From Mustelus asterias (lineage: Eukaryota): a stretch of DNA of 59,000 nt. The stretch spans positions 1 to 59,000 of the forward strand of contig NW_027592264.1 in assembly GCF_964213995.1 (NCBI RefSeq). Reading direction: 5' to 3'. The translations under genes were made by a program, and so were the position numbers. The notes beneath the pieces are model-generated. The model was not told the DNA's origin. It searched no databases and worked only from the letters and a program-made list of their open reading frames with translations. Below, one piece after another: positions 1 to 59,000 of the stretch. Position 1 is the first letter of the stretch, and the number at the start of each line of letters is the position of its first letter.

Positions 1-175
1 ACAACTTTATCTCTCCTCCTGGCAACTGTCTGAGGCTGGACCAGGCTGTTCATAACCAGGGTGAAATAGTTCATCCCAAGATGAGCTTCCAGCCACATGT
101 CCACATCATCATCAAGACCACCTTCATTCATAGAAGCATTAATAGTAATTAATTAATGATAATGAATAATAAAAT

Positions 176-471
176 ACAGCGTAGAAGGAGGCCATTCAGC
201 CCATCGAGCCTGCACCGACAACAATCCCATCCAGGCCCTATCCACATATTTACCTGTTAACCCCCTGATACCAAGTGGCAATTTATCATGGCCAATCCGT
301 CTAACCGGCACATCTTTGGACTGTGGAAGGAAACCGGAACACCCGGAGGAAACCCACACAGACACGGGTAGAATGTAGAAACTCTGCACAGACAGCGACC
401 CGAGGCTGGAATTGAACCTGGGTCCCTGGCGCTGTTAGGCAGCTGCACTAACCACTGTGCCACCGGGCCAC
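176..471 (-). mobile_element. tRNA-derived SINE (HE1-like) with CR1-type 3' tail
   Basis: Minus strand has A box TGGCACAGTGG and B box GGTTCAATTCC, then the body (GGGTTTCCTCCGGGTG..CAGTCCAAAGATGTG) and tail ..GGCTGAATGGCCTCCTTCT; many copies in window. Confidence 0.85.
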
Positions 472-521
472 ATGTCAGTGCCATCGCCCGACTCCAGCCC
501 AGTCTCAGCTCATCTGGAACT

Positions 522-629
522 CTCACCCATTCCATTGTGACGTCACACCCTCACCCATTCCATTGTGACGACACACCCTCACCCATTCCATTGTGACGTC
601 ACACTCTCACCCATTCCATTGTGACGTCA
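522..629. repeat. 28-bp tandem repeat x~4 carrying CRE palindromes
   Basis: Unit CTCACCCATTCCATTGTGACGTCACACC; TGACGTCA at 538, 594, 622, variant at 566. Confidence 0.9.
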
Positions 630-1226
630 GGGCTTCACTCTCCGATCACAATCCCTGCCGGCCTCCCACCTGCAGCCTCAATGGCGGCAGTCAGCCCGGG
701 TCTAACACTACAAGCTGCCGCTCCATTGGGTACAAAGGGGGGGACCGGGAAGTTCATTTCCGGGGTTTGGGTTTGAACAACATGTTTACAAAGTCTCTCC
801 ACCCACCCGCCACATTTATCATTCCCCGCGCGCCGCCCTCTACCTCGTATTGATCTCGCTTCCAAACTAAAACCGGCCGTCCGTCGCCATTACCCGCACT
901 GCGCATGCTTCAGGTCGCGCCCCTCATTCACTCCGATTGGTTGGAGGACCCGCCGCTCCCGCTCGGTCCTCCAGCTCCGCCCCCTCTTCCTATTGGTCCG
1001 GAGCTGCCGTCAATCAGTCCCTCGGTCATTGTGATGTGGAGCATGCGCAGTGTCATTGCTGTCCTTGGCGCTTGTTTGTCCCGGAGAAGCGGAGTCAGCG
1101 TTAGGCGGTGGCTGGGAGGATTTGGAAACACTTTGTGGATCCGCAAACCCTTCAGAATCATTGTCAGCTCCCTGGTTTGCAGCTGCGGGGCTTCTCCCTC
1201 CCTCCCGGGAACAGGCCCAGGTGAGT
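630..1226 (+). promoter_or_regulatory. CpG-island promoter and non-coding first exon of ZNF gene 1
   Basis: CpG-rich; ACTACA (ZNF143-like), GGAAGT (ETS), TGCGCATGC (NRF1), reverse CCAAT and GC boxes; splice donor CAG|GTGAGT at 1221; candidate acceptor TTTTTGCAG ending 2496. Confidence 0.65.
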
Positions 1227-1534
1227 GGGGAGGATTCACAAACACCCGCTGGAGGCCCCAACACCCCCAGTAAAAAGCTGCAGCTCCCGGGTTTGCAGCT
1301 TTTTCCCGGGAGGGAGTTGGGGAAGTTTTGCGGAGACAATTCCCGGTTGGTTCAGTTAGTGGTTCCTGGAGCTCAGAAACCCTGAGTTAGAATCCAGAAC
1401 CCCACACTGGGTGGTTGTTTTATTAAATACTTTTTATTTATTAATGATCTGTTGAAGAAAATAATAATTTGTTTTGAAAAATCATTTTATAGCACTTGTG
1501 AAAATACCCATTAAAATAGCAATTCTCCCAATGT

Positions 1535-1870
1535 ATTTCATAGAATCCCGACAGTGCTGAAGGAGGTGATTCGGCCCATCGAGTCTGCACTGGCAACAAT
1601 CCCACCTAGGCCCTGTTCCCGTAACCCCACATATGTAACCTGCTAATCCCTCTAACCTACTCATCCCAGGACCCTAAGGGGCAATTTAGCATAGCCAATT
1701 CCCCCAACTGGCATCTCTTTGGACAATGGGAGGAAACCGGAGCATCTGGAGAAAACCCACGCAGACATGGGGAGAACGGGCAGACTACACAAGGACAGTA
1801 ACCCCAGTTGGGAATCGAACCCAGGTCCCTGGAGCTGTGAGGCAGCAGTGCTAACCACTGTGCCACCTCC
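1535..1870 (-). mobile_element. tRNA-derived SINE (HE1-like)
   Basis: A box GTGGCACAGTGG, B box GGTTCGATTCC on minus strand; same body and tail as 176-471. Confidence 0.85.
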
Positions 1871-2860
1871 ATTGCTGATGAGAATTTTAATTTACTGACT
1901 TGGGAATTAATTCTCAGGAATAGTCATTCTGAAAATGACCATTAAAATGTGTTTTAATTTACCCCATAATTGCAGATTTCAGTTTGCATTTCAAAATTGA
2001 ATTGAGAATGTCTGAGAGCAAATGGTAAAATGAGGTTTGAGACACCAGCTGCAATTATTTTCTGTGACTGATGATACCTTTGTGCCTGTGCAGGAGGTAA
2101 TTCCGCTGCTGTTGTGGCACAAATAAAATGAAGCCTTTCCTAGGAACAGGCCCATGTTAATGGTCACTGTGGTGTTTCATTGGTGGGCAGAGCACATGTG
2201 CCCATTGTGGTAACAACAGAGTCAGTGGGGCTGCACGTCCCCTGACTTGGAAGGAAAATAATTGACTCCTTGACTGTACTCTCAATCTGTACATGGTCTG
2301 GAGGACTGAATCCAGCTGGAGGGAGAGGGAGCTGGGCTCAGAGTGGAGATGGGGCAATGAGTTTGATTTCAGCTCGGGGACAAGAGAGAGAGTGTGTGGG
2401 ATGGGGATTACAGCTCAAGATAAATGAGATAGAGAAATGTTTCGTGGAAACTGAAATTGTCTGTTCTGAATTAGTTTTTTAAAACTCTTTTTGCAGGGAA
2501 CTTGATGAGGAGGATTCACAGACAGGAAACTCAAACTAAACTTCAGATCAAAGTCTGACAGAGCCATTCGATTCATTCTGGCCTGAATATGATTGCTTTT
2601 GACAGTGGAGGGAGAAATCATTCCCTGTTTTGTCAGTGGGAGAAAATTTCAAAATTCAATGTGACAGCAAAAGAACGGAGACACACACACACCCAAGTGA
2701 GAGTGCTCCAGTGAACTGACTGTGGATAGAGCTTTAACAAGTTACATATCCTGAAAGACATTACACCATTCACAGTGGGGAGAAACCATACACATGGTCT
2801 GTATGTGGGTGAGGCTTCAACTAATCATCCAACCTGGAGAGACAGAAGGATACCAGCACC

Positions 2861-3757
2861 ATGGACAAACCGTGGAAATGTGAGGATTGTGGTAAAGGAT
2901 TCAATTATCCATACTTGCTGGAAAACCATAGACACAGTCACACTGGAGAGAGGCCATTCATCTGTTCTGTGTGTGGGAAAGGATTCACTACCTCATCCCA
3001 CCTGCTGTTACACCAGCGAACTCACACTGAGGAGAGGCCGTTCAGCTGCTCCACCTGTGGAAAGGGGTTCTCATGTTCATCCAACCTCAGTGCACATCAG
3101 CGAGTTCATACTGGGGAGAGATCGTTCACCTGCTCCTTGTGTGGGAAGGATTTTGCTGGGCCATCCGGTCTTTGGTCACACCAGCGAATTCACACAGGAG
3201 AGAAGCCATTCACCTGTTCTGTGTGTGGTAAGAGATTCACTCTGTCATCTAACCTGCTGTCACACCAGCGAGTTCACACAGAGGAGAGACCGTTCAGCTG
3301 CACTTCCTGTGGAAAGAGGTTCAGGTCTTCATCCAACCTCAGTACACACAAGCGAGTTCACACTGGGGAAAGGCTGTTCACCTGTTCCACGTGTGGGAGG
3401 GAATTCACCAATTCATCCGGCCTCCTGTCACATCAGCGAATTCACACTGAGGAGAAGCCATTTATTTGCACATACTGTGGAAAGAGTTTCAGGCAGTTAT
3501 CAATCCTCACTGCTCATCAACGCACTCACACTGGGGAGAGACCATTCACTTGCTCCATGTGTGGGAAGGGATTCACTCAGTCTGGCAGCCTGCATTTCCA
3601 TGAGCTCACGCACACTGGGGAGAGGCCATTCACCTGCTCTGTGTGTGGGAAGGGATACACTCGGTCATCCCACTTGCTGACACATCTGCAAGTTCACAAT
3701 TGTCAGCAGGAGTTGGACTTTGCAGTTACTGCAGCTGTTAATCACATCCAGGATTGA
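2861..3757 (+). CDS. C2H2 zinc-finger protein, 10 tandem fingers (ZNF gene 1)
   Basis: 298-aa ORF of CxxC..HxxxH repeats with TGE(R/K)P linkers; strong Kozak ACCATGG. Confidence 0.9.
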   Translation: MDKPWKCEDCGKGFNYPYLLENHRHSHTGERPFICSVCGKGFTTSSHLLLHQRTHTEERPFSCSTCGKGFSCSSNLSAHQRVHTGERSFTCSLCGKDFAGPSGLWSHQRIHTGEKPFTCSVCGKRFTLSSNLLSHQRVHTEERPFSCTSCGKRFRSSSNLSTHKRVHTGERLFTCSTCGREFTNSSGLLSHQRIHTEEKPFICTYCGKSFRQLSILTAHQRTHTGERPFTCSMCGKGFTQSGSLHFHELTHTGERPFTCSVCGKGYTRSSHLLTHLQVHNCQQELDFAVTAAVNHIQD

Positions 3758-4019
3758 TAGTCTGACAATATTTGGTTTGTTTCTGCTGACATTAACAATC
3801 GCTACAACTGGCTGAAGTTTAATGTTCTGAGATGTCACTGATTTTCAGGGCTGCTGTGTCCCTTTTTAAAAGCACCATCTGTGATTTTTTAAATTCAGGA
3901 ACTCTCAACAGGAACTTGTTGATAATAAGTTTATGAACTTTTCCTGAAATCTGAAATTGATGTTTGGTGCAAACTGTACAATTCAGTGTCTGAAAGGTTC
4001 CACTGCTTAAGATTTCCAA

Positions 4020-4290
4020 TTGTCTCCAGACAGGACAGCCAGTGAGATTCTGCAAGTCCAGGAGGCAAGCTGTGGGGGTTACTGTCTGGAGACAATACAC
4101 ATCTCTTTAACCTGTGCTTAATGCTCCCTCCACTCACATTGTTTGTATCTTTAAGACCTGGTTAGCAGTAGAGATTCGCATTCTTATCAGTATTCTGTGA
4201 CTTGATTTTGTGTCTCTGTGCCCTGTTTGAGAGCTCTATCTGATGAAGGAGCAGCGCTCCGAAAGCTAATGGTATTTGCTACCAAATAAA
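4020..4290 (+). mobile_element. Penelope-like element 3' fragment with inverted 5' portion
   Basis: 4020-4083 matches the PLE 3' region in reverse; 4082-4290 matches 9256-9474 in sense. Confidence 0.8.
4236..4272 (+). ncRNA. Minimal type I hammerhead ribozyme motif
   Basis: CUAU-CUGAUGA-A-GGAGC/AGC/GCUCC-GAA-AGCU-A-AUGG: intact core, stem II, palindromic stem III, stem I. Confidence 0.8.
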
Positions 4291-4798
4291 GATATTCATA
4301 CCCAGTCTTGCTCATTTGTGTGGGGGGCTGAATGCCTTTTTGGTGCTGGCAGCTAATTAGTGGAAAGTATCACTCGTGTAACCACGACATAGTCACAGAA
4401 TGAAACAGATTAGTGTTCCCTCTGTATTGTGCAGCCTTGTGATTGTGCTAAAGGCCATCACTTTCAGATCTGAAAAGTGCCTGGGTCAAGGTCAAATTAC
4501 CCCAGAAAGGGACATTTTCTCTCTCATCTGAAGCAACAGGTGAAGCAAATCATTTCACACTGAAACACATCTTCAACGTTGCGGTAGTTTGTTCAGTTAC
4601 ACACTTGGTGGTCACGTGACTCTGGTTGCAGCATTCCTGAGCCTCATTGGAGGGATTCCTCACATGAGCCGAGTATGAGAGTATCTCTGGCCTCCAGTGA
4701 TGCAGCCGCTGAATCTATTCCTGGAAAAAACACATTTGGAATATTGTGATAATGTTGTCTGAATCCATCAGGACAATTTTGTATTCAAGTGTGGAGTG

Positions 4799-6838
4799 GA
4801 TAATGTTCACTGTTTTATATTCGGGTCTGGGGGGGGATAATGTTCACTGTTTTATATTCGGGTCTGGGGGGGATAATGTTCACTGTTTTATATTCGGGTC
4901 TGGGGGGGAATAATGTTCACTGTTTTATATTCGGGTCTGGGGGGATAATGTTCACTGTTTTATATTCGGGTCTGGGGGGGAATAATGTTCACTGTTTTAT
5001 ATTCGGGTCTGGGGGGATAATGTTCACTGTTTTATATTCGGGTCTGGGGGGGATAATGTTCACTGTTTTATATTCGGGTCTGGGGGGGGATAATGTTCAC
5101 TGCTTTATATTCGGGTCTGAGGGATAATGTTCACTGTTTTATATTCGGGTCTGAGGGATAATGTTCACTGTTTTATATTCGGGTCTGGGGGATAATGTTC
5201 ACTGTTTTATATTCGGGTCTGGGGGGGATAATCTTCACTGTTTTATATTCGGTTCTGGGGGGGTTAATGTTCACTGTTTTATATTCCGGTCTGGGGGATA
5301 ATGTTCACTGTTTTATATTCGGGTCTGGGGGGGATAATGTTCACTGTTTTATATTCGGGTCTGGGGGATAATGTTCACTGTTTTATATTTGGGTCTGGGG
5401 GGGATAATGTTCACTGTTTTATATTCGGGTCTGGGGGATAATGTTCACTGTTTTATATTCTGGTCTGGGGGGATAATGTTCACTGTTTTATATTCGGGTC
5501 TGGAGGGGATAATGTTCACTGTTTTATATTCGGGTCTGGGGGGATAATGTTCACTGTTTTATATTCGGGTCTGGGGGGATAATGTTCACTGTTTTATATT
5601 CGGGTCTGGGGGGGATAATATTCACTGTTTTATATTCAGGTCTGGGGGGGGATAATGTTCACTGTTTTATATTCGGGTCTGGGGGGGATAATATTCACTG
5701 TTTTATATTCAGGTCTGGGGGGGGATAATGTTCACTGTTTTATATTCGGGTCTGGGGGGGACAATGTTCACTCTTACATTCGGATCTGGGGGGGATAATG
5801 TTCACTGTTTTATATTCGGGTCTGGGGGGGATAATATTCACTGTTTTATATTCAGGTCTGGGGGGGATAATGTTCACTGTTTTATCTTCGGGTCTGGGGG
5901 GGACAATGTTCACTCTTACATTCGGATCTGGGGGGGATAATGTTCACTGTTTTATATTCGGGTCTGGGGGGGATAATATTCACTGTTTTATATTCAGGTC
6001 TGGGGGGGGATAATGTTCACTCTTTTATATTCGGGTCTGGGGGATAATGTTCACTGTTTTATATTCGGGTCTGGGGGGGATAATGTTCACTGTTTTATAT
6101 TCGGGTCTGGGGCGGCTAATGTTCACTGTTTTATATTCGGGTCTGGGGGGGGGATAATGTTCACTGTTTTATATTCCGGTCTGGAGGATAATGTTCACTG
6201 TTTTATATTCGGGTCTGGGGGGGATAATGTTCACTGTTTTATATTCGGGTCTGGGGGATAATGTTCACTGTTTTATATTCTGGTCTGGGGGGATAATGTT
6301 CACTGTTTTATATTCGTGTCTGGAGGGGATAATGTTCACTGTTTTATATTCGGGTCTGGGGGGATAATGTTCACTGTTTTATATTCGGGTCTGGGGGGAT
6401 AATGTTCACTGTTTTATATTCGGGTCTGGGGGGGATAATGTTCATTGTTTTATATTCGGGTCTGAGGGGGGATAATGTTTACTGTTTTATATTCGGGTCT
6501 GGGGGGGGATAATGTTCACTGTTTTATATTCAGGTCTGGGGGATAATGTTCATTGTTTTATATTTGGGTCGGGGGAATAATGTTCACTGTTTTATATTCG
6601 GGTCTGGGGGGATAATGTTCATTGTTTTATATTTGGGTCTGGGGGGTATAATGTTCGCTGTTTTATATTCGGGTCTGGGGGAAGAATGTTCACTGCTTTA
6701 TATTCAGGTCTGGGGGGATAATGTTCACTGTTTTATATTGGGTCGAGGGGATAATGTTCGCTATTTTATATTCAGGTCTGTGGGGAGAATGTTCACTACT
6801 TTATATTCGGGTCTGGGAGATAATGTTCACTGTCTGGG
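4799..6838. repeat. ~2-kb minisatellite, ~33-40-bp unit with variable G-run
   Basis: ATAATGTTCACTGTTTTATATTCGGGTCT(G)n repeated roughly 55-60 times, degenerating at the right end. Confidence 0.95.
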
Positions 6839-7749
6839 GTTTGTTAGCTCAGGTTCATTCTGCCTACTGTGCATTCTCGGTTGTCAGAGCTCTCATGAAA
6901 AGCCCTAGTTTCCAGTCAGTGACTGAGTTGTCTCTGATGGGATGGGGAATCAGAGTGGGGGTAATGTGCTTCATGAACAGCGATGGGTTGGAATGAGTAT
7001 AAAATAAACCCAGACTACACCAGGTAATTGTGAGAACATTAAAACCATCACAAAAAATCATAGCACCATGTTGGAAAACGGAATACTTTGGTTCAATCTT
7101 TGATCAATTTTATTTGATTCAATATTTTGAGTGGCTTGTTGAATTGCTGGTTACATTCTAACAGCAGCTCAGCACCATCATTTTGACCATCAACTCGGCC
7201 CCGGTGACTGCTACATTTTTCCAGCACCTTCTGTTTTAATTTTAAGTGGAACCTCAATATCTGCTTAGTACACACGTCAATTTATCTTTCTAGGGGTGAG
7301 TGTGTCTGAGAGGTATGCAACTGGAAAACATTTTCCATTCACCTCTTGCATTGCTGCAGTATATATACATTGTTCTCACTCTGCCAGCAGGGCTGTGGGA
7401 TTAATTGGATAGATCTTAAAGACAGCCCGACTGGGCAGGACGAGCCAAATGGTTTCCATCTGTGATGTATCATTCCATGAAACAGAATATTCAGCATCAG
7501 GATAAAGAAAGTGAAAGAAACCAGTCCCTGTGGGATTTACCCAACCAGTATGAGCTCCTTCAGGAGAGAAGAGAGAGAGAGGGAAACCAGTGGGAAAAGT
7601 TTTAAAAACTCGCGGTATTCCCACAGGAGAGCACTGGTTTAAATCAATTATAGAAAGAGTGAATGGCAGCGCACAAATTCCGAGGAATGCATTTTTAAAC
7701 ATTATTTGATCCTAATTGCACAAGATAATTTTCTATTATTGTCTTTGAC

Positions 7750-8040
7750 AATGACGCCGTTAATACCCAGGTGCCCGTGCGGGTGTGAAAGTGTCCTATT
7801 CATTCCACAGGAGCCCATTGCGCAGCGCAGTTATGTATCTGGAGCGTGCGCAGTGTCACTTTGCTCGGAGCCCTGAGTGCGGGAGCCGCTTTTTTCAGTG
7901 GGTGAGTCGGTGGGGCTGCGGGAGAAATGGAGCCGGGAGTCGGGGTCGGGAGGGAGCTCTGGCTTCACAAACACCCGCTGTAGGCCGCACAGCCCGAATA
8001 GACCCTGCAGGTCCCGGGTTTACAGCTCCCACGCTTTAAT
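7750..8040 (+). promoter_or_regulatory. CpG-rich promoter/first exon of ZNF gene 2
   Basis: GCGCAGCGCAG and GCGTGCGCAG (NRF1-like); donor GTGAGT at 7902; downstream TTCACAAACACCCGCTG shared with gene 1 intron start; acceptor TTTTACAG ending 9786. Confidence 0.55.
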
Positions 8041-8269
8041 CCCGGGAAGAAGTTGAACACCAGGTTAAAGTCCAACAGGTTTATTTGGTTGCAAAAGCCT
8101 CACAAGCCACACTACCAAATAAACCTGTTGGACTTTAACCTGGTGTTGTTAAACTTCTTACTGTCTTTACCCCGCCCAACGCCGGCATCTCCACATCATG
8201 ACTTTAATCTCGGGAAGAAGTTTAACAACACCAGGTTAAAGTCCAACAGGTTTATTTGGTAGCAAAAGC

Positions 8270-8310
8270 CTCACAAGCTTTCGGAGCCCCAAGCCCCTTC
8301 TTCAGGTGAG
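8270..8310 (-). ncRNA. Minimal hammerhead ribozyme motif
   Basis: CUCAC-CUGAAGA-A-GGGGC..GCUCC-GAA-AGCU-U-GUGAG, 5-bp stem I. Confidence 0.8.
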
Positions 8311-8709
8311 TGGGAATTCTGTTCACAAACAGGGCTTATAAAGACACAAACACAATTTATATGAATAATGGTTGGAATGCGAATACTTACAGCTAATCAA
8401 GTCTTTAAGATACAAACAATGTGAGTGGAGAGAGCATCAAGACAGGCTAAAGAGATGTGTATTGTCTCCAGACAGGACAGCCAGTGAAACTCTGCAGGTC
8501 CAGGCAGGCTGTGGGGATTACAAATAGTGTGACATGAACCCAATATCCCGGTTGAGGCCGTCCTCGTGTGCGGAACTTGGCTATCAGTTTCTGCTCAGCG
8601 ACTCTGCGCTGTCATGTGTCGTGAAGGCCGCCTTGGAGAACGCTTAGCCAAATATCAGAGGCCGAATGTCCGTGACCGCTCAAGTGCTCCCCAACAGGTA
8701 GAGAACAGT

Positions 8710-9210
8710 CTACCTGTTCTCCAACAGACCATTGTCCGCAGCAAACTACCCAGCCTTCAGGAGAACAGTGACCATGACACCACACAACCCTGCCACAGCA
8801 ACCTCTGCAAGACGGGCCGGATCATCGACACGGATGCCATCATCTCACGTGAGAACACCATCCACCAGGTACACGGTACAGACTCTTGCAACTCGGCCAA
8901 CGTTGTCTACCTGATACGCTGCAGGAAAGGATGTCCCGAGGCATGGTACATTGGGGAAACCATGCAGATGCTACGACAACGGATGAATGAACACCGCTCG
9001 ACAATCACCAGGCAAGACTGTTCTCTTCCTGTGGGGGAGCACTTCAGCAGTCACGGGCATTCAGCCTTGGATCTTCAGGTAAGCGTTCTCCAAGGCGGCC
9101 TTCACGACACACGACAGCGCAGAGTCGCTGAGCAGAAACTGATAGCCAAGTTCCGCACACATGAGGACGGCCTAAACCGGGATGTTGGATTTATGTCACA
9201 TTATCAGTAA
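8710..9210 (+). pseudogene. Penelope-like GIY-YIG endonuclease C-terminal fragment (Neptune-like Cys motif upstream)
   Basis: NVVYLIRC..WYIGET..LRQRMNEH..VGEHF..AEQKLI..GLN, preceded by PCHSNLCKT; RT part missing (5'-truncated). Confidence 0.85.
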
Positions 9211-9419
9211 CCCCCACAGCTTGCCTCCTGATCTTGCAGAATCTTACAAGCTGTTCTGTCTGGAGACAATACGCATCTCTTTAACCTGTGTTTAATGTTC
9301 CCTCCACCCACATTATCTGTACCTTTAAGACCTGGCTGGCTGTAGAGATTTACATTCTAATTAGTATTCTGTAACTTGATGTTGTGTCTCTGTGCACTTT
9401 TGGAGAACAGATTTTCACT

Positions 9420-9456
9420 CCATCTGACGAAGGAGCAGTGCTCCGAAAGCTTATGG
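9420..9456 (+). ncRNA. Minimal hammerhead ribozyme motif
   Basis: CCAU-CUGACGA-A-GGAGC/AGU/GCUCC-GAA-AGCU-U-AUGG. Confidence 0.8.
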
Positions 9457-10136
9457 TATTTGCTACCAAATAAACCTGTTGGACTTTAACCTGGTGTTGT
9501 GAGACTTCTTACTGTGCTTACCCCAGTCCAACGCCGGCATCTCCACATCCAGGACAGGAAGCAGTGAGCATGGATCTGTGAATCAGCCTCAATCAGCACC
9601 TTCAGGAGAATTGGGAGGGTGAATATTAGATACAGCAGAGTGAGAATGGAGGGAGAGTGTGTGGGATGGAGATTTACAGCTTTTTGGGACTGAAATAGGA
9701 AAGAATGTTCCATAGAAACTAGAATTGTCTGTTCTGACTTTCTATCCTGTACTGACACTGATGACTTTTGTAAATTCATTTTACAGGATATTGAAAGAGG
9801 AATCACAGGCCGAAATCTCAAACGTCACGTCAGATCTGACAGAGTCATATTCCTTGGGAGCTGAATATCATCGGACTTTGAATCGCGAAGGAGAAATGAT
9901 TGTCCAGTTTGTCGATTTGAAAAGAGTTCGACCATCAGTGTGACGGGAAAAGCACCAACACACTGCCACACTCGAGTGAGAGTGTTCTAGTGCTCGGACT
10001 AAAGAGCTTTAACTAGTTACACCGCCTGAATAAATATCACACCATTCACAGCGGGGAGAGACTGTACCCGTGCTGTGTGTGTGGACGAGGCTTGAACTGA
10101 TTGTCCACCCAAGACAGAGGTCAGGACACCTGCACC

Positions 10137-10811
10137 ATGGAGAAACCATGGAAATGTGTGGACTGTGGGAAGAGATACAGATCCCAATCTCAGCTGGAAG
10201 CTCATCGGCGCAGCCACACTGGGGAGAGGCCATTCACTTGCACTCAGTGTGGGGAGGGATTCAGTCATTTATGCAGCCTGCTGACACACCAGCGAGTTCA
10301 CACTGGGGAGAGGCTGTTCACCTGCTCTCAGTGTGGGAAGGGATTCACTTGTTCATCCCACCTGCGGAGGCACCAGCGAGTTCACACGGCAGAGAGACCA
10401 TTTACATGTCCTCAGTGTGGGAAGGGATTCACTTGTTCATCCCACCTGCAGACACACCAGCGAGTTCACACTGGGGAGAGGCCATTCAGCTGCTCTCATT
10501 GTGGGAAGGGATTCACTCAGTTATCCAACCTGCGGAAACACCAGCGAGTTCACACTGGGGAGACGCCATTCAGCTGCCCTCAGTGTGGGGAGGGATTCAC
10601 TTGTTCATCCAGCCTGCGGAGGCACCAGCGAGTTCACACTGGGGAGAGACCATTCACCTGCTCTGATTGTGGCAAGGGATTCAGTCAATCATCCAACCTG
10701 GTAAAGCACCAGCGAATTCACACTGGGGACAGGCCATTCACCTGCTCCGTGTGTGGGAAGGGATTCACTCAGTCACCTCACCTGCTGAAACACCATCATG
10801 TTCACGAGTGA
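10137..10811 (+). CDS. C2H2 zinc-finger protein, 8 fingers (ZNF gene 2)
   Basis: ORF of C2H2 repeats; ACCATGG start at 10137 (MEKPWKC), equivalent to paralogs. Confidence 0.9.
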
Positions 10812-10952
10812 CTGCAAGGACTGAATTTTGCTGTTCATCACATCGAGGTCCCAACCATTTTCATCGGTGTCTGTTTCTGCTGATGTTAATAAACCCTGGC
10901 CCAGTTGTAAGATTTGTATTGTGGATTGTCTTGTCTGAGTCCTGAACTCGGA

Positions 10953-11128
10953 AATAAAAACAAGAAGTGCTGTAAAAACTCAGCAGGTCTGACAGCATCT
11001 CTGGAGAGAGAAACAGAACTAATGTTTTGACACTGAAGAAGAGTCACATTCAACTGGAAACATTAATTGTTCCTGACTTTACAGATTCTGTCAGACTTAC
11101 TGAGATTTTGCAGCAACTTCTGCTTTTA
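10953..11128. mobile_element. Old Penelope-type terminal-repeat pair (family 2) in inverted arrangement with degenerate hammerhead
   Basis: Arms CTCAGCAGGTCTGACAGCATCT / AGATTCTGTCAGACTTACTGAG; central CTGAAGA-A-GAGTC..GAAACAT at 11033. Confidence 0.55.
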
Positions 11129-11839
11129 GAATGACGGTGAATGCTGGATACATGAATCAGAGACTGGTGTAAAACTGGGATCTGCTCCTAAATCAAAGTG
11201 AAACAGCAGGTTAAAGTTTCCAGTCTGAAAAGTACTATGGTTGTTATACTATATATACCATTTTAAGGCTGGTTTTAACTCATTTAAAATAAACCTGTTT
11301 AAAATATATTTGTTAAAGTCAGTATTAAAATACGAGTTGGATGAGTTCACAGGAGCTTGTTAACCGCTGGGACAATTATTCAACAAACATTGTCTGTCCA
11401 GATAGAGAAGAAGCTGCAGTTTGTTTGCAGGAATTCCCTGTTTTATTGATGTGTGTGTGTTAGACATCAGGATAACTAAAAATACACAAACCTGGACATC
11501 AATGGTGATCTGATTGACAGTTACTCTGGGAATCACTCCCACTGTGAAACTTCAGCACTGACACTGCTGAATTTTGTCGGCTCAGGGAGTGGGGCCTCTA
11601 GGAGTGGACTGTAAAAAAGCTGGGTTTCAGTATCCTGACTAATATATGGTGAGGAACCAGAAAAATCCTTACTGAGGAACTGCCTGGGGTTTTACCAGTG
11701 TAGGTTCAGGGGCGAATGATTCCTGACTCCCTGAAATGTCTGATATTGAACCCAGTTTGGAACAAGATTCATTCAGTTTCCAGGAGAATAGAGACAAATA
11801 TCACCCACAACTGAGAGAGAGAAAAACAGCCACCTTGAT

Positions 11840-12620
11840 CAATGACTTGGATGAAGCCAGAATTGATGATACAAAGATAGGTAGAAAAGCAAGTTGTGAG
11901 GTTATTACAAAAAATCTGTAAGGGGCACAGATAAGTTACCTGAATGGACAGAAAAATGGCAGATGGAGTATAGTGCGGGAAAGTGGGAGCTTTTCCACTT
12001 TGGCAGGAAGAATAGAGAAGCAAAAAATTGTTTAAATATACAGAAACTGAAGAATACTGCCGTAGAGAGGAATCTGGGTGTCCTTGTACATGAATCGTGA
12101 AAAAATAGGATGAAGGTACAGCAAGTAAAGAAGGCGGCAAATGGAGTGTTGGACTTTACTGCAAGGGGGTGGAGTTTGAAAAAGGGAACTTGCTGCACCT
12201 ACACAGGACATTGCTGAGATAGCAGCTGGAATACTGTGTGCGGTTTTGGTCTCCCTACTTATGGAATGACATGCTTTCATTGGAATGAGTTCAGAGAAAG
12301 TTCACCAGGCCCATTCCTAAGATGAAGGTGTTGGCTTTTGAGGAAAGGTTGTGAAGGTGTAGGGGAGAATTCTCCCATCCCACCCACCACAGGAATCGTA
12401 GCAGGCCGGGGGGTCCTCTGACCTCAGGGGGGGATTCTCCAGTTTTGTGGAAGTGATCCCACAGAATCCAACTCGTTGTCTTTTGGGGAAAGGTTGCACC
12501 TATACTCATTAGTTCTGGAAGAATGAGCAGTGAACATTCTGAAACATGAGATTCTCATGGACAGTTGACAGGCAAGAGGCCAAGAGGATGATTCATGAAG
12601 GAGTCTTGAACTTGGTGCCA
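11840..12620 (+). mobile_element. Degenerate CR1 LINE RT fragment
   Basis: Decayed INDLD..DDTKIG and CAGCTGGAATACTGTG..TTTTGGTCTCC motifs with frameshifts. Confidence 0.7.
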
Positions 12621-12712
12621 TAGATCTACAAGGAAGCCAAGGGTATTGTTTTAGCCCTTACAGACACCAATACTTTATCCTCAGTTTTAGTCAGGTTAGT
12701 CAGAGGTTTAGT

Positions 12713-12806
12713 CAGGTGTGGTGAAAGCTTCAACCAATCATCTGGCCTTTTGGAACATAATTGCAGTCACAGGGAGATGCCATGGAAATGTGGGGATTGT
12801 GGGAAG
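12713..12806 (+). pseudogene. ZNF exon remnant cut by CR1 insertion
   Basis: TGTGGTGAAAGCTTCAACCAATCATC..CCATGGAAATGTGGGGATTGTGGGAAG, immediately followed by CR1 tail. Confidence 0.7.
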
Positions 12807-13514
12807 AACATAAGAACTAGGAGCAGGAGTAGGCCATCTGGCCCCTCGAGCCTCGTGGCTGATCTTTTTGTGGACTCAGCTCCACTTACACGCCTGCTCA
12901 CCATAGCCCTTAATTCCTTTACTGTTCAATAATTTATCTATCCTTGCCTTAAAAACATTCAATGAGGTAGCCCCAACTGCTTCACTGGGCAGGGAATTCC
13001 ACAGATTCACAACCCTTTGTGTGAAGAAGTTCCTCCTCAACTCAGTCCTAAATCTGCTTCCCCTTATTTTGAGGCTATGCCCCCAAGTTCTAGTTTCACC
13101 CGCCAGTGGAAACAACTTCCCTGCTTCTATCTTATCTATTCCCTTCATAATCTTATATGTTTCTATAAGATCTCCCCTCATTCTTCTGAAATCCAATGAG
13201 TATAGCCCCAGTCTATTCAGTTTCTGCTCATAAGCCAACCCTCTCAACTCCGGAATCAACCTCGTGAATCTCCTCTGCACCCCCTCCAGTGCCAGTATAT
13301 CCTTTCTCAAGTAAGGAGACCAAAACTGTACACAGTATTCCAGGTGTGGCCTCACCAGCACCTTATACAGCTGCAACATAATCTCGCTGTTTTTAAACTC
13401 CATCCCTCGAGCAATGAAGGACAAAATTCCATTTGCCTTCTTAATTACCTGTTGCACCTGCAAACCAACTCTTTGAGATTCCTGCACAAGGACACCCCTG
13501 TCCCTCTGCACAGC

Positions 13515-14222
13515 GTAAGAAGTCTCACAACACCAGGTTAAAGTCCAACAGGTTTATTTGGTAGCAAATACCATAAGCTTTCGGAGCACTGCTCCTTCGT
13601 CAGATGGAGTGGAAATGTGCTCTCAAACAGTGCAAACAGACAAAATCAAATTGCAGAATACTGATTAGAATGCGAATCCTCCAGCCAGCCAGGTCTTAAA
13701 GGTACAGACAATGTGGGTGGAGGGAACAGTAAACACGGGTTCAAGAAATGTGTATTGTCTCCAGACAGAACAGCTATTAAGATTCTACAAGCCCAGGAGG
13801 CAAGCTGTGGGTGTTACTGATAATGTGACATAAATCCAACATCCCGGTTTAGGCCGTCCTCATGTGTGCGGAACTTGGCTATCAGTTTCTGCTCAGCGAC
13901 TCTGCGCTGTCGTGTGACGTGAAGGCCGCCTTGGAGAACGCTTACCTGAAGATCCAAAGCTGAATGCCCGTGACTGCTGAAGTGCTCCCCCACAGGAAGA
14001 GAACAGTCTTGCCTGGTGATTGTCGAGCGGTGTTCATTCATCCGTTGTCGTAGCGTCTGCATGGTTTCCCCAATGTACCATGCCTCGGGACATCCTTTCT
14101 TGCAGCGTATCAGGTAGACAATGTTGGCCGAGTTGCAAGAGTAGGTACCGTGTACCTGGTAGATGGTGTTCTCACGTGAGATGATGGCATCCGTGTCAAT
14201 GATCCGGCACGTCTTGCAGAGG
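13515..14222 (-). mobile_element. Penelope-like element, 5'-truncated (GIY-YIG plus terminal repeat)
   Basis: ORF 13814-14062 nearly identical to the GIY-YIG C-terminus at 8962-9210; terminal repeat at 13515-13607. Confidence 0.9.
13571..13607 (-). ncRNA. Minimal hammerhead ribozyme motif
   Basis: CCAU-CUGACGA-A-GGAGC/AGU/GCUCC-GAA-AGCU-U-AUGG on minus strand. Confidence 0.8.
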
Positions 14223-14291
14223 TTTGTTTGAGGTCATTAGGTTACATTGAAGCTTCATATGTTTCATATGAAGCAATTTTTAAAAGCAGTA

Positions 14292-14328
14292 TCTCGGCCT
14301 TTTGGCTAAGATGCAAATGAGATCAAGT
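14292..14328 (+). pseudogene. U2 snRNA 5'-end-derived fragment
   Basis: TCTCGGCCTTTTGGCTAAGAT (21 nt matching the U2 5' stem-loop region), then after a short insert AGATCAAGT; rest of U2 absent. Confidence 0.75.
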
Positions 14329-15797
14329 CATAGAGGAGGAAGTGCTTTCCCTCCTCCAATCAGCTTGGCCTCTGCACAGCAGCATGCTGCAATTTTTTCC
14401 CATTTAAATAATAGTCCATTTTGCTGTTATTCCTACCAAAATGGATGACCTCACATTTACCAACATTGTACTCCATCTGTCAGACCCTCGCCCACTCACT
14501 TAGATTATCTATATCCCTTTGCAGACTTTCAGCATCCTCTGCACACTTTGCTCTTAGTGTCATCTGCGAATTTTGACACACTACACTTGGTCCCCAACTC
14601 CAAATCATCTATGTAAATCGTAAACAATTGCGGTCCCAACACTGATCCCTGAGGCACACCACTAGTCACTGATCGCCAACCAGAAAAACACCCATTTACC
14701 CCCACTCTTTGCTTTCTGTTAGTTAACCAATCCTCTATCCATGCCAATACATTACCTGTAACACTGTGCACCTTTATCTTATGTAGCAGTCTTTGGTGCG
14801 GCACCTTGTCAAATGCCTTCTGGAAATCCAGATACACCACATCCACAGGTTCCCCATTGTCCACTGCACATGTAATGTTCTCAAATAATTCCACCAAATT
14901 AGTCAAACATGACCTGCCCTTCATGAACCCATGCTGCATCTTACCCATGGGACAACTTATATCCAGATGTCTCGCTATTTCTTCCCTGATGATAGATCCA
15001 AGGATTTTCCCTCCTACAGAAGTTAAGCTAACCGGCCTCTTGTTACCTGCCTTTTGACTACCTCCTTTTTTAAATGTTTGTGATTTTGTGAAACCTGTTT
15101 TTGTTGTCTGAGCTGACTGGAATTAGAGCCAGAGCAGGAGTATTCCAGGGGAATGATTTGGAGATAAAGGAAAATCCAGCAGATGCTGGAATTCTGAATA
15201 AAACAGACTTGCTGAGTTTATCCAGCATTTTCTCTATTTATTATAATGATTTTGGGACCTGGGTTTGAATCCCACCACGTTTCAACAAAAATATTGATGA
15301 GCATGAATTAATTGTTGTAAAAACACATCTGGTTCTCTAATTCCCTTCAAGGAAGGAAATCTGCCGCCCTGATCCAGTCTAACCGACATGTGACTGGATT
15401 CACAAACAATTCAAGGGCTGACTGGGTAAACAGGGAATGTCACCATCAGAAAAACAGAGCCCCCTGGAGGGCAGAAGTGTTAGGACAGGTTACGGAGAGG
15501 TTAAAACTGTCATCATTGAGAACAACACAGACTTTAGTGGAACAACTGGTCCCAAACACAATCTCTTGTAATTAGTGTGGCAGGGTGTGGTGAATCAGGT
15601 TTAAAAAGAGTCAAATTATATATGTTTTCTAGTTTGGACAACCACATTTAAATCTGGGACTCGGATGAGGATATAAATTGGTGTTTGGTGGTAAGATCTA
15701 AATCTGTGTATTACGCCGTGAAGCCTTAAACCCAGAGTGAGAATATTTCAAACCAGGGTTCAAAATAAATGGCTGTGGATGGTGAATTCACTCTCAA

Positions 15798-16390
15798 AAG
15801 AAAACAAAGAAAATTACAGCACAGGAACATTCCTTCGACCCTCCAAGCCTGCACCAACCACGCTGCCCGACTGAACTGAAATCCCCTCCCCTTCTGGGGA
15901 CCATATCCCTCCATTCCCATCCTATTCATGTATTTGTCAAGACGCCTCTTAAAACTCACTATCGTATCTACTTCCACTACCTCCCCCGGCAGCGAGTTCG
16001 AGGCACCCACCACCCTCTGGGTAAAAAACCTGCCTCGTACATCTCCTTTAAACCTTGCCCCTCGCACCTTAAACCTGTGCCCCCGAGTAATTGACTCTTC
16101 TACCCTGGGAAAAAGCTTCTATCCACTTTGCCCAAGCCCCTCACAATCTTGTAGACTTTGTCAGATCGCCCTCAACCTGCGTCGTTCCAGTGAGAACAAA
16201 CCAAGTTTCTCCAACCTCTCCTCATAGCTAATGTCCTCCATGCCAGGCAACATTCTGGTAGATCTTTTCTGTACCCTCTCCACTCTCCAAAGCCTCCACA
16301 TCCTTCTGGTAGTGTGGCGACCAGAATTGAACACTATATTCCAAGTGCGGCCTAACTGAGGTTCTATAAAGCTGCAACATGACTTGCCAA
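15798..16390 (-). mobile_element. CR1 LINE 3' end
   Basis: RGARFKGDVRGRFFTQRVV motif and TTTCTTTGTT tail. Confidence 0.85.
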
Positions 16391-17648
16391 AAGGCCTGCA
16401 GAAATTAAGTCTTGTGAGGAACTACTGGAAGAAATAAATCATCCTGTACATGGGAGAGGCAGAAACTGTGAGGACCATCTCCTCCAACCACAGATTCTGT
16501 CTCTCCCGATGTTGCTACATCTGCAGAGACAGAGTCTCAAACTGGAGGAACAGCTTTGCCACCTATTTTGAGAAAAGACTCAGCAGCCTATCAGTGATGT
16601 GTGGAGGAGTTGTGTCTTCCTGCTACAGAACTAGTTTCATAGCAGTGTGAGCCTCAAAAGGAATGAGCCAACCATCGGCAGACCTTTCCCCATTCTGCTG
16701 AACAAGTCTCGATTATTTTTATATATCTCAGGAGGTGGGGTTTACAGCTCAGGAATTTGAGTAACCAGATATTGTGAACATACTTACCAATCACTTGGGT
16801 CGTCACATTAGAAATTGAGATCCATTCATCCAGGTCCATATTCTAAACTGCTTTTATTTGCAGTTGAACGTTCACAGAAAACATACAGAATCCCCGGTCA
16901 GAGCTGATCTCAGCTGGTGGAGTGAGGTTATTGATGGGTTATCAATGTAAATCCACACACAATGAAGATCAGAATCGGGAGAGATTTTTCCTGCTCCACC
17001 GTCTGAACCAGTAAACATCTGATTCAGTTACCTTGTGTCAAATAGTTAGAATTCTCATTTTGGAAAGAGAGTATGGGAGTATTTTTAAAATAAGTTAACA
17101 AAACATATCATTCATAGATTCCAATTTAAAAGATTTAATATATACACAGTCTTCAGTATTTGTGCTATCTTATTCAAAGAAGTAAACTAACAGAAACACA
17201 AAAGGTAATGTTACTACGTGACTACATCACTAATAAAGGAGTTACTGAGAATGGAAAACGATGCCCTGGAAACCAAAAAATAGCCCTTAAAAATCAAAGA
17301 GTAGCTTTCCAGAAAATCTCAATACAAGCATTGAAAATAAATACTTTGTGCCCTGCAGATGGATCTTTCAGAGAATGAATTGTAGATTTTGCCCAAAGAT
17401 CAAATTAGAATTGAAGCAAAAGTTCTTAATTTTATTCTAAACAGGTTCCTGTTGAGAGTTCTTCAATTAAGGGGGAAGATCACTGGTGGTGCTTTTAAAA
17501 AGTGACATTGCAGCCCTGAAAATCAGTGACACTTCCAGAATATTAAATTCCAGCTAGTTATAGGATTTGTTAACATCAACAGAAATAAAATATTGTCAGA
17601 CTGTCAATACTGAACAGCAGCAAAAACAGCAAAATCCAACCCCTGCAG

Positions 17649-18572
17649 TCACTGGTGAACTTGTTGATGTCTCAGGAGCCATTGTGACTGAGTGAATCCC
17701 TTCCCACACACAGAGCAGTTGAATGGCCTCTTAGTGTGAGTGCGTTGGTGAGCCAGCAGGTTGAAAGACTTTGCGAATCCCTTCCCACACACGGAGCAAG
17801 TGAATGGCCTCTCCCCTGTGTGAACTCGCTGGTGAGCAGAGAGGTTGGATGACCGACTGAATCCCTTCCCACACACGGAGCATGTGAATGGTCTTTCTGC
17901 AGTGTGAGTGCATCGGTGAGCAGTGAGGTTGGATGACTGCCTGAAATTCTTTCCACAGTCAGTGCAGCTGAATGGCTTCTCTTCAGTGTGAATTTTCTGG
18001 TGTCTCAGCAGGGTGGGTAAAACTGTGAATCCCTTTCCACACACAAAGCAAGTAAACGGTCTCTCCCCAGTGTGAATTCGCTGGTGTGCAATGAGGGAGG
18101 ATGCCTGTCTGAAACTCCGTCCACAGTCAGTGCAGCTGAATGGCTTCTCCTCAATGTGAACTCGCTGGTGTGACAGTAAGTGGGATGACCCAGTGAATCC
18201 CTTCCCACAGTCGGAGCAGGTGAACAGCCTCTCCCCAGTATGAACTCGCTGGTGTGACAGTAGGTGGAATGACTGAGTGAATCCCTTCCCACATACGGAG
18301 CAGATGAATGGTCTCTCCCCGGTGTGAGTGTGTTGGTGCACAGTGAGTGCTGAAGAATGCCTGAACCTCTTCCCACAGGAGGTGCAGGTGAATGGCTTTT
18401 CCTCAGTGTGAATTCTCTGGTGAGACCAAAGGCCCGATGACTGAATGAATCCCTCCCCACGGACAGAGCAGGTGAACGGTCTCTCACCAGTGTGACTACG
18501 CCGATGATTTTCCAGCAGGGAAGGGTAACTGAATCCTTTCCCACAGTCCCCACATTTCCACGGTTTCTCCAT
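17649..18572 (-). CDS. C2H2 zinc-finger protein, 11 fingers (finger 2 degenerate, CSVR) (ZNF gene 3)
   Basis: 307-aa ORF; ATCATGG start; AATAAA on minus at 17431-17436; candidate acceptor near 18905. Confidence 0.9.
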   Translation of the reverse strand: MEKPWKCGDCGKGFSYPSLLENHRRSHTGERPFTCSVRGEGFIQSSGLWSHQRIHTEEKPFTCTSCGKRFRHSSALTVHQHTHTGERPFICSVCGKGFTQSFHLLSHQRVHTGERLFTCSDCGKGFTGSSHLLSHQRVHIEEKPFSCTDCGRSFRQASSLIAHQRIHTGERPFTCFVCGKGFTVLPTLLRHQKIHTEEKPFSCTDCGKNFRQSSNLTAHRCTHTAERPFTCSVCGKGFSRSSNLSAHQRVHTGERPFTCSVCGKGFAKSFNLLAHQRTHTKRPFNCSVCGKGFTQSQWLLRHQQVHQ

Positions 18573-19130
18573 GATACTGGTGTCCTTATGTTTCTCCAGG
18601 TTAAACGATCAGTTGAAGCCTCATCCACACACAGAACACGTGTACAGTTTCTCCTTGCTGTGAATGGTGTGATGTTTTTTAAGGCTGTGTAACTGGATAA
18701 AGCTCTTTCCACAGTCAACTCACTGAAACACTCTCACTCGGGTGTGCGTGTATCTTGGTGCTTTTTCAGTCACACTGATGTTTGAAATCTTCTCCTCCAG
18801 ACAGAAGACAAACATTTCTCCTTCCACGTTCAAAGTCTGAGGATATTTAAGTCCAAGTGAATCGAGACTCTGTCTGATTATGATGTGATGTTTCTTCACC
18901 TCACCTGTAAAAGGAGTTTACAAAATTAATCACTGTCAGTCCAGGATAGAAATTTTGAACAGGCAATTCTAATTCTCTGGAAAATTTCTTCCTCTCTTGT
19001 TCCCCAAATCAATAAATTCCTGTCCCACAAACTCTCCCTCCTCCCTGGGCTGAAATCCAAACCCATCTCACCATTTCTTTTCTCCACTCCCAGTTTGCTC
19101 CCTCCCTCTCCTCTGTCTGGGTTCAGTTCT

Positions 19131-19296
19131 GATGTGGAGATGCCGGCGTTGGACTGGGGTGAACACAGTAAGAGTTTTAACAACACCAGGTTAAAGTCCA
19201 ACAGGTTTATTTGGTAGCAAACACCTAATGGTAGCTAATGGCATTTGCTACCAAATAAACCTGTTGGACTTTAACCTGGTGTTGTTAAAACTCTTA
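19131..19296. mobile_element. Penelope terminal-repeat insertion as inverted pair with TSD
   Basis: 56-bp inverted arms 19166-19221/19244-19299; direct repeat CTGGGTTCAGTTCT at 19117-19130 and 19297-19310. Confidence 0.85.
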
Positions 19297-19354
19297 CTGG
19301 GTTCAGTTCTCCAGCTGCTGTCTGCAGACTGACAATAAAACCAATGGGTCTTAT

Positions 19355-20345
19355 TGGGGGTGTTGGGGCCTCCAGCGGGTGTTTGTGAATCCTCCCCGCC
19401 CACCTCCCAGGGTTTCCTTCCTTCCCAGAGATCAGAGTCCTCATTGATTTGAGGCCAAAGTGTAACCTCTTATTTATTGTCCCCCTCCCCCATCCTCTGA
19501 TGTGAACCATCCTCCAGTGGCTGAGCCAGGATGGGGCCGTTAACCTGGGCCTGTTCCCGGGAGGGAGGGAGGGAGGGAGAAGCCCCGCAGCTGCAAACCA
19601 GGGAGCTGACAATGATTCTGAAGGGTTTGCGGATCCACAAAGTGTTTCCAAATCCTCCCAGCCACCGCCTAACGCTGACTCCGCTTCTCCGGGACAAACA
19701 AGCGCCAAGGACAGCAATGACACTGCGCATGCTCCACATCACAATGCCCGGGGACTGATTGACGGCAGCTCCGGACCAATAGGAAGAGGGGCGGGGCTGG
19801 AGGACCGAGCGGGAGTGGCTGGTCCTCCAACCAATCGGAGTGAATGAGGGGCGGTACCTGAAGCATGCGCAGTGCGGCTGAACCAGATAAACCTGTTGGA
19901 CTTTAACCTGGTGTTGTTTGACTTGTTGCTGTGTTTACCCCAGTCCAACGCCGGCATCTCCCCATCAGTGCGGGTAATGGCAGACGGCCGGTTTTAGTTT
20001 GGACGCGAGATCAATACAAGGTAGAGGGCGGCGTGCGGGGAATGATAAATGTGGCGGGTGGGTGAGAGGCTTTGTAAACATGTTGTTCAAACCCAAACCC
20101 CGGAAATGAACTTCCCGGTCCCCCCCTTTGTACCAAATGGAGCGGCAGCTTGTAGTGTTCGACCCGGGCTGACTGCCGCCATTGAGGCTGCATGTGGGAG
20201 GCCGGCAGGGATTGTGATTGGAGAGGGAAGCCCTGACGTCACAATGGAATGGGTGAGGGTGTGACGTCACAATGGAATGGGTGAGGGTGTGACGTCACAA
20301 TGGAATGGGTGAGGGTGTGAGGTCACAATGGAATGGGTGAGGGTT
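19355..20345 (-). promoter_or_regulatory. Promoter/first exon of ZNF gene 3; inverted paralog of the gene 1 promoter incl. 28-bp CRE repeat
   Basis: Near-identical reverse complement of ~510-1269. Confidence 0.7.
19878..19966 (+). mobile_element. Short Penelope terminal-repeat insertion
   Basis: ACCAGATAAACCTGTTGGACTTTAACC..GGCATCTCCCCATC flanked by AGTGCGG repeats; absent from paralog at 894-900. Confidence 0.85.
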
Positions 20346-20390
20346 CCAGATGAGCTGAGACTGGGCTGGAGTCGGGCGATGGCACTGACA

Positions 20391-20559
20391 TGTGTCCCGG
20401 TGGCACAGTGGTTAGTGCAGCTGCCTAACAGCGCCAGGGACCCGGGTTCAATTCCAGCCTCGGGTCACTGTCTGTGCAGAGTTTCTACATTCTCCCCGTG
20501 TCTGTGTGGGTTTCTTCCGGATGTTCCGGTTTTCCTTCCACAGTCCAAAGATGTGCCGG
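20391..20559 (+). mobile_element. HE1-like SINE 5' half (duplicate of 305-471), truncated by Penelope
   Basis: A/B boxes; ends at CAAAGATGTGCCGG. Confidence 0.85.
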
Positions 20560-20935
20560 CGTTGGACTGGGGTAAGCACAGTAAGTAATCTCACAACACC
20601 AGGTTTAAATCCAACAGGTTTATTTGGTAGCACAAGCCACAAGCTTTCAGAGCGCTGCCCCTTCATCAGGTGAGTGGGAGTTCTGTTCACAAACAGGGCA
20701 TATAAAGACACAAACTCAATTTACAAGATAATGGTTGGAATACGAGTCTTTAAACGTAATCAAGTCTTAAAGGCACAGACAATGAGAGTGGAGAGAGGGT
20801 TAAGCACAGGTTAAAGAGATGTGTATTGTGTCCAGCCAGGACAGTTAGTGAGATTTTGCAAGCCCAGGCAAGTCGTGGGGGTTACAGATAGTGTGACATG
20901 AACCCAAGATCCCGGTTGAGGCCATCCTCATGTGT
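20554..20935 (-). mobile_element. Penelope-like element 3' fragment
   Basis: Terminal repeat plus 3' UTR plus end of GIY-YIG (reverse of CACACATGAGGATGGCCTCAACCGGG). Confidence 0.85.
20638..20672 (-). ncRNA. Minimal hammerhead ribozyme motif
   Basis: CAC-CUGAUGA-A-GGGGC/AGC/GCUCU-GAA-AGCU-U-GUG. Confidence 0.75.
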
Positions 20936-21059
20936 GATTGACAGATCCATGCTCACTGCTTCTTGCCCTGGATGCAGAGAGCTGAAAATTTCCATGCAGG
21001 CTGCCAGACAGATAAATGTCTACATTACTGGAGTAAAAATGTGTGGAATATACAGACCG

Positions 21060-22095
21060 AATTCACTTCATTTCCTTCAGTTGCTGCAAGTCCCCAACTT
21101 CCCCCAGAATGAGGAAAGAAATGGAAAGGGGGAAACATTGATTTCCTCCCAGATGTTGAACAGAGGAGGGAGTTTCACTCGGAAGCTCATTGGACAACTT
21201 CCGCATTGTGACGTCACAATAGAGCCCTGCCTGAATCAGCCATTAGGAATCACTCTGCTCCGCGTTGACGTCTCTGGGTTCCAGTGCGCAGGTCCGGGCG
21301 CGCGGACCCACGAGCCCCGCCCCCACCCATTGTTCCCCTCCCCCTACACCTCCTTGAACCAAGGTTTCCAGGCAACCGGCTGACGGCTCCGGCAAGAGCG
21401 AGAAGCCGCTCAGTGAGCTCCCCCTCCCCCCGGCCCAGGACTACACATGTGCGAGGGAGAGGGGAAGCTGCGCATGTGCGGGGGAGAACCCACCCTCTGA
21501 TCTTCATGTTGAGGTGTTGACCAATGGGAAGAGTTGGAGGACCGGAAGGACTCTGGTCTTCCAGCCAATCAGAGCGTGGGCTTTGTGTGAATGAAGATTG
21601 ATCTTCAGACAGACTCAAACTTCCTCCTGTCTCAAACATCTGTGAGTGGGAAAGATTGGATTGTCCAGCCAGTCCACCATATTGGCCGTTCGCTTTGCGT
21701 GTTGGCCAGTATAGTGTGCTCCAGGCAGGGGGCGGGCAGAGGATAAGGAGTTCAAGGCGGGCTTAATGCGCGCCTTGCGGTGAGCTTTTGGAAATGTGGC
21801 CGCTGGGAGGAACGCCTTGGTCGGCGTGAAGTTTCTGTTTCAAGTGCTTGGGTTCGTGACTTGTGCAAGAACTTTTTGTTTCGGCTGGGGCTTGTTGAAT
21901 GCTGCTCTCGCTGGGATTCCTGTGCCTTGAAAGGTGTGGCCCAGGTAGATGCAATCTCGGAAGACCCAAACATCTGTGAGTAAAACACTTTCTCTTCAAC
22001 CCCCTTTCCATTTCTTTTCTCATTCTGGGGGAAATTGGGGACTTGCAGCAACTGAAGAGAAAGGAAGTGAATCCAGGGAGGGTGCAGACTCTGGA
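21060..22095 (+). promoter_or_regulatory. CpG-rich promoter/first exon(s) of ZNF gene 4
   Basis: 16-bp palindrome ATTGTGACGTCACAAT (21205-21220), TGCGCATGTG, ACTACA, CCAAT boxes; donors ACATCT|GTGAGT at 21642 and 21976; acceptor TTTTCAG ending 23647. Confidence 0.6.
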
Positions 22096-22125
22096 AAGGT
22101 TGGTCCAGGTTTCTCGCTCTCTCGA

Positions 22126-23325
22126 ACCAGAAAATGATCCATTTCTGCCCACTGTTTGCTGTTAGCCAATCTTCTATCCACGCCAATATGTTATCCCCAC
22201 AGCATGAACTTTTATTTGCTGCAATAACCTTTCATGTGGCACCTCATCAAATGTCTTCTGGAAATCTGAGTACAGCACATCCACCGGTTTCCCTTTATCC
22301 AATTCCCGATGGGGAATTTTAGAAAATTGAACAACACATCAACTATCTCACTCTGTTAAGACCCGAGAATGAAGCCCAGCAGGACCCGAGGACTCATCAG
22401 CCCACAGCTCCAACAGTTTGCTGAGCACCACTTCCCTGGGAATTGTGCTTTTTCAGAGTTCATCCCACACTTCTGTTTTCTGATTTCCAGCTGTCTCTGA
22501 GTTTTAACTGTATCCTCTATTGTAAACACCGAAGCAAAATACTTGTTCAATTCATCTCCCAGCTCCTTATTTTTCATTATCAATTCCTGGACTCACTTTC
22601 TATTAGACAGTTAAGAAATGAGGTGGAGCAAGTGACTGAAGTGTCAGTCAGGGAGCACTATTGGGAGCACCAATAGTTTCAAAATAGTTCAGGAAAAAGA
22701 TAGGACAGGTCCACAGGTCAAGGCCCTAAACTGGAGCAGGGCCACTTTTGTGGGCATTAGGCAGGATCGAGCAGATATCGATTAGGTGAGTTTGTTTGAA
22801 GGGAAAGGAATGACTGGCAAATGGGAGGTTTTAAAAGTGTGATATCAAGAGTCCAGGGGCAGTATATTCCTGTTAAGATGCAGGGAAAGAATGGTAAATT
22901 TAAGGATCTCTGGCAGACAAGGGACATTGAGGCTCTGGTCAGGTAAAAGAAGGAAGCATACATTGGGTTTCGGCAATCGGGGACAAGTGAATCACTCTGA
23001 CTATAAAAAGTGTAAGAAAATACTGAAGAGGGAAATCAGGAGGACAAAAAGAGGGTCTGATATGGATCTGGCAGGTAAGATTAAAGAAAATTCCAAGAGG
23101 TTCTATAGCTATATTAAGAGTAAGACGGTGGCTAGAGAGAGAATAGATCCCCTTAAAAATCAGTATGGCCATCTGTGTGTGGAGCTACAGGAGATGGGTG
23201 AGATTTTTAATGAATACTTCTCCTCTGTGTTTACTGCAGAGAGCACCATGGGGGCTAAAGAAATAAGGGAAACAAGTGGTGATGTCTTGGGCACACGCAT
23301 GTTACTTGGGAGGAGGTATCTGTAG
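22126..23325. mobile_element. CR1 LINE fragments (minus 22126-22580, plus 22600-23325)
   Basis: AWIEDWL, LNKYFASVFT, KENSKRFYSYIKSK..FNEYFSSVFT motifs. Confidence 0.75.
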
Positions 23326-23331
23326 CCTTAT

Positions 23332-23516
23332 AAAAGCAAATTACTGCGGATGCTGGCGTCTGAAGCCAAGGGAGAAAATGCTGGAAAATCTCAGCAGGTC
23401 TGGCAGCATCTGTAAGGAGAGAAAAGAGCTGATGTTTCTTGTCTAAATGACCCTTTGTCAAAGCTCTGAAACATCAGTTCTTTTCTCTCCATCCAGGTGC
23501 TGCCAGACCTGCTGAG
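23332..23516. mobile_element. Penelope-type terminal repeat (family 2), inverted pair
   Basis: GATGCTGG..CTCAGCAGGTCTGGCAGCATCTG then reverse arm TGCTGCCAGACCTGCTGAG; homologous to 49221-49786. Confidence 0.7.
23427..23465 (-). ncRNA. Variant hammerhead motif with U3-A8 core (degenerate stem II)
   Basis: AGCU-UUGACAA-A-GGGUC..GACAA-GAA-ACAU-C-AGCU. Confidence 0.55.
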
Positions 23517-23998
23517 AATGGGGAGAGAGTGTGTGGAATGGAGATTTACAGCTTTTGGGGAATGAGAGAGGAAAGAATGTTCCATAGAAATTGTTCTGAA
23601 TTTCTATCCTGTACTGACACTGATGACTTTTGGAAACTCATTTTCAGGATATTGAAAGAGGAATCACAGACTGAAATCTCAAACGTCACGTCTAGGCGTG
23701 ACAGAATCGTGTTCCTTGGGACCTCAATATCATCGGACTTTGAATCCAGAAGGAGAAATGATTGTCCAGTCTGTCGATTTGAAAAGATTTGAAATGTCAG
23801 TGTGAGTGAAAAAGCATCAACACACTGCCACACTTGAGTGAGAGTGTTCCAATGCACTGACTAAAGAGCTTTAACCAGTTACACAGTCTGAATAAATATC
23901 ACACCATTCACAGCGGGTAGAGACTGTAATCTTGTCCTGTGTGTGGACGAAGTTTCAACTGATTGTCCACCCAAGAGTGAGGCAAGGAAACCTGCACC

Positions 23999-24589
23999 AT
24001 GGAGAAACCATGGAAATGTGGGGACTGTGGGAAGGGATACAGAGCCCCATGTCTGCTGGAAGCTCATCGGCGCAGCCACACTGGGGAGAGGCTGTTCATC
24101 TGCTCTCAGTGTGAGAAGGGATTTAATCAGTTCTCCAGCTTACGGACACACCAACGAGTTCACACTGGGGAGAGACCATTCACCTGCTCTCAATGTGGGA
24201 AGGGATTCATTCAGTCATCCCACCTGCAGACACACCAGCGAGTTCACACTGGGGAGAGGCCATTCACCTGCTCTCAGTGTGGGAAGGGATTCACTCAGTT
24301 ATCCAGCCTGCAGACACACCAGCAAGTTCACACTGGGGAGAGTCCGTTCACCTGCTCTCAGTGTGGGAAGGGATTCACTCGGTTACCCGACCTGCGGACA
24401 CACCAGCGAATTCACACTGGGGAGAAACCATTCACCTGCTCTCAGTGTGGGAAGGGCTTCACTCGGTCATCCACCCTGCGGACACATCAGCCAGTTCACA
24501 CTGGGGAGAGACCATTCACCTGCTCTCAGTGTGAGAAGGGTTTCAGCGTTTCATCCCGGCTGCTGAGACACCAGCGAGTTCACGAGTGA
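23999..24589 (+). CDS. C2H2 zinc-finger protein, 7 fingers (ZNF gene 4)
   Basis: 196-aa ORF, ACCATGG start, highly similar internal fingers. Confidence 0.9.
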
Positions 24590-24819
24590 TGACAGGGGTT
24601 GGATTCTGCTGTTATTGTTCCTGCTCTCAGTTGCATCCAGGACTGCATTTTGTTCATTCTCACAGTTGGTCGGTGGGGAGGGTCAGAGGGTTTCTTTCTG
24701 CTGGACTGGCTGATCTCAGCCTCCAGTGGGCTGATGCTCTTTGAACCTTTTTGTGAATACCTGGTTTCAAATGTCACAAGGATCACAGAGTGACAGGGTG
24801 TTAGGAAGTTTAGAGATAT

Positions 24820-25892
24820 TTAGTCAGAAGAAAACAGAGGTTGGCAGTGCAAAGGTACATTTCTGAATGGAGGGCTGTGACAAGTGACATTCCTTAGAGA
24901 TCAGTGCTGGGACTTTTGCTGTTTGTAATATATATAAATGATTTGGAGGAAAATGTAACTGGTTTGATTGGTAAGTTTGTGGACGACACAAAGGTTGGTG
25001 GAATTGCGGATAGCGATGGGGACTGGCAGAGGATACAGCAGGATATAGATCAGTTGGAGACTTGGGCAGAGAGATGGCAGATGAAGTTTAATCCGGACAA
25101 ATGTGAGGTAATGCATTTTGGAAGGTCTAATACAGATGGGAAATATACAGTAAATGGAGAACCCTTCAGAGCATTCATAGGCAGAGGGATCTGGGTGTAC
25201 AGGTGCACAGGTTATTGAAAGTGGCAATGAGGTGGAGAAGATAATCAAGAAGGCATACGGCATGCTTGCCTTCTTCGGCCGGGGCATTGAGTTTAAAAAT
25301 TGGTAAGTCATGTTGCAGCTTTATAGAACCTGAGTTAGACCGCACTTGGAATCCAGTGTTCATTTCTGGTCACCACACTACCAGAAGGAAGTGGGGGCTT
25401 TGGAGAGGGTACGGAAAATATTTACCAGGATGTTGCCTGGTATCGAGGGCATTAGCTATGAGGAGAGGTTGGAGAAACTTGGTTTGTTCTCACTGGAACG
25501 ACGGAGGTTGAGGGGGGCGACCTGATAGAAGTCTACAAGATTATGAGGGACATGGACAGAGTGGATAATCAGACGCTTTTTCCCAGGGTGGAAGAGTCAA
25601 TTACTAGAGGCATAGGTTTAAGGTGCGAGGGGCAAGGTTTAAAGGAGATGTACAAGGCAGGTTTTTTACACAGAGCGTGGTGGGTGCCTGGAACCCGTTG
25701 CCGGGGAAGGTAGTGGAAGCAGATACGGCAGTGACTTTTAAGATGTGTCTTGACAAATATATGAATAGCATAGGAACAGAGGGATATGGTCCCCGGAAAG
25801 GTAGGAGGTTTTAGTTCAGACGGGCAGCATGGTTGCTACAGGCTTGGAGGGCCAAAGGGCTTGTTCCTGTGCTGTAATTTTCTTTGTTCTTC
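24820..25892 (+). mobile_element. CR1 LINE 3' part (frameshifted)
   Basis: FVIYINDL..KFVDDTKVGG; FFTQSVVGAWN; TTTCTTTGTTCTT tail. Confidence 0.9.
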
Positions 25893-25899
25893 ATTCTGT

Positions 25900-26260
25900 T
25901 TGGAACATCCCAAATGTCCATCCAATTTCCTTTTTAATTGTTTATTGTCGCTACTTCCTCCACCCTCGTAGGCAGCGAGTTCCAGGTCATCACCATTCAC
26001 TGCATCAGAATATTCTTCCTCACATCTCCACCGCCCCCCCCCCCCCCCCCCCCCCGTCCCCCACTCCCCCTCCCTCCCACTCCCCCTCCCTTGCATCTCT
26101 GACCCAAAACAAGAAATCTGTGTCCCCCCTCGTCCTTGTCCCATCAGCTAATGGGAACAGCTTTTCTTTGTCCACCTTATCTAAACCTGTCAGAACCTTG
26201 TCCACCTCTATCAAATCTCCCCTCAACCTCCTTTGCTCCAAGGAAAACAACGCCAGCCTG
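25900..26260 (-). mobile_element. CR1-like LINE 3' fragment containing poly-C tract
   Basis: LFSLEQRRLRGDLIEV motif (ORF 26020-26280). Confidence 0.7.
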
Positions 26261-26460
26261 ACATTGACAATAAAGAACAATCTAACAGAATATGTTAATA
26301 CCTGAAATCAAATGGGAATGTTTAATTTCTGTTTTAAAGATATTGTGAATATATTGTCCTGGACAATAAAGGAATTTGAATAACTCACCTTGGGTGTGGT
26401 TGAATGGAATATATCAATCTGGTATCCATCTACAGTCTAGGGAAAGTCTGGAATGTGTAG

Positions 26461-26685
26461 CTGGAAGTCCCTTCCTAACAGCACTGTGGGTGTACGTACA
26501 CCTCAGGCATTGCAGCAGTTCAAGAAGGCACCCTTGGGGTTGGGGTTGACCATGGCCAAGGCAGCTACATACAGCCACATATTCTGTTATAATTGAAGGA
26601 CTGCAGATTGAATGTGAGGCATTGTGGGACTGGACTATCTTGACCATATTCCTGTGACTGCCCGGAAACTCATGTGTCTATTTTA
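26461..26685. repeat. Direct repeat copy 1 flanking CR1 (copy 2 at 28125-28342)
   Basis: 225 vs 218 bp; differences seen are a 1-bp indel, a 6-bp indel and one substitution. Confidence 0.9.
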
Positions 26686-28124
26686 AAGAACAAAGAACAG
26701 TACAGCACAGGAACAGGCCCTTCGGCCCTCCAAGCCTGCACCGATCATGTGTTCCTAACGAGACCATCCGTTTGTATCCCTCTATTCCCAGTCTGTTCAT
26801 ATGGTTATCATTAAAATACGTCCCCTGCATATCTGTATTGAACCTTGCCCCCCCTTACCTTGAACTTGTGACCCCTTGTGTTTGTCGTTTCTGACCTGGG
26901 AAAAAGCTTCCAACTGTTCACCCTATCTATGCCCTTCATAATTTTATAAACTTCTATTAGGCCGCCCCTCCACCTCTGTTTTTCCAGGGAGAACAACCCT
27001 AGTTTACTCAATCTCTCCTCATAGCTAATACCCTCCATACCAGGCAACATCCTGGTAAACCTTTTCTGCACTCTCTCCAAAGCCTCCATGTCCTTCTGGT
27101 AGTGTGGCGACCAGAACTGGACGCAGTATTCCAAATGTGGCCGAACCAACGTTCTATACATCTGCACCATCAGACCCCAACTTTTATACTCTATGCCCCG
27201 TCCAATAAAAGCAAGCATGCCATATGCCTTCTTCACTACCCTTTCCACCTGTGTTGCCACCTTTAAGGTTCTGTGGACTTGCACATCCAGATCCTTCTGC
27301 GTGTCTATACTCCTGATGGTTCTGCCATTTATTGTATAGCTCCCCCCTGCATTAGATCTACCAAAATGCATCACTTCGCATTTATCTGGATTAAGTCCCA
27401 TCTGCCATTTCTCCGCCCAATTTTCCAGCCTATCTATGTCCTGCTGTATTCTCTGACAATGTTCATCACAATCCACAACTCCAGCAATCATTGTGTCGTC
27501 CGCAAACTTACTAATCAGACTTGCTACATCTTCTTCCAAATCATTTATATATATCACAAACAGCAGAGGTCCCAATACAGAGCCCTGCGGAACACCACTA
27601 GTCACAGACCTCCAATCAGAAAAAGACCCCTCCGCTGCTACCCTCTGTCTTCTATGGCCAAACCAGTTCTGTACCCATCTAGCGAGCTCACCTTTGATCC
27701 CGTGAGATTTAACCTTTTGCACCAGCCTGCCATGAGGGACCTTGTCAAATGCTTTACTAAAATCCATGTAGACAACATCCACGGCCCTTCCCTCGTCAGT
27801 CATTTTTGTCACCGCCTCAAAAAACTCAACCAAATTTGTGAGGCATGACCTCCCTCGCACAAAACCATGTTGTCTATTGCTAATGAGATTATTCAGTTCT
27901 AAATGTGTACAGATCCTATCTCTAAGAATCTTCTCCAACAATTTCCCTACCACGGACGTCAAGCTCACTGGCCTATGATTACCCGGGTTATCCTTGCTAC
28001 CCTTCTTAAATAACGGGACCACATTTGCTATTCTCCAATCCTCTGGGACCTCACCTGTGTCCAATGAAGAAACAAAGATTTCTGTTAGAGGCCCAGCAAT
28101 TTCATCTCTTGTCTCTCTCAGGAA
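26686..28124 (-). mobile_element. CR1 LINE, 5'-truncated, largely open RT domain
   Basis: ORF 26811-28304: [63 protein letters not shown]. Confidence 0.95.
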
Positions 28125-28342
28125 CTGGAAGTCCCTTCCAACAGCACTGTGGGTGTACGTACACCTCAGGCATTGCAGCAGTTCAAGAAGGCACCCTTGG
28201 GGTTGACCATGGCCAAGGCAGCTACATACAGCCACATATTGTGTTATAATTGAAGGACTGCAGATTGAATGTGAGGCATTGTGGGACTGGACTATCTTGA
28301 CCATATTCCTGTGACTGCCCGGAAACTCATGTGTCTATTTTA
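28125..28342. repeat. Direct repeat copy 2 flanking CR1
   Basis: Matches 26461-26685. Confidence 0.9.
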
Positions 28343-28439
28343 GTTTATAATTGAGGATTTCTGGGAATAAGTTAAATGCGGAAATATTAAGCATAGCCTG
28401 GAGGAATTTGGAATAACTGAGAATTTTATCCCCAGATAA

Positions 28440-29185
28440 AGAACAAAGATTTTGCCGGTGTTTGGGTGTAACGTGTTTGGGATTTTAAATCAACAAAGAT
28501 GTTGCCTCTCCCTTGGACATGCGCAGTCCCGGGCCGCCCTCGGCGCAACGGGTAGAGCGTTTTCTGCAGCGCGATGGAGTGTGGGAGGTGCAGCCGCCAT
28601 TACGCATCCGGACCGCAGTCTCCAAAACCCTGGGACTGGAATGGAAAATGGGGCGCAGTGACCCCGCCCTTTTACAAAGTACACATGGGGTATCACTGGA
28701 TTGGATTGGAACGTCACCTTATCGCAAAACAGGTTGTTAACTTTAGGTGGAATGATTTAGAGAACTGGGTGACATATTGGGGAGGGCAATCGGTGAGTAT
28801 GAGACTGAAGTCGAGAGTCAGCACCTTCAGGGGAGGAAAATTGGAGAAAAGGCAAGAGTAGCATAGTAGGATGACTTAATGTTACAATCAATAGGTCTGT
28901 GTGGATTTCCCCCGGGGCTCCGCTTTCCTCCCACAGTCTGAAAGACATGCTGGTTAGGGTGCATTGACCCCAACAGGCGCTGGAATGTGGCGACTCGGGG
29001 AATTTCACAGTAACTTCATTGCAGTTCAATGTAAACCTTGCTTTTGACTAATAAATAAATGTTACTTTAGGAAGGAGGGAGTGTGTGGGGACAGAGATTT
29101 ATAATTTGAGATGAAGAAGGATTTTCTGTGAGAACTAGATTTATCAGTTCCGGATTTCTATCCTGTAATCACAGTGATGACTTGA
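28440..29185 (+). pseudogene. Orphan ZNF-type promoter/first exon/intron lacking a finger exon
   Basis: CpG-rich with CATGCGCAG; donor GTGAGT at 28793; 29070-29185 matches the pre-acceptor block of genes 2 and 4 (TTTCTATCCTGTA..GTGATGACTT). Confidence 0.5.
28895..29068 (+). mobile_element. SINE fragment with alternative 3' tail
   Basis: HE1-like body then TTTCACAGTAACTTCATTGCAGT..CTAATAAATAAA; same tail at 52960-53022 and 38112-38185. Confidence 0.7.
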
Positions 29186-29528
29186 TGATATCAACCCTAT
29201 CACACCCATTAAAGTCCCTATCAGGTCAGTCTTCAGCCTTCTCTTTCCTGGAGAAATTATCCCCAGCCTGTTCAATCAATCCTGTGACTTAAACACACAC
29301 AGCTCTGCTAACATCCTTGTGAATCTTTTTTGAACTTTAATAGAGCTCTTCTGTCAGTTTTAAAGGGATATACTATTAATATTTAAACTTAATTTGATTT
29401 GGTTACAACAGCATGGTAACTCAGTTCCATATTGACGCTCTAAATGCTTTAATTTGAAAGGGACTTAACCATCAAGAAAAGCCTCTGAAATAGCAAATGA
29501 GTTGAAATGTATTTTTTAAAAAGGTACA

Positions 29529-30270
29529 ATGATGAAGGAGTACAAAATAAAGGGAAAGACTCTTCGCACGGTAGAGGATCAGAAGGACCTTGGGGTCCGG
29601 GTCCAGAGGATTCTAAAATCGGCCCCGCAGGTGGAGGAGGTGGTTAAGAAGATGTATGGTGTGCTCGCCTTTATCAATCAAGGGATTGAGTTTAGGAGTC
29701 CGGGGATAATGATGCAGCTATATAAGACCCTCGTCAGACCCCAATTGGAGTACTGTGCTCAGTTCTGGTCGCCTCACTATAGGAAGGATGTGGAAAAGAT
29801 TGAAAGGGTGCAGAGGAGATTTACAAGGATGTTGCCTGGATTGAGTGGCATGCCTTATGAGGATAGGCTGAGGGAGCTCGGTCTTTTCTCCTTGGAGAGA
29901 CGAAGGATGAGAGGAGACCTAATAGAGGTGTATAAGATGTTGAGAGGCATAGATCGGGTGGACTCTCAGAGGTTTTTTCCCAGGGTGGAAATGTCTGCTA
30001 CGAGAGGACACAGGTTTAAGGTGCTGGGGGGTAGGTACAGGGGAGATGTTAGGGGTAAGTTTTTCACACAGAGGGTGGTGGGCGAGTGGAATCGGCTGCC
30101 GTCAGTGGTGGTGGAGGCGAACTCAATAGAGTCTTTTAAGAGACTCCTGGATGAGTACATGGAGCTTAATAGATGGAGGGTTATAGGTAGGTCCAGAAGG
30201 TAGGGATGTGTTCGGCACAACTTGTGGGCCGAAGGGCCTGTTTGTGCTGTAGTTTTTCTATGTTTCTATG
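29529..30270 (+). mobile_element. CR1 LINE 3' end
   Basis: ORF 29529-30203 (RPQLEYCAQFWSP..FFTQRVV); TTTCTATGTTTCTATG tail. Confidence 0.9.
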
Positions 30271-30696
30271 AAGTACACAAGCGACTTTTATCACTTCAAA
30301 TGGGTGGCCACCCCTGTAGAAATATGAATTTTCCTCAGGTTCCTGATCCAAAGGCGATTTCCCAAAATCCTGCCCCAGGGGCATTCAGTACCTCCACAAC
30401 CAGAGTCCAACCTGCAAAGCCCAAGTTCACTCATTCTAACACAGCTCTCAGCTGCAATACAGATATCAATGTTGTACTGTTAGTCAGAATACAAAACATT
30501 GGTCTAAAATTCCTATCTTGCCTATATAGGTTTATTATTAAAACTTCACCCAAGGTTTGTCTGTAATCTAGAAACTGTTTGTTCCTCAAACAAGTAAACA
30601 ACCTTGCTGATATTAGAACCTTGATGTAGAACATTTGACAAACATGTGATTTTACTCTAATGCAGGGGTGTTACATCTATCACCCCTTTTACTAAA

Positions 30697-31650
30697 TCAT
30701 AAGAACATAAGAAATAGGAGGAGGAGTAGGCCATCTAGCCCCTCGAGCCTGCCCCGCCATTCAATAAGATCATGGCTGATCTGAAGTGGATCAGTTCCAC
30801 TTACCCGCCTGATCCCCATAACCCCTAATTCCCTTACCGATCAGGAATCCATCTATCCGTGATTTAAACATATTCAACAAGGTAGCCTCCACCACTTCAA
30901 TGGGCAGAGAATTCCAGAGATTCACCACCCTCTGAGAGAAGAAGTTCCTCCTCAACTCTGTCCTAAACCGACCCCCCTTTATTTTGAGGCTGTGCCCTCT
31001 AGTTCCAGTTTCCTTTCTAAGTGGAAAGAATCTCTCCACCTCTACCCTATCCAGCCCCTTCATTATCTTATAGGTCTCTATAAGATCCCCCCTCAGCCTT
31101 CTAAATTCCAACGAGTACAAACCCAATCTGCTCGGTCTCTCCTGATAATCAACACCCCTCATCTCCGGTATCAACCTGGTGAACCTTCTCTGCACTCCCT
31201 CCAAGGCCAAAATATCCTTCCGCAAATAAGGGGACCAATACTGCACACAGTATTCCAGCTGCGGCCTCACCAATGCCCTGTACAGATGCAGCAAGACATC
31301 TCTGTTTTTATATTCTATCCCCCTTGCGATATAGGCCAACATCCCATTTGCCTTCTTGATCACCTGTTGCACCTGCAGATTGGGTTTTTGCGTCTCATTC
31401 ACAAGGACCCCCAGGTCCCTCTGCACAGCAGCATGTTGTAATTTCTTTCCATTTAGATAATAATCCAATTTGCTATTATTTCTTCCAAAGTGAATAAGCT
31501 CGCATTTGTTAACGTTATACTCCATCTGCCAGATCCTCGCCCACTCACTCAGCCTGTCCAAATCTCTCTGCAGACCTTCTACGCCCTCCACACGATTCAC
31601 TTTTCCACTTATCTTTGTGTCGTCTGCAAACTTTGTTACCCTCCACTCAC
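30697..31650 (-). mobile_element. CR1 LINE 3' end
   Basis: ORF 30791-31600; TTCTTATGTTCTTATG tail. Confidence 0.9.
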
Positions 31651-33960
31651 TCTGTTACCCTAATTCACTCTGACATTTCCCCCCTTTTGTTCATTGGCCT
31701 TGTCCAAGGTAGCCAACTTCCTTTCCCTTTACAATCTTCTTCTCATAACTAATTTTTAGATATAATTGAAGCGGTATAATTGGATATAAAAGCAGTCATA
31801 ACACATAATTCCTATACAAATTGCATAGACTTAAAAAAATTCTCAAGCTGTCCCTTCACCTGTATCCATCTTGTAATTAATTCTGATTATGTATTATTTC
31901 TCCCTCCCCTTCATTTGACCTAATCAAAAATTCCATTTAATTTGTTCTTACAGTCAGTTTCAGTATGGAGTATGTGTCAGTGCCTTTATCATTTCAAAGT
32001 GATTTCTTACTCTTCAGACCATATTAACCATTTCATGTCATTTAGTCAAGTAGCTGAGAAAGTCCCATTTAATCATAGAATCATGACAACGCAGAAGGTG
32101 GCCCATCGAGTCTGCACAGACCACAATCCCATCCAGGCCATATCCCCATAACCCCACTTATTTACTCTGCTAGTCCAGCTGGCAATAAGGCACAATTTAC
32201 TATGGCCAATCAACCTAACCCGCACATCTTTGGATGAAGGCAAGAAACCGGAGCACCTAACGGAAACCCACACAGACACAAGGAGAATGTGCAAACTCTA
32301 TCCAGGCAGTCATCCGAGGCTGGAATTGAATCCGGGTCCTTGGCGCTGTAAGGGAGTAGTGCTAACCACTGTGACACTGGACTGCCCTTCATTTTTCAGT
32401 GCAGCTGCACCGTGTACTCTCGGATGTTAGTTAATTCCCAATTTACAAACCACTTCTGCAATCTCACATCGGTGTTCCAATTCCTTCTTTAATTCTCTGT
32501 TGGAATCTCACCTTCATAAGCCATCTTCACTCATTTCCCTCCCTGTTAAATGTTGTCACTCATTTTCTTTTAAACCAGAGTGTGTTCTTTTGTCCTGCTT
32601 GTTGGCATCTCTCTGCCCTCTCCCACAAATCATTGTTTTGCATTTGTGGAAGGTCCATCAGGTCTTTTGGGATTGTGCTGTGCATTTTACCAAATAGTTT
32701 CATCATCCTGGATGCCACTGTCTTACAAAGGATGCACCATTCAATAATTCTGTCAGAATCTTCAGAAGAAAATCCAAAGTCAGGTGTATGTCTTTGCTTG
32801 TTTCCTCCTGTACAGTCCCAATGTCTCAGATGGAGGCCAGATTATCAAATTCAGTTCTCTCAAATAATTCATAGACAAAGAAACAAGTATCTCCAAGAGA
32901 AAACTGTCACCTCATTCATCTCATCGAGACTTCCCTTTCACTCAAATCTTCATAAACACCCAAATGTATGGATTCCTTTAAACTACACTTTCAGGAGTTC
33001 TCGAGAATCTTTAGAGTTAAATAAATCATTAAATATTCTCATAATATCTTTTAACAGAAACCAAACATTTCTGTTTGATTCCAGGCATTATCAACTTTGT
33101 TCTTTCCCTTAAACACCAGGTAATTTCCATTTTAAATGCTTGAAATAGCAACTCATGTCAGATATTTATCAATTCCAATCTCAAAAGCAGGCTTGTTGGC
33201 TTTCTGAAAAGTAAAGTCTTTTATTCTCTGCTTTAATTCTCAAAACTGTTGACTTCACTCAGAGCTGGAAACCATCATCACCTGTTTAAAAAACACAAAC
33301 AATCCATCTGGCTCTGGCCAAGATCCCAGTGAGTAAATATGTCCAATCACAGGTTACATTAAAAAACAAAGGCTGTGTGGAGATTTATAAAAATCAGCTG
33401 TCTGCTGAAAGGGTTAACTTCTCTGTGGAACCGAGAGAGGCGGGGAGTGGGCAGAGGAAACTTGGCAATTGTGTCAATTTATATAATTTAAAAAACTTCT
33501 CTCATGTTATTTTCTTCAATTTTGTTCAAATTTCATCTCTTTTATCTATCCTTTTTTGAACACCAATTTCAATTTTCAATATTTTCCACTTAATCAAAGT
33601 TGAAAGAAATACTTTGTGAAATATGTTGTTAACCGAATCTCAACAATTTTAACTCAAATGTTTTGGAAAGTTGGAACTGGTTTGCTGCCAAACTGCAGCC
33701 TTATCTTTGTGTTTTGGGAGCAAATTGGCCTTCACAATTCTAACCTTGAACAACTTAATTTCAAACCCAAATACATTCCTTTCACATTTTAGTACAGTCT
33801 GAATTTATTTCAAACAGAAACTCACGGCTGTTCAAATTAAATTAATTTTTATTCCCTTTCCAAACTAATTCTTCGAATCTGTGATGCTTTCAAACAACAC
33901 CCTGCTTCAACAATTATGACTCAAATGTATGGTATTCCTTCAAGTGAGCAAACCAACTTT
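31651..33960 (-). mobile_element. Possible degenerate LTR/endogenous retrovirus remnant
   Basis: Minus-strand polypurine tract AAAAGGGGGGAAA directly followed by TGTCAG (31688-31670); no intact retroviral ORF seen. Confidence 0.25.
32073..32385 (-). mobile_element. HE1-like SINE
   Basis: A/B boxes and body as in other copies. Confidence 0.85.
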
Positions 33961-34100
33961 GAGTAAGCGTTGTGGATCATGACGGTGCAGAGGTCATGGC
34001 TAACCTCACACACCTGCATTCCCTTATCACACAGGAGAGGCAGAGGAGAGGGAGGAGTGCTTTCAGTGATTCTTTGTTTGGAGAAAACAACTACATCTGC

Positions 34101-34675
34101 TCACTGGTGACTGATTTGTGTCTCAGGTTGTTTGATGTTAGCTAAACATTGGGAGTGGTCTGCTTCAGGGGAGGTGTCACTTTGTGGCTGAATTACCTTT
34201 CTCAAAGTCCCCACGGCATTTTCTAACTCTTCACTTGATCTGATATTTTCTGACTGTAAATCAATATCTTGTTCCAGAGTTTGGTCGAACAGCAGTAGAT
34301 TTTTCTGAGCTCCACTCACCCTATCATCTGCCCCCTGTTCCCAATGTAACTGATTGTCCAGGTCAGACGTGCTCTCCTGCCAGCAATCAGCTCCATTCTG
34401 CAGCTTATCCACCAGTTCCCTCAACTCTTTATATTTTGTACTCAGCTGTGAGGCAACAGGTTTCCAATGTAACTGGAAATTAATTTATTCTGGACTTTTT
34501 CCAACTCGCTATTTCCTTTCTGAATCTCTTTAGAAAACCTATCAAGGACCCGCTCGTAATCTCCGTCACATTCTTCTCCACCTCCCAGGGTATCTTTTGC
34601 TCCTGATGCCCTTGATTCCGTTGTCAATCTGTCAGTCACATTGTCACAGATGACAAAGCCATTGTTGTATTTGCT
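34101..34675 (-). pseudogene. Unidentified coiled-coil-like coding relic (one in-frame stop at 34442)
   Basis: ORFs 34442-34675 and 34101-34424 share a frame; E/K/L/Q-rich heptad-like sequence. Confidence 0.4.
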
Positions 34676-34734
34676 TTTTTGAGGCAGCAGTGCGAACCAC
34701 TGTGCCACTGGGTGGAATGCTGGCCCAGTGGGGA

Positions 34735-35295
34735 GAAACATAGAAACTAGAAGCAGGAGTAGGCCATTCGGCCCTTTGAGCCTGCTCCACCATTCATCTT
34801 CATCATGGCTGATCATCGAATTCAATTTCCTAATTTCCCTCCCCCCTCCCCGCCACCCCCGCCTCCCATATCCCTTTAGCCCCAAGAGCTATATCTCATA
34901 TCTCCTTGAAATCAGACAATGTTTTGGCCTCAACTATAGGGTGACATGGTGGCACAGTGGTTAGCATTGCTACCTCACAGCGCCAGGCATTTAATTCCAG
35001 CCTTGGGTGAGTGTCTGTGTGGAGTTTGCATGTTCTCCCTGTGTCTGCGTGGGCTTCCTCCGGGTGCTCCAGTTTCCACCCACAGACCAAAAATGCCCAG
35101 GTTCGGTGGATTTGCAATGTTGAATTCCTTCTTAGTATCCCAAGCTGTGTGGGTTAGATAGGTTAGCCATGGTAAATGTGTGAGATTACAGGGACAGGGC
35201 AGGGGAGAGGGCCTGGGTAAGGTGCTCTGTTAGAGAGATGGTGCAGACTCGATGGTCCAAATGGTCCCTTCTGTACTGGAGGGATTCTATGATTC
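34735..35295. mobile_element. CR1 3' tail (minus, 34735-34935) and full HE1-like SINE (plus, 34940-35295)
   Basis: AACATAGAAACTAGAAGCAGGAG tail; GTGGCACAGTGGTTAGC head ..GATTCTATGATTC end. Confidence 0.8.
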
Positions 35296-35780
35296 AATGA
35301 ACACAGGAATGGTCAGAATTATTTCACATGTCCCAAATTTTAAATAACCATTACAATTAAAATTCTCTCATACTCACATGTGTGAGTTTGAATCCGGATT
35401 AAAATTCCCACAAGTTTAGATCACAGACAGAAAACCTGAAAGCTTGAAGCGTTCAACCCACAAATATCATCCATACACAAACAGAGAAACTTAGCATGTG
35501 CTTTACAACAATAACTGAAATTAATTCCTTAAGCGTTCTTGTGGTTCTGTTTCTAAACTTCCAAAAATGCCTTTAATTAAAGACTCAAGATAAAGTTAAT
35601 TCACCAGAAAGATAAACCTTAACAAATGTAGCCCAAAACAATGATAAAACACATCTACAAATATCCACATAAAACAAACAAAACACACAGGTTCTCACAG
35701 CTCGTAAATTTCAAACAATGAATCCTCAGCATTCTCTCTCGCAGCTATAGCTTCGTAAAGCGACAGAGCACCACAAACGT

Positions 35781-36705
35781 TTCACAATATACGTTAATGA
35801 TTTGGAAGATGGAACTGAAGGCACTGTTGCTAAGTTTGCAGATGATACAAAGATATGTAGAGGGACAGGTAGTATTGAGGGAGCAGGGGGGCTGCAGAAG
35901 GACTTTGATGGGCTAGGAGAGTGGGCAAAGTGGCAGCTGGAATACAATGTGGAAAAGTGTGAGATTATGCACTTGGGTAGGAGGAATGGAGGTATAGACT
36001 ATTTTCTAAATAGGGAAATGCTTCGGAAATCAGAAGCACAAAGGGACTTGGGAGTCATTGTTCAAGATTCTCTTAAAGTTAACGTGCAGGTTTAGTTGGC
36101 AGTTTGGAAGGCAGATGCAATGTTAGCATTCATGTCAAGAGGGTTAGAATACAAGAGCAGCAATGTACTTCTGAGGCTGTATAAGGCTCTGGTCAGACCC
36201 CATTTGGAGTATTGTGAGCAGTTTTGAGCCTCACATCTAAGGAAGGGTATGCTGGTCTTGGAAAGGATCTGGAGGAGCTTCACAAGAATGATCTCTGGAA
36301 TGAAGAGCTTGTTGTCATATGAAGAATGGTTGAGGACTCCGGGCCTGCACTCATTGGAGTTTAGAAGGATGAGGGGAGATCTTATTGAAACTTAGTAGGA
36401 AAAAACTAGAACTAGAGGGCACAACCTCAGGCTAAAGGGATGATCCTTTAAAACAGAGATGAGGAGGAGTTTCTTCAGCCAGAGAGTGGTGAATCTTTGG
36501 AACTCTTTGCCGCAGAAGGCTGTGAAGGTCAGTTCATTGAGTGTCTGTAAGACAGAGATAGATAGGTTCTTGATTAATAAGGGGATCAGGGGTTATGGGG
36601 AAAAGGCAGGAGAATGGGGATGAGAAAAATATCAGCCATGATTGAATAGTGGAGAAGACTCGATGGGTCTGGTGGCCTATTTCTGCTCCTGTGTCTTATG
36701 GTCTA
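35781..36705 (+). mobile_element. CR1 LINE 3' part (degenerate)
   Basis: VAKFADDTKI..; tail CCTGTGTCTTATGGTCT. Confidence 0.85.
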
Positions 36706-37169
36706 AGCTCACAACTCCTTGATTAAAATAAGACACAAGATCCTTCATTCCCCTTCATTATAACTTAAACTTTTTTTTAGCCAACTTCCAAGGCCTGATT
36801 TTATCGGAAACATCAAGTCTTTGCTGATTTAAAATCCCAAACATGTTGCCAGCTGCAAAATCTTTGTTCCAGTGAAATGGAGGCAGTTTTCACTCAGAAA
36901 CCAGTAACGGTGAGATTAACAGCGCGGGATGGAGAAGGACTCAGTTTCAATGGTGAGACTGCTGGTGGAATGGCGAGCTGGAGTTCAGCCAGAAATGCAG
37001 CAAAGTTTAAAAACAATCGCGCTCAACATGGGGCTGGAACCCACGGTCCATTAACGGTGATAAATTCATGTTGTTCAGCAGAATTACCACAACGTGATTT
37101 AATCACAGGTTGATACTAACACTGCCCTTTGAACGCAGCGAGCTGCAGTAAAATTGAATGTAGTAGAAA

Positions 37170-37470
37170 GGAGGACACGTTGGGACAGTTGTTAGAACTG
37201 ATGCCTCACAGCGCCAGTGACTAAGGTTCAATTTCTCGGGTTACTGTATATGCGGAGTTTTCACGTTCTCCCCCTGTCTGCGTGGGTTTCCTCCTGGTGA
37301 TCCGCTTTCCTTTTCAAAGATGTGTGGGTTAGGTTGATTGTCGTGATGTGGAGATGCCGGCGTTGGACTGGGGTAAACACAGTAAGAAGTTTAACGACAC
37401 CAGGTTAAAGTCCAACAGGTTTATTTGGTAGCAAAAGCCACAAGATTTCCGAGCCTTAAGCTCCTTCTTC
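37170..37470. mobile_element. Degenerate SINE (plus) truncated by Penelope terminal repeat (minus, 37346-37470) with decayed hammerhead
   Basis: SINE ends AAAGATGTGTGGGTTAGGTTGATT, then GATGTGGAGATGCCGGCGTTGG.. Confidence 0.75.
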
Positions 37471-39312
37471 TCTCTCCCTGCCTCTCTGTCTCCATCTGTT
37501 TCTGCTCGAGAAGAGACAGGGAGAGAGAGAACAGGGAGAGAGAGAGACGGGGAGAGACAGAGATAAAGCGAGAGAGACAGATATTTGATAATTAATTGTG
37601 TATGGTCGCATTATTGAGTGTGGTTTAATTTGGTGATTTTTTTAATACAGAGAGGCAGAGAGAGAGAGGTGAAGACAGTGACATTCTCTCCCTGGCACCC
37701 TCGCAAGTTCAAAGACACAAAAGCTGCAGACACTCACACACACAAACTGGGTTTGGTAAGTTTCCCAATCTCTGCAGCTTCCCACGTGGCCCAGGGTTTG
37801 AATTGAAATTTAAAAGCAGCTTGGAGACACTGCAGGATTTTTGAGTTGAGTTTCTCCCCCCCTCACCCTGTAAATATAAAATAGAAATTCCTGGATTAAA
37901 ATATTCCCTTGGACAGAGCAGAGGTGTGTGAGTGGTGTGTGTGTGTGTCTGAGACCTAGGCTGGATTTGGGAATATCTGCCTGCTGAAGAGGGTCAGTGA
38001 AACCATCCTGGCTGAATATCTCATCGCTAAAGAGTCACAGAGAGAGATATCTGATAAATAAATGTGTTACTGAACCCACTCTGGATGCTCCCTCTATCTC
38101 TGTCTTTCTCACTAACTTCATTGCAGTGTTAATGTAAGCCTTACTTGTGACACTAATATATAAACTTCAAAACTTTCAACTTTAAAAACTCTGTCTGTGT
38201 GTCTCTGTCTCAATTCAGACACTAGTTCAGTGCCAGGTTGAGAGGGGGTCAGTATTGAGCAGAATGGGAGGCAGTTTGATACAAAGTTTGCAGAAACTGC
38301 AGCGAGTGTTTGTAAACATGTTGGGGTTGTGGAAAGGTCAGTGTGTAACAAGCTGAGGGAAGGTGTTTCCACTTCACATGTGGCTACTTTTTGGCAATGG
38401 GAGTTACCTTTGCATCTACAGGGAGCTCTGAAGCCTCATGGCTTTCTGCCTGCCTCTGTTTGAACAGTTTAATATGTTTCAGCACTGAGACCTCTGGCCC
38501 TTGTTGGGAATATCAGTCTCCCAGAATACCAGTATACCTGACTGCCCACCTCCCCGCCCGCCACCCCCAGCCCCCAACCCTGTGTGTGTGTTGTCCCAAG
38601 TCTGGAGACTTCCCCACAGTCCCCTGAAAGGTTTAAACTGCCTCTGAGAAAACACCCTTTTAAAAACAAAATCCCCAGCAAGATCCCACAAGGTGCAGTC
38701 AGCTGTGTTGAGTGTTTTGTAATTTGGAAAAAGTTTATACAGAGAGAAAGAGAGAGGCAGAGAGGGGCTGAGACAGTGAAATCAAACCCCCCGGGACACC
38801 CAGAATGAAAATTACACAGCACAAAATCCCAGGATTGCCCCTTTCCAGGTTTTACTGAGAGATTGTCCAACTAAATATTAATTCCTGGGAAAAAGAGGGA
38901 GAGAGAGAATAAAGAGAGGTAGATAGAGGAAGGAAATGGAGAGAAAAGCAGAGAGAAATAGACAGAATGGGGGAAAAGCTGTGGAGAGGATGAAATGAAA
39001 ATCTGAACATCTGTAAACTGAATTGTAAAGGGCTCTGTGAATTTTATTCAACAATTAGGTTCATTGCTCTGTCTCCGACCCCTGTTATTTTAGATTTAAA
39101 GCAAACTTATAGACAGTTTCATACATAATTTACTCTGCCACCCACCAAAGGGTTAACCTGTTTGTGACTAATTGCAAAGCCGGGATATTTTAACCCCAGG
39201 GTTTCAAACTCCAGCCCCCCACACATCCCACAATCGAACCAGAACTGGTTCATTCGAGGAAGCGAGATTAAAATTAAACCTGGATCAGGGTAATAAAGAG
39301 ACGACAACTCAC

Positions 39313-39414
39313 ATGCGGCCTATAGAACAGGCTTCAGTCCATCCATCCTCCTCTGGAGAAAAGCCCCTTGTCCAAGGATTCTGAGTCCCGTTGCAGTCTT
39401 CAAAATTCAAATTC
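39313..39414 (-). other. Candidate 102-nt symmetric exon (copy 1)
   Basis: Polypyrimidine CCCCAG| ... |GTGAGT; only one open frame: NLNFEDCNGTQNPWTRGFSPEEDGWTEACSIGR. Confidence 0.45.
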
Positions 39415-40238
39415 CTGGGGAGAAGAGAGAGAGAAAATAATTAATTAAAATACAAGAAAATGTGTAAATTAAATAGCACAAGAGGCCAGGATTCCCCCTT
39501 CTCAGTTACACAATCTCTCAGTAAAATCTAAATATTAATTCTTGGGGAAAAGGGAGAGAAAATAATTAAAGTACCAGAAAATATTTAAATTAAATAGCGC
39601 AAGAGCCCAGGATTCCCCTTCTCAGATTTTACTGAGAGATTGTCTAACTAGATATGAATTCTTGGGGAAAAGAGAGAGAAAATTAATTAAATACAAGAAA
39701 CCATTTAAATTAAATCTCACCGAAACGCAGGATTCCCCCTTCTCAGTTACACAATCTCTCAGAAACATCAGAATGGCATGAACAGAGAGAGAGAAATCTA
39801 CGAACAGAATCTCCTAAAACTGAATTCAAATATCCACAACCCCCCAGTCCATCCCTGTCTCCCTCTCAGACTCCAGGAGCTGCTCATCTCCCTCTTTCAG
39901 TTTGGGAAGGGGCTGCTGATTCCTTCGGGACACTTTTTAAAATCGCCCTCCCAGGATTGATTTCTACAACTCCCTCCATCTCCCTTTCACTATCTCCCTC
40001 TCTTTTCTCCCTCTGCTCCTGTCTCTCTTACTCAGTGTAAAGATGGATGTTCCTGTCTAGATCCTTGTCCCTGTCCCCTCTCTTTCTCACGCGTTGTCTC
40101 TGTCCATAGCTGTTTCTTTCCCTCTCTCTCATGTACTCTGCATTGAAATGAGCGATGCCATATTCCTGTCTCCCTGTTTACAATAACACAGTTTTTGTTG
40201 ATTAAAGGTTTAAAGAGACACAAAGGAAGATGGAGCCA

Positions 40239-40395
40239 GAGAGAGAGAGAGACATTCTGGAGAGTGATGGACAGATATGGAAGAATGCTCGAGAGAGAGA
40301 GAGACATTCTGGAGAGTGATGGACAGATATGGAAGAACGCTCGAGAGAGAGAGACATTCTGGTGAGTGATGGACAGATATGGAAGAATGCTCGAG
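40239..40395. repeat. ~48-bp tandem repeat x3 with (GA)n
   Basis: (GA)nCATTCTGGAGAGTGATGGACAGATATGGAAGAATGCTC. Confidence 0.85.
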
Positions 40396-40853
40396 AGGGA
40401 GAGATGATTGGAAAGAAACAGGAAGGGAGAGAAAGCTGAAGATAGGGGAAAAATACTGGAGAGAGAGAGACAGAGAGAAAAGCAGAGAGAAATAGAATGG
40501 GGAAGAAAGCTGTAGAGGGGAAGATAAATGTAAAGGCTGAACTTCAGAAAATTGAATTGTAATGTCCTCTGTGAATCTTATTTAACATTCGGGTAAATCA
40601 CTCTCTCCCACCCCTGTTATTTTGGATTTGCATCAAACTTTTAGACAGCTTCATATTACAGATATTTAATTTACTCTTTGCCACCCAGCAAAGGGTTAAC
40701 CTGTTTGTGACTCATTGCAAAGCCGGGATATTTTAACCCCAGGGTTTTAAACTCCACCCCACCCCATCCCACAATCGAACCAGAACTGGTTCGTCCAAGA
40801 AAGCGAGATTAAAATTAAACCTGGATCAGGATAATAAAGAGACAACAACTCAC

Positions 40854-40955
40854 TTGCAGCCTATAGAACAGGCCTCAGTCCATCCATCCTCCTCTGGAGA
40901 AAAGCCCCTTGTCCAAGGATTTCGAGTCACATTGCAGTCTTCAAAATTCAAATCC
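40854..40955 (-). other. Candidate 102-nt symmetric exon (copy 2)
   Basis: CCCCAG| ... |GTGAGT; DLNFEDCNVTRNPWTRGFSPEEDGWTEACSIGC. Confidence 0.45.
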
Positions 40956-42582
40956 CTGGGGAACAGAGAAAATAATTAATTAAAATACAAGAAAATGTTT
41001 AAATTAAGTAGCACAAGAGCCCAGGATTCCTCCTTCTAAGATTTCACTGAGAGATTGTCCAACTAAATATTAATTCCTTGGGAAGAGATTGAATATAATT
41101 AATTTAAATACAAGAAAATGTTTAAATTTAATACACAAGAGCCCAGGATTCCCCTTTCTCAGTTACACAATCTCTCAGTAAAATCTATATATTAGTTCTT
41201 GGCTAAAAGAGAGAGAAATATATTAAAATACCAGAAAATATTTAAATTAAATAGCACAAGAGCCCCAGGATTCCCCCTTCTCAGATTTTACTGAGAGATT
41301 GTCCAACAAAATATTTCCTGGGAAAAAGAGGGAGAGAGAGAGGGAATAAAAAAAAGAGACAGATAGAGGAAGGAAAGGGATGGAGAGAGAGAAAGCAGAG
41401 AGGAAATAGACAGAATGGGGGAAAAGCTGCAGAGAGGACGAAATGAAATTCTGAACTTCTGAAAACTGAATTGTAAAGGCCTCTGTGAATTTTATTCAAC
41501 AATTAGGAGCAGCGGTCTGTCACCCATCCCTGTTACCTTGGATTTAAAACAAATTGAGACAGTTTCATATTACAGACATTAAATTTACTCTTTGCCACCC
41601 ACCTAAGGGTTAATGTGTTTGTAACTAATTGCAAAGCCGGGATATTTTAACCCCAGGGTTTCAAACTCCAGCCCCCCCATCCCACAATCGAACCAGGACT
41701 GGTTCATCCGAGGAAGCAAGATTAAAATTAAACCTGGATCAGGGTAATAAAGAGACGACAACTCACATGCGGCCTATAGAACAGGCCTCAGTCCATCCTA
41801 AAGTGTGGTGACCAGAACTAGGCTCAGTATTCTGTTGTGGCCTCACCAGAGCTTTAGAAACTATCAGAATAACTTCCCTGCTTTTGTTCTCAATTCCCCG
41901 ATTTCTGAAACCCAAGATCCAAAATGCTCCAAACAAGAATATCAGACCTTTTTGCTTAACATAAAAAGCATTTTAACAACATTCTTAAAGTGGCTAAAGA
42001 AGATTTTGTCCAATGAAGGAACAGAAAGAAGCCATTTTGAACTTGCTCTCTCCAAAAGAGAATCCAGAATGTTTGATTCTGGGAAATGAAATTAAAAATG
42101 AAGCTGCAGCTACAACAGAGCAAGAAGAAGTCATTTCAATGTGGAATTGACTGGAATATTCTCTCTGGATTTAAACAATGGAGGAACTACAAACATGGAA
42201 GAAAATAAATTTCAAAACGTGAACTCTGAACAGACTGTTTTCAGAATTGAAAATCCACAACTGAACAGCAATGAGGACTGTCCTCTTGCAGAAGAAACTA
42301 TAATTATTAAAAATTACTATAATTATTGAAAGAAGAAAACTTTCAGAAAACACTGAAACCAATAATATTTTCCATCTTCAGTGGACTGAATTCCTGGACA
42401 TGGAACCCAGCAGTGTGCTGTTACCAAGCTGGACTTGTGAATGTGAAGTGGACAATGGAGGGATTATTATGTCTATTGCAGGTTATAAGATAGATCAACA
42501 GAGGAAAACAGTGGACTTAGGAACAGGAGTTGGCCATTTGGCCCTTCGAGCCTGCTCCGCCATTCAATAAGATCATGGCTGT

Positions 42583-44324
42583 TGTTAAGATATACAGTAT
42601 GTTTTACATTGTAATATTCTAATTGGGATATTATAGAGTGATACATTTCCATTTCTTCCAGGGAATATGTTGTGAAGATCTAGTTTAATAATTCATGTGT
42701 TTCAGAAATATTAATTTCGGATTTTTAAAAAAATGTAACAACTGGAAAACCTGGGTTGAGAATCTGATAAAAACACCCTGAGGGAATTTGCAGTCACAAG
42801 GTGTGGCCCATGTTGGTTTGAGAAGTCAAAGCGAGAAGGGTAAGAACAAGTGTAACACGGCAGCTGGGCTCTTTTAGCTGGAGACATTGGGTCTGACAAT
42901 TTTTTTCCTGTCTTTGTTCGAGAGGGGAATTCACGCAGACCTCAAGAAAAAAGGTTTGGTTCTGAAACTAAAAGCTAATTAATTTAAACATCTTTTGGAC
43001 AGCTGTGGGAGTGGGAGCTGTGAACCAGCTGTGGGACCAGGAGCTGTGAACCAGCTGTGGGACCGGGAGCTGTGAACCAGCTGTGGGAGTGGGAGCTGTG
43101 AACCAGCTGTGGGAGTGGGAGCTGTGAACCAGCTGTGGGAGTGGGAGCTGTGAACCAGCCGTGGGACCAGGAGCTGTGAACCAGCTGTGGAACCGAGAGC
43201 TGTGAACCAGCTGTGGGAGTGGGAGCTGTGAACCAGCTGTGGGACCGGGAGCTGTGAACCAGCTGTGGGACCAGGAGCTGTGAACCAGCTGTGGGAGCGG
43301 GAGCTGTGAACCAGCTGTGGGAGCGGGAGCTGTGAACCAGCTGTGGGAGTGGGAGCTGTGAACCAGCTGTGGGAGTGGGAGCTGTGAACCAGCTGTGGGA
43401 GTGGGAGCTGTGAACCAGCTGTGGGACCAGGAGCTGTGAACCAGCTGTGGAACCGAGAGCTGTGAACCAGCTGTGGGAGTGGGAGCTGTGAACCAGCTGT
43501 GGGACCGGGAGCTGTGAACCAGCTGTGGGACCAGGAGCTGTGAACCAGCTGTGGGAGCGGGAGCTGTGAACCAGCTGTGGGAGCGGGAGCTGTGAACCAG
43601 CTGTGGGAGCGGGAGCTGTGAACCAGCTGTGGGAGCGGGAGCTGTGAACCAGCTGTGGGAGCGGGAGCTGTGAACCAGCTGTGGGAGCGGGAGCTGTGAA
43701 CCAGCTGTGGGAGCGGGAGCTGTGAACCAGCTGTGAGACCAGAAGCCGAGGAGGTCATTAGGAACCATGGGTGTTCCCAATGTTTAAATCCCCCAGCAAG
43801 AAGGCAGTGAAGCCCATGCTTGGATTGAGGAGTCCATGTTTTGAGTCAATTTTGAAATCTCAAAGGAAAGTTGGAGAGTTGTTTAGCCGAAAGCTAATAG
43901 AAGGATCCTCATGAAATCTTGGAGCCTGGAGAATAGCTGGAATACTGAGGAGAATTAAAGTGAATTCTGGGAGCTTTGACATACCTTTGGGATTTGTCCC
44001 AGGAACAGAAGTGAATGTACATTCAAGATATTAAGTATAAGGGCATTCTTGTCGAGGAGTAAGGGTTTAAAAAGTACAAAAAAGGAAAAATGCTGCAAAA
44101 CCTCAGCAGGTCTGGCAGCATCTGTAGAGAGTGAAAACAGAGTTCATGTTTTGAGTCAGAACTGAGTTTACAGAATAAATCTTTACAAAATATAATTCAT
44201 CGAGCTGGTTTTTAATATTCTGTTTATATTCAGTAAAGTTTGATTTTGTTTAAAAACCTGGAATCTTGTGATGGGTGTTTGGATTTCTCACTGAACGTTA
44301 ATGTTCTTGACCCGAATTATAACA
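42583..44324 (+). mobile_element. Possible solo LTR-like element containing the 26-bp minisatellite
   Basis: Begins TGTTA and ends TAACA, interrupts a CR1 tail; no TSD found. Confidence 0.3.
43001..43735. repeat. 26-bp minisatellite (~28 units) with 260-bp higher-order repeat
   Basis: AGCTGTGGGAG(C/T)GGGAGCTGTGAACC; rare variant AACCGAG at 43191 and 43451. Confidence 0.95.
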
Positions 44325-44399
44325 CACAATATTTCAAAACAATTTGAAAAATAAAAACATGGTCTTTATTTTGTACAAAGTATTACATTATAAAACACC

Positions 44400-45060
44400 C
44401 CTCATCGAGGATCTGCAATAATTTCTTAGCTCGATCACCAGTGAAACAATCAGATAAATGAATAAAAATTGTACTAATTGTCGTCCCTTCTAAATCAGGA
44501 GGGTTATCCCCAGCACAGAGGGTCATTTGGAATTTTTCCCGCAGACCAATTAACAGGGATTATACTCTCCAACCATCTCTGAAGTGAATTCTTTACATGA
44601 ATCGTCCAGGCCAGTGCAGTTATCAACTTGCAGTTTGGCTGATCAGCTGAGATTTTCTGCAGCATTTCATCGATCACCGAGTGATTCCTTTCACAGAGTC
44701 CATCACTGAAAGGACTTTCAGCTGCCGTGTTCCTGACCAGAATGTTGATGTTTTCACACACGTCTCAAAACTCATCATTCAGAAACTGAGCTGGTGCCAC
44801 AGCTCCAGCCCCAAGGGCCAAGGGACGGTTCACTGTTGGGATGTGATGGCATCCTCCAATAATTTTTATACATTGTACACTTTGTCTCTTGTATGAGTCT
44901 CAGATACTCTTCATCAACTGCTCCTGCATCTTGAAGCAGGATTTTTAATCTTTGGCAAGTAGTGTGAACAAATTGTGTAGTTTTAAGATAATTTGCATCT
45001 TCCCCTTCTGATTTTTATCAAAGCTTTCATTATTCCTTCTCAAACATTCAGATTGGAAAC
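44400..45060 (-). mobile_element. LTR-retrotransposon integrase remnant (Copia-like)
   Basis: TAAESPFSDGLCERNHSVID (rve core E motif); upstream decayed KLH..H..C..C zinc-binding segment. Confidence 0.65.
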
Positions 45061-45352
45061 GTCAGGTATTTTTAAACATTCTCTGTCACCACGTTATAAT
45101 CCTGACCGCTTTCTGGTGAAGGAGGAAACTGGTTCCAATCTTTACTTGGTATAGATTTATTCACAGAGTGAAACATTGCAGGTATATAACTCCTAATACC
45201 ATTCCATGCTCTGTCAGTAAGTGTCTATATGTGCTCATGTAAACATCTAATCAATGTCCACTGCTTGTATATATTTAACCCCAAATTATACAATTAACAC
45301 CCACAGTCAGAGTATTTAAAAGGTCTCTAATCGGTGTGACTGCCATAATGTC

Positions 45353-46462
45353 TCAGCAGGTTGGATGACTCAGTGAATCCTTTCCTACACTCCGAGCAGG
45401 TGAACAGCCTCTCTCCTCCGTGTGAACTTGCTTGTGTTTCCGCAGGCTGGAAGGATCAGCAAATCCCTTCCCACATTCAGAGCAGGTGAAAGGCTTCTCC
45501 CCAGTGTGAACTCGACGGTGTGCGCGCAGACTGGATGACTCAGTGAATCCTTTCCCACACACACAGCAGGTGAATGGCCTCTCCCCGGTGTGAACTCGCC
45601 GGTGTTTCCAGAGGCTGGAGGAATCAGTGAATCCCTTCCCACACTCAGTGCAACTGAATGGTCTCTCTCCAGAGTGAATTCGCTGGTGTGTCAGCAGACT
45701 AGTGGACCTAGTAAATCCCTTCCCACACACAGAGCAGGGAAACGGCCTCTCTCCAGTGTGAACTGCCCGGTGTCGCAGCAAGGTTGATAACTGAGTGAAT
45801 CCCTTCCCACACACGGAGCAGGTGAATGACCTCTCCCCAGTGTGAACTGCCTGGTGGTTCTGTAGGGTAAATGATGCACTGAATCCTTTCCCACACACGG
45901 TGCAGGTGAACGGCCTCTCCCCGGTGTGGACTCGCTGATGTATCAGCAGGTGAGATGACCGAGTGAATCCCTTCCCACAGTCAGAGCAGGTGTACGGCCT
46001 CTGCCCGGTGTGTATTCGCTGGTGTCTCCGCAGGTTGGATGAAAGAGTGAATCCCTTCCCACACACTGAGCAAGCAAATGACCTCTCCCCAGTGTGAACT
46101 CGCTTGTGTCTCCGGAGGCTGGATGAATCCCCGAACCTCTTCCCACACTCAATGCAGGTGAAAGGCCTCTCCCCCGTGTGAATGCGTCCGTGTGTCAGAA
46201 GACGGGATGAATCAGTGAAACCCTTCCCACATTCAGAGCAGGTGAATGGCCTCTCCCCAGTGTGAATTTTCTGATGTGTCACCAGGTTGGATAACTGAGA
46301 GAACCCTTTCCCACAATCAGGGCAGGTGAATGGCTTCTCCCCAGTGTGACTGCGTCGATGAATCTCCAGCTCACACGGTGCTTTGAATCTTTTTCCACAG
46401 TCCCCACATTTCCACTGTTTCTCCCTGATGCGGGAGGCCTTCTGTCCCTCCAGGTTTGACAA
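45353..46462 (-). CDS. C2H2 zinc-finger ORF, 12 intact fingers, 13th frameshifted, no AUG (ZNF gene 5; possibly pseudogene)
   Basis: 369-codon ORF starting TTG with no internal Met; paralogous ATG is AGG; acceptor TTTCACAG at 46762-46760. Confidence 0.7.
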
Positions 46463-47696
46463 TCAGTTGAAGCCTCGTCCTCACCGAGAACAGATGTACA
46501 CTCCCTCTCAATGTAAATGGGGCAATGCTTTTCAGGCTGTGTAACCTGAACACACACTCAGGTTTGTACTTCTCAGTGCTTTTCCAGTCACACTAATGTT
46601 CAATCTTTTTCCACAGAAAAAAAACCAAACAATAAACAATTCTTCTCGAGTCAAAGGCCAATGATATTCACGTTGTGATTAATCGAGTGACTCTGTCAGA
46701 TCTGAACGTAATGTTTTGTTTTGATATTTCTGTCCTGCAAATCCTCCCCTTCTAATATCCTGTGAAAGAAGTTTTCAAAAGTCAACACCATGCACATAGA
46801 AAATAAATTCAGAATGGACAATTCTCGATTCATTTAAACTATTTTCTATTCTTTTATTCCTGAAAAGTTGTAAATTTCTGTCCCACACATTCTGCACCGA
46901 ATCTTCACCCTCCCGATTCTGCTGAAGCTGCTGGTTCACACTCCAGGGCACAAAGACCTGAAAATCTTCAGGCAAGCTGTTCACCTATATATCCCTTATA
47001 TTCATATAGAACTGGACTATAATTTGTGTAAAAGTGCTATATTACGTTATTAGAGAGAGGTCGGGAATATGTGTAGAAAGTTTGTTTGGACTTCAAGTGG
47101 TCATAAACTGGAATTCACCCCACATGCGGATGGTGGAAGCAGAGAGAACCCATGATTTCAAATGATGTTGGTCATTCAAAAGAAATAAACCTGTAGGACA
47201 GTGATACAGAGGGGGAATGGGACCCACTGGTTGTTCTATGGAGAGTTGACATGGACTCGAGTTGCCAAATGGACTCTTTTTGTGCTGCAATGTCTCACTG
47301 ACTGGAAATATATAACACAACTATATTACTATATTCCAAGAATAGAAATAAAAAATAAATGTACTTTACTGCAGCACCAAAAATAATACATCTAACATGT
47401 ACAATAACAAAACTAGAAATACCTCTGTTATGATCTCCATAGAGACTGATAATCTTCAAATAAACAATTTCCCAGACAATCCCAATGGAATAAACCAAAG
47501 AATAAGGTTTCATTCATTTCATACTTTTACTGCAATAATCAAACTAAAATCAACATAAATGAAGCATGCATTCACAGACAATGGTACTTGAGCAGACAGG
47601 ATAAATTTGACTTTAAATAGTTCAGACAATAACAACAGGTTCCACAAAATCACAAAGATTTACAAATGTTTACAAATATTTACAAGCATCACAAAC

Positions 47697-48066
47697 CAGC
47701 CTCCCATCCATTGACTCTGATTACACTGCTCGCTGCCTTGGCAAAGCAGCCAGCATAATTAAGAACCCCACGCACCCCGGACATTCTCTCTTCCACCTTC
47801 TTCCATAGGGAAAAAGATACAAAAGTCTGAGGTCACGTACCAACCGACACAAGAACAGCTTTGTCCCTGCTGCTGTCAGACTTCTGAATGGACCTACCTT
47901 GCATGAAGTTGATCTTTCTCTGCACCCTAGCTATAACTGTAACACTACATTCTGCACTCTCTTGTTTCCTTCTCTATGAACGGTATGCTTTGTCTGGATA
48001 ATGTGCAAGAAACAATACTTTTCACTATGTTAATACATGTGACAATAATAAATAAAATAAAATAAA
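47697..48066 (+). mobile_element. Rex1/Babar-like LINE 3' end
   Basis: IIKNPTHPGHSLFHLL..KRYKSLRSRTNR motif; (TAAAA)n tail; similar tails at 49955-50060 and 56100-56275 (minus). Confidence 0.7.
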
Positions 48067-48399
48067 ACATTTCCCCCCTCCACATATTTGGCTCTAATTC
48101 CAGTTACAGAGTCCCAAAACTCTCTAAATTTCCCAGGTATAGGTTCAGCTCCTTTCCCTTTACAGGAGGTTGGACTGGACTCTTTCCCTACAGCCCATTT
48201 CCACAGGCAGCTCCAGGAGTCACAGCCTCTGGATCTCTCACTGGTCGATTCTCCCAATCAGCCTTTTTGTTCTGCTTTTTCCAGCTGCTCAGACTCCCTC
48301 CCCATCTCCCACTCACAGCTTCACTGTTCACTGAACTCTTCCCTTCCCTCCTGAACACCTCTCACACCCTGCCTGTTCTTTATCTGCAACACAAACTGT

Positions 48400-48870
48400 T
48401 TTACTCACAGATGTGGGTCACAGGAAGAAGGTTCAGTCTGTGTGAAGCTCAACCTCCTATGTCACAAAGCCCACCCACTGATTGGCTGGAGTACAAGAGT
48501 CCTTCCGGTCTGCCAGGGCTCCCGATTGGCCAGAACTCGGGAGAGGGGCATCAATGGATCTCTTTCCGGGGGGGGGGGGGGGGAGGGGGTGGAGAGGAGA
48601 CAGCGTCCGAGCCTGCGCACTGGAACCTCAGGACGTCACCGTGGAGCAGATTGATTCCTATTGGCTGCTTCAGGCTGGGCTCCATTGTGACGTCACAACG
48701 CGGAAGTTGGCCAATGAGCTTCAGAGTGAAACTCCCTCCTCTGGACAACATCTGGGAGGAAATCAATGTTTCCCCCTTTCCATTTCTTTTCTCATTCTGG
48801 GGGAAATTGGGAACTTGCAGCAACTGAAGGGAAAGGAAGTGAATCCTGGGAGACTGCAGACTCTGAAAAC
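48400..48870. promoter_or_regulatory. Promoter between divergent ZNF genes 5 and 6; inverted paralog of 21060-21650
   Basis: TTGTGACGTCACAA (48685-48698), CGGAAGT, CCAAT boxes; minus-strand donor GTGAGT at 48408-48403. Confidence 0.6.
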
Positions 48871-49316
48871 GTTACAGACGGACACCAGAATTAGGAGCAG
48901 GACTAGGCCCAGGTATCTTTTTCTTTCTCTCTCAAAGACATAGACAACCTTTAACTCCCTAAGTTTGACAGATTTATTTATCTGGATAATAGGATAGCCT
49001 CTTACCCAATGTTCACAATTAAAGGGGGAGTTTCCCAGGAGAGGGCTAATATTTAAATGAACAGTAAATTAGTATGGGACAGAGATATGTTTAACATAGT
49101 TATATGTTATATACTATGTTATTTATGATTCCCTATTTCTTGTCTTGGAATATATAGCACTTTGTCAATGTTACCTATTTGATTCGATTTATTATTGTCC
49201 CTTGTCCAAAAATGTGCGGATAAAAGCAAATTACTGCAGATGCTGGAATCTGAAACCAAAAGAGAAAATGCTGGAAAATCTCAGCAGGTCTGGCAGCATC
49301 TGTAAGGAGAGAAAAG

Positions 49317-49355
49317 AGCTGACGGTTCGAGTCCAGATGACCCTTTGTCAAAGCT
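49317..49355 (-). ncRNA. Variant hammerhead motif with U3-A8 core
   Basis: AGCU-UUGACAA-A-GGGUC/AUCUG/GACUC-GAA-CCGU-C-AGCU (A15.1 mutated in this copy). Confidence 0.6.
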
Positions 49356-49683
49356 AAAAGGCATAGAAAGTGGGAGATATTTAAGCTGCAGGGTGAGGGA
49401 CTGAAAGATGAGTCATAGCCACAAAAACCAGGGGAAAAGGCTGCTAATGGCTCTGAGAGAATAAAGGGTGTGAATGGCCTGATGGCAGAGAAGCTGAAAT
49501 CAGCGGGTAAGCTGTGACAGATGAAGATGTGGGGGGCGGGGGGGGGGGGGGGGGGTTGGAGGAAGAATGGGTGGGAGAGAGGTAATATTTAAGGAAAGGG
49601 GAAGCAAAGGAGTTTCTGTGGCTATGACTCATCTTTCATTCCCTCACCCTGCGTATAAATATCTCCCACTTTCTATGCTTTTT

Positions 49684-49722
49684 AGCTTTGACAAAGTGTC
49701 ATCTGGGCTCGAAATGTCAGCT
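49684..49722 (+). ncRNA. Variant hammerhead motif with U3-A8 core
   Basis: AGCU-UUGACAA-A-GUGUC/AUCUG/GGCUC-GAA-AUGU-C-AGCU. Confidence 0.6.
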
Positions 49723-49784
49723 CTTTTCTCTCCTTACAGATGCTGCCAGACCTGCCGAGATTTTCCAGCATTTTCTCTTTTGGT

Positions 49785-49950
49785 TCCAAAGATGTGTGGG
49801 TTAGGTTGATTGACCATAATAAATTGACCATAGTGTCGGGGGATTAGCAGGGTAAATGTGTGGGGTTGTGGGAATAGGGCCTGGGTGGGATTGTGGTTGG
49901 TACAGACTCGGTGGCCGAATGGCCTCCTTCTGCACTGTAGGGATTCTATT
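49785..49950 (+). mobile_element. HE1-like SINE 3' half
   Basis: AAAGATGTGTGGGTTAGG..GGCCGAATGGCCTCCTTCTGCACTGTAGGGATTCTAT. Confidence 0.8.
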
Positions 49951-50899
49951 CTTGGATTAGTGTATAATGAAAAGTATTGTTTTTTGCGTGCTATACAGGC
50001 GAAGCATACTGTACATAGAAAAGGAAAGGAGAGGTAGAGTATGTAGTGTTACAGTCATGCAAAATTACAGCATAGAAGGAATCCATTTGGCAACTCAAAT
50101 CCATGGCAACTCTCTGCAGAGCAATTCAGTCAGTTCCATTCTCTCTCTATATCCTCATTCTCCTGAGTTTCATGTCACAAATAGGCAGTCTTGATGATGA
50201 TGATATGTGGCTGGAAGCTCATCTTGGGGTGAAATATTTCACCCCAAGACAGTTGCTAGGAAGAGGGGTAGATTTGGTGGTGAGAGAGTGGAATTTGTAG
50301 TGGGAACTGAACTCAATGGGTTCAGTCTTCCCAGTATTTATATGGAAGAATTTTCTGTTCTTTTAGTACTGGATGTCAGACAAGTCAGGATGGTGTGTGA
50401 GTTAAAAGCGAACTTGGAGGTGATGGTGTTCACATCTACCTGCTACCTTGGTCCTTATAGGTGATGGAGATTGAGAGTTTGGGAGATTCTGTCAAAGTTC
50501 CCGTCGAGTTATAGATGTTTGAAATCCCTCTTCTTCACCACTGCCTCTCCCACTTCTCTCTGTCACCTCACACAGTGCCCAGATTCTTGTGTAGACCCAG
50601 ACCAGGTGGCACATACCCTTCCCTGAAGGACCTTAGTGACTCAGTTGGGTTTTTATGACAATTCAGCAGCTTTTATGTTTACCCTTTCCTCACTCCGGTC
50701 CCACAAAATACCAGATTCATTCAGCTCAATTTCACAACTTGCCTTTGTGTTTTTGTGGGTTCTCTCTCACTCCCTTTTTGCTGTTTTAAATCAGTTTGAT
50801 TTAGAAGAGGAGGATTTGCAGTGGGGAAACGCAAACCAAACGTGGTATCAGAACCTGATGGAGTTGGCCAAGTTATTGTAACCTGAATATCATTGTGTT

Positions 50900-51607
50900 T
50901 TGAATATAGAAGAAAACAGCGCCATCCACAGTGGAGAGAAACTGTACACGTGTTGTGTGTGTGGACAAGACTTCAACCAATCATCCAGCCTTTCGGAACA
51001 TAATTACAGTCACAACAAGGAGATGGCATGGCAATGTGAGGACTGTGGGAAGGGATTCAAATACCCATCGCAGCTGGAAACTCATCGACGCCGTCACACT
51101 GGGGAGAGGCCATTCACCTGCTCCCGATGCGGGAGGGGATTCATTCAGTCATCCAGCTTGCGTATACACCAAAGGATTCACACTAAGGAGAGACCATTCA
51201 GCTGCTGTGTGTGCGGGAAGGGATTCAATCAGTCATTCAACCTAGCATTACACAAGCGAGTTCACACTGGGGAGAGGCCGTTCACTTGCTCCCAGTGTGG
51301 GAAGAGATTCAGTCAGTCAGCCAACCTAGCAAAACACCGGCGAATTCACACTGAGGCCAGACCATTCACCTGCTCTGTGTGTGGGAAGAAATTCAAGGAG
51401 TCATCCAACCTAGCAAAACACCAGCGAGTTCACACTGGGGAGAGGCCATTCGTCTGTTCCCAGTGTGGGAAGGGATTTACTCACTCAGCCAATCTGCTGA
51501 GACACCAACGAATTCACACTGGAGAGAAGCCATTCATCTGCTGTGTGTGTGGGAAGGGATTCAGTCAGTCGTCCACTCTGCTGACACATCAGCGAATTCA
51601 TAAGTAA
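50900..51607 (+). CDS. C2H2 zinc-finger protein, 7-8 fingers (ZNF gene 6); first in-frame ATG 51023
   Basis: C2H2 repeats; ORF track start is TTG; in-frame TAA at 50879 separates it from an upstream ATG at 50858. Confidence 0.85.
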
Positions 51608-51704
51608 TTATTGTGATTGGATTTTGCTGTTTTTCATATTCAGACTGAACCACATTCATTTGAGTCTATTTCTGCTGAATTGAAAAATAACCCCAGCTCT
51701 GTTA

Positions 51705-54140
51705 CATAGAAACATGCATAGAAAATAGAATCAGGAATAGGCCATTCGGCCCTTCAAGCCTGCTCCACCATTCATTATTATCATGGCTGATCATCAAAAT
51801 CAATATCCTGATCCTGCCTCTTCTCCCCCACCCCTCCTCATCCATATCCCTTGATACCTTTAGCCCCAAGAGCCAAATCTACTTCCTTCCTGAAATCCTT
51901 CGAGGAGCAGTGCTCCGAAAGCTTATGGCTTTTGCTACCAAATAAACCTGTTGGACTTTAACCTGGTGTTGTGAGACTTCTTACTAGATGGAATTTAACA
52001 CAGACAAACGTGAGGTGATGTAATTTGGAAGGTCTACTGCAGAAGGAAAGTATACAGTAAATGCTAGAGTCCTTAGAAATGTTGGCGTACAGAGGGATTT
52101 AAGTGTGCAGATCCACAGTACCCTGAACGTGGCAACTCAGGTGGACAAAGTGGTCAAGAGGGCGAATCGCATGCTGGTCTTAAATCGGTCGAGACGCTGA
52201 GTATAAGAATTGGGAAAACATGTTGCAGCTGTATAAGACTTTGGTTATGCTGACCCTAGCAACTTCCCTACTACCTACATTAGGCTCAGTAGTCTATAGT
52301 TCCCCATTTTCTCGCTTCCTCCCTTTTTGAATCATGGGATATTCTTTTGTGAATTCAGAAGCAAAGTACGAATTTAGTTCCTCAGCCACTTCTTTATTCC
52401 CCGTTATGAATTCTCCTGTTTCTGACTGTAAAGGGCCTACATTCGTTTTGTCAACCTTTTTCTCTTTACATACCTATAGAACCTTTTACACTCAGTTTTT
52501 ATGTTCCCCACTAGCTTACTTTCATATTCTAATTTCTCCTTCTGAACCAATTCCTTGGTCCTCCTTTGCTGTATTGTAAACTGCTCCCAATCCTCAGGTC
52601 TTTTGCTTTTTCTTGCCAATTTTTATGCTTCTTCTTGGAATCTAATGCTCTCTCTAATTTCCCTTGGAAGCAATGGTTTGGCTACAGTTCCTTTTCCACT
52701 CTTGTGCCAAATAGGAGTAAACAACTTTAAGTTCACCTACTTGTTCCTTAAATGCCTACCGTGGGTGGCACAGTGGCATAGTGGTTCGCAATGCTGCCGG
52801 GTTCAATTCCTGGCTTGGGTCACTGTCTCTGTGGAGTTTGCATGTTCTCCCCGTGTCCACGTGGGTTTCCTCCGGGTGCTCCGGTTTCCTCCCAAATTCT
52901 GAAAGACGTGTTGTTAGATGCATTGACCCGAACAGGCGCCGGACTGTGGCGACGAGGGGAATTTCACAGTAACTTCATTGCAGTGTTAATGTCAGCCTTA
53001 CTTGTGACTAATAAACTTTAACATTGTCTGTCCACTGTCCTTCCTTTCAGTCATGTTTCCCAGTCCATCATAGCCAATTCATGCCTCAATCCATTATAGT
53101 TACCTTTACTGAAATTCAGGACTCTGGTGTCAGAATCAACTACATCATTATCCACTTTGACAAAGAATTCTATCATATTATGGTTGCTCATCCCCAAGGG
53201 TTCTCTCACAACTAGATTGTCAATCCTTTCTCATTGCACAATACCCAGTTCAAGATGGCATGCTCCCTTAGCTCCTCAAAAGTATTGGGCCAGAAGACCA
53301 CTCCAAAAATTCCTCCTCTATTGTAATGTGATTAATTTGATCACCCAATCTGTATGCAGATTAAAGTCACCTATAATCACAGATATTTATTTAACACATG
53401 CATCTCTGATTTCCTGTCTAATGCTTTTCCCAACATTACCATTAATTTGGTAGTCTGTATACCACACCCACAAATGTTTTTTGCCCCTTGGTGTGGCTTA
53501 ACTTGACCCATACATATTCCACATATCATCCTTAATTAACAATGCAACTCCACCATGTTTTTGTTTATGTCTGTCCTTCCTAAACACTGAATAGCCCTCA
53601 ATGTTTAGTTCCCATCCTTGGTCACCTTGGAGCTATGTCTCTGTAGTCCCAACTGTATTATACCCCTTTACATCTAACTGTGCAACAAATTCATCCATTT
53701 TATTTTGAATGCTCCAAGCGTTCATGTACAAAACCTTCAGGCTAGTCCTTTTAACATTTGTTGTCCAGTTCCTACCATTTTTTACTGTGTCCGTATCTGA
53801 TTCTGGCTCTCAATTCTCTGCCTATCACTTTTCTTATTCTTCTTGCTGTCTTTTTCTCTTGTTCTTGGTACCCTCTGCTCTGAATCCTTACATAGGTTTC
53901 CATCTCCCTGCCATTTTAGTTTAAACCTTCTCAATGACTCAACAAGTACACCCCCAACCCCCCAAGCACATCAGTCCTGGCCCTGTCCAGTTTGTACTGG
54001 TCCCACCTTCCCCAGAACCAGTCGCAATGTCCCAGGAATCTGAAACCCTGCCTCTCACATCATCTTTTCAGCCAGGTATTCACCCAATATATCCTGCTGT
54101 TTCGACTCTGAATAGTACATGGCACTGGGAGTAATCCTGA
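51705..54140. mobile_element. Nested CR1 fragments with Penelope terminal repeat (51901-51985, truncated hammerhead) and SINE (52760-53022)
   Basis: CR1 tail minus 51705-51900; GGAGCAGTGCTCCGAAAGCTTATGG; CR1 plus 51986-52250; degenerate CR1 minus 52255-54140. Confidence 0.75.
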
Positions 54141-54492
54141 GATAATGTTAATATAGTCAGTCTTAGAGGATTTGTGGCCAGGAAACTCTCACAAAACATC
54201 AGATCAGGCTTGGATGTAGCCACAGAATTTATCATAACCTGAAAAGTAGAAAGTTTTGAACATGGAAGAAATCAGCACCATTGATAACCACAGTCACAGT
54301 TGGCAGAAACCATGGAAATGTGGAGAGTATAAAGAGATATTCAATTAACCGTCAGAGCTGGAAACCACACTGGGGAAATGCCCTTTACCTGCTCTGAGTA
54401 CGGCAAGGGATCATTCAGTCTTCTCAGCTTGTTAGACACCAGTGGGTTTAAACTGGGGAGAGGTCATTTATCTGCTTCAAGTGTGAGAAGCG

Positions 54493-55160
54493 TGATGATA
54501 GTATTGCAGTGGGTGTATGTTTTTCTGCTGAGGGGGAATGTTTAAAAATCCAGCTTTATTCTGCAGGTATCTGGTGTGTCTGTGTCTCTCAAGGGTTGTG
54601 AAAGCTGGGAATCAGTTACTTTGATAGAGCTGATGGGCTTTTGTTTAAACAAGACATTCCTCTGGGATTTCTAGATTTGATTGACAGGTCATGTGATAGT
54701 GGGTCTTTGCAGGAAGAAGCTTTTGCAGTTCTAATCGTTTGAAGATAGAGGGTTTCTACAAGCTGCTCTGAGACTTGTTGTCTTTCTGAAAGCTTTAAGA
54801 CTATCTACACTCAACTATATTTATGGTTACTAACTATATTTAAAGTGGCACTTACAACTATAAGAGTAATGTTGCTTATTTGGAACTGAAATAGTGATAA
54901 GTTAGAAATTAAGATTGTTTCTTTGCATTTTTAAATGTTGTTCAACTGTTAATGATTAAGCTGATTCATTTGTTAGAGTTATATTTAAACTGTGATATTA
55001 AATAAAGTTAGCTTTACTATGAAAGATCCCTAATTTGTCAGTGGAATTTCTCCTCGTCAGAAGCATCCTATCCTCACATTTATGCCAAAATAAAAAAATT
55101 GCTGGGGTCTAGCCTGGCTTCCGAATGTAATTTAGGGGCTCCGGGTCCAGGACCCTAACA
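54493..55160 (+). mobile_element. Solo LTR (668 bp)
   Basis: TG...CA termini, AATAAA at 55001, 6-bp TSD GAAGCG/GAAGGG (1 mismatch) splitting a finger. Confidence 0.75.
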
Positions 55161-55260
55161 GAAGGGATTCACTCACCCACCCTGTAAACACCCCCAGTTT
55201 CATACTGAGTAGAAGAGACCTTAAAAATGCCCAGACTGTGGGAGCTGCTATAAAAGTTTT

Positions 55261-55573
55261 ATAGAATCTTTACATTGCAGAAGGAGGCCATTTGGCCCAT
55301 TGAGTCTGACCACAATCCCGCCCAGGCCCTATTCCCCACACCCCACATATTTATCCTGCTAATTCCCCTGACACTCGGGCCAATTTAGCATGGCTAATCA
55401 AACAAACCTGCACATCTTTGGACTGCGGGAGGAAACTGGAGCACCCGGAGGAAACCCATGCACACATGGGGAGAATGTGCAAACTCCACACAGACAGACG
55501 CAATGGGCAGAATTAAACCCAGATCCCTGGCGCTATGTGGCAGCAGTGCTAACCATTGTGTCACCGTGCCACC
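55261..55573 (-). mobile_element. HE1-like SINE
   Basis: GGTGGCACGGTGACACAATGGTTAGC head, body and tail. Confidence 0.85.
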
Positions 55574-56279
55574 CCAAAATTGTGGATTACTAATGTCTCA
55601 TCAAGGTTTTAACACTGATGAGAGACTGGGTTCAGGGGATCATTTCAACTCACTGTATACCTCGTTCACATTGGGGAGGGGCTGTTCACCTGCTTTGAGT
55701 TTGGGAAAATATTCACCGTTTTGAGGTGGGATTTGCAGTGTCTAGTTTTGGGGTCACTGTGGATAGTTTTCTCTGACTTACCGTTACCTGTTTAAAGATG
55801 AAGAAGGAGTTTTAAGAAGGACACAACAGTAACTCTCATCCTGTTCAACGTGAAACTAATCTCACTGTTAATTCCTCCTCAGTTACAATTTTAAACACAA
55901 AGTTTGCAGGCAGGATTGAAGTGGGGACTTTCTCCTGTAAAACTGCAGTGAGAAGGAGTGCCTGAGGGAAATGAGTGTGAATCCCCCAGCCCCGGACAGA
56001 GGGAACTGACCATCCATCTCCAGCTCTAATTCCAGTTTGAAAAGCAACCCTCTACCACCACCTTCTGTCTTCTACCAGCAAGCCAATTTTGTATTCAATT
56101 TTTGATTTGATTTATTATTATCACATGTATTAGTATACAGTGAAAAGTATTGTTTCTTGCACGCTGTACAAAGTATACCATTCATAGAGAAGGAAACGAG
56201 AGAGTGCAGAATGTAGTGTTAGTCATAGCGAGGGTGTAGAGAAAGATCAATTTAGTGCAAGGTAGGTCCATTTATAAGT

Positions 56280-57490
56280 CTGGCTAGTTCTCCATGGATC
56301 CCATGTGATCTAACCTTAACTGGCCAGTCTACCATAGGTACCTTGTCGAAGGCCTTGCTGAAGTCCATGTAGACAACATCTACTGCACCGTCCTCATCTA
56401 TTTGTTTTTGGTCACCCTTTCAAAAAGCTCTGTTAAATTTTTAAGACACAATTTCCCGTGCACAAAGCGATGCTGACAATCCGTAATCAGCCTTTGTCTT
56501 TCCAAATGCATGTAGATCCTGTCTCTCAGACTACCGTCCAACAACTTACCCACCACTGACGTTAGGTTCACCGGTCTGTAGTTCCCTGGCTTTTCCCTGC
56601 TGCCTTTCTCAAATAGCTGTAACATTTGCCTCTCTCCAGTCTTCTGGCACCTCACCCGTGGTTGTTGATGATACAAATATATACGCTAGGGGGCGCCACA
56701 ATTTTTTCCCCAGCTTCCCACAATGTCCTGGGATGCGCTTGATCAGGTCCTTGAGATTTATCTACCTTTATGTGTTTTAAAACTTCCAGCACCTTGTCTT
56801 CTGTAATGTGGGCGCCATTGAAGACATCACTATTTACATCCCTGAATTCCCAAGTTTTCATGTCTTTCTTCAGGGTAAATACTGATGAGAAATATTCCAT
56901 TAGGATCTCACCCATCTCCTGTGGCTTCACACATAAATGACCTTGTTGATCTTTAAGGGGCCTATTCTCTCCCTAGTTACTCTTTTGCCCTTAATATACT
57001 TGTAGAATCTCTTTGGATTTTCTTTTACCTTATCTGCCAAAGCTATCTCCTGTTCCCTTTTTGCCTTCCTGATTTCCATTTTAAGTGGACTTCTGCACTC
57101 CCGATACTCCTCAAGGGGTTCACTTGGCCCCAGCTGCCTGTACCTGACATATGCTTCCTTCTTTTTATTGACCAGAATCTCAGTATCTCTCGTCTTCGAG
57201 TGTTTCCTTCTCCTGGCGGTCTTGTCCTTTATACTAATAGGAATGTGCTGGTCCTGAACTCTCGCTATCTCGCTTCTGAAAGCATCCCACATTCCAGACG
57301 TTCCTTGACCTGTGAACAGCCTTCCCCAATCAGCTTGTGAAAGTTCCTGTACAATCCCATCAAAATTGGCCAAGCCCCAATTTAGAACTTTAACTTGTGG
57401 ACCAGACCTATCCTTTTCCATAACTATGTTAAAACTAATCGAATTATGGTCATTGATCCCAAAGTGCTCCCCAGTAACACTTCAGTCACT
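56280..57490 (-). mobile_element. CR1 LINE internal fragment
   Basis: KENPKRFYKYIKGK; EYFSSVFT; PGNYRPVNLTSVVGK; MDFSKAFDKV. Confidence 0.85.
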
Positions 57491-57792
57491 TGCTGCTTTA
57501 CATCCTGGTTACTTGTTCGTATGTATATTTCCTCAACTTCATATCACAACAAGGACATCAATTTGTCTCTTTTCTTGGGGAAATCAACAATAAATAAACT
57601 TTGAAACTTTAAACTTTTACCCAACACACACTGTCAAAACGCTGTTAGACTTAACACTATAAGAAAATATTAACTCCAGTGCAGTCACAGGAATTATTAA
57701 CATCATGAAAAGAATGAGCCCTGTCAGAATGAACATAGTCCAGTCCCGGATGTGATTAACAGGAGCAATAATAGCAGAATCCAACCCTGCAG

Positions 57793-58731
57793 TCACTCGT
57801 GAACTCGCTGGTGTCTCAGTAGGTGATAGGACTGAGTAAATCCCTTCCCACACTGGGAGCAGATGAACGGCCTCTCTCCAGTGTGAATTCGCTGGTGTCT
57901 CAGCAGTTGGAATGACTGAATGAATCCTATCCCACACTCAGAGCAGATGAAAGGCCTCTCTGTAGAGTGAACACGCTGGTGTCTCAGGAGGAGAGCTGAC
58001 TGAGTGAATCCCTTACCACAGATGAAACAGATGAATGGGTTCTCCGCAGAGTGAATTTGTTGATGTCTCTGCAAGCTGCACGACCGACTGAATCGCTTTC
58101 CACATTTAGTGCAAGGGAACGGTCTCTCCTCGGTATGAACTCGCTGGTGTCGCAGGAGACTGAATGATCGAGTGAATCCCTTACTGCACACAGAACAGGA
58201 GAATGGGCTCTGACTAGAGTGAATGTATTGGTGTCTCCGTAGATTCCTTGTGCTTTTGAAGCTCTTACCACAGTCCGAACATTTAAAAAGTCTCTTATCA
58301 GTGTGAACAAGCTGATGAGATGTGAGATTAGTTAAACTGGTGAATCCCTTCCCACACACAGAGCAGCTAAATGGTCTCTCCCCAGTGTGAACTTGCTGAT
58401 GTACAGTGAGGTGAGATGACTGAGTGAATCCCATGCCACATTGGGAGCAGGTGAACGGCCTCGCCCCAGTGTAAACACGCTGGTGTCTCAGCAGGGTGGA
58501 TGTCCGAGCAAATCCCTTCCCACACTTGAAGCAAGTGAATGGTCTCTCGCCAATGTGACCACGTCGATGAGTTTCCAGATCTGATGGGGATCTGATCACT
58601 TTACCACAGTCCCCACATTTCAGTGGCCTGTGTGTGATGTTGACTCCAGTGTGAGTGCATCGATGATATTCCAGCCGGGATGGATAATTAAATCCCTTCC
58701 CACAGTCCCCACATTTCCACGGTTTCTCCAT
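57793..58731 (-). CDS. C2H2 zinc-finger protein, 11 fingers (finger 3 HQRVY) (ZNF gene 7)
   Basis: 312-aa ORF, ACCATGG start MEKPWKC; promoter lies beyond window end. Confidence 0.9.
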   Translation of the reverse strand: MEKPWKCGDCGKGFNYPSRLEYHRCTHTGVNITHRPLKCGDCGKVIRSPSDLETHRRGHIGERPFTCFKCGKGFARTSTLLRHQRVYTGARPFTCSQCGMGFTQSSHLTVHQQVHTGERPFSCSVCGKGFTSLTNLTSHQLVHTDKRLFKCSDCGKSFKSTRNLRRHQYIHSSQSPFSCSVCSKGFTRSFSLLRHQRVHTEERPFPCTKCGKRFSRSCSLQRHQQIHSAENPFICFICGKGFTQSALLLRHQRVHSTERPFICSECGIGFIQSFQLLRHQRIHTGERPFICSQCGKGFTQSYHLLRHQRVHE

Positions 58732-59000
58732 GGTGCTGGTGTCCTTGTGTCTCTCCAGGTTGCACGATCAGTTGAAGCTTCATCCACACACAGAACACAT
58801 GTACAGTTTCTCCTCGCTGTGAATAGTGTGATGTTTTATCAGGCTGTGTTACTGGTTGAAGCTCCTTCCAGTCAGTTCACTGGAACACTCTCATTCGGGT
58901 GTGTGTGTCTCGGTGCTTTTCCAGTCACAGTGATGTTTGAAATCTTTTCCCACAGACAGAACAGACATTCTCCTCCTTCCACAGTGTAAGGTTGATGATA

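Follow-up and report, generated by a model that had tools for sequence, protein, structure and literature searches.

A Penelope-derived hammerhead motif behind a zinc-finger gene of Mustelus asterias, probably an inert passenger

Can a hammerhead motif that arrived with a transposable element (TE) cut the mRNA of the gene behind which it lies? The question is raised by the first of seven C2H2 zinc-finger (ZNF) genes that stand among LINE and Penelope-like fragments in 59 kb of Mustelus asterias DNA; this whole stretch of 59,000 nt is called the window here. The original prediction placed a hammerhead in the 3' UTR of this gene, just upstream of an AATAAA donated by a Penelope repeat, and proposed that the two might form a TE-sensing switch. 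Our analysis suggests that the motif is of a known class and probably an inert passenger, with no useful cutting of gene 1 RNA. Gene 1 has these parts:

2861 to 3757, plus strand: coding exon of ZNF gene 1, 298 aa with 10 C2H2 fingers
GT donor at 1221 and acceptor AG at 2495-2496, plus strand: splice sites of gene 1, placed from sequence only; a predicted upstream non-coding exon would end at the donor

Sequence comparison indicates that gene 1 is a member of a young multi-copy ZNF family, and the ORF is intact in all four copies of the gene-1 type. A 36-bp minisatellite of about 58 copies (window 4777-6833) belongs to the duplicated ZNF unit. Elsewhere in the window we saw a 26-bp tandem array of 28 copies (43000-43735) with long open frames on both strands, and a long hairpin (23405-23501) whose weak match to a microRNA family fell far under the gathering score.

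The hammerhead and the element that carries it

The motif and the Penelope sequences around it are:

4236 to 4272, plus strand: minimal type I hammerhead; stem I 4236-4239 with 4269-4272, core 4240-4246, stem II 4248-4260
4082 to 4290, plus strand: sense Penelope pseudo-LTR arm, 84% identical to window 9256-9474 over 219 nt and ending at AATAAA
4285 to 4290, plus strand: AATAAA of the Penelope end, the sole AATAAA or ATTAAA from the stop (3757) to 4800
4019 to 4084, minus strand: remnant of an antisense Penelope arm, 91% identical to window 9205-9270
8641 to 9549, plus strand: reference copy of the same element, with a GIY-YIG remnant, a pseudo-LTR with a hammerhead at 9424 and a complete tail

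Followed position by position from 4240 to 4268, the hammerhead core is intact, as had been claimed. CUGAUGA at 4240-4246 supplies C3, U4, G5, A6, N7, G8 and A9, and an extra unpaired A (A4247), which is an A in 61 of 62 sampled element copies, lies between positions 9 and 10.1. The 5-bp stem II (4248-4260) begins with the G10.1-C11.1 pair (G4248-C4260), the GAAA is complete (G12, A13, A14 and A15.1 at 4261-4264, with U16.1 at 4267), and a palindromic AGCU at 4264-4267 (15.2-16.2) replaces helix III. H17 is A4268, and the predicted cut had been correctly placed between 4268 and 4269; 16 nt separate it from the AATAAA. Stem I has 4 bp, one of them a U.G where the parent has C-G, and 10 nt have been deleted just 5' of it, between 4234 and 4235. 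A type III fold using the upstream AGCUC (4232-4236) was rejected, because its loop would have just 3 nt and stem I would be absent.

The sampled hammerheads, 62 copies from 60 loci of contig C1, show stem I covarying in the family: pair 1 is C-G in 34 and U-A in 25 of the 62, pair 2 is standard in 58 and pair 3 in 59, while pair 4 is often open. One exact narrow core pattern matched the genome 41,279 times, or once per 89 kb, and the reversed pattern 0 times. This and the covariation at pair 1 argue that the motif is no chance match. Judged by its sequence, the stretch at 4236-4272 is the minimal hammerhead that has been published for the ends of Penelope-like elements, a known motif class. 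An Rfam scan of the window gave 23 matches at E values up to 1, none of them a hammerhead family.

Minimal hammerheads (min-HHR) sit in the pseudo-LTRs of metazoan Penelope-like elements (Cervera and De la Pena 2014, PMC4209133, of which part was available to us). As described there, they share with the gene-1 copy the core, the extra nucleotide before stem II, the G10.1-C11.1 pair, the palindromic 15.2-16.2 positions without helix III, a 4-bp helix I, the pseudo-LTR location and an existence as thousands of scattered single copies. The gene-1 copy differs from the min-HHRs of that account in ending at the AATAAA, in its one U.G in helix I and in its place in a predicted host 3' UTR, and its helix II of 5 bp is shorter than the 7-8 bp given for the Schistosoma families (PMC4209133).

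The AATAAA at 4285 and the hammerhead had both been ascribed to Penelope, and the 84% match to a repeat behind a GIY-YIG remnant bears this out. That endonuclease remnant spans 8533-9210, with the ORF that ends at 9210 preceding the pseudo-LTR. This ORF matched PF01541 at E 7e-4 and 20.3 bits, under the cut-off of 22.6, and the longer frame gave no match at E 0.001. In the available text of PMC8557442, the mark of the Neptune clade is a CX2-5CxxC linker before the GIY-YIG motif; here, in one degraded copy, the linker has two cysteines in that spacing and the third position is not a cysteine. At least 66,125 tail ends of the element family were counted in 3.68 Gb, and the window holds five of the family's hammerhead cores. 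An AATAAA lies within 24 nt after the cut in 57 of the 62 sampled copies, at 16 or 18 nt in 55 of them, so a hammerhead followed by AATAAA is the normal anatomy of the element.

Insertions at one base behind the ZNF genes

Two features record how the motif came to its present place:

4288 to 4300, plus strand: right copy of a 13-bp target-site duplication, host sequence sharing the last three A's of the AATAAA
4019 to 4021, plus strand: junction left by the loss of 908 nt from the parent layout, with 3-nt microhomology

We compared 55 paralogous sites, comprising all 50 exact matches to the junction pattern and 5 variants. Thirteen are empty and have the 13-bp target in a single copy, 7 are of type A, 4 of the gene-1 type, and 31 hold other insertions (B 4, C 13, D 1, E 1, F 9, H 3). 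Type A is a 570-nt inverted insertion, with an antisense and a sense arm, a 13-bp target duplication and a one-sided tail, about 0.9 kb past the stop. Gene 1 has the same inversion joint and the same right end at AATAAA, minus 908 and 10 nt. Lost in the 908-nt deletion were about 620 nt of host flank, in which CATAAA, TATAAA and AGTAAA had stood, together with the left target duplication and the greater part of the antisense arm.

The sequences indicate that the gene-1 layout is the product of an inverted insertion with a 13-bp duplication and a later deletion of 908 nt. A Penelope-like end would have inserted in inverted form behind a young multi-copy ZNF gene, and the deletion would then have brought the motif to 0.5 kb from the stop; it now lies 482 nt past it, compared with 1005-1586 nt in the remaining paralogs with a sense motif. 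Descent from type A is drawn from the inversion joint and right end common to both types and from the 5-7 differences in 266 nt, and not from a tree. The flank tree, built from 43 of the 55 sites (those with the ZNF UTR, leaving out 12), is a star-like burst in which the gene-1 type is not joined to type A and type C is not one clade. The four gene-1-type copies are about 0.1% apart, and some of them may be assembly duplicates.

An intact sense hammerhead is kept at 18 of the 55 sites and lacking at 37. Among the 43 paralogs that have the ZNF UTR, 17 carry it, as do 16 of the 31 with an ORF of 8 or more fingers; in type C it is gone from 12 of 13 copies and kept in 1. Type C copies (L016-L018, L021, L023, L025, L028, L036, L037, L042) show small inversions or deletions at the hairpin centre, with the hammerhead broken in one or both arms. 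In nine copies (L031, L032, L034, L035, L040, L045, L047-L049) a 57-nt Penelope end and the family's downstream flank are fused to a ZNF promoter-like repeat array, and the breakpoint of that rearrangement is the Penelope end.

The same base has been used again and again. Told apart by their ends, tail side and subfamily sequence, the insertions represent at least five independent events (A/B/D, C, E, F, H), a number that rises to as many as seven if A, B and D are counted apart. The hotspot at 4288-4300 (paralogs L012-L066) is filled at 42 of 55 sites, in both tail orientations and by different subfamilies. From the density of tail ends in the genome, the expectation for one base in 55 copies is about 0.001.

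The ZNF site reads CTG-N17-CAG, and the same spaced palindrome recurs at other insertions of the family, sampled from the first 2.6 Mb of one contig. CAG occupied flank positions 13-21 in 33 of 64 sampled ends (shuffle mean 5.5, maximum 14), CTG lay no more than 8 nt ahead of the duplication in 21 of 29 (shuffle mean 2.2, maximum 8), and both were found in 14 of 29, always spaced by 16 or 17 nt. Among the 64 ends the flanks of L081, L088 and the first of L082 were doubtful; L081 and L088 were left out of the CTG count, which kept 29 of 31, and none was left out of the CAG count. The 'AT' right after the tail was not scored as a target motif, as it often resembles element sequence. Genome-wide, flank position 15 carried CAG 11,059 times and CTG 556 times. 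It seems likely, then, that the endonuclease favoured a site matching the spaced CTG...CAG palindrome. As CTG-N17-CAG occurs about once per 1000 bp, this preference amounts to an enrichment of about 500-fold and raises the expectation to about 0.5 hits; the remainder is unexplained by the motif. Gene conversion between paralogs is likely, and some of the empty sites could be precise excisions between the duplications.

Upstream of the gene 3 coding exon (window 19131-19299) lies a 165-nt inverted Penelope insertion with a 14-nt duplication and the target CTG-N16-CAG. Several sampled insertions share apparently the same two sites of a LINE repeat, which we take to be CR1 (L067, L094, L096, L076, L082).

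The two-armed insertions have precedents. Inverted EN+ Penelope-like insertions, as far as the accessible text of PMC8557442 and PMC3846280 describes them, likewise have inverted truncated arms and target duplications of about 10-14 bp, with an optional tail of 30-40 bp on one side; they differ in that here one base in a host gene family was reused, of which we found no case in the literature searched. The Anolis Poseidon element PAc (Frangieh et al. 2024, PMC11167929, known to us in part) also has a pseudo-LTR hammerhead and two end points that define its tail, and both of its target strands are cut and extended, which fits the insertions here. Its reported preference is for an ATT motif, unlike the spaced CTG...CAG. 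Our literature search, with most subscription papers outside it, turned up neither a report of a Penelope hammerhead within a host 3' UTR nor one of a spaced CTG...CAG target. Since the two arms face outwards, the arm distal to the upstream gene would always be the sense one, and any such inverted insertion, in either orientation, would leave a sense hammerhead 16-18 nt before an AATAAA.

The predicted 3' UTR and the prospects of cleavage

Cleavage could matter to gene 1 only if its mRNA reaches the motif, and here the 4285 signal has an upstream competitor:

3924 to 3929, plus strand: AATAAG variant hexamer, aligned with the gene 3 AATAAA at 17431-17436 (minus strand)
4315 to 4345, plus strand: U/GU-rich tracts in host DNA, 25-55 nt after the AATAAA, a putative downstream poly(A) element

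The alignment of the AATAAG at 3924 with gene 3's AATAAA had been pointed out before, and it held; so did the statement that no AATAAA or ATTAAA stands between the stop and 4285, which our scan of 3757-4800 confirmed. The variant hexamers ahead of 4285 are TTTAAA (3865, 3888), AATAAG (3924) and AATACA (4094). Most paralogs have CATAAA at about +340, TATAAA at about +610 and AGTAAA at about +750, all deleted in gene 1, and in the stretch scanned, 8 of the 11 empty paralogs that have the UTR show no canonical signal. The loss of a canonical AATAAA is thus common to paralogs free of any hammerhead, a family trait not tied to the ribozyme.

With the three variant signals gone, the Penelope AATAAA may have become the poly(A) signal of the gene, putting the motif into the 3' UTR. 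It is the first canonical signal and has U/GU-rich tracts behind it, and we consider it about an even call whether gene 1 mRNA includes the motif by way of 4285. A somewhat less probable outcome, which overlaps with the passenger reading, is that the mRNA ends at about 3945-3960, at the ancestral AATAAG site, and leaves the hammerhead outside the transcript. AATAAG is a recognised weak poly(A) variant, the site aligns with gene 3's AATAAA, and U/GU-rich sequence has been kept behind it. Gene-1-family paralogs read AATAAG or CATAAG there, however, and several with intact ORFs have CATAAG and so probably end further down, while the 4285 signal is canonical with good downstream tracts. One contig of sequencing run X9 (kind guessed or unknown) equals 3685-4037 with 0 differences, extends only 16 letters past the deletion junction and does not inform the mRNA end; among contigs of runs X1, X2, X3 and X9, of guessed or unknown kind, none bridges the hammerhead to unique flank. 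In ZNF gene 6 the first AATAAA (+334) likewise comes from a sense Penelope end (window 51903-51985), where the hammerhead lacks the 5' half of its core.

If the motif is transcribed, would it cut? The expectation that a minimal motif does not suffice by itself holds here, as a single copy is unable to form helix III. Such hammerhead variants are said to cleave as dimers. In the available part of PMC4209133, a single minimal hammerhead gave no detectable cleavage and dimers had low activity. The hammerhead of the anole element cleaved only with the element's protein, for which a binding site within the first 172 nt of the ORF was proposed, and no RNA-seq reads ended at the hammerhead's site (PMC11167929). 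The gene-1 copy, unlike PAc as described there, lacks the region downstream of the hammerhead: it stops 22 nt after the cut, and the sense arm (4082-4290) is without the tail region of the element.

We calculated duplex energies with the active pairs enforced and the flanks free, in a nearest-neighbour model that ignores tertiary contacts of the core and help from protein. Across four flank lengths, the active trans duplex of gene 1 and a partner came to between -2.0 and +1.2 kcal/mol relative to free monomers, and it lay 6-9 kcal/mol above the unconstrained misfolded dimers. Within the limits of the model, these values suggest no binding at cellular concentrations without help. Canonical pairs scored about the same as gene 1 with its partner, and the pairing in which the 9424 copy would cut gene 1 scored no worse than they did. 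In a UTR of 558 nt the predicted probability was 0.002 for stem I and 0.16 for stem II; the 9424 copy folds as poorly in a long context. The motif probably stays uncut: without a second copy there is no helix III, no stability is predicted for the trans duplex, and the copy lacks the downstream part of the element, the proposed docking place of a relative's protein.

A small amount of accidental, unselected cleavage is nevertheless conceivable, though we think it unlikely: a minor fraction of the mRNA would be cut at times of plentiful Penelope RNA and protein, such as in the germline, or by read-through to the 9424 copy, the next sense hammerhead, 5.2 kb downstream of that of gene 1. The core, the palindrome and the 3' strand of stem I are intact, and because the stem I change lies on the 5' strand, which a partner would replace, the scissile half of gene 1 is still a valid substrate. 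The antisense arm is also gone; in type A it locks the motif in a hairpin in which all nine junction positions are predicted to be paired. The family numbers at least 66,125 tail ends, and protein-assisted cleavage has been published for a relative (PMC11167929). The trans duplex, with no predicted stability, would have to compete with stronger misfolded dimers, however, stems I and II have low predicted probabilities in the UTR, and nothing is left of the element 3' of the AATAAA. The dimer geometry also implies that a G5A mutant would fail as a control for trans cutting, since the partner RNA would supply the catalytic core.

Selection and what the locus means

The TE-sensing switch had been offered as a speculation. 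In a selected form of it, Penelope RNA would pair with the UTR motif, the poly(A) end would be cut off and the ZNF protein lowered while the element is active. Its cut site, between the stop and the first canonical signal, is placed as in the mammalian Clec2 mRNAs, whose discontinuous hammerhead would likewise remove the tail (PMC6765202, a review seen in part). In the review's account, the Clec2 ribozyme reaches its fold in cis, cuts in vitro and reduces expression. The gene-1 motif, as modelled here, differs in that it is without helix III, would need a partner and is not kept among paralogs.

Against type A, 2 of the 37 nt of the motif have changed, one weakening stem I and one at the neutral N7. 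The corresponding counts are 5-7 of 266 for the whole Penelope piece, 4-5 of 263 for the UTR upstream of it and 13-16 of 756 for coding DNA. On these small numbers the motif shows no sign of constraint, having apparently changed at least as fast as its flanks (about 2-3%), although weak selection could go undetected with just two changes in 37 nt. The 908-nt deletion could be read in favour of a switch and against a passenger, as it unmasks the motif and acts as a domestication step would, removing the antisense arm and three variant signals. The layout occurs, however, in only 4 of the 55 sites, which are near-identical and may in part be assembly duplicates; a sense motif is lacking in 15 of 31 intact paralogs, and about 50 close paralogs would buffer any effect. 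Lowering a putative repressor while the element is active would also have the wrong sign for host defence. With this distribution, no sign of conservation and a duplex predicted at -2 to +1 kcal/mol, the switch claim is not supported, and we regard it as the least probable of the readings considered. Scarcely better placed, and still very improbable, is a version in which the Penelope endonuclease, with its sequence preference, repeatedly places cassettes of hammerhead and AATAAA at the one base; in four copies the deletion would have freed the motif from the antisense arm and turned its AATAAA into the poly(A) signal of the gene, and these mRNAs would be cut in trans by Penelope RNA and protein, coupling ZNF dosage to element activity.

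As the passenger that it most likely is, the motif is of little import in itself, one of tens of thousands of copies of a class published in 2014. The ZNF family may be of more use. Its roughly 55 near-identical gene copies, in which one base is empty or bears a hairpin-locked, broken or freed hammerhead, form a natural test set. Such a series bears on whether dispersed Penelope hammerheads cut host mRNA in vivo, a question left open by PMC4209133 in the part available to us. The one-base hotspot, in turn, is a host-gene example of the spaced-palindrome target preference of the element family.

Follow-up and report, generated by a model that had tools for sequence, protein, structure and literature searches.

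How did two unrelated repeats come to lie head-to-head inside a single target-site duplication? The locus that raises this question is in a repeat-dense 59-kb window (the whole 59,000-nt stretch of Mustelus asterias DNA that was analysed), where an 854-bp insert (13515-14368) sits in a LINE between the two copies of an exact 12-bp duplication, CCTCTGCACAGC, that cannot be extended on either side. The features of the site and its surroundings are as follows.

13503-13514, plus strand: left copy of the target-site duplication (exact repeat; empty paralogue at 31418)
14369-14380, plus strand: right copy of the target-site duplication (exact repeat)
12879-13514, minus strand: host CR1-like LINE, C-terminal part of ORF2 with 212 open codons (frame analysis)
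14369-15098, minus strand: host CR1-like LINE, RT part matching Pfam RVT_1 (E 3e-25), with the frame broken near 14532
2879-3700, 10155-10800, 17717-18554, 24017-24580, 45398-46408, 50951-51600 and 57861-58963, both strands: C2H2 zinc-finger arrays

Such a duplication would arise by chance with a probability of 3.6e-8 for a fixed position, rising to 7.5e-7 when 10 nt of slack is allowed. The sole further copy of CCTCTGCACAGC in the window is at 31418, inside a paralogue of the host LINE (30701-31647, 76% identical) that runs uninterrupted through the site with a single copy of the 12-mer and represents the empty-site state. Uninterrupted LINE sequence upstream of 14369 is also present in contigs of all four sequencing runs examined (see below), and removal of the insert in silico leaves the host reading frame open across the site. 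A first-pass annotation had described one unit with a 12-bp duplication inserted into an otherwise continuous CR1, and these observations agree with it; one duplication encloses both arms of the insert, and there is none around either arm alone. The name CR1 is a label that we presume to apply, and we refer to the clade as CR1-like. Elsewhere in the window, the seven zinc-finger arrays contain 67 motifs and form a tandem gene cluster on both strands, there is a tandem repeat with a 52-bp period at 43000-43746 (~14 copies, 92-97% alike), and no tRNA was found.

The left part of the insert is a minus-strand Penelope element.

13515-14224, minus strand: 5'-truncated Penelope whose 3' end is the tail-less one, comprising the GIY-YIG C-terminus and 3' UTR/pLTR (similarity, Pfam)
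13817-14224, minus strand: open 136-codon remnant of the Penelope ORF (ORF, Pfam and protein match)
13579-13603, minus strand: hammerhead-like core, CTGACGA ... GAAA (read by eye)

Up to 14224 this arm is 94% identical to a plus-strand copy at 8800-9512. It contains the C-terminal GIY-YIG endonuclease (Pfam GIY-YIG, E 4e-5), and the remnant is 97% identical in protein to a Mustelus asterias model; among the 32 matches listed, the named proteins are mostly from sharks. We note that the Penelope GIY-YIG region is also inside shark gene models for septin 5a, XRCC5, FAM210B, cytochrome P450 and a NOXP20-like protein, which are probably mis-annotated or include an exonised repeat. What we take to be a hammerhead-like core has no Rfam match and is absent from the computed minimum-energy fold. 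The 3' ends of the 12 Penelope hits that reach the 3' region are at 799-806 (four) and 838-841 (five) of the reference, with the other three at 763, 787 and 828; the two clusters, ~35 nt apart and accounting for nine of the twelve, fit an optional tail, and the purified Anolis element (PMC11167929) has a like arrangement of its 3' ends. A longer copy (8712-9552) runs on as Penelope past the point that matches 14224, where the insert diverges, and the foreign part is therefore not a normal internal part of Penelope. The proposed fusion of a minus-strand Penelope 3' end to 146 bp stands, with a correction to its extent: Penelope reaches 14224 and the foreign part is 144 bp (14225-14368), with T14224 common to both.

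The foreign segment is laid out as follows.

14224-14368, plus strand: piece from the interior of an abundant family of U2-derived repeats, with T14224 common to it and Penelope (single copy in the window)
14252-14274, plus strand: hairpin A (folding)
14292-14312, plus strand: U2 snRNA positions 7-27, stem I (alignment to the Rfam U2 model)
14289-14291 with 14312-14314, plus strand: bases lengthening the U2 stem (folding)
14311-14318, plus strand: octamer ATGCAAAT, with the U2 stem on one side and a displaced GATCAAG at 14321-14327 on the other (three copies of the octamer in the window)
14323-14368, plus strand: hairpin C, with an inner GAGGAGG/CCTCCTC stem (14333-14339 and 14350-14356; folding)

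A hairpin, a 21-nt U2 match in the opposite orientation to Penelope and a GAGGAGG/CCTCCTC hairpin had all been noticed previously, and all three are present. The U2 match is exact over its 21 nt, with a chance expectation of ~1e-8, and the full Rfam U2 hit is weak (19.7 bits, E 0.19), with none at the gathering score. The 146-nt stretch folds better than shuffled sequences on both strands (z -3.3 plus, z -4.5 minus); the minus-strand value is the more extreme, so folding does not choose the strand, and the U2 match is the sole ground for treating the plus strand as sense. The segment is not a later insertion, as it has no duplication of its own, and it contains no ORF. By Rfam comparison there is no U2 3' part from nt 39 at the locus, and the window has no second copy of the segment (7 matches vs 7.6 expected). 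We rejected a copy of U2 snRNA itself, the resemblance consisting only of the 21 nt and the displaced 7-mer. Exact-pattern scans gave no matches in viral contigs, GTDB genomes or metagenomes (24-nt pattern); the sole 20-nt metagenome match has flanking sequence that does not resemble the family on either side, and was rejected as chance. A translated search for exonised pieces of the segment, a weak test, gave no score.

Public contigs bear out the suggestion of a U2-derived repeat, which forms an abundant family in four organisms. Words of 14205-14390 were found in at least 20 runs from 11 organisms and 11 studies, most at small shares. Family depth and anatomy are taken from four runs (organisms A, B, F and J; 4.4-27.9 million records each) whose kinds are unrecorded or guessed as DNA, and runs sharing fewer than five words (organisms C, D, E, G, H, I and K) were left out of the evidence. 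There are no RNA runs among the listed runs matching the segment, which is uninformative on expression. The four organisms are probably cartilaginous fishes, because the same Penelope and CR1 families are present at high depth. Contigs aligned to a 210-bp stretch that includes the flanks number 1456, 371, 2323 and 3699 in the four runs and range from <90% to >99% alike. Over the U2 stem, summed depth peaks at 0.8-3.9x that of the Penelope flank and 0.7-2.2x that of the CR1 flank, both flanks being short and possibly under-counted. Depth over the non-U2 bin 14272-14278 is 0.25-3.1x that of the Penelope flank; real U2 genes were rejected as the source of depth, since non-U2 bins are as deep. Crude copy bounds run from about 200-900 to 13,000-65,000, with the proviso that summed depth is no copy number.

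The anatomy of the family, drawn from 24 of the 237 loose contig ends and 32 of the 7866 aligned pieces, places the segment within a longer and variable repeat. The family extends beyond 14368 (one contig, 102 letters) and before 14224, and the idea that the segment is an element end is not sustained. From 14328 to 14356 the locus carries a minor variant (0.3-1% of peak depth), and the common versions have other loop and stem letters with the purine-rich/pyrimidine-rich inner stem kept, as judged by eye. Most family contigs have a C at 14290 that gives a full pair extending U2 stem I, where the window has a wobble. Hairpin A is long in organisms A and B and shorter in F and J (depth at 14258-14264 and loose ends). 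Depth declines in the 5' direction, and a single contig carries 2007 unaligned bases ahead of 14263, a pattern suggestive of dispersed copies that are 5'-truncated; abundance is clear, and dispersal is supported by the varied 5' ends and this one 2.1-kb contig. Some copies appear to have a second U2 stem upstream, since in five of the seven joints listed the U2 stem is followed, after 13-35 letters, by a return to 14224-14278. These are from three of the four runs (one in X1, one in X11 and three in X17), one contig each, and in one X17 joint TGTAGTATC follows the U2 stem, and then non-U2 letters. At the locus itself 68 non-U2 bases precede the U2 stem, the upstream stem being seen in five single contigs. 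A promoter-like motif in an X1 loose end before 14224, which we had likened to what we take to be a PSE, was dropped (agreement 0.6; nine of the 17 first letters match the X1 joint spacer), and this loose end is probably a mixed consensus.

The arms of the composite lie head-to-head, the 3' side of each abutting one copy of the duplication, with two different templates inside one duplication. Pairs of Penelope arms in this arrangement are common in the window, making up four of the eight other Penelope loci (4019-4290, 8048-8200, 8213-9552 and 19131-19299). The arms overlap within the element in three of the four; two have duplications (one exact over 14 bp, the other matching at 12 of 13 positions), and none was found in the other two. 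The duplicated pairs (8034-8214 and 19117-19310, with 13- and 14-bp duplications) each have one arm with the 3' tail and one without, and overlapping arms. In the pair at 8213-9552 the arms are only ~81% alike and a right-hand duplication was not found; this degree of likeness requires two templates if the pair is one event, and it may be two. At 4019-4290 a Penelope fragment is joined to an inverted 5' piece of 66 bp; the two arms have 15 nt of the element in common, and no duplication was found. Two further loci are of other types. One is a short Penelope 3' piece (19878-19966) flanked by an 8-nt repeat, in sequence that is duplicated at 305-1222 (95-96% alike) and whose paralogue (894-901) has an empty site. 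The second (37470-37580) is a minus-strand Penelope 3' piece followed by CT-rich and GA-rich simple repeats in inverted arrangement.

The first-pass annotation had explained the fusion by Penelope RT switching template to or from a U2-repeat RNA. In its plain form this does not fit the head-to-head arrangement, as switching yields parts that point the same way. In snRNA-LINE chimeras formed by template switching, the snRNA and the retroelement are in the same orientation. A further clue is at the inner junction.

14215-14222, minus strand: 8 nt that, read in the Penelope sense, repeat the duplication's opening 8 nt, 2 nt inside the truncation point (string match)

Positions 3-10 of the Penelope arm carry the first eight bases of the duplication, the sole match of at least 5 nt in 841 nt (p ~9e-5 for a match within the first 5 positions, noticed post hoc). 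The two other duplicated Penelope pairs have no comparable match at the inner junction. With these 8 nt a second primer could pair with Penelope RNA at the end of the first cDNA, and the match does not establish that the second template was RNA.

We lean towards an explanation in which an abundant, dispersed repeat built with U2 modules was caught up in a single Penelope integration that primed from both nicked strands. The head-to-head geometry, the duplication, both truncations, the abundance of the family and the 8-nt match are the observations on which it draws. The repeat would most likely spread as a non-autonomous retroposon, like crocodilian SINEU, and the 144 bp would be an internal piece of one minor subfamily. 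The enzyme would make nicks staggered by 12 nt, and Penelope RNA would be copied from its usual internal start into cDNA primed by the top-strand end. Pairing over 8 nt could occur between the bottom-strand end and Penelope RNA, or alternatively between the new cDNA and the top overhang, and the first cDNA would end there; the bottom-strand end would next be extended on a second RNA, presumably a U2-repeat transcript, from an internal site, and the two cDNAs would be joined 5'-to-5' via one shared base. The RNA nature of the second template, the order of the steps and the SINE-like life cycle are presumed in this scheme. A purified Anolis protein of the Penelope clade is described as nicking and extending both strands from an internal start without homology, and is predicted to be a dimer (PMC11167929). 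Against dual priming, no Penelope base follows the second primer, and the scheme therefore has to include an immediate template change; this primer pairs with the U2-repeat RNA over at most 1-3 nt.

The nature of the family could be otherwise. Instead of a short SINE it may represent the 5' region, with its U2 sequence, of an autonomous LINE of the Tx1/Keno type, or a deleted derivative; we think this unlikely. Some crocodilian Tx1 families carry U1/U2 heads (PMC4494074), and the X17 joint with TGTAGTATC ends close to U2 nt 38/39, the site of the U2-targeting LINEs Keno and Utopia, whose target site TGTAGTATC is given as resembling (PMC4640811). The 3' end of the family is beyond the sequence seen, as this reading would allow; the 144 bp, however, have no ORF. 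Moreover, the 5' ends of LINEs are as a rule much less abundant than their ORF2 parts, whereas the depth of the family equals that of the CR1 and Penelope ORF parts.

The second template may also have been DNA, the Penelope cDNA having ended at the 8-nt match and the gap having been patched by DNA repair from a genomic copy of the repeat, with no second RNA. The internal position of both ends of the piece, the 1-nt overlaps and the abundance of the family as DNA are all consistent with this, and the RNA nature of the second template is only presumed. We nonetheless consider a patch distinctly unlikely, given that the orientation and the placing of the 3' side at the duplication match the Penelope-Penelope pairs in the window, that the duplication is undamaged and falls into the same size class, and that there is no further copy of the repeat in the 59 kb.

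A single chimeric RNA, either a Penelope copy with an antisense insertion of the repeat and truncated within that insertion, or a same-orientation chimera inverted by twin priming, would need only one template, and the 8-bp inverted repeat that flanks the repeat piece is as in twin priming. One X1 contig spanning the junction between repeat and CR1 (two differences) is deep, at 336 with other listed pieces mostly at 20-45, and this may reflect duplication of the zinc-finger region, inflation by end repeat words or a multi-copy chimera. However, the 8-nt target match would have to fall on an existing junction by chance (~1e-4), and the arm retains normal Penelope bases past the match. The inner junction is also crossed by none of the listed pieces (32 of 7866), a hole that proves nothing, and we regard a pre-existing chimera as improbable. 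Two separate insertions at the same point, even with both families abundant and the window dense in nested repeats, are scarcely credible, as there is one duplication, both parts are truncated at the same base and the repeat piece lacks its 3' part.

Taken with priming from both nicked strands, the sequence evidence gives a picture that we put forward tentatively, and with some doubt as to the whole: sharks may harbour a high-copy snRNA-derived SINE family built from stacked U2 5' modules, possibly transcribed from masters inside U2 genes, and the locus may record how one Penelope enzyme used both ends of a single cut to prime synthesis on two unrelated RNAs. If so, dual priming, so far only postulated, would also account for the inverted pairs made of Penelope alone. 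Neither self-priming nor twin priming on ordinary Penelope RNA can produce an inverted arm that comes from an unrelated family, and loci with such arms open the origin of inverted Penelope arms to testing. The family, with roughly hundreds to tens of thousands of copies in several shark genomes, would provide a second and larger test case for snRNA-headed SINEs.

Among the papers listed in the literature searches, none showed a shark U2-derived repeat; a family this abundant may well already be a named or unclassified Repbase or Dfam model. The available portions of PMC5381603, PMC7922186 and PMC2912911 add nothing on such a repeat, and the word 'shark' is absent from that of PMC4640811. In the available text of PMC4494074 (Kojima 2015), the snRNA-derived SINEs termed SINEU are described solely from crocodilians, with none found outside them; SINEU-1 has repeated additions of U2 modules, transcription of snRNA-headed SINEs is posed as an open question, and its author detected no SINEU sequence in crocodilian cDNA libraries. 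As far as that description goes, SINEU and the shark family are alike in being multicopy and non-coding, the latter over the 144 bp in the shark family, with short U2 5'-derived sequence, stacked U2 modules, an internal T-run and no obvious internal promoter. They differ in host and in that the U2 stem seen in the shark family is internal and followed by the octamer. SINEU are compared here by their description, and the shark family by internal fragments that lack the tail, the full length, a duplication of their own and a Tx1 partner. By its working the shark family looks like a SINEU-type element; we do not file it as SINEU, because the tail, length and partner LINE remain outside the sequence seen, and we assume a separate origin from the crocodilian elements. 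Keno and Utopia, as presented in the available part of PMC4640811, are similar in that U2 5' sequence adjoins foreign sequence, and one upstream module of the shark family ends near nt 38-40. Unlike these elements, the segment is not followed on its 3' side by U2 from nt 39, carries no ORF in its 144 bp and does not lie in a U2 gene.

The composite resembles three known types of insertion, each in part. In snRNA-LINE chimeras, as in the accessible text of PMC4494074, snRNA-derived sequence lies 5' of a truncated retroelement within one duplication, as it does here, whereas the two parts of our composite are in opposite orientation (U2 plus, Penelope minus) and the donor is a repeat and not U2 itself. 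L1 twin or dual priming, two models that are not told apart in the portion available of the paper in which dual priming is proposed (PMC2837659), likewise has a second nick that primes a second cDNA and inverted arms in one duplication; the arms here are from unrelated families and the enzyme is Penelope's. Inverted Penelope arms are known (PMC3846280, PMC8557442), and their origin is left open in the text available, with self-priming on antisense RNA given as the explanation of head-to-head pairs (PMC3846280). The composite is like Penelope/Poseidon insertions in having head-to-head arms in one duplication, two 3' ends ~35 nt apart and a GIY-YIG enzyme (PMC3846280, PMC8557442, PMC11167929, as far as their available sections describe them), and it departs from them in having a foreign RNA-like repeat as its inverted arm, a non-palindromic junction and a duplication of 12 bp vs 8-10 bp in the rotifer.

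Follow-up and report, generated by a model that had tools for sequence, protein, structure and literature searches.

A derived U3-A8 hammerhead core, probably kept by selection on the fold, in the youngest subfamily of a Penelope-like retrotransposon of Mustelus asterias

In a stretch of 59,000 nt from Mustelus asterias (contig NW_027592264.1, positions 1 to 59,000; hereafter, the window) we identified a minimal hammerhead of type I, carried by the pLTR of a Penelope-like retrotransposon of Neptune type; its self-cleavage is predicted from sequence. The terminal repeat opens with this motif, which takes up 39 bases. In the youngest subfamily, family A, the ribozyme core carries a fixed U3-A8 pair, which was probably kept by selection on the predicted self-cleaving fold. 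The sister families A and B differ at both partners of this core pair, and thousands of dead copies gauge the unselected decay. This natural experiment gives good comparative support for selection acting on what would be the active fold.

The window holds the following copies and parts of copies.

~10942-11020: inverted piece beside the old family C copy
11029..11130, plus strand: old copy of the outgroup family C, canonical core CTGAAGA at 11033-11039
23330..23465, minus strand: short family A terminal-repeat copy, +1 to ~+136, starting exactly at hammerhead base 1
23427..23465, minus strand: U3-A8 minimal hammerhead, decayed; predicted cut between 23431 and 23430
23468..23517, plus strand: inverted, truncated piece of the same terminal repeat (88% over 50 nt)
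49218..49544, minus strand: 5'-truncated family A copy with the 3' UTR end, a decayed TATA box and the terminal repeat
49317..49355, minus strand: U3-A8 minimal hammerhead; U3 is 49351, A8 is 49346
49378-49385, minus strand: decayed TATA box of the 49218..49544 copy
49612..49788, plus strand: inverted partner copy (family A); identity with the copy 49218..49544 is 93%
49654..49661, plus strand: TATAAATA, predicted promoter element (TATA box), 30 nt upstream of hammerhead base 1
49684..49722, plus strand: U3-A8 minimal hammerhead; predicted cut between 49718 and 49719

The three motifs with the UUGACAA core that the sequence-only reading had reported, each with private decay, were all found in place (23427-23465, 49317-49355 and 49684-49722). 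Compared to the intact genomic copy L144 they had 5, 1 and 3 private changes, respectively, and each had at least one required feature broken: in the first, pairs of stem II and the palindrome of stem III were gone, the second had A15.1 changed to C, and the third had a mismatch in stem II. As motifs, then, the three copies stand, but they are not three separate insertions. The copies at 49.3 and 49.7 kb form a single inverted pair within a segmental duplication present at no fewer than 14 other loci; therefore, the window has two insertion sites. The copy at 23330..23465 was 91% identical over 136 nt to the 49.2 kb copy, with the similarity ending at 23465, and it matched the 5' end of the tandem-type copy L332. 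The inverted piece at 23468..23517 adjoins its 5' end, a junction typical of Penelope-like elements, for which inverted 5' pieces are described (PMC8557442). The copy at 49218..49544 aligned with the 3' part of the RT-bearing copies L332 and L344. The TATA-to-hammerhead spacing of 30 nt recurred in the sampled copies extending far enough upstream. The old copy at 11033 does keep CTGAAGA, as had been noticed; however, it belongs to the more distant family C and is not the nearest C3-G8 relative.

Intact family A copies had UUGACAA, GAAA and GUC, i.e. the core N3-UGAN-N8-A ... GAAA ... UH with positions 3 and 8 pairable. Across 11 aligned copies (related copies, with cells not independent) positions 3 and 8 were CG in six, UA in five and unpaired in none. 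Stem I of 4 bp and stem II of 5 bp were as proposed earlier, and the G-U/A-U and C-G/U-A variation among families A, B and C kept the fold. The proposed 'stem III', on the other hand, consists of a single core pair and a palindrome of 4 nt, which cannot close on itself in one molecule. The ACGU palindrome was present in families A and B, the predicted duplex had just about -3 kcal/mol, and the predicted minimum-energy fold of two copies differed from the active dimer. Exact 26-nt matches numbered 4,919 genome-wide compared to 0 for a reversed-pattern control, so the motif did not arise by chance. An Rfam scan of the window, where the copies are decayed, gave no hammerhead family among 32 matches with E up to 5; the microRNA-like matches were really inverted repeat junctions, with values under the gathering scores. 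Isolated 39-mers showed no extra stability over shuffles (z from -0.17 to -0.85), and folding energy was rejected as proof of a hammerhead. Since Rfam had no match and fold energies were those of shuffles, the identification rests on the motif, the covariation and the context.

Upstream, family A copies are continuous with an ORF that encodes RT, a Cys-rich linker and GIY-YIG. The hammerhead was located 0.9-2.4 kb downstream of the RT in 30 of 40 RT loci, with U3 in all 30 and A8 in 28. A complete ORF was found in none of the 40 loci. The longest open frame (732 aa, in L344) matched RVT_1 above the Pfam cut-off (E 6e-07) and GIY-YIG at residues 636-669 under the cut-off (E 0.006; 17.3 bits vs 22.6 bits); close homologues had PF00078, PF26215 and, partly, PF01541. 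Shorter frames, four from L144 and a single one from L145, produced just a weak RVT_1 match in Pfam. The L344 linker, CNRRRCNTC, fits the Neptune zinc-finger-like pattern CX2-5CxxC between RT and endonuclease and suggests a Neptune-type element, a clade label that rests on this linker, which is common to Neptune and Nematis (Craig et al. 2021, PMC8557442). The pLTR setting was seen in the tandem junction of L144 and the 5' copy of L332, and the first ATG was ~170 nt after hammerhead base 1. The hallmarks of endonuclease-bearing Penelope-like elements that we compared (pLTRs, partial tandems, inverted 5'-truncated pieces and an optional tail of 30-40 nt) agreed with the copies at hand. Inverted junctions were present in 54 of 97 sampled copies, the 3' ends fell into two groups (~+99 to +107 and +134 to +136), and the fold was intact in just 24 of the 97 sampled copies. 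The sampled copies were single, inverted or ORF-linked, and in this sample they did not match the non-coding, head-to-tail tandem units of non-LTR retrozymes. Acceptor-like pyrimidine tracts led us to consider a 5' intron, but visual inspection showed no conserved donor.

The earlier suggestion that a retroelement subfamily had fixed a double substitution came with a test set beforehand, a genome-wide count of the core states. We searched the genome (3.68 Gb) with the core varied within a fixed 24-nt context. U3-A8 was observed in 4,919 of the 5,265 matches. The same context had C3-G8 in 50 cases, non-U3 in 217 in total and U3 with non-A8 in 129; a hand tally, extrapolated from the first 100 listed each, gave ~120 for C3-A8 and ~79 for U3-G8. 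Single mismatches were far rarer than U3-A8 and stayed at background, ~1.5-2%, with background change rates of 2.1% for T>C and 1.6% for A>G. In a core-blind sample, U3 was present in 79 of 81 and A8 in 83 of 89 aligned copies. Thus the suggestion was borne out: U3-A8 was present in the family A source element and is not decay. Standard CUGANGA searches are indeed blind to the variant and would miss ~5,000 or more motifs in this genome.

The sister family B had 2,602 matches, and the first 100 listed comprised 58 C3-G8, 30 C3-A8, 4 U3-G8, 0 U3-A8 and 8 other states. U3 was found in 107 family B matches, with A8 in 37 of the first 100 listed; the share of A8 was no higher in U3 copies than in those with C3 (Fisher p 0.65). 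G8 of family B lies within a CpG (CUGACGA). Family C had C3-G8 in 23 of 31 copies and U3-A8 in none. Tree support was 97/95 for family A and 98/97 for A+B vs C, while the median copy divergence was 1.8% in A, 5.5% in B and 23.6% in C; by this sequence measure family A is the least diverged and the youngest. Because the outgroup family C, like B, has C3-G8, the comparison reads the change as going from C3-G8 to U3-A8, with U3-A8 the derived state. No subfamily with a single-mismatch core was found, and for this reason which of the two changes came first is only inferred. One candidate for an intermediate subfamily, a set of 104 matches in which C3 goes with a 3' side of the A type, was rejected: ~24 of the first 100 listed had a B-type loop, the nine of these inspected fully were for the most part B copies that had changed locally or contained junctions, and the remaining matches were A copies at background frequency.

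The hammerheads of families A and B differ at 6 of 39 nt, and the fold accommodates all six differences. If the changes were placed at random, this outcome would have a chance of 0.5-1.0%, or 0.02-0.16% if U3-A8 is included, in a test that is after the fact and covers one pair of families. The differences between B and C include a two-sided change in stem I and a change from G-U to A-U in stem II. Since six of six A-B differences preserve the fold, the comparison points to selection on the hammerhead fold. The same observations, together with the B-C changes, weigh against a reading in which the ribozyme is dispensable here and two transitions, one of them at a CpG hot spot, were fixed by drift in the source element, the pair being restored by coincidence. 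This reading can draw on the divergence, which was alike inside and outside the motif (between A and B, 6 of 40 columns in the hammerhead vs 7 of 62 in the flanks, so that the motif was not less diverged and only where its changes fall is non-random), on G8 to A being the commonest decay in family B (the 30 copies above), and on copies that essentially lack ends at the cut site. It also agrees with reports that insertion of the anole element in vitro was unaffected by hammerhead mutants (PMC11167929) and that Naiad elements thrive without hammerheads (PMC8557442). On balance we consider it improbable.

The 5' ends of 60 of 97 copies were located at -5 to +5 of hammerhead base 1, and in all three families (A, B and C) the hammerhead lay right at the 5' end of copies. 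At the cut site (+34 to +38) we found the 5' end of a single copy of the 97. Among hammerhead-anchored copies, 3' ends at or near the cut numbered 0 of 29 in A, 0 of 29 in B (the earliest at +39) and 1 of 29 in C (at +37). In these samples the cut site was thereby rejected as a copy end, and cleavage is not visibly the source of template ends. Of the 60 ends at +1, inverted junctions made up 43; there, fold-back could be favoured by the palindromic AGCT, whatever the start site. Ends off the cut site also fit a ribozyme that never fires. The earlier claim of selection for cleavage has indirect support: the fold-preserving divergence points to selection on the fold, but the copy ends do not map to the cut site, and cleavage stays a prediction.

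In another reading, the fold is selected as a structural signal at the RNA 5' end (for protein binding, as an initiator or for end protection) and not for cutting. The position of the hammerhead, the origin of copies from uncut sequence and the predicted resting fold, which pairs the core with the cut site, would all suit it. The 3-8 pair, however, forms only in the catalytically active hammerhead, and its being kept is difficult to account for if there is no catalysis; the core bases that do not vary, and a permitted triplet at the cut site, were all retained as well. We regard this reading as quite improbable. Finally, plain deamination decay of inserted C3-G8 copies, to which two transitions and the CpG at family B G8 might point, is refuted by the counts and has next to no chance: decay in family B yields ~30% C3-A8 vs ~1.5% U3-A8, while family A, the least diverged family, has 93% U3-A8 with mismatches at background.

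Under selection on the self-cleaving fold, which we prefer, CpG deamination would have come first, changing G8 to A (in CUGACGA), and C3 to U would then have restored the pair in the lineage that amplified. Transcription may begin with the base that opens stem I, 30 nt past the TATA box, and with such a start the hammerhead would cap the RNA. A lone hammerhead is predicted to be inactive, since its core would pair with the cut site of the same molecule, and cutting would occur only when two copies pair via the ACGU palindrome or upon refolding of the hammerhead by the element's protein. Weak in vitro cleavage is reported for minimal Penelope hammerheads (PMC4209133). The copy ends show that inserted copies come from uncut sequence, presumably from uncut RNA; cutting would thus be a conditional or late step removing a capped 35-nt leader, and the template end would arise in another way. 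It is conceivable, though doubtful, that the hammerhead works as a conditional self-decapping switch, silent alone and shedding the capped leader upon RNA pairing or protein binding, which would withdraw the RNA from translation or copying. If this scheme is true, the rescue of the CpG-driven G8-to-A change by C3-to-U in the youngest and most amplified subfamily would show directly, from evolution, that vertebrate Penelope-like elements depend in some way on this catalysis, and with the A/B pair the role of Penelope-like hammerheads could be tested directly.

The U3-A8 variant is not novel, contrary to what the sequence-only reading had implied: it was found in Penelope-like hammerheads, with its own search descriptor, in 2014, with ~1,300 U3-A8 hammerheads in Schistosoma elements (Cervera and De la Pena 2014, PMC4209133). 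Cercyon of Schistosoma mansoni, as described there, resembles family A in the minimal type I hammerhead in the pLTR, the short helix I, the U3-A8 covariation, one unpaired base before stem II, G10.1-C11.1 and the palindromic 15.2-16.2; its motifs are mostly single and dispersed, with some close inverted pairs. Family A, in contrast, is a vertebrate, Neptune-type family with stem II of 5 bp (7-8 in Cercyon), homogeneous and young, with at least 4,919 exact copies compared to ~1,300 heterogeneous matches, and the direction of change is set by its C3-G8 sister and outgroup, which share its genome. Covariation of C3-G8 to U3-A8 in natural ribozymes was reported by Perreault et al. (2011, PMC3088659), who credit the in vitro activity of such swaps to Przybilski and Hammann (2007); the cores given there are scattered examples, whereas families A and B provide a subfamily history and a decay control.

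PAc, a Poseidon element of Anolis carolinensis (Frangieh et al. 2024, PMC11167929), shares the pLTR hammerhead in a vertebrate Penelope-like element. Its uncut RNA is described as the main insertion substrate, with no RNA ends at the cut; its hammerhead is protein-assisted, dispensable for insertion in vitro and rescued by the C3G/G8C double change. Unlike family A, with the ATG ~170 nt after base 1, PAc has C3-G8, belongs to the Poseidon clade and starts its ORF inside stem II. Non-LTR retrozymes are hammerhead-bearing derivatives of Penelope-like elements with one chondrichthyan genome among the hosts (bioRxiv 10.64898/2026.07.22.740005); as presented in that preprint they are non-coding and often in tandem arrays, whereas family A has a linked RT-endonuclease ORF of its own, and its short copies consist of pLTR pieces, either single or inverted. 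Beyond this preprint, our search of published papers gave no account of hammerhead-bearing Penelope-like elements in sharks or cartilaginous fish, and an earlier description of this family is possible. Craig et al. call the role of the hammerhead in endonuclease-bearing Penelope-like elements unclear and leave parasitic hitch-hiking open (PMC8557442). To a variant known before, families A and B add an unusually clean natural control.

Three hammerhead motifs with a UUGACAA core are present in the window as the sequence-only reading had claimed (23427-23465 and 49317-49355, minus strand; 49684-49722, plus strand), and the old copy keeps CTGAAGA at 11033-11039. The private decay claimed for each copy was also seen, with 5, 1 and 3 private changes against an intact genomic copy, a comparison in which none of the three kept the complete hammerhead fold. 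An Rfam scan of the window gave no hammerhead match, and folding z-scores of the motifs were unremarkable. The two copies near 49.5 kb form one inverted pair within a segmental duplication, with flanks common to loci L001-L014 and L022. The locus carrying the pair (window 47722-50900, L001) recurs as L002-L014 and L022 on numerous short contigs, 94-100% identical.

The window, from a genome of 3.68 Gb, is a zinc-finger repeat cluster of 84-bp period amid transposon debris. It has at least seven 84-bp arrays, with the period of C2H2 zinc fingers, which reads from sequence as a zinc-finger gene cluster. Tandem minisatellites lie at 4704-6800 and 42870-43871 (periods of ~35-37 bp and 26 bp). The window also holds a separate, abundant hammerhead family with a canonical C3-G8 core and GCUU/GCUA after GAAA, lying in a different short repeat.

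Repeat arrays (by repeat period; both strands are represented) and separate C3-G8 hammerheads (by sequence)
2754-3736, 84-bp array
10049-10852, 84-bp array
17641-18679, 84-bp array
23898-24630, 84-bp array
45322-46507, 84-bp array
50916-51648, 84-bp array
57785-58675, 84-bp array
4240 and 9424, plus strand, C3-G8 hammerhead
8305, 13603 and 20669, minus strand, C3-G8 hammerhead

Among scanned genomic loci the GCUU/GCUA type had C3-G8 in 17 of 18 motifs; the short repeat that holds it is probably a terminal repeat, belonging to a further Penelope-like family. Near such hammerheads, L041 and L070 (G000 C2 and C1) carry ORF ends of GIY-YIG type from a Penelope-like family other than that of the UUGACAA copies.

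For the UUGACAA motif, we counted core states genome-wide with 24 flanking bases held fixed. U3-A8 made up 4,919 of 5,265 matches (93%), in agreement with the claimed subfamily-wide double substitution, while C3-G8 had 50, all non-U3 states 217 and U3 with non-A8 129. Hand tallies of the first 100 non-U3 matches (53 C3-A8, 26 C3-G8, 16 G3-A8, 4 A3-A8, 1 C3-C8) and of the first 100 U3/non-A8 matches (61 U3-G8, 20 U3-C8, 19 U3-U8) therefore scale to ~120 C3-A8 and ~79 U3-G8, so the mismatched states asked about by the sequence-only reading are rare beside U3-A8. In copies of this youngest subfamily (family A), the background level of T>C was 2.1% and that of A>G 1.6% (87 of 97 copies, gap-free, two polymorphic loop sites excluded). 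For a core-blind sample, the anchor was set 37 nt 3' of the core, a sequence with 8,476 exact genomic matches; the initial 15 Mb of contig 1 supplied the 97 anchors used, some of which are inverted partners. Aligned copies had U3 in 79/81 and A8 in 83/89; a stricter ungapped count, which takes in truncated copies with foreign flank, gave 72/87. In loop II, two variants, at +18 and +19, occur in 14 and 13 of ~90 copies (~15% each). These shares greatly exceed background and suggest further sub-lineages inside family A.

Nearly all of the 30 C3-G8 loci examined in full had a different 3' side and belong to a sister family, B (2,602 matches). Its first 100 matches comprised 58 C3-G8, 30 C3-A8, 4 U3-G8, 0 U3-A8 and 8 other, under a search pattern that fixes C7 and so leaves opposite-strand CpG decay uncounted; the C3-A8 excess presumably reflects CpG decay of CUGACGA. 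Family B has 107 U3 copies, with A8 in 37 of the first 100. Since this A8 share equals that of C3 copies (p 0.65), the two positions decay independently, yielding about 1.5% U3-A8, and post-insertion decay is therefore ruled out as the source of family A. Beside one family B copy (~300 nt), L106 (G000 C10:4334548-4337573) contains a single-exon open frame of 334 residues resembling a seven-helix receptor.

The older family C, which includes the 11033 copy, had C3-G8 in 23/31 and U3-A8 in 0/31. In a tree built from 10 copies of each family, A (97/95), B (89/83) and C (98/97) formed separate groups, with a bootstrap that had not fully settled. Median divergence from the family majority, obtained under different search patterns, was 1.8%, 5.5% and 23.6%, respectively. 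With C as a C3-G8 outgroup, the U3-A8 of the youngest family is the derived state. A source lineage intermediate between C3-G8 and U3-A8 was looked for and not found.

Between the A and B hammerheads, 6 of 39 positions differ: both partners of the 3-8 pair, N17 (C or U), two bases of loop II, and one stem I pair, which is G-U in one family and A-U in the other. All six differences keep the fold. In a placement test made after the fact, six random changes kept it in 0.5% of trials (1.0% with CpG weighting), and kept it with U3-A8 included in 0.02-0.16%. The B-C comparison adds a stem I change affecting both sides and, in stem II, a G-U/A-U exchange; the one further majority difference, within the palindrome, is CpG decay in old C copies. 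Counting against selection, however, the motif was not less diverged between A and B (6/40 columns) than its neighbour (7/62).

In the longer copies L024 and L093, an ORF end bearing a GIY-YIG-like motif precedes the hammerhead, and L144 is a tandem junction of ORF end, TATA, hammerhead and a new ORF with RT motifs. An RT search of the genome gave 24,559 candidates, and 40 of the 150 that were scored were examined (ranks 2-30 and 11 chosen for long open frames). A same-strand hammerhead lay 0.9-2.4 kb downstream in 30 of the 40, with U3 in 30/30 and A8 in 28/30; because a family A locus supplied the query, the counts tie ORF to motif and are not a random sample of families. No complete ORF was present among the 40. 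A 732-aa open frame in L344 matches RVT_1 (E 6e-07), contains the linker CNRRRCNTC and has a GIY-YIG match below cut-off (E 0.006). By the Penelope-like clade features in the portion of PMC8557442 available, the carrier would be a Neptune-type element. The closest named protein relatives of its ORF, 60-66% identical, are from sharks and rays, which makes a cartilaginous fish the likely host.

Of 97 copies, 60 had a 5' end within 5 bases of +1, the first base of stem I (57 with another reference copy); 43 of these ends lie at inverted junctions, and 17 have unique flanks. The others began farther upstream (21), at +6 to +33 (13), at the cut site (1) or beyond (2). Family B and C copies often start at +1 too (by eye). 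TATAAATA stands 30 nt before +1 in copies reaching upstream, and L332 starts at +1 and continues into the ORF, the first ATG being ~170 nt downstream. The simplest reading is that +1 is the start site and uncut RNA gets copied. In the predicted resting fold, the core is paired with the cut site, and this fold lies lower than the open hammerhead form by 1.5 kcal/mol in A and 2.6 kcal/mol in B; G8 to A would thus slightly weaken the predicted inhibitory helix, a small computed difference.

Sequencing runs of 11 organisms contain part of the stretch. Four runs aligned at 88% likeness had no alternative letter at 1% or more at the U3 or A8 position, although one may be from the window's own source and contigs lose rare variants. 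Contigs often diverge from the stretch at +1, as 130 and 122 do in two runs. The family appears to be shared by relatives.

The TATA-before-+1 arrangement differs from the TATA-less internal promoter that the portion of PMC2377424 available describes for D. virilis Penelope. Copying of uncut RNA fits the anole element, for which the text of PMC11167929, as far as available, reports a hammerhead that requires the protein, unimpaired in vitro insertion of its mutants and no RNA end mapping to the cut. The motif is real and was read correctly, its hammerhead activity being predicted. We found no published account of family A in the literature searched, repeat databases and several supplements lying outside the search. 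A 2011 paper described natural U3-A8 cores (PMC3088659, in part, citing in vitro activity from 2007), and passages of PMC4209133 (2014) describe ~1,300 U3-A8 minimal hammerheads in Penelope-like pLTRs of Schistosoma, with weak, dimer-dependent cleavage of the minimal motif. Thus, the variant is already published for Penelope-like hammerheads, and family A adds another example, valuable for its clean within-genome control for compensation and its 5'-end pattern.
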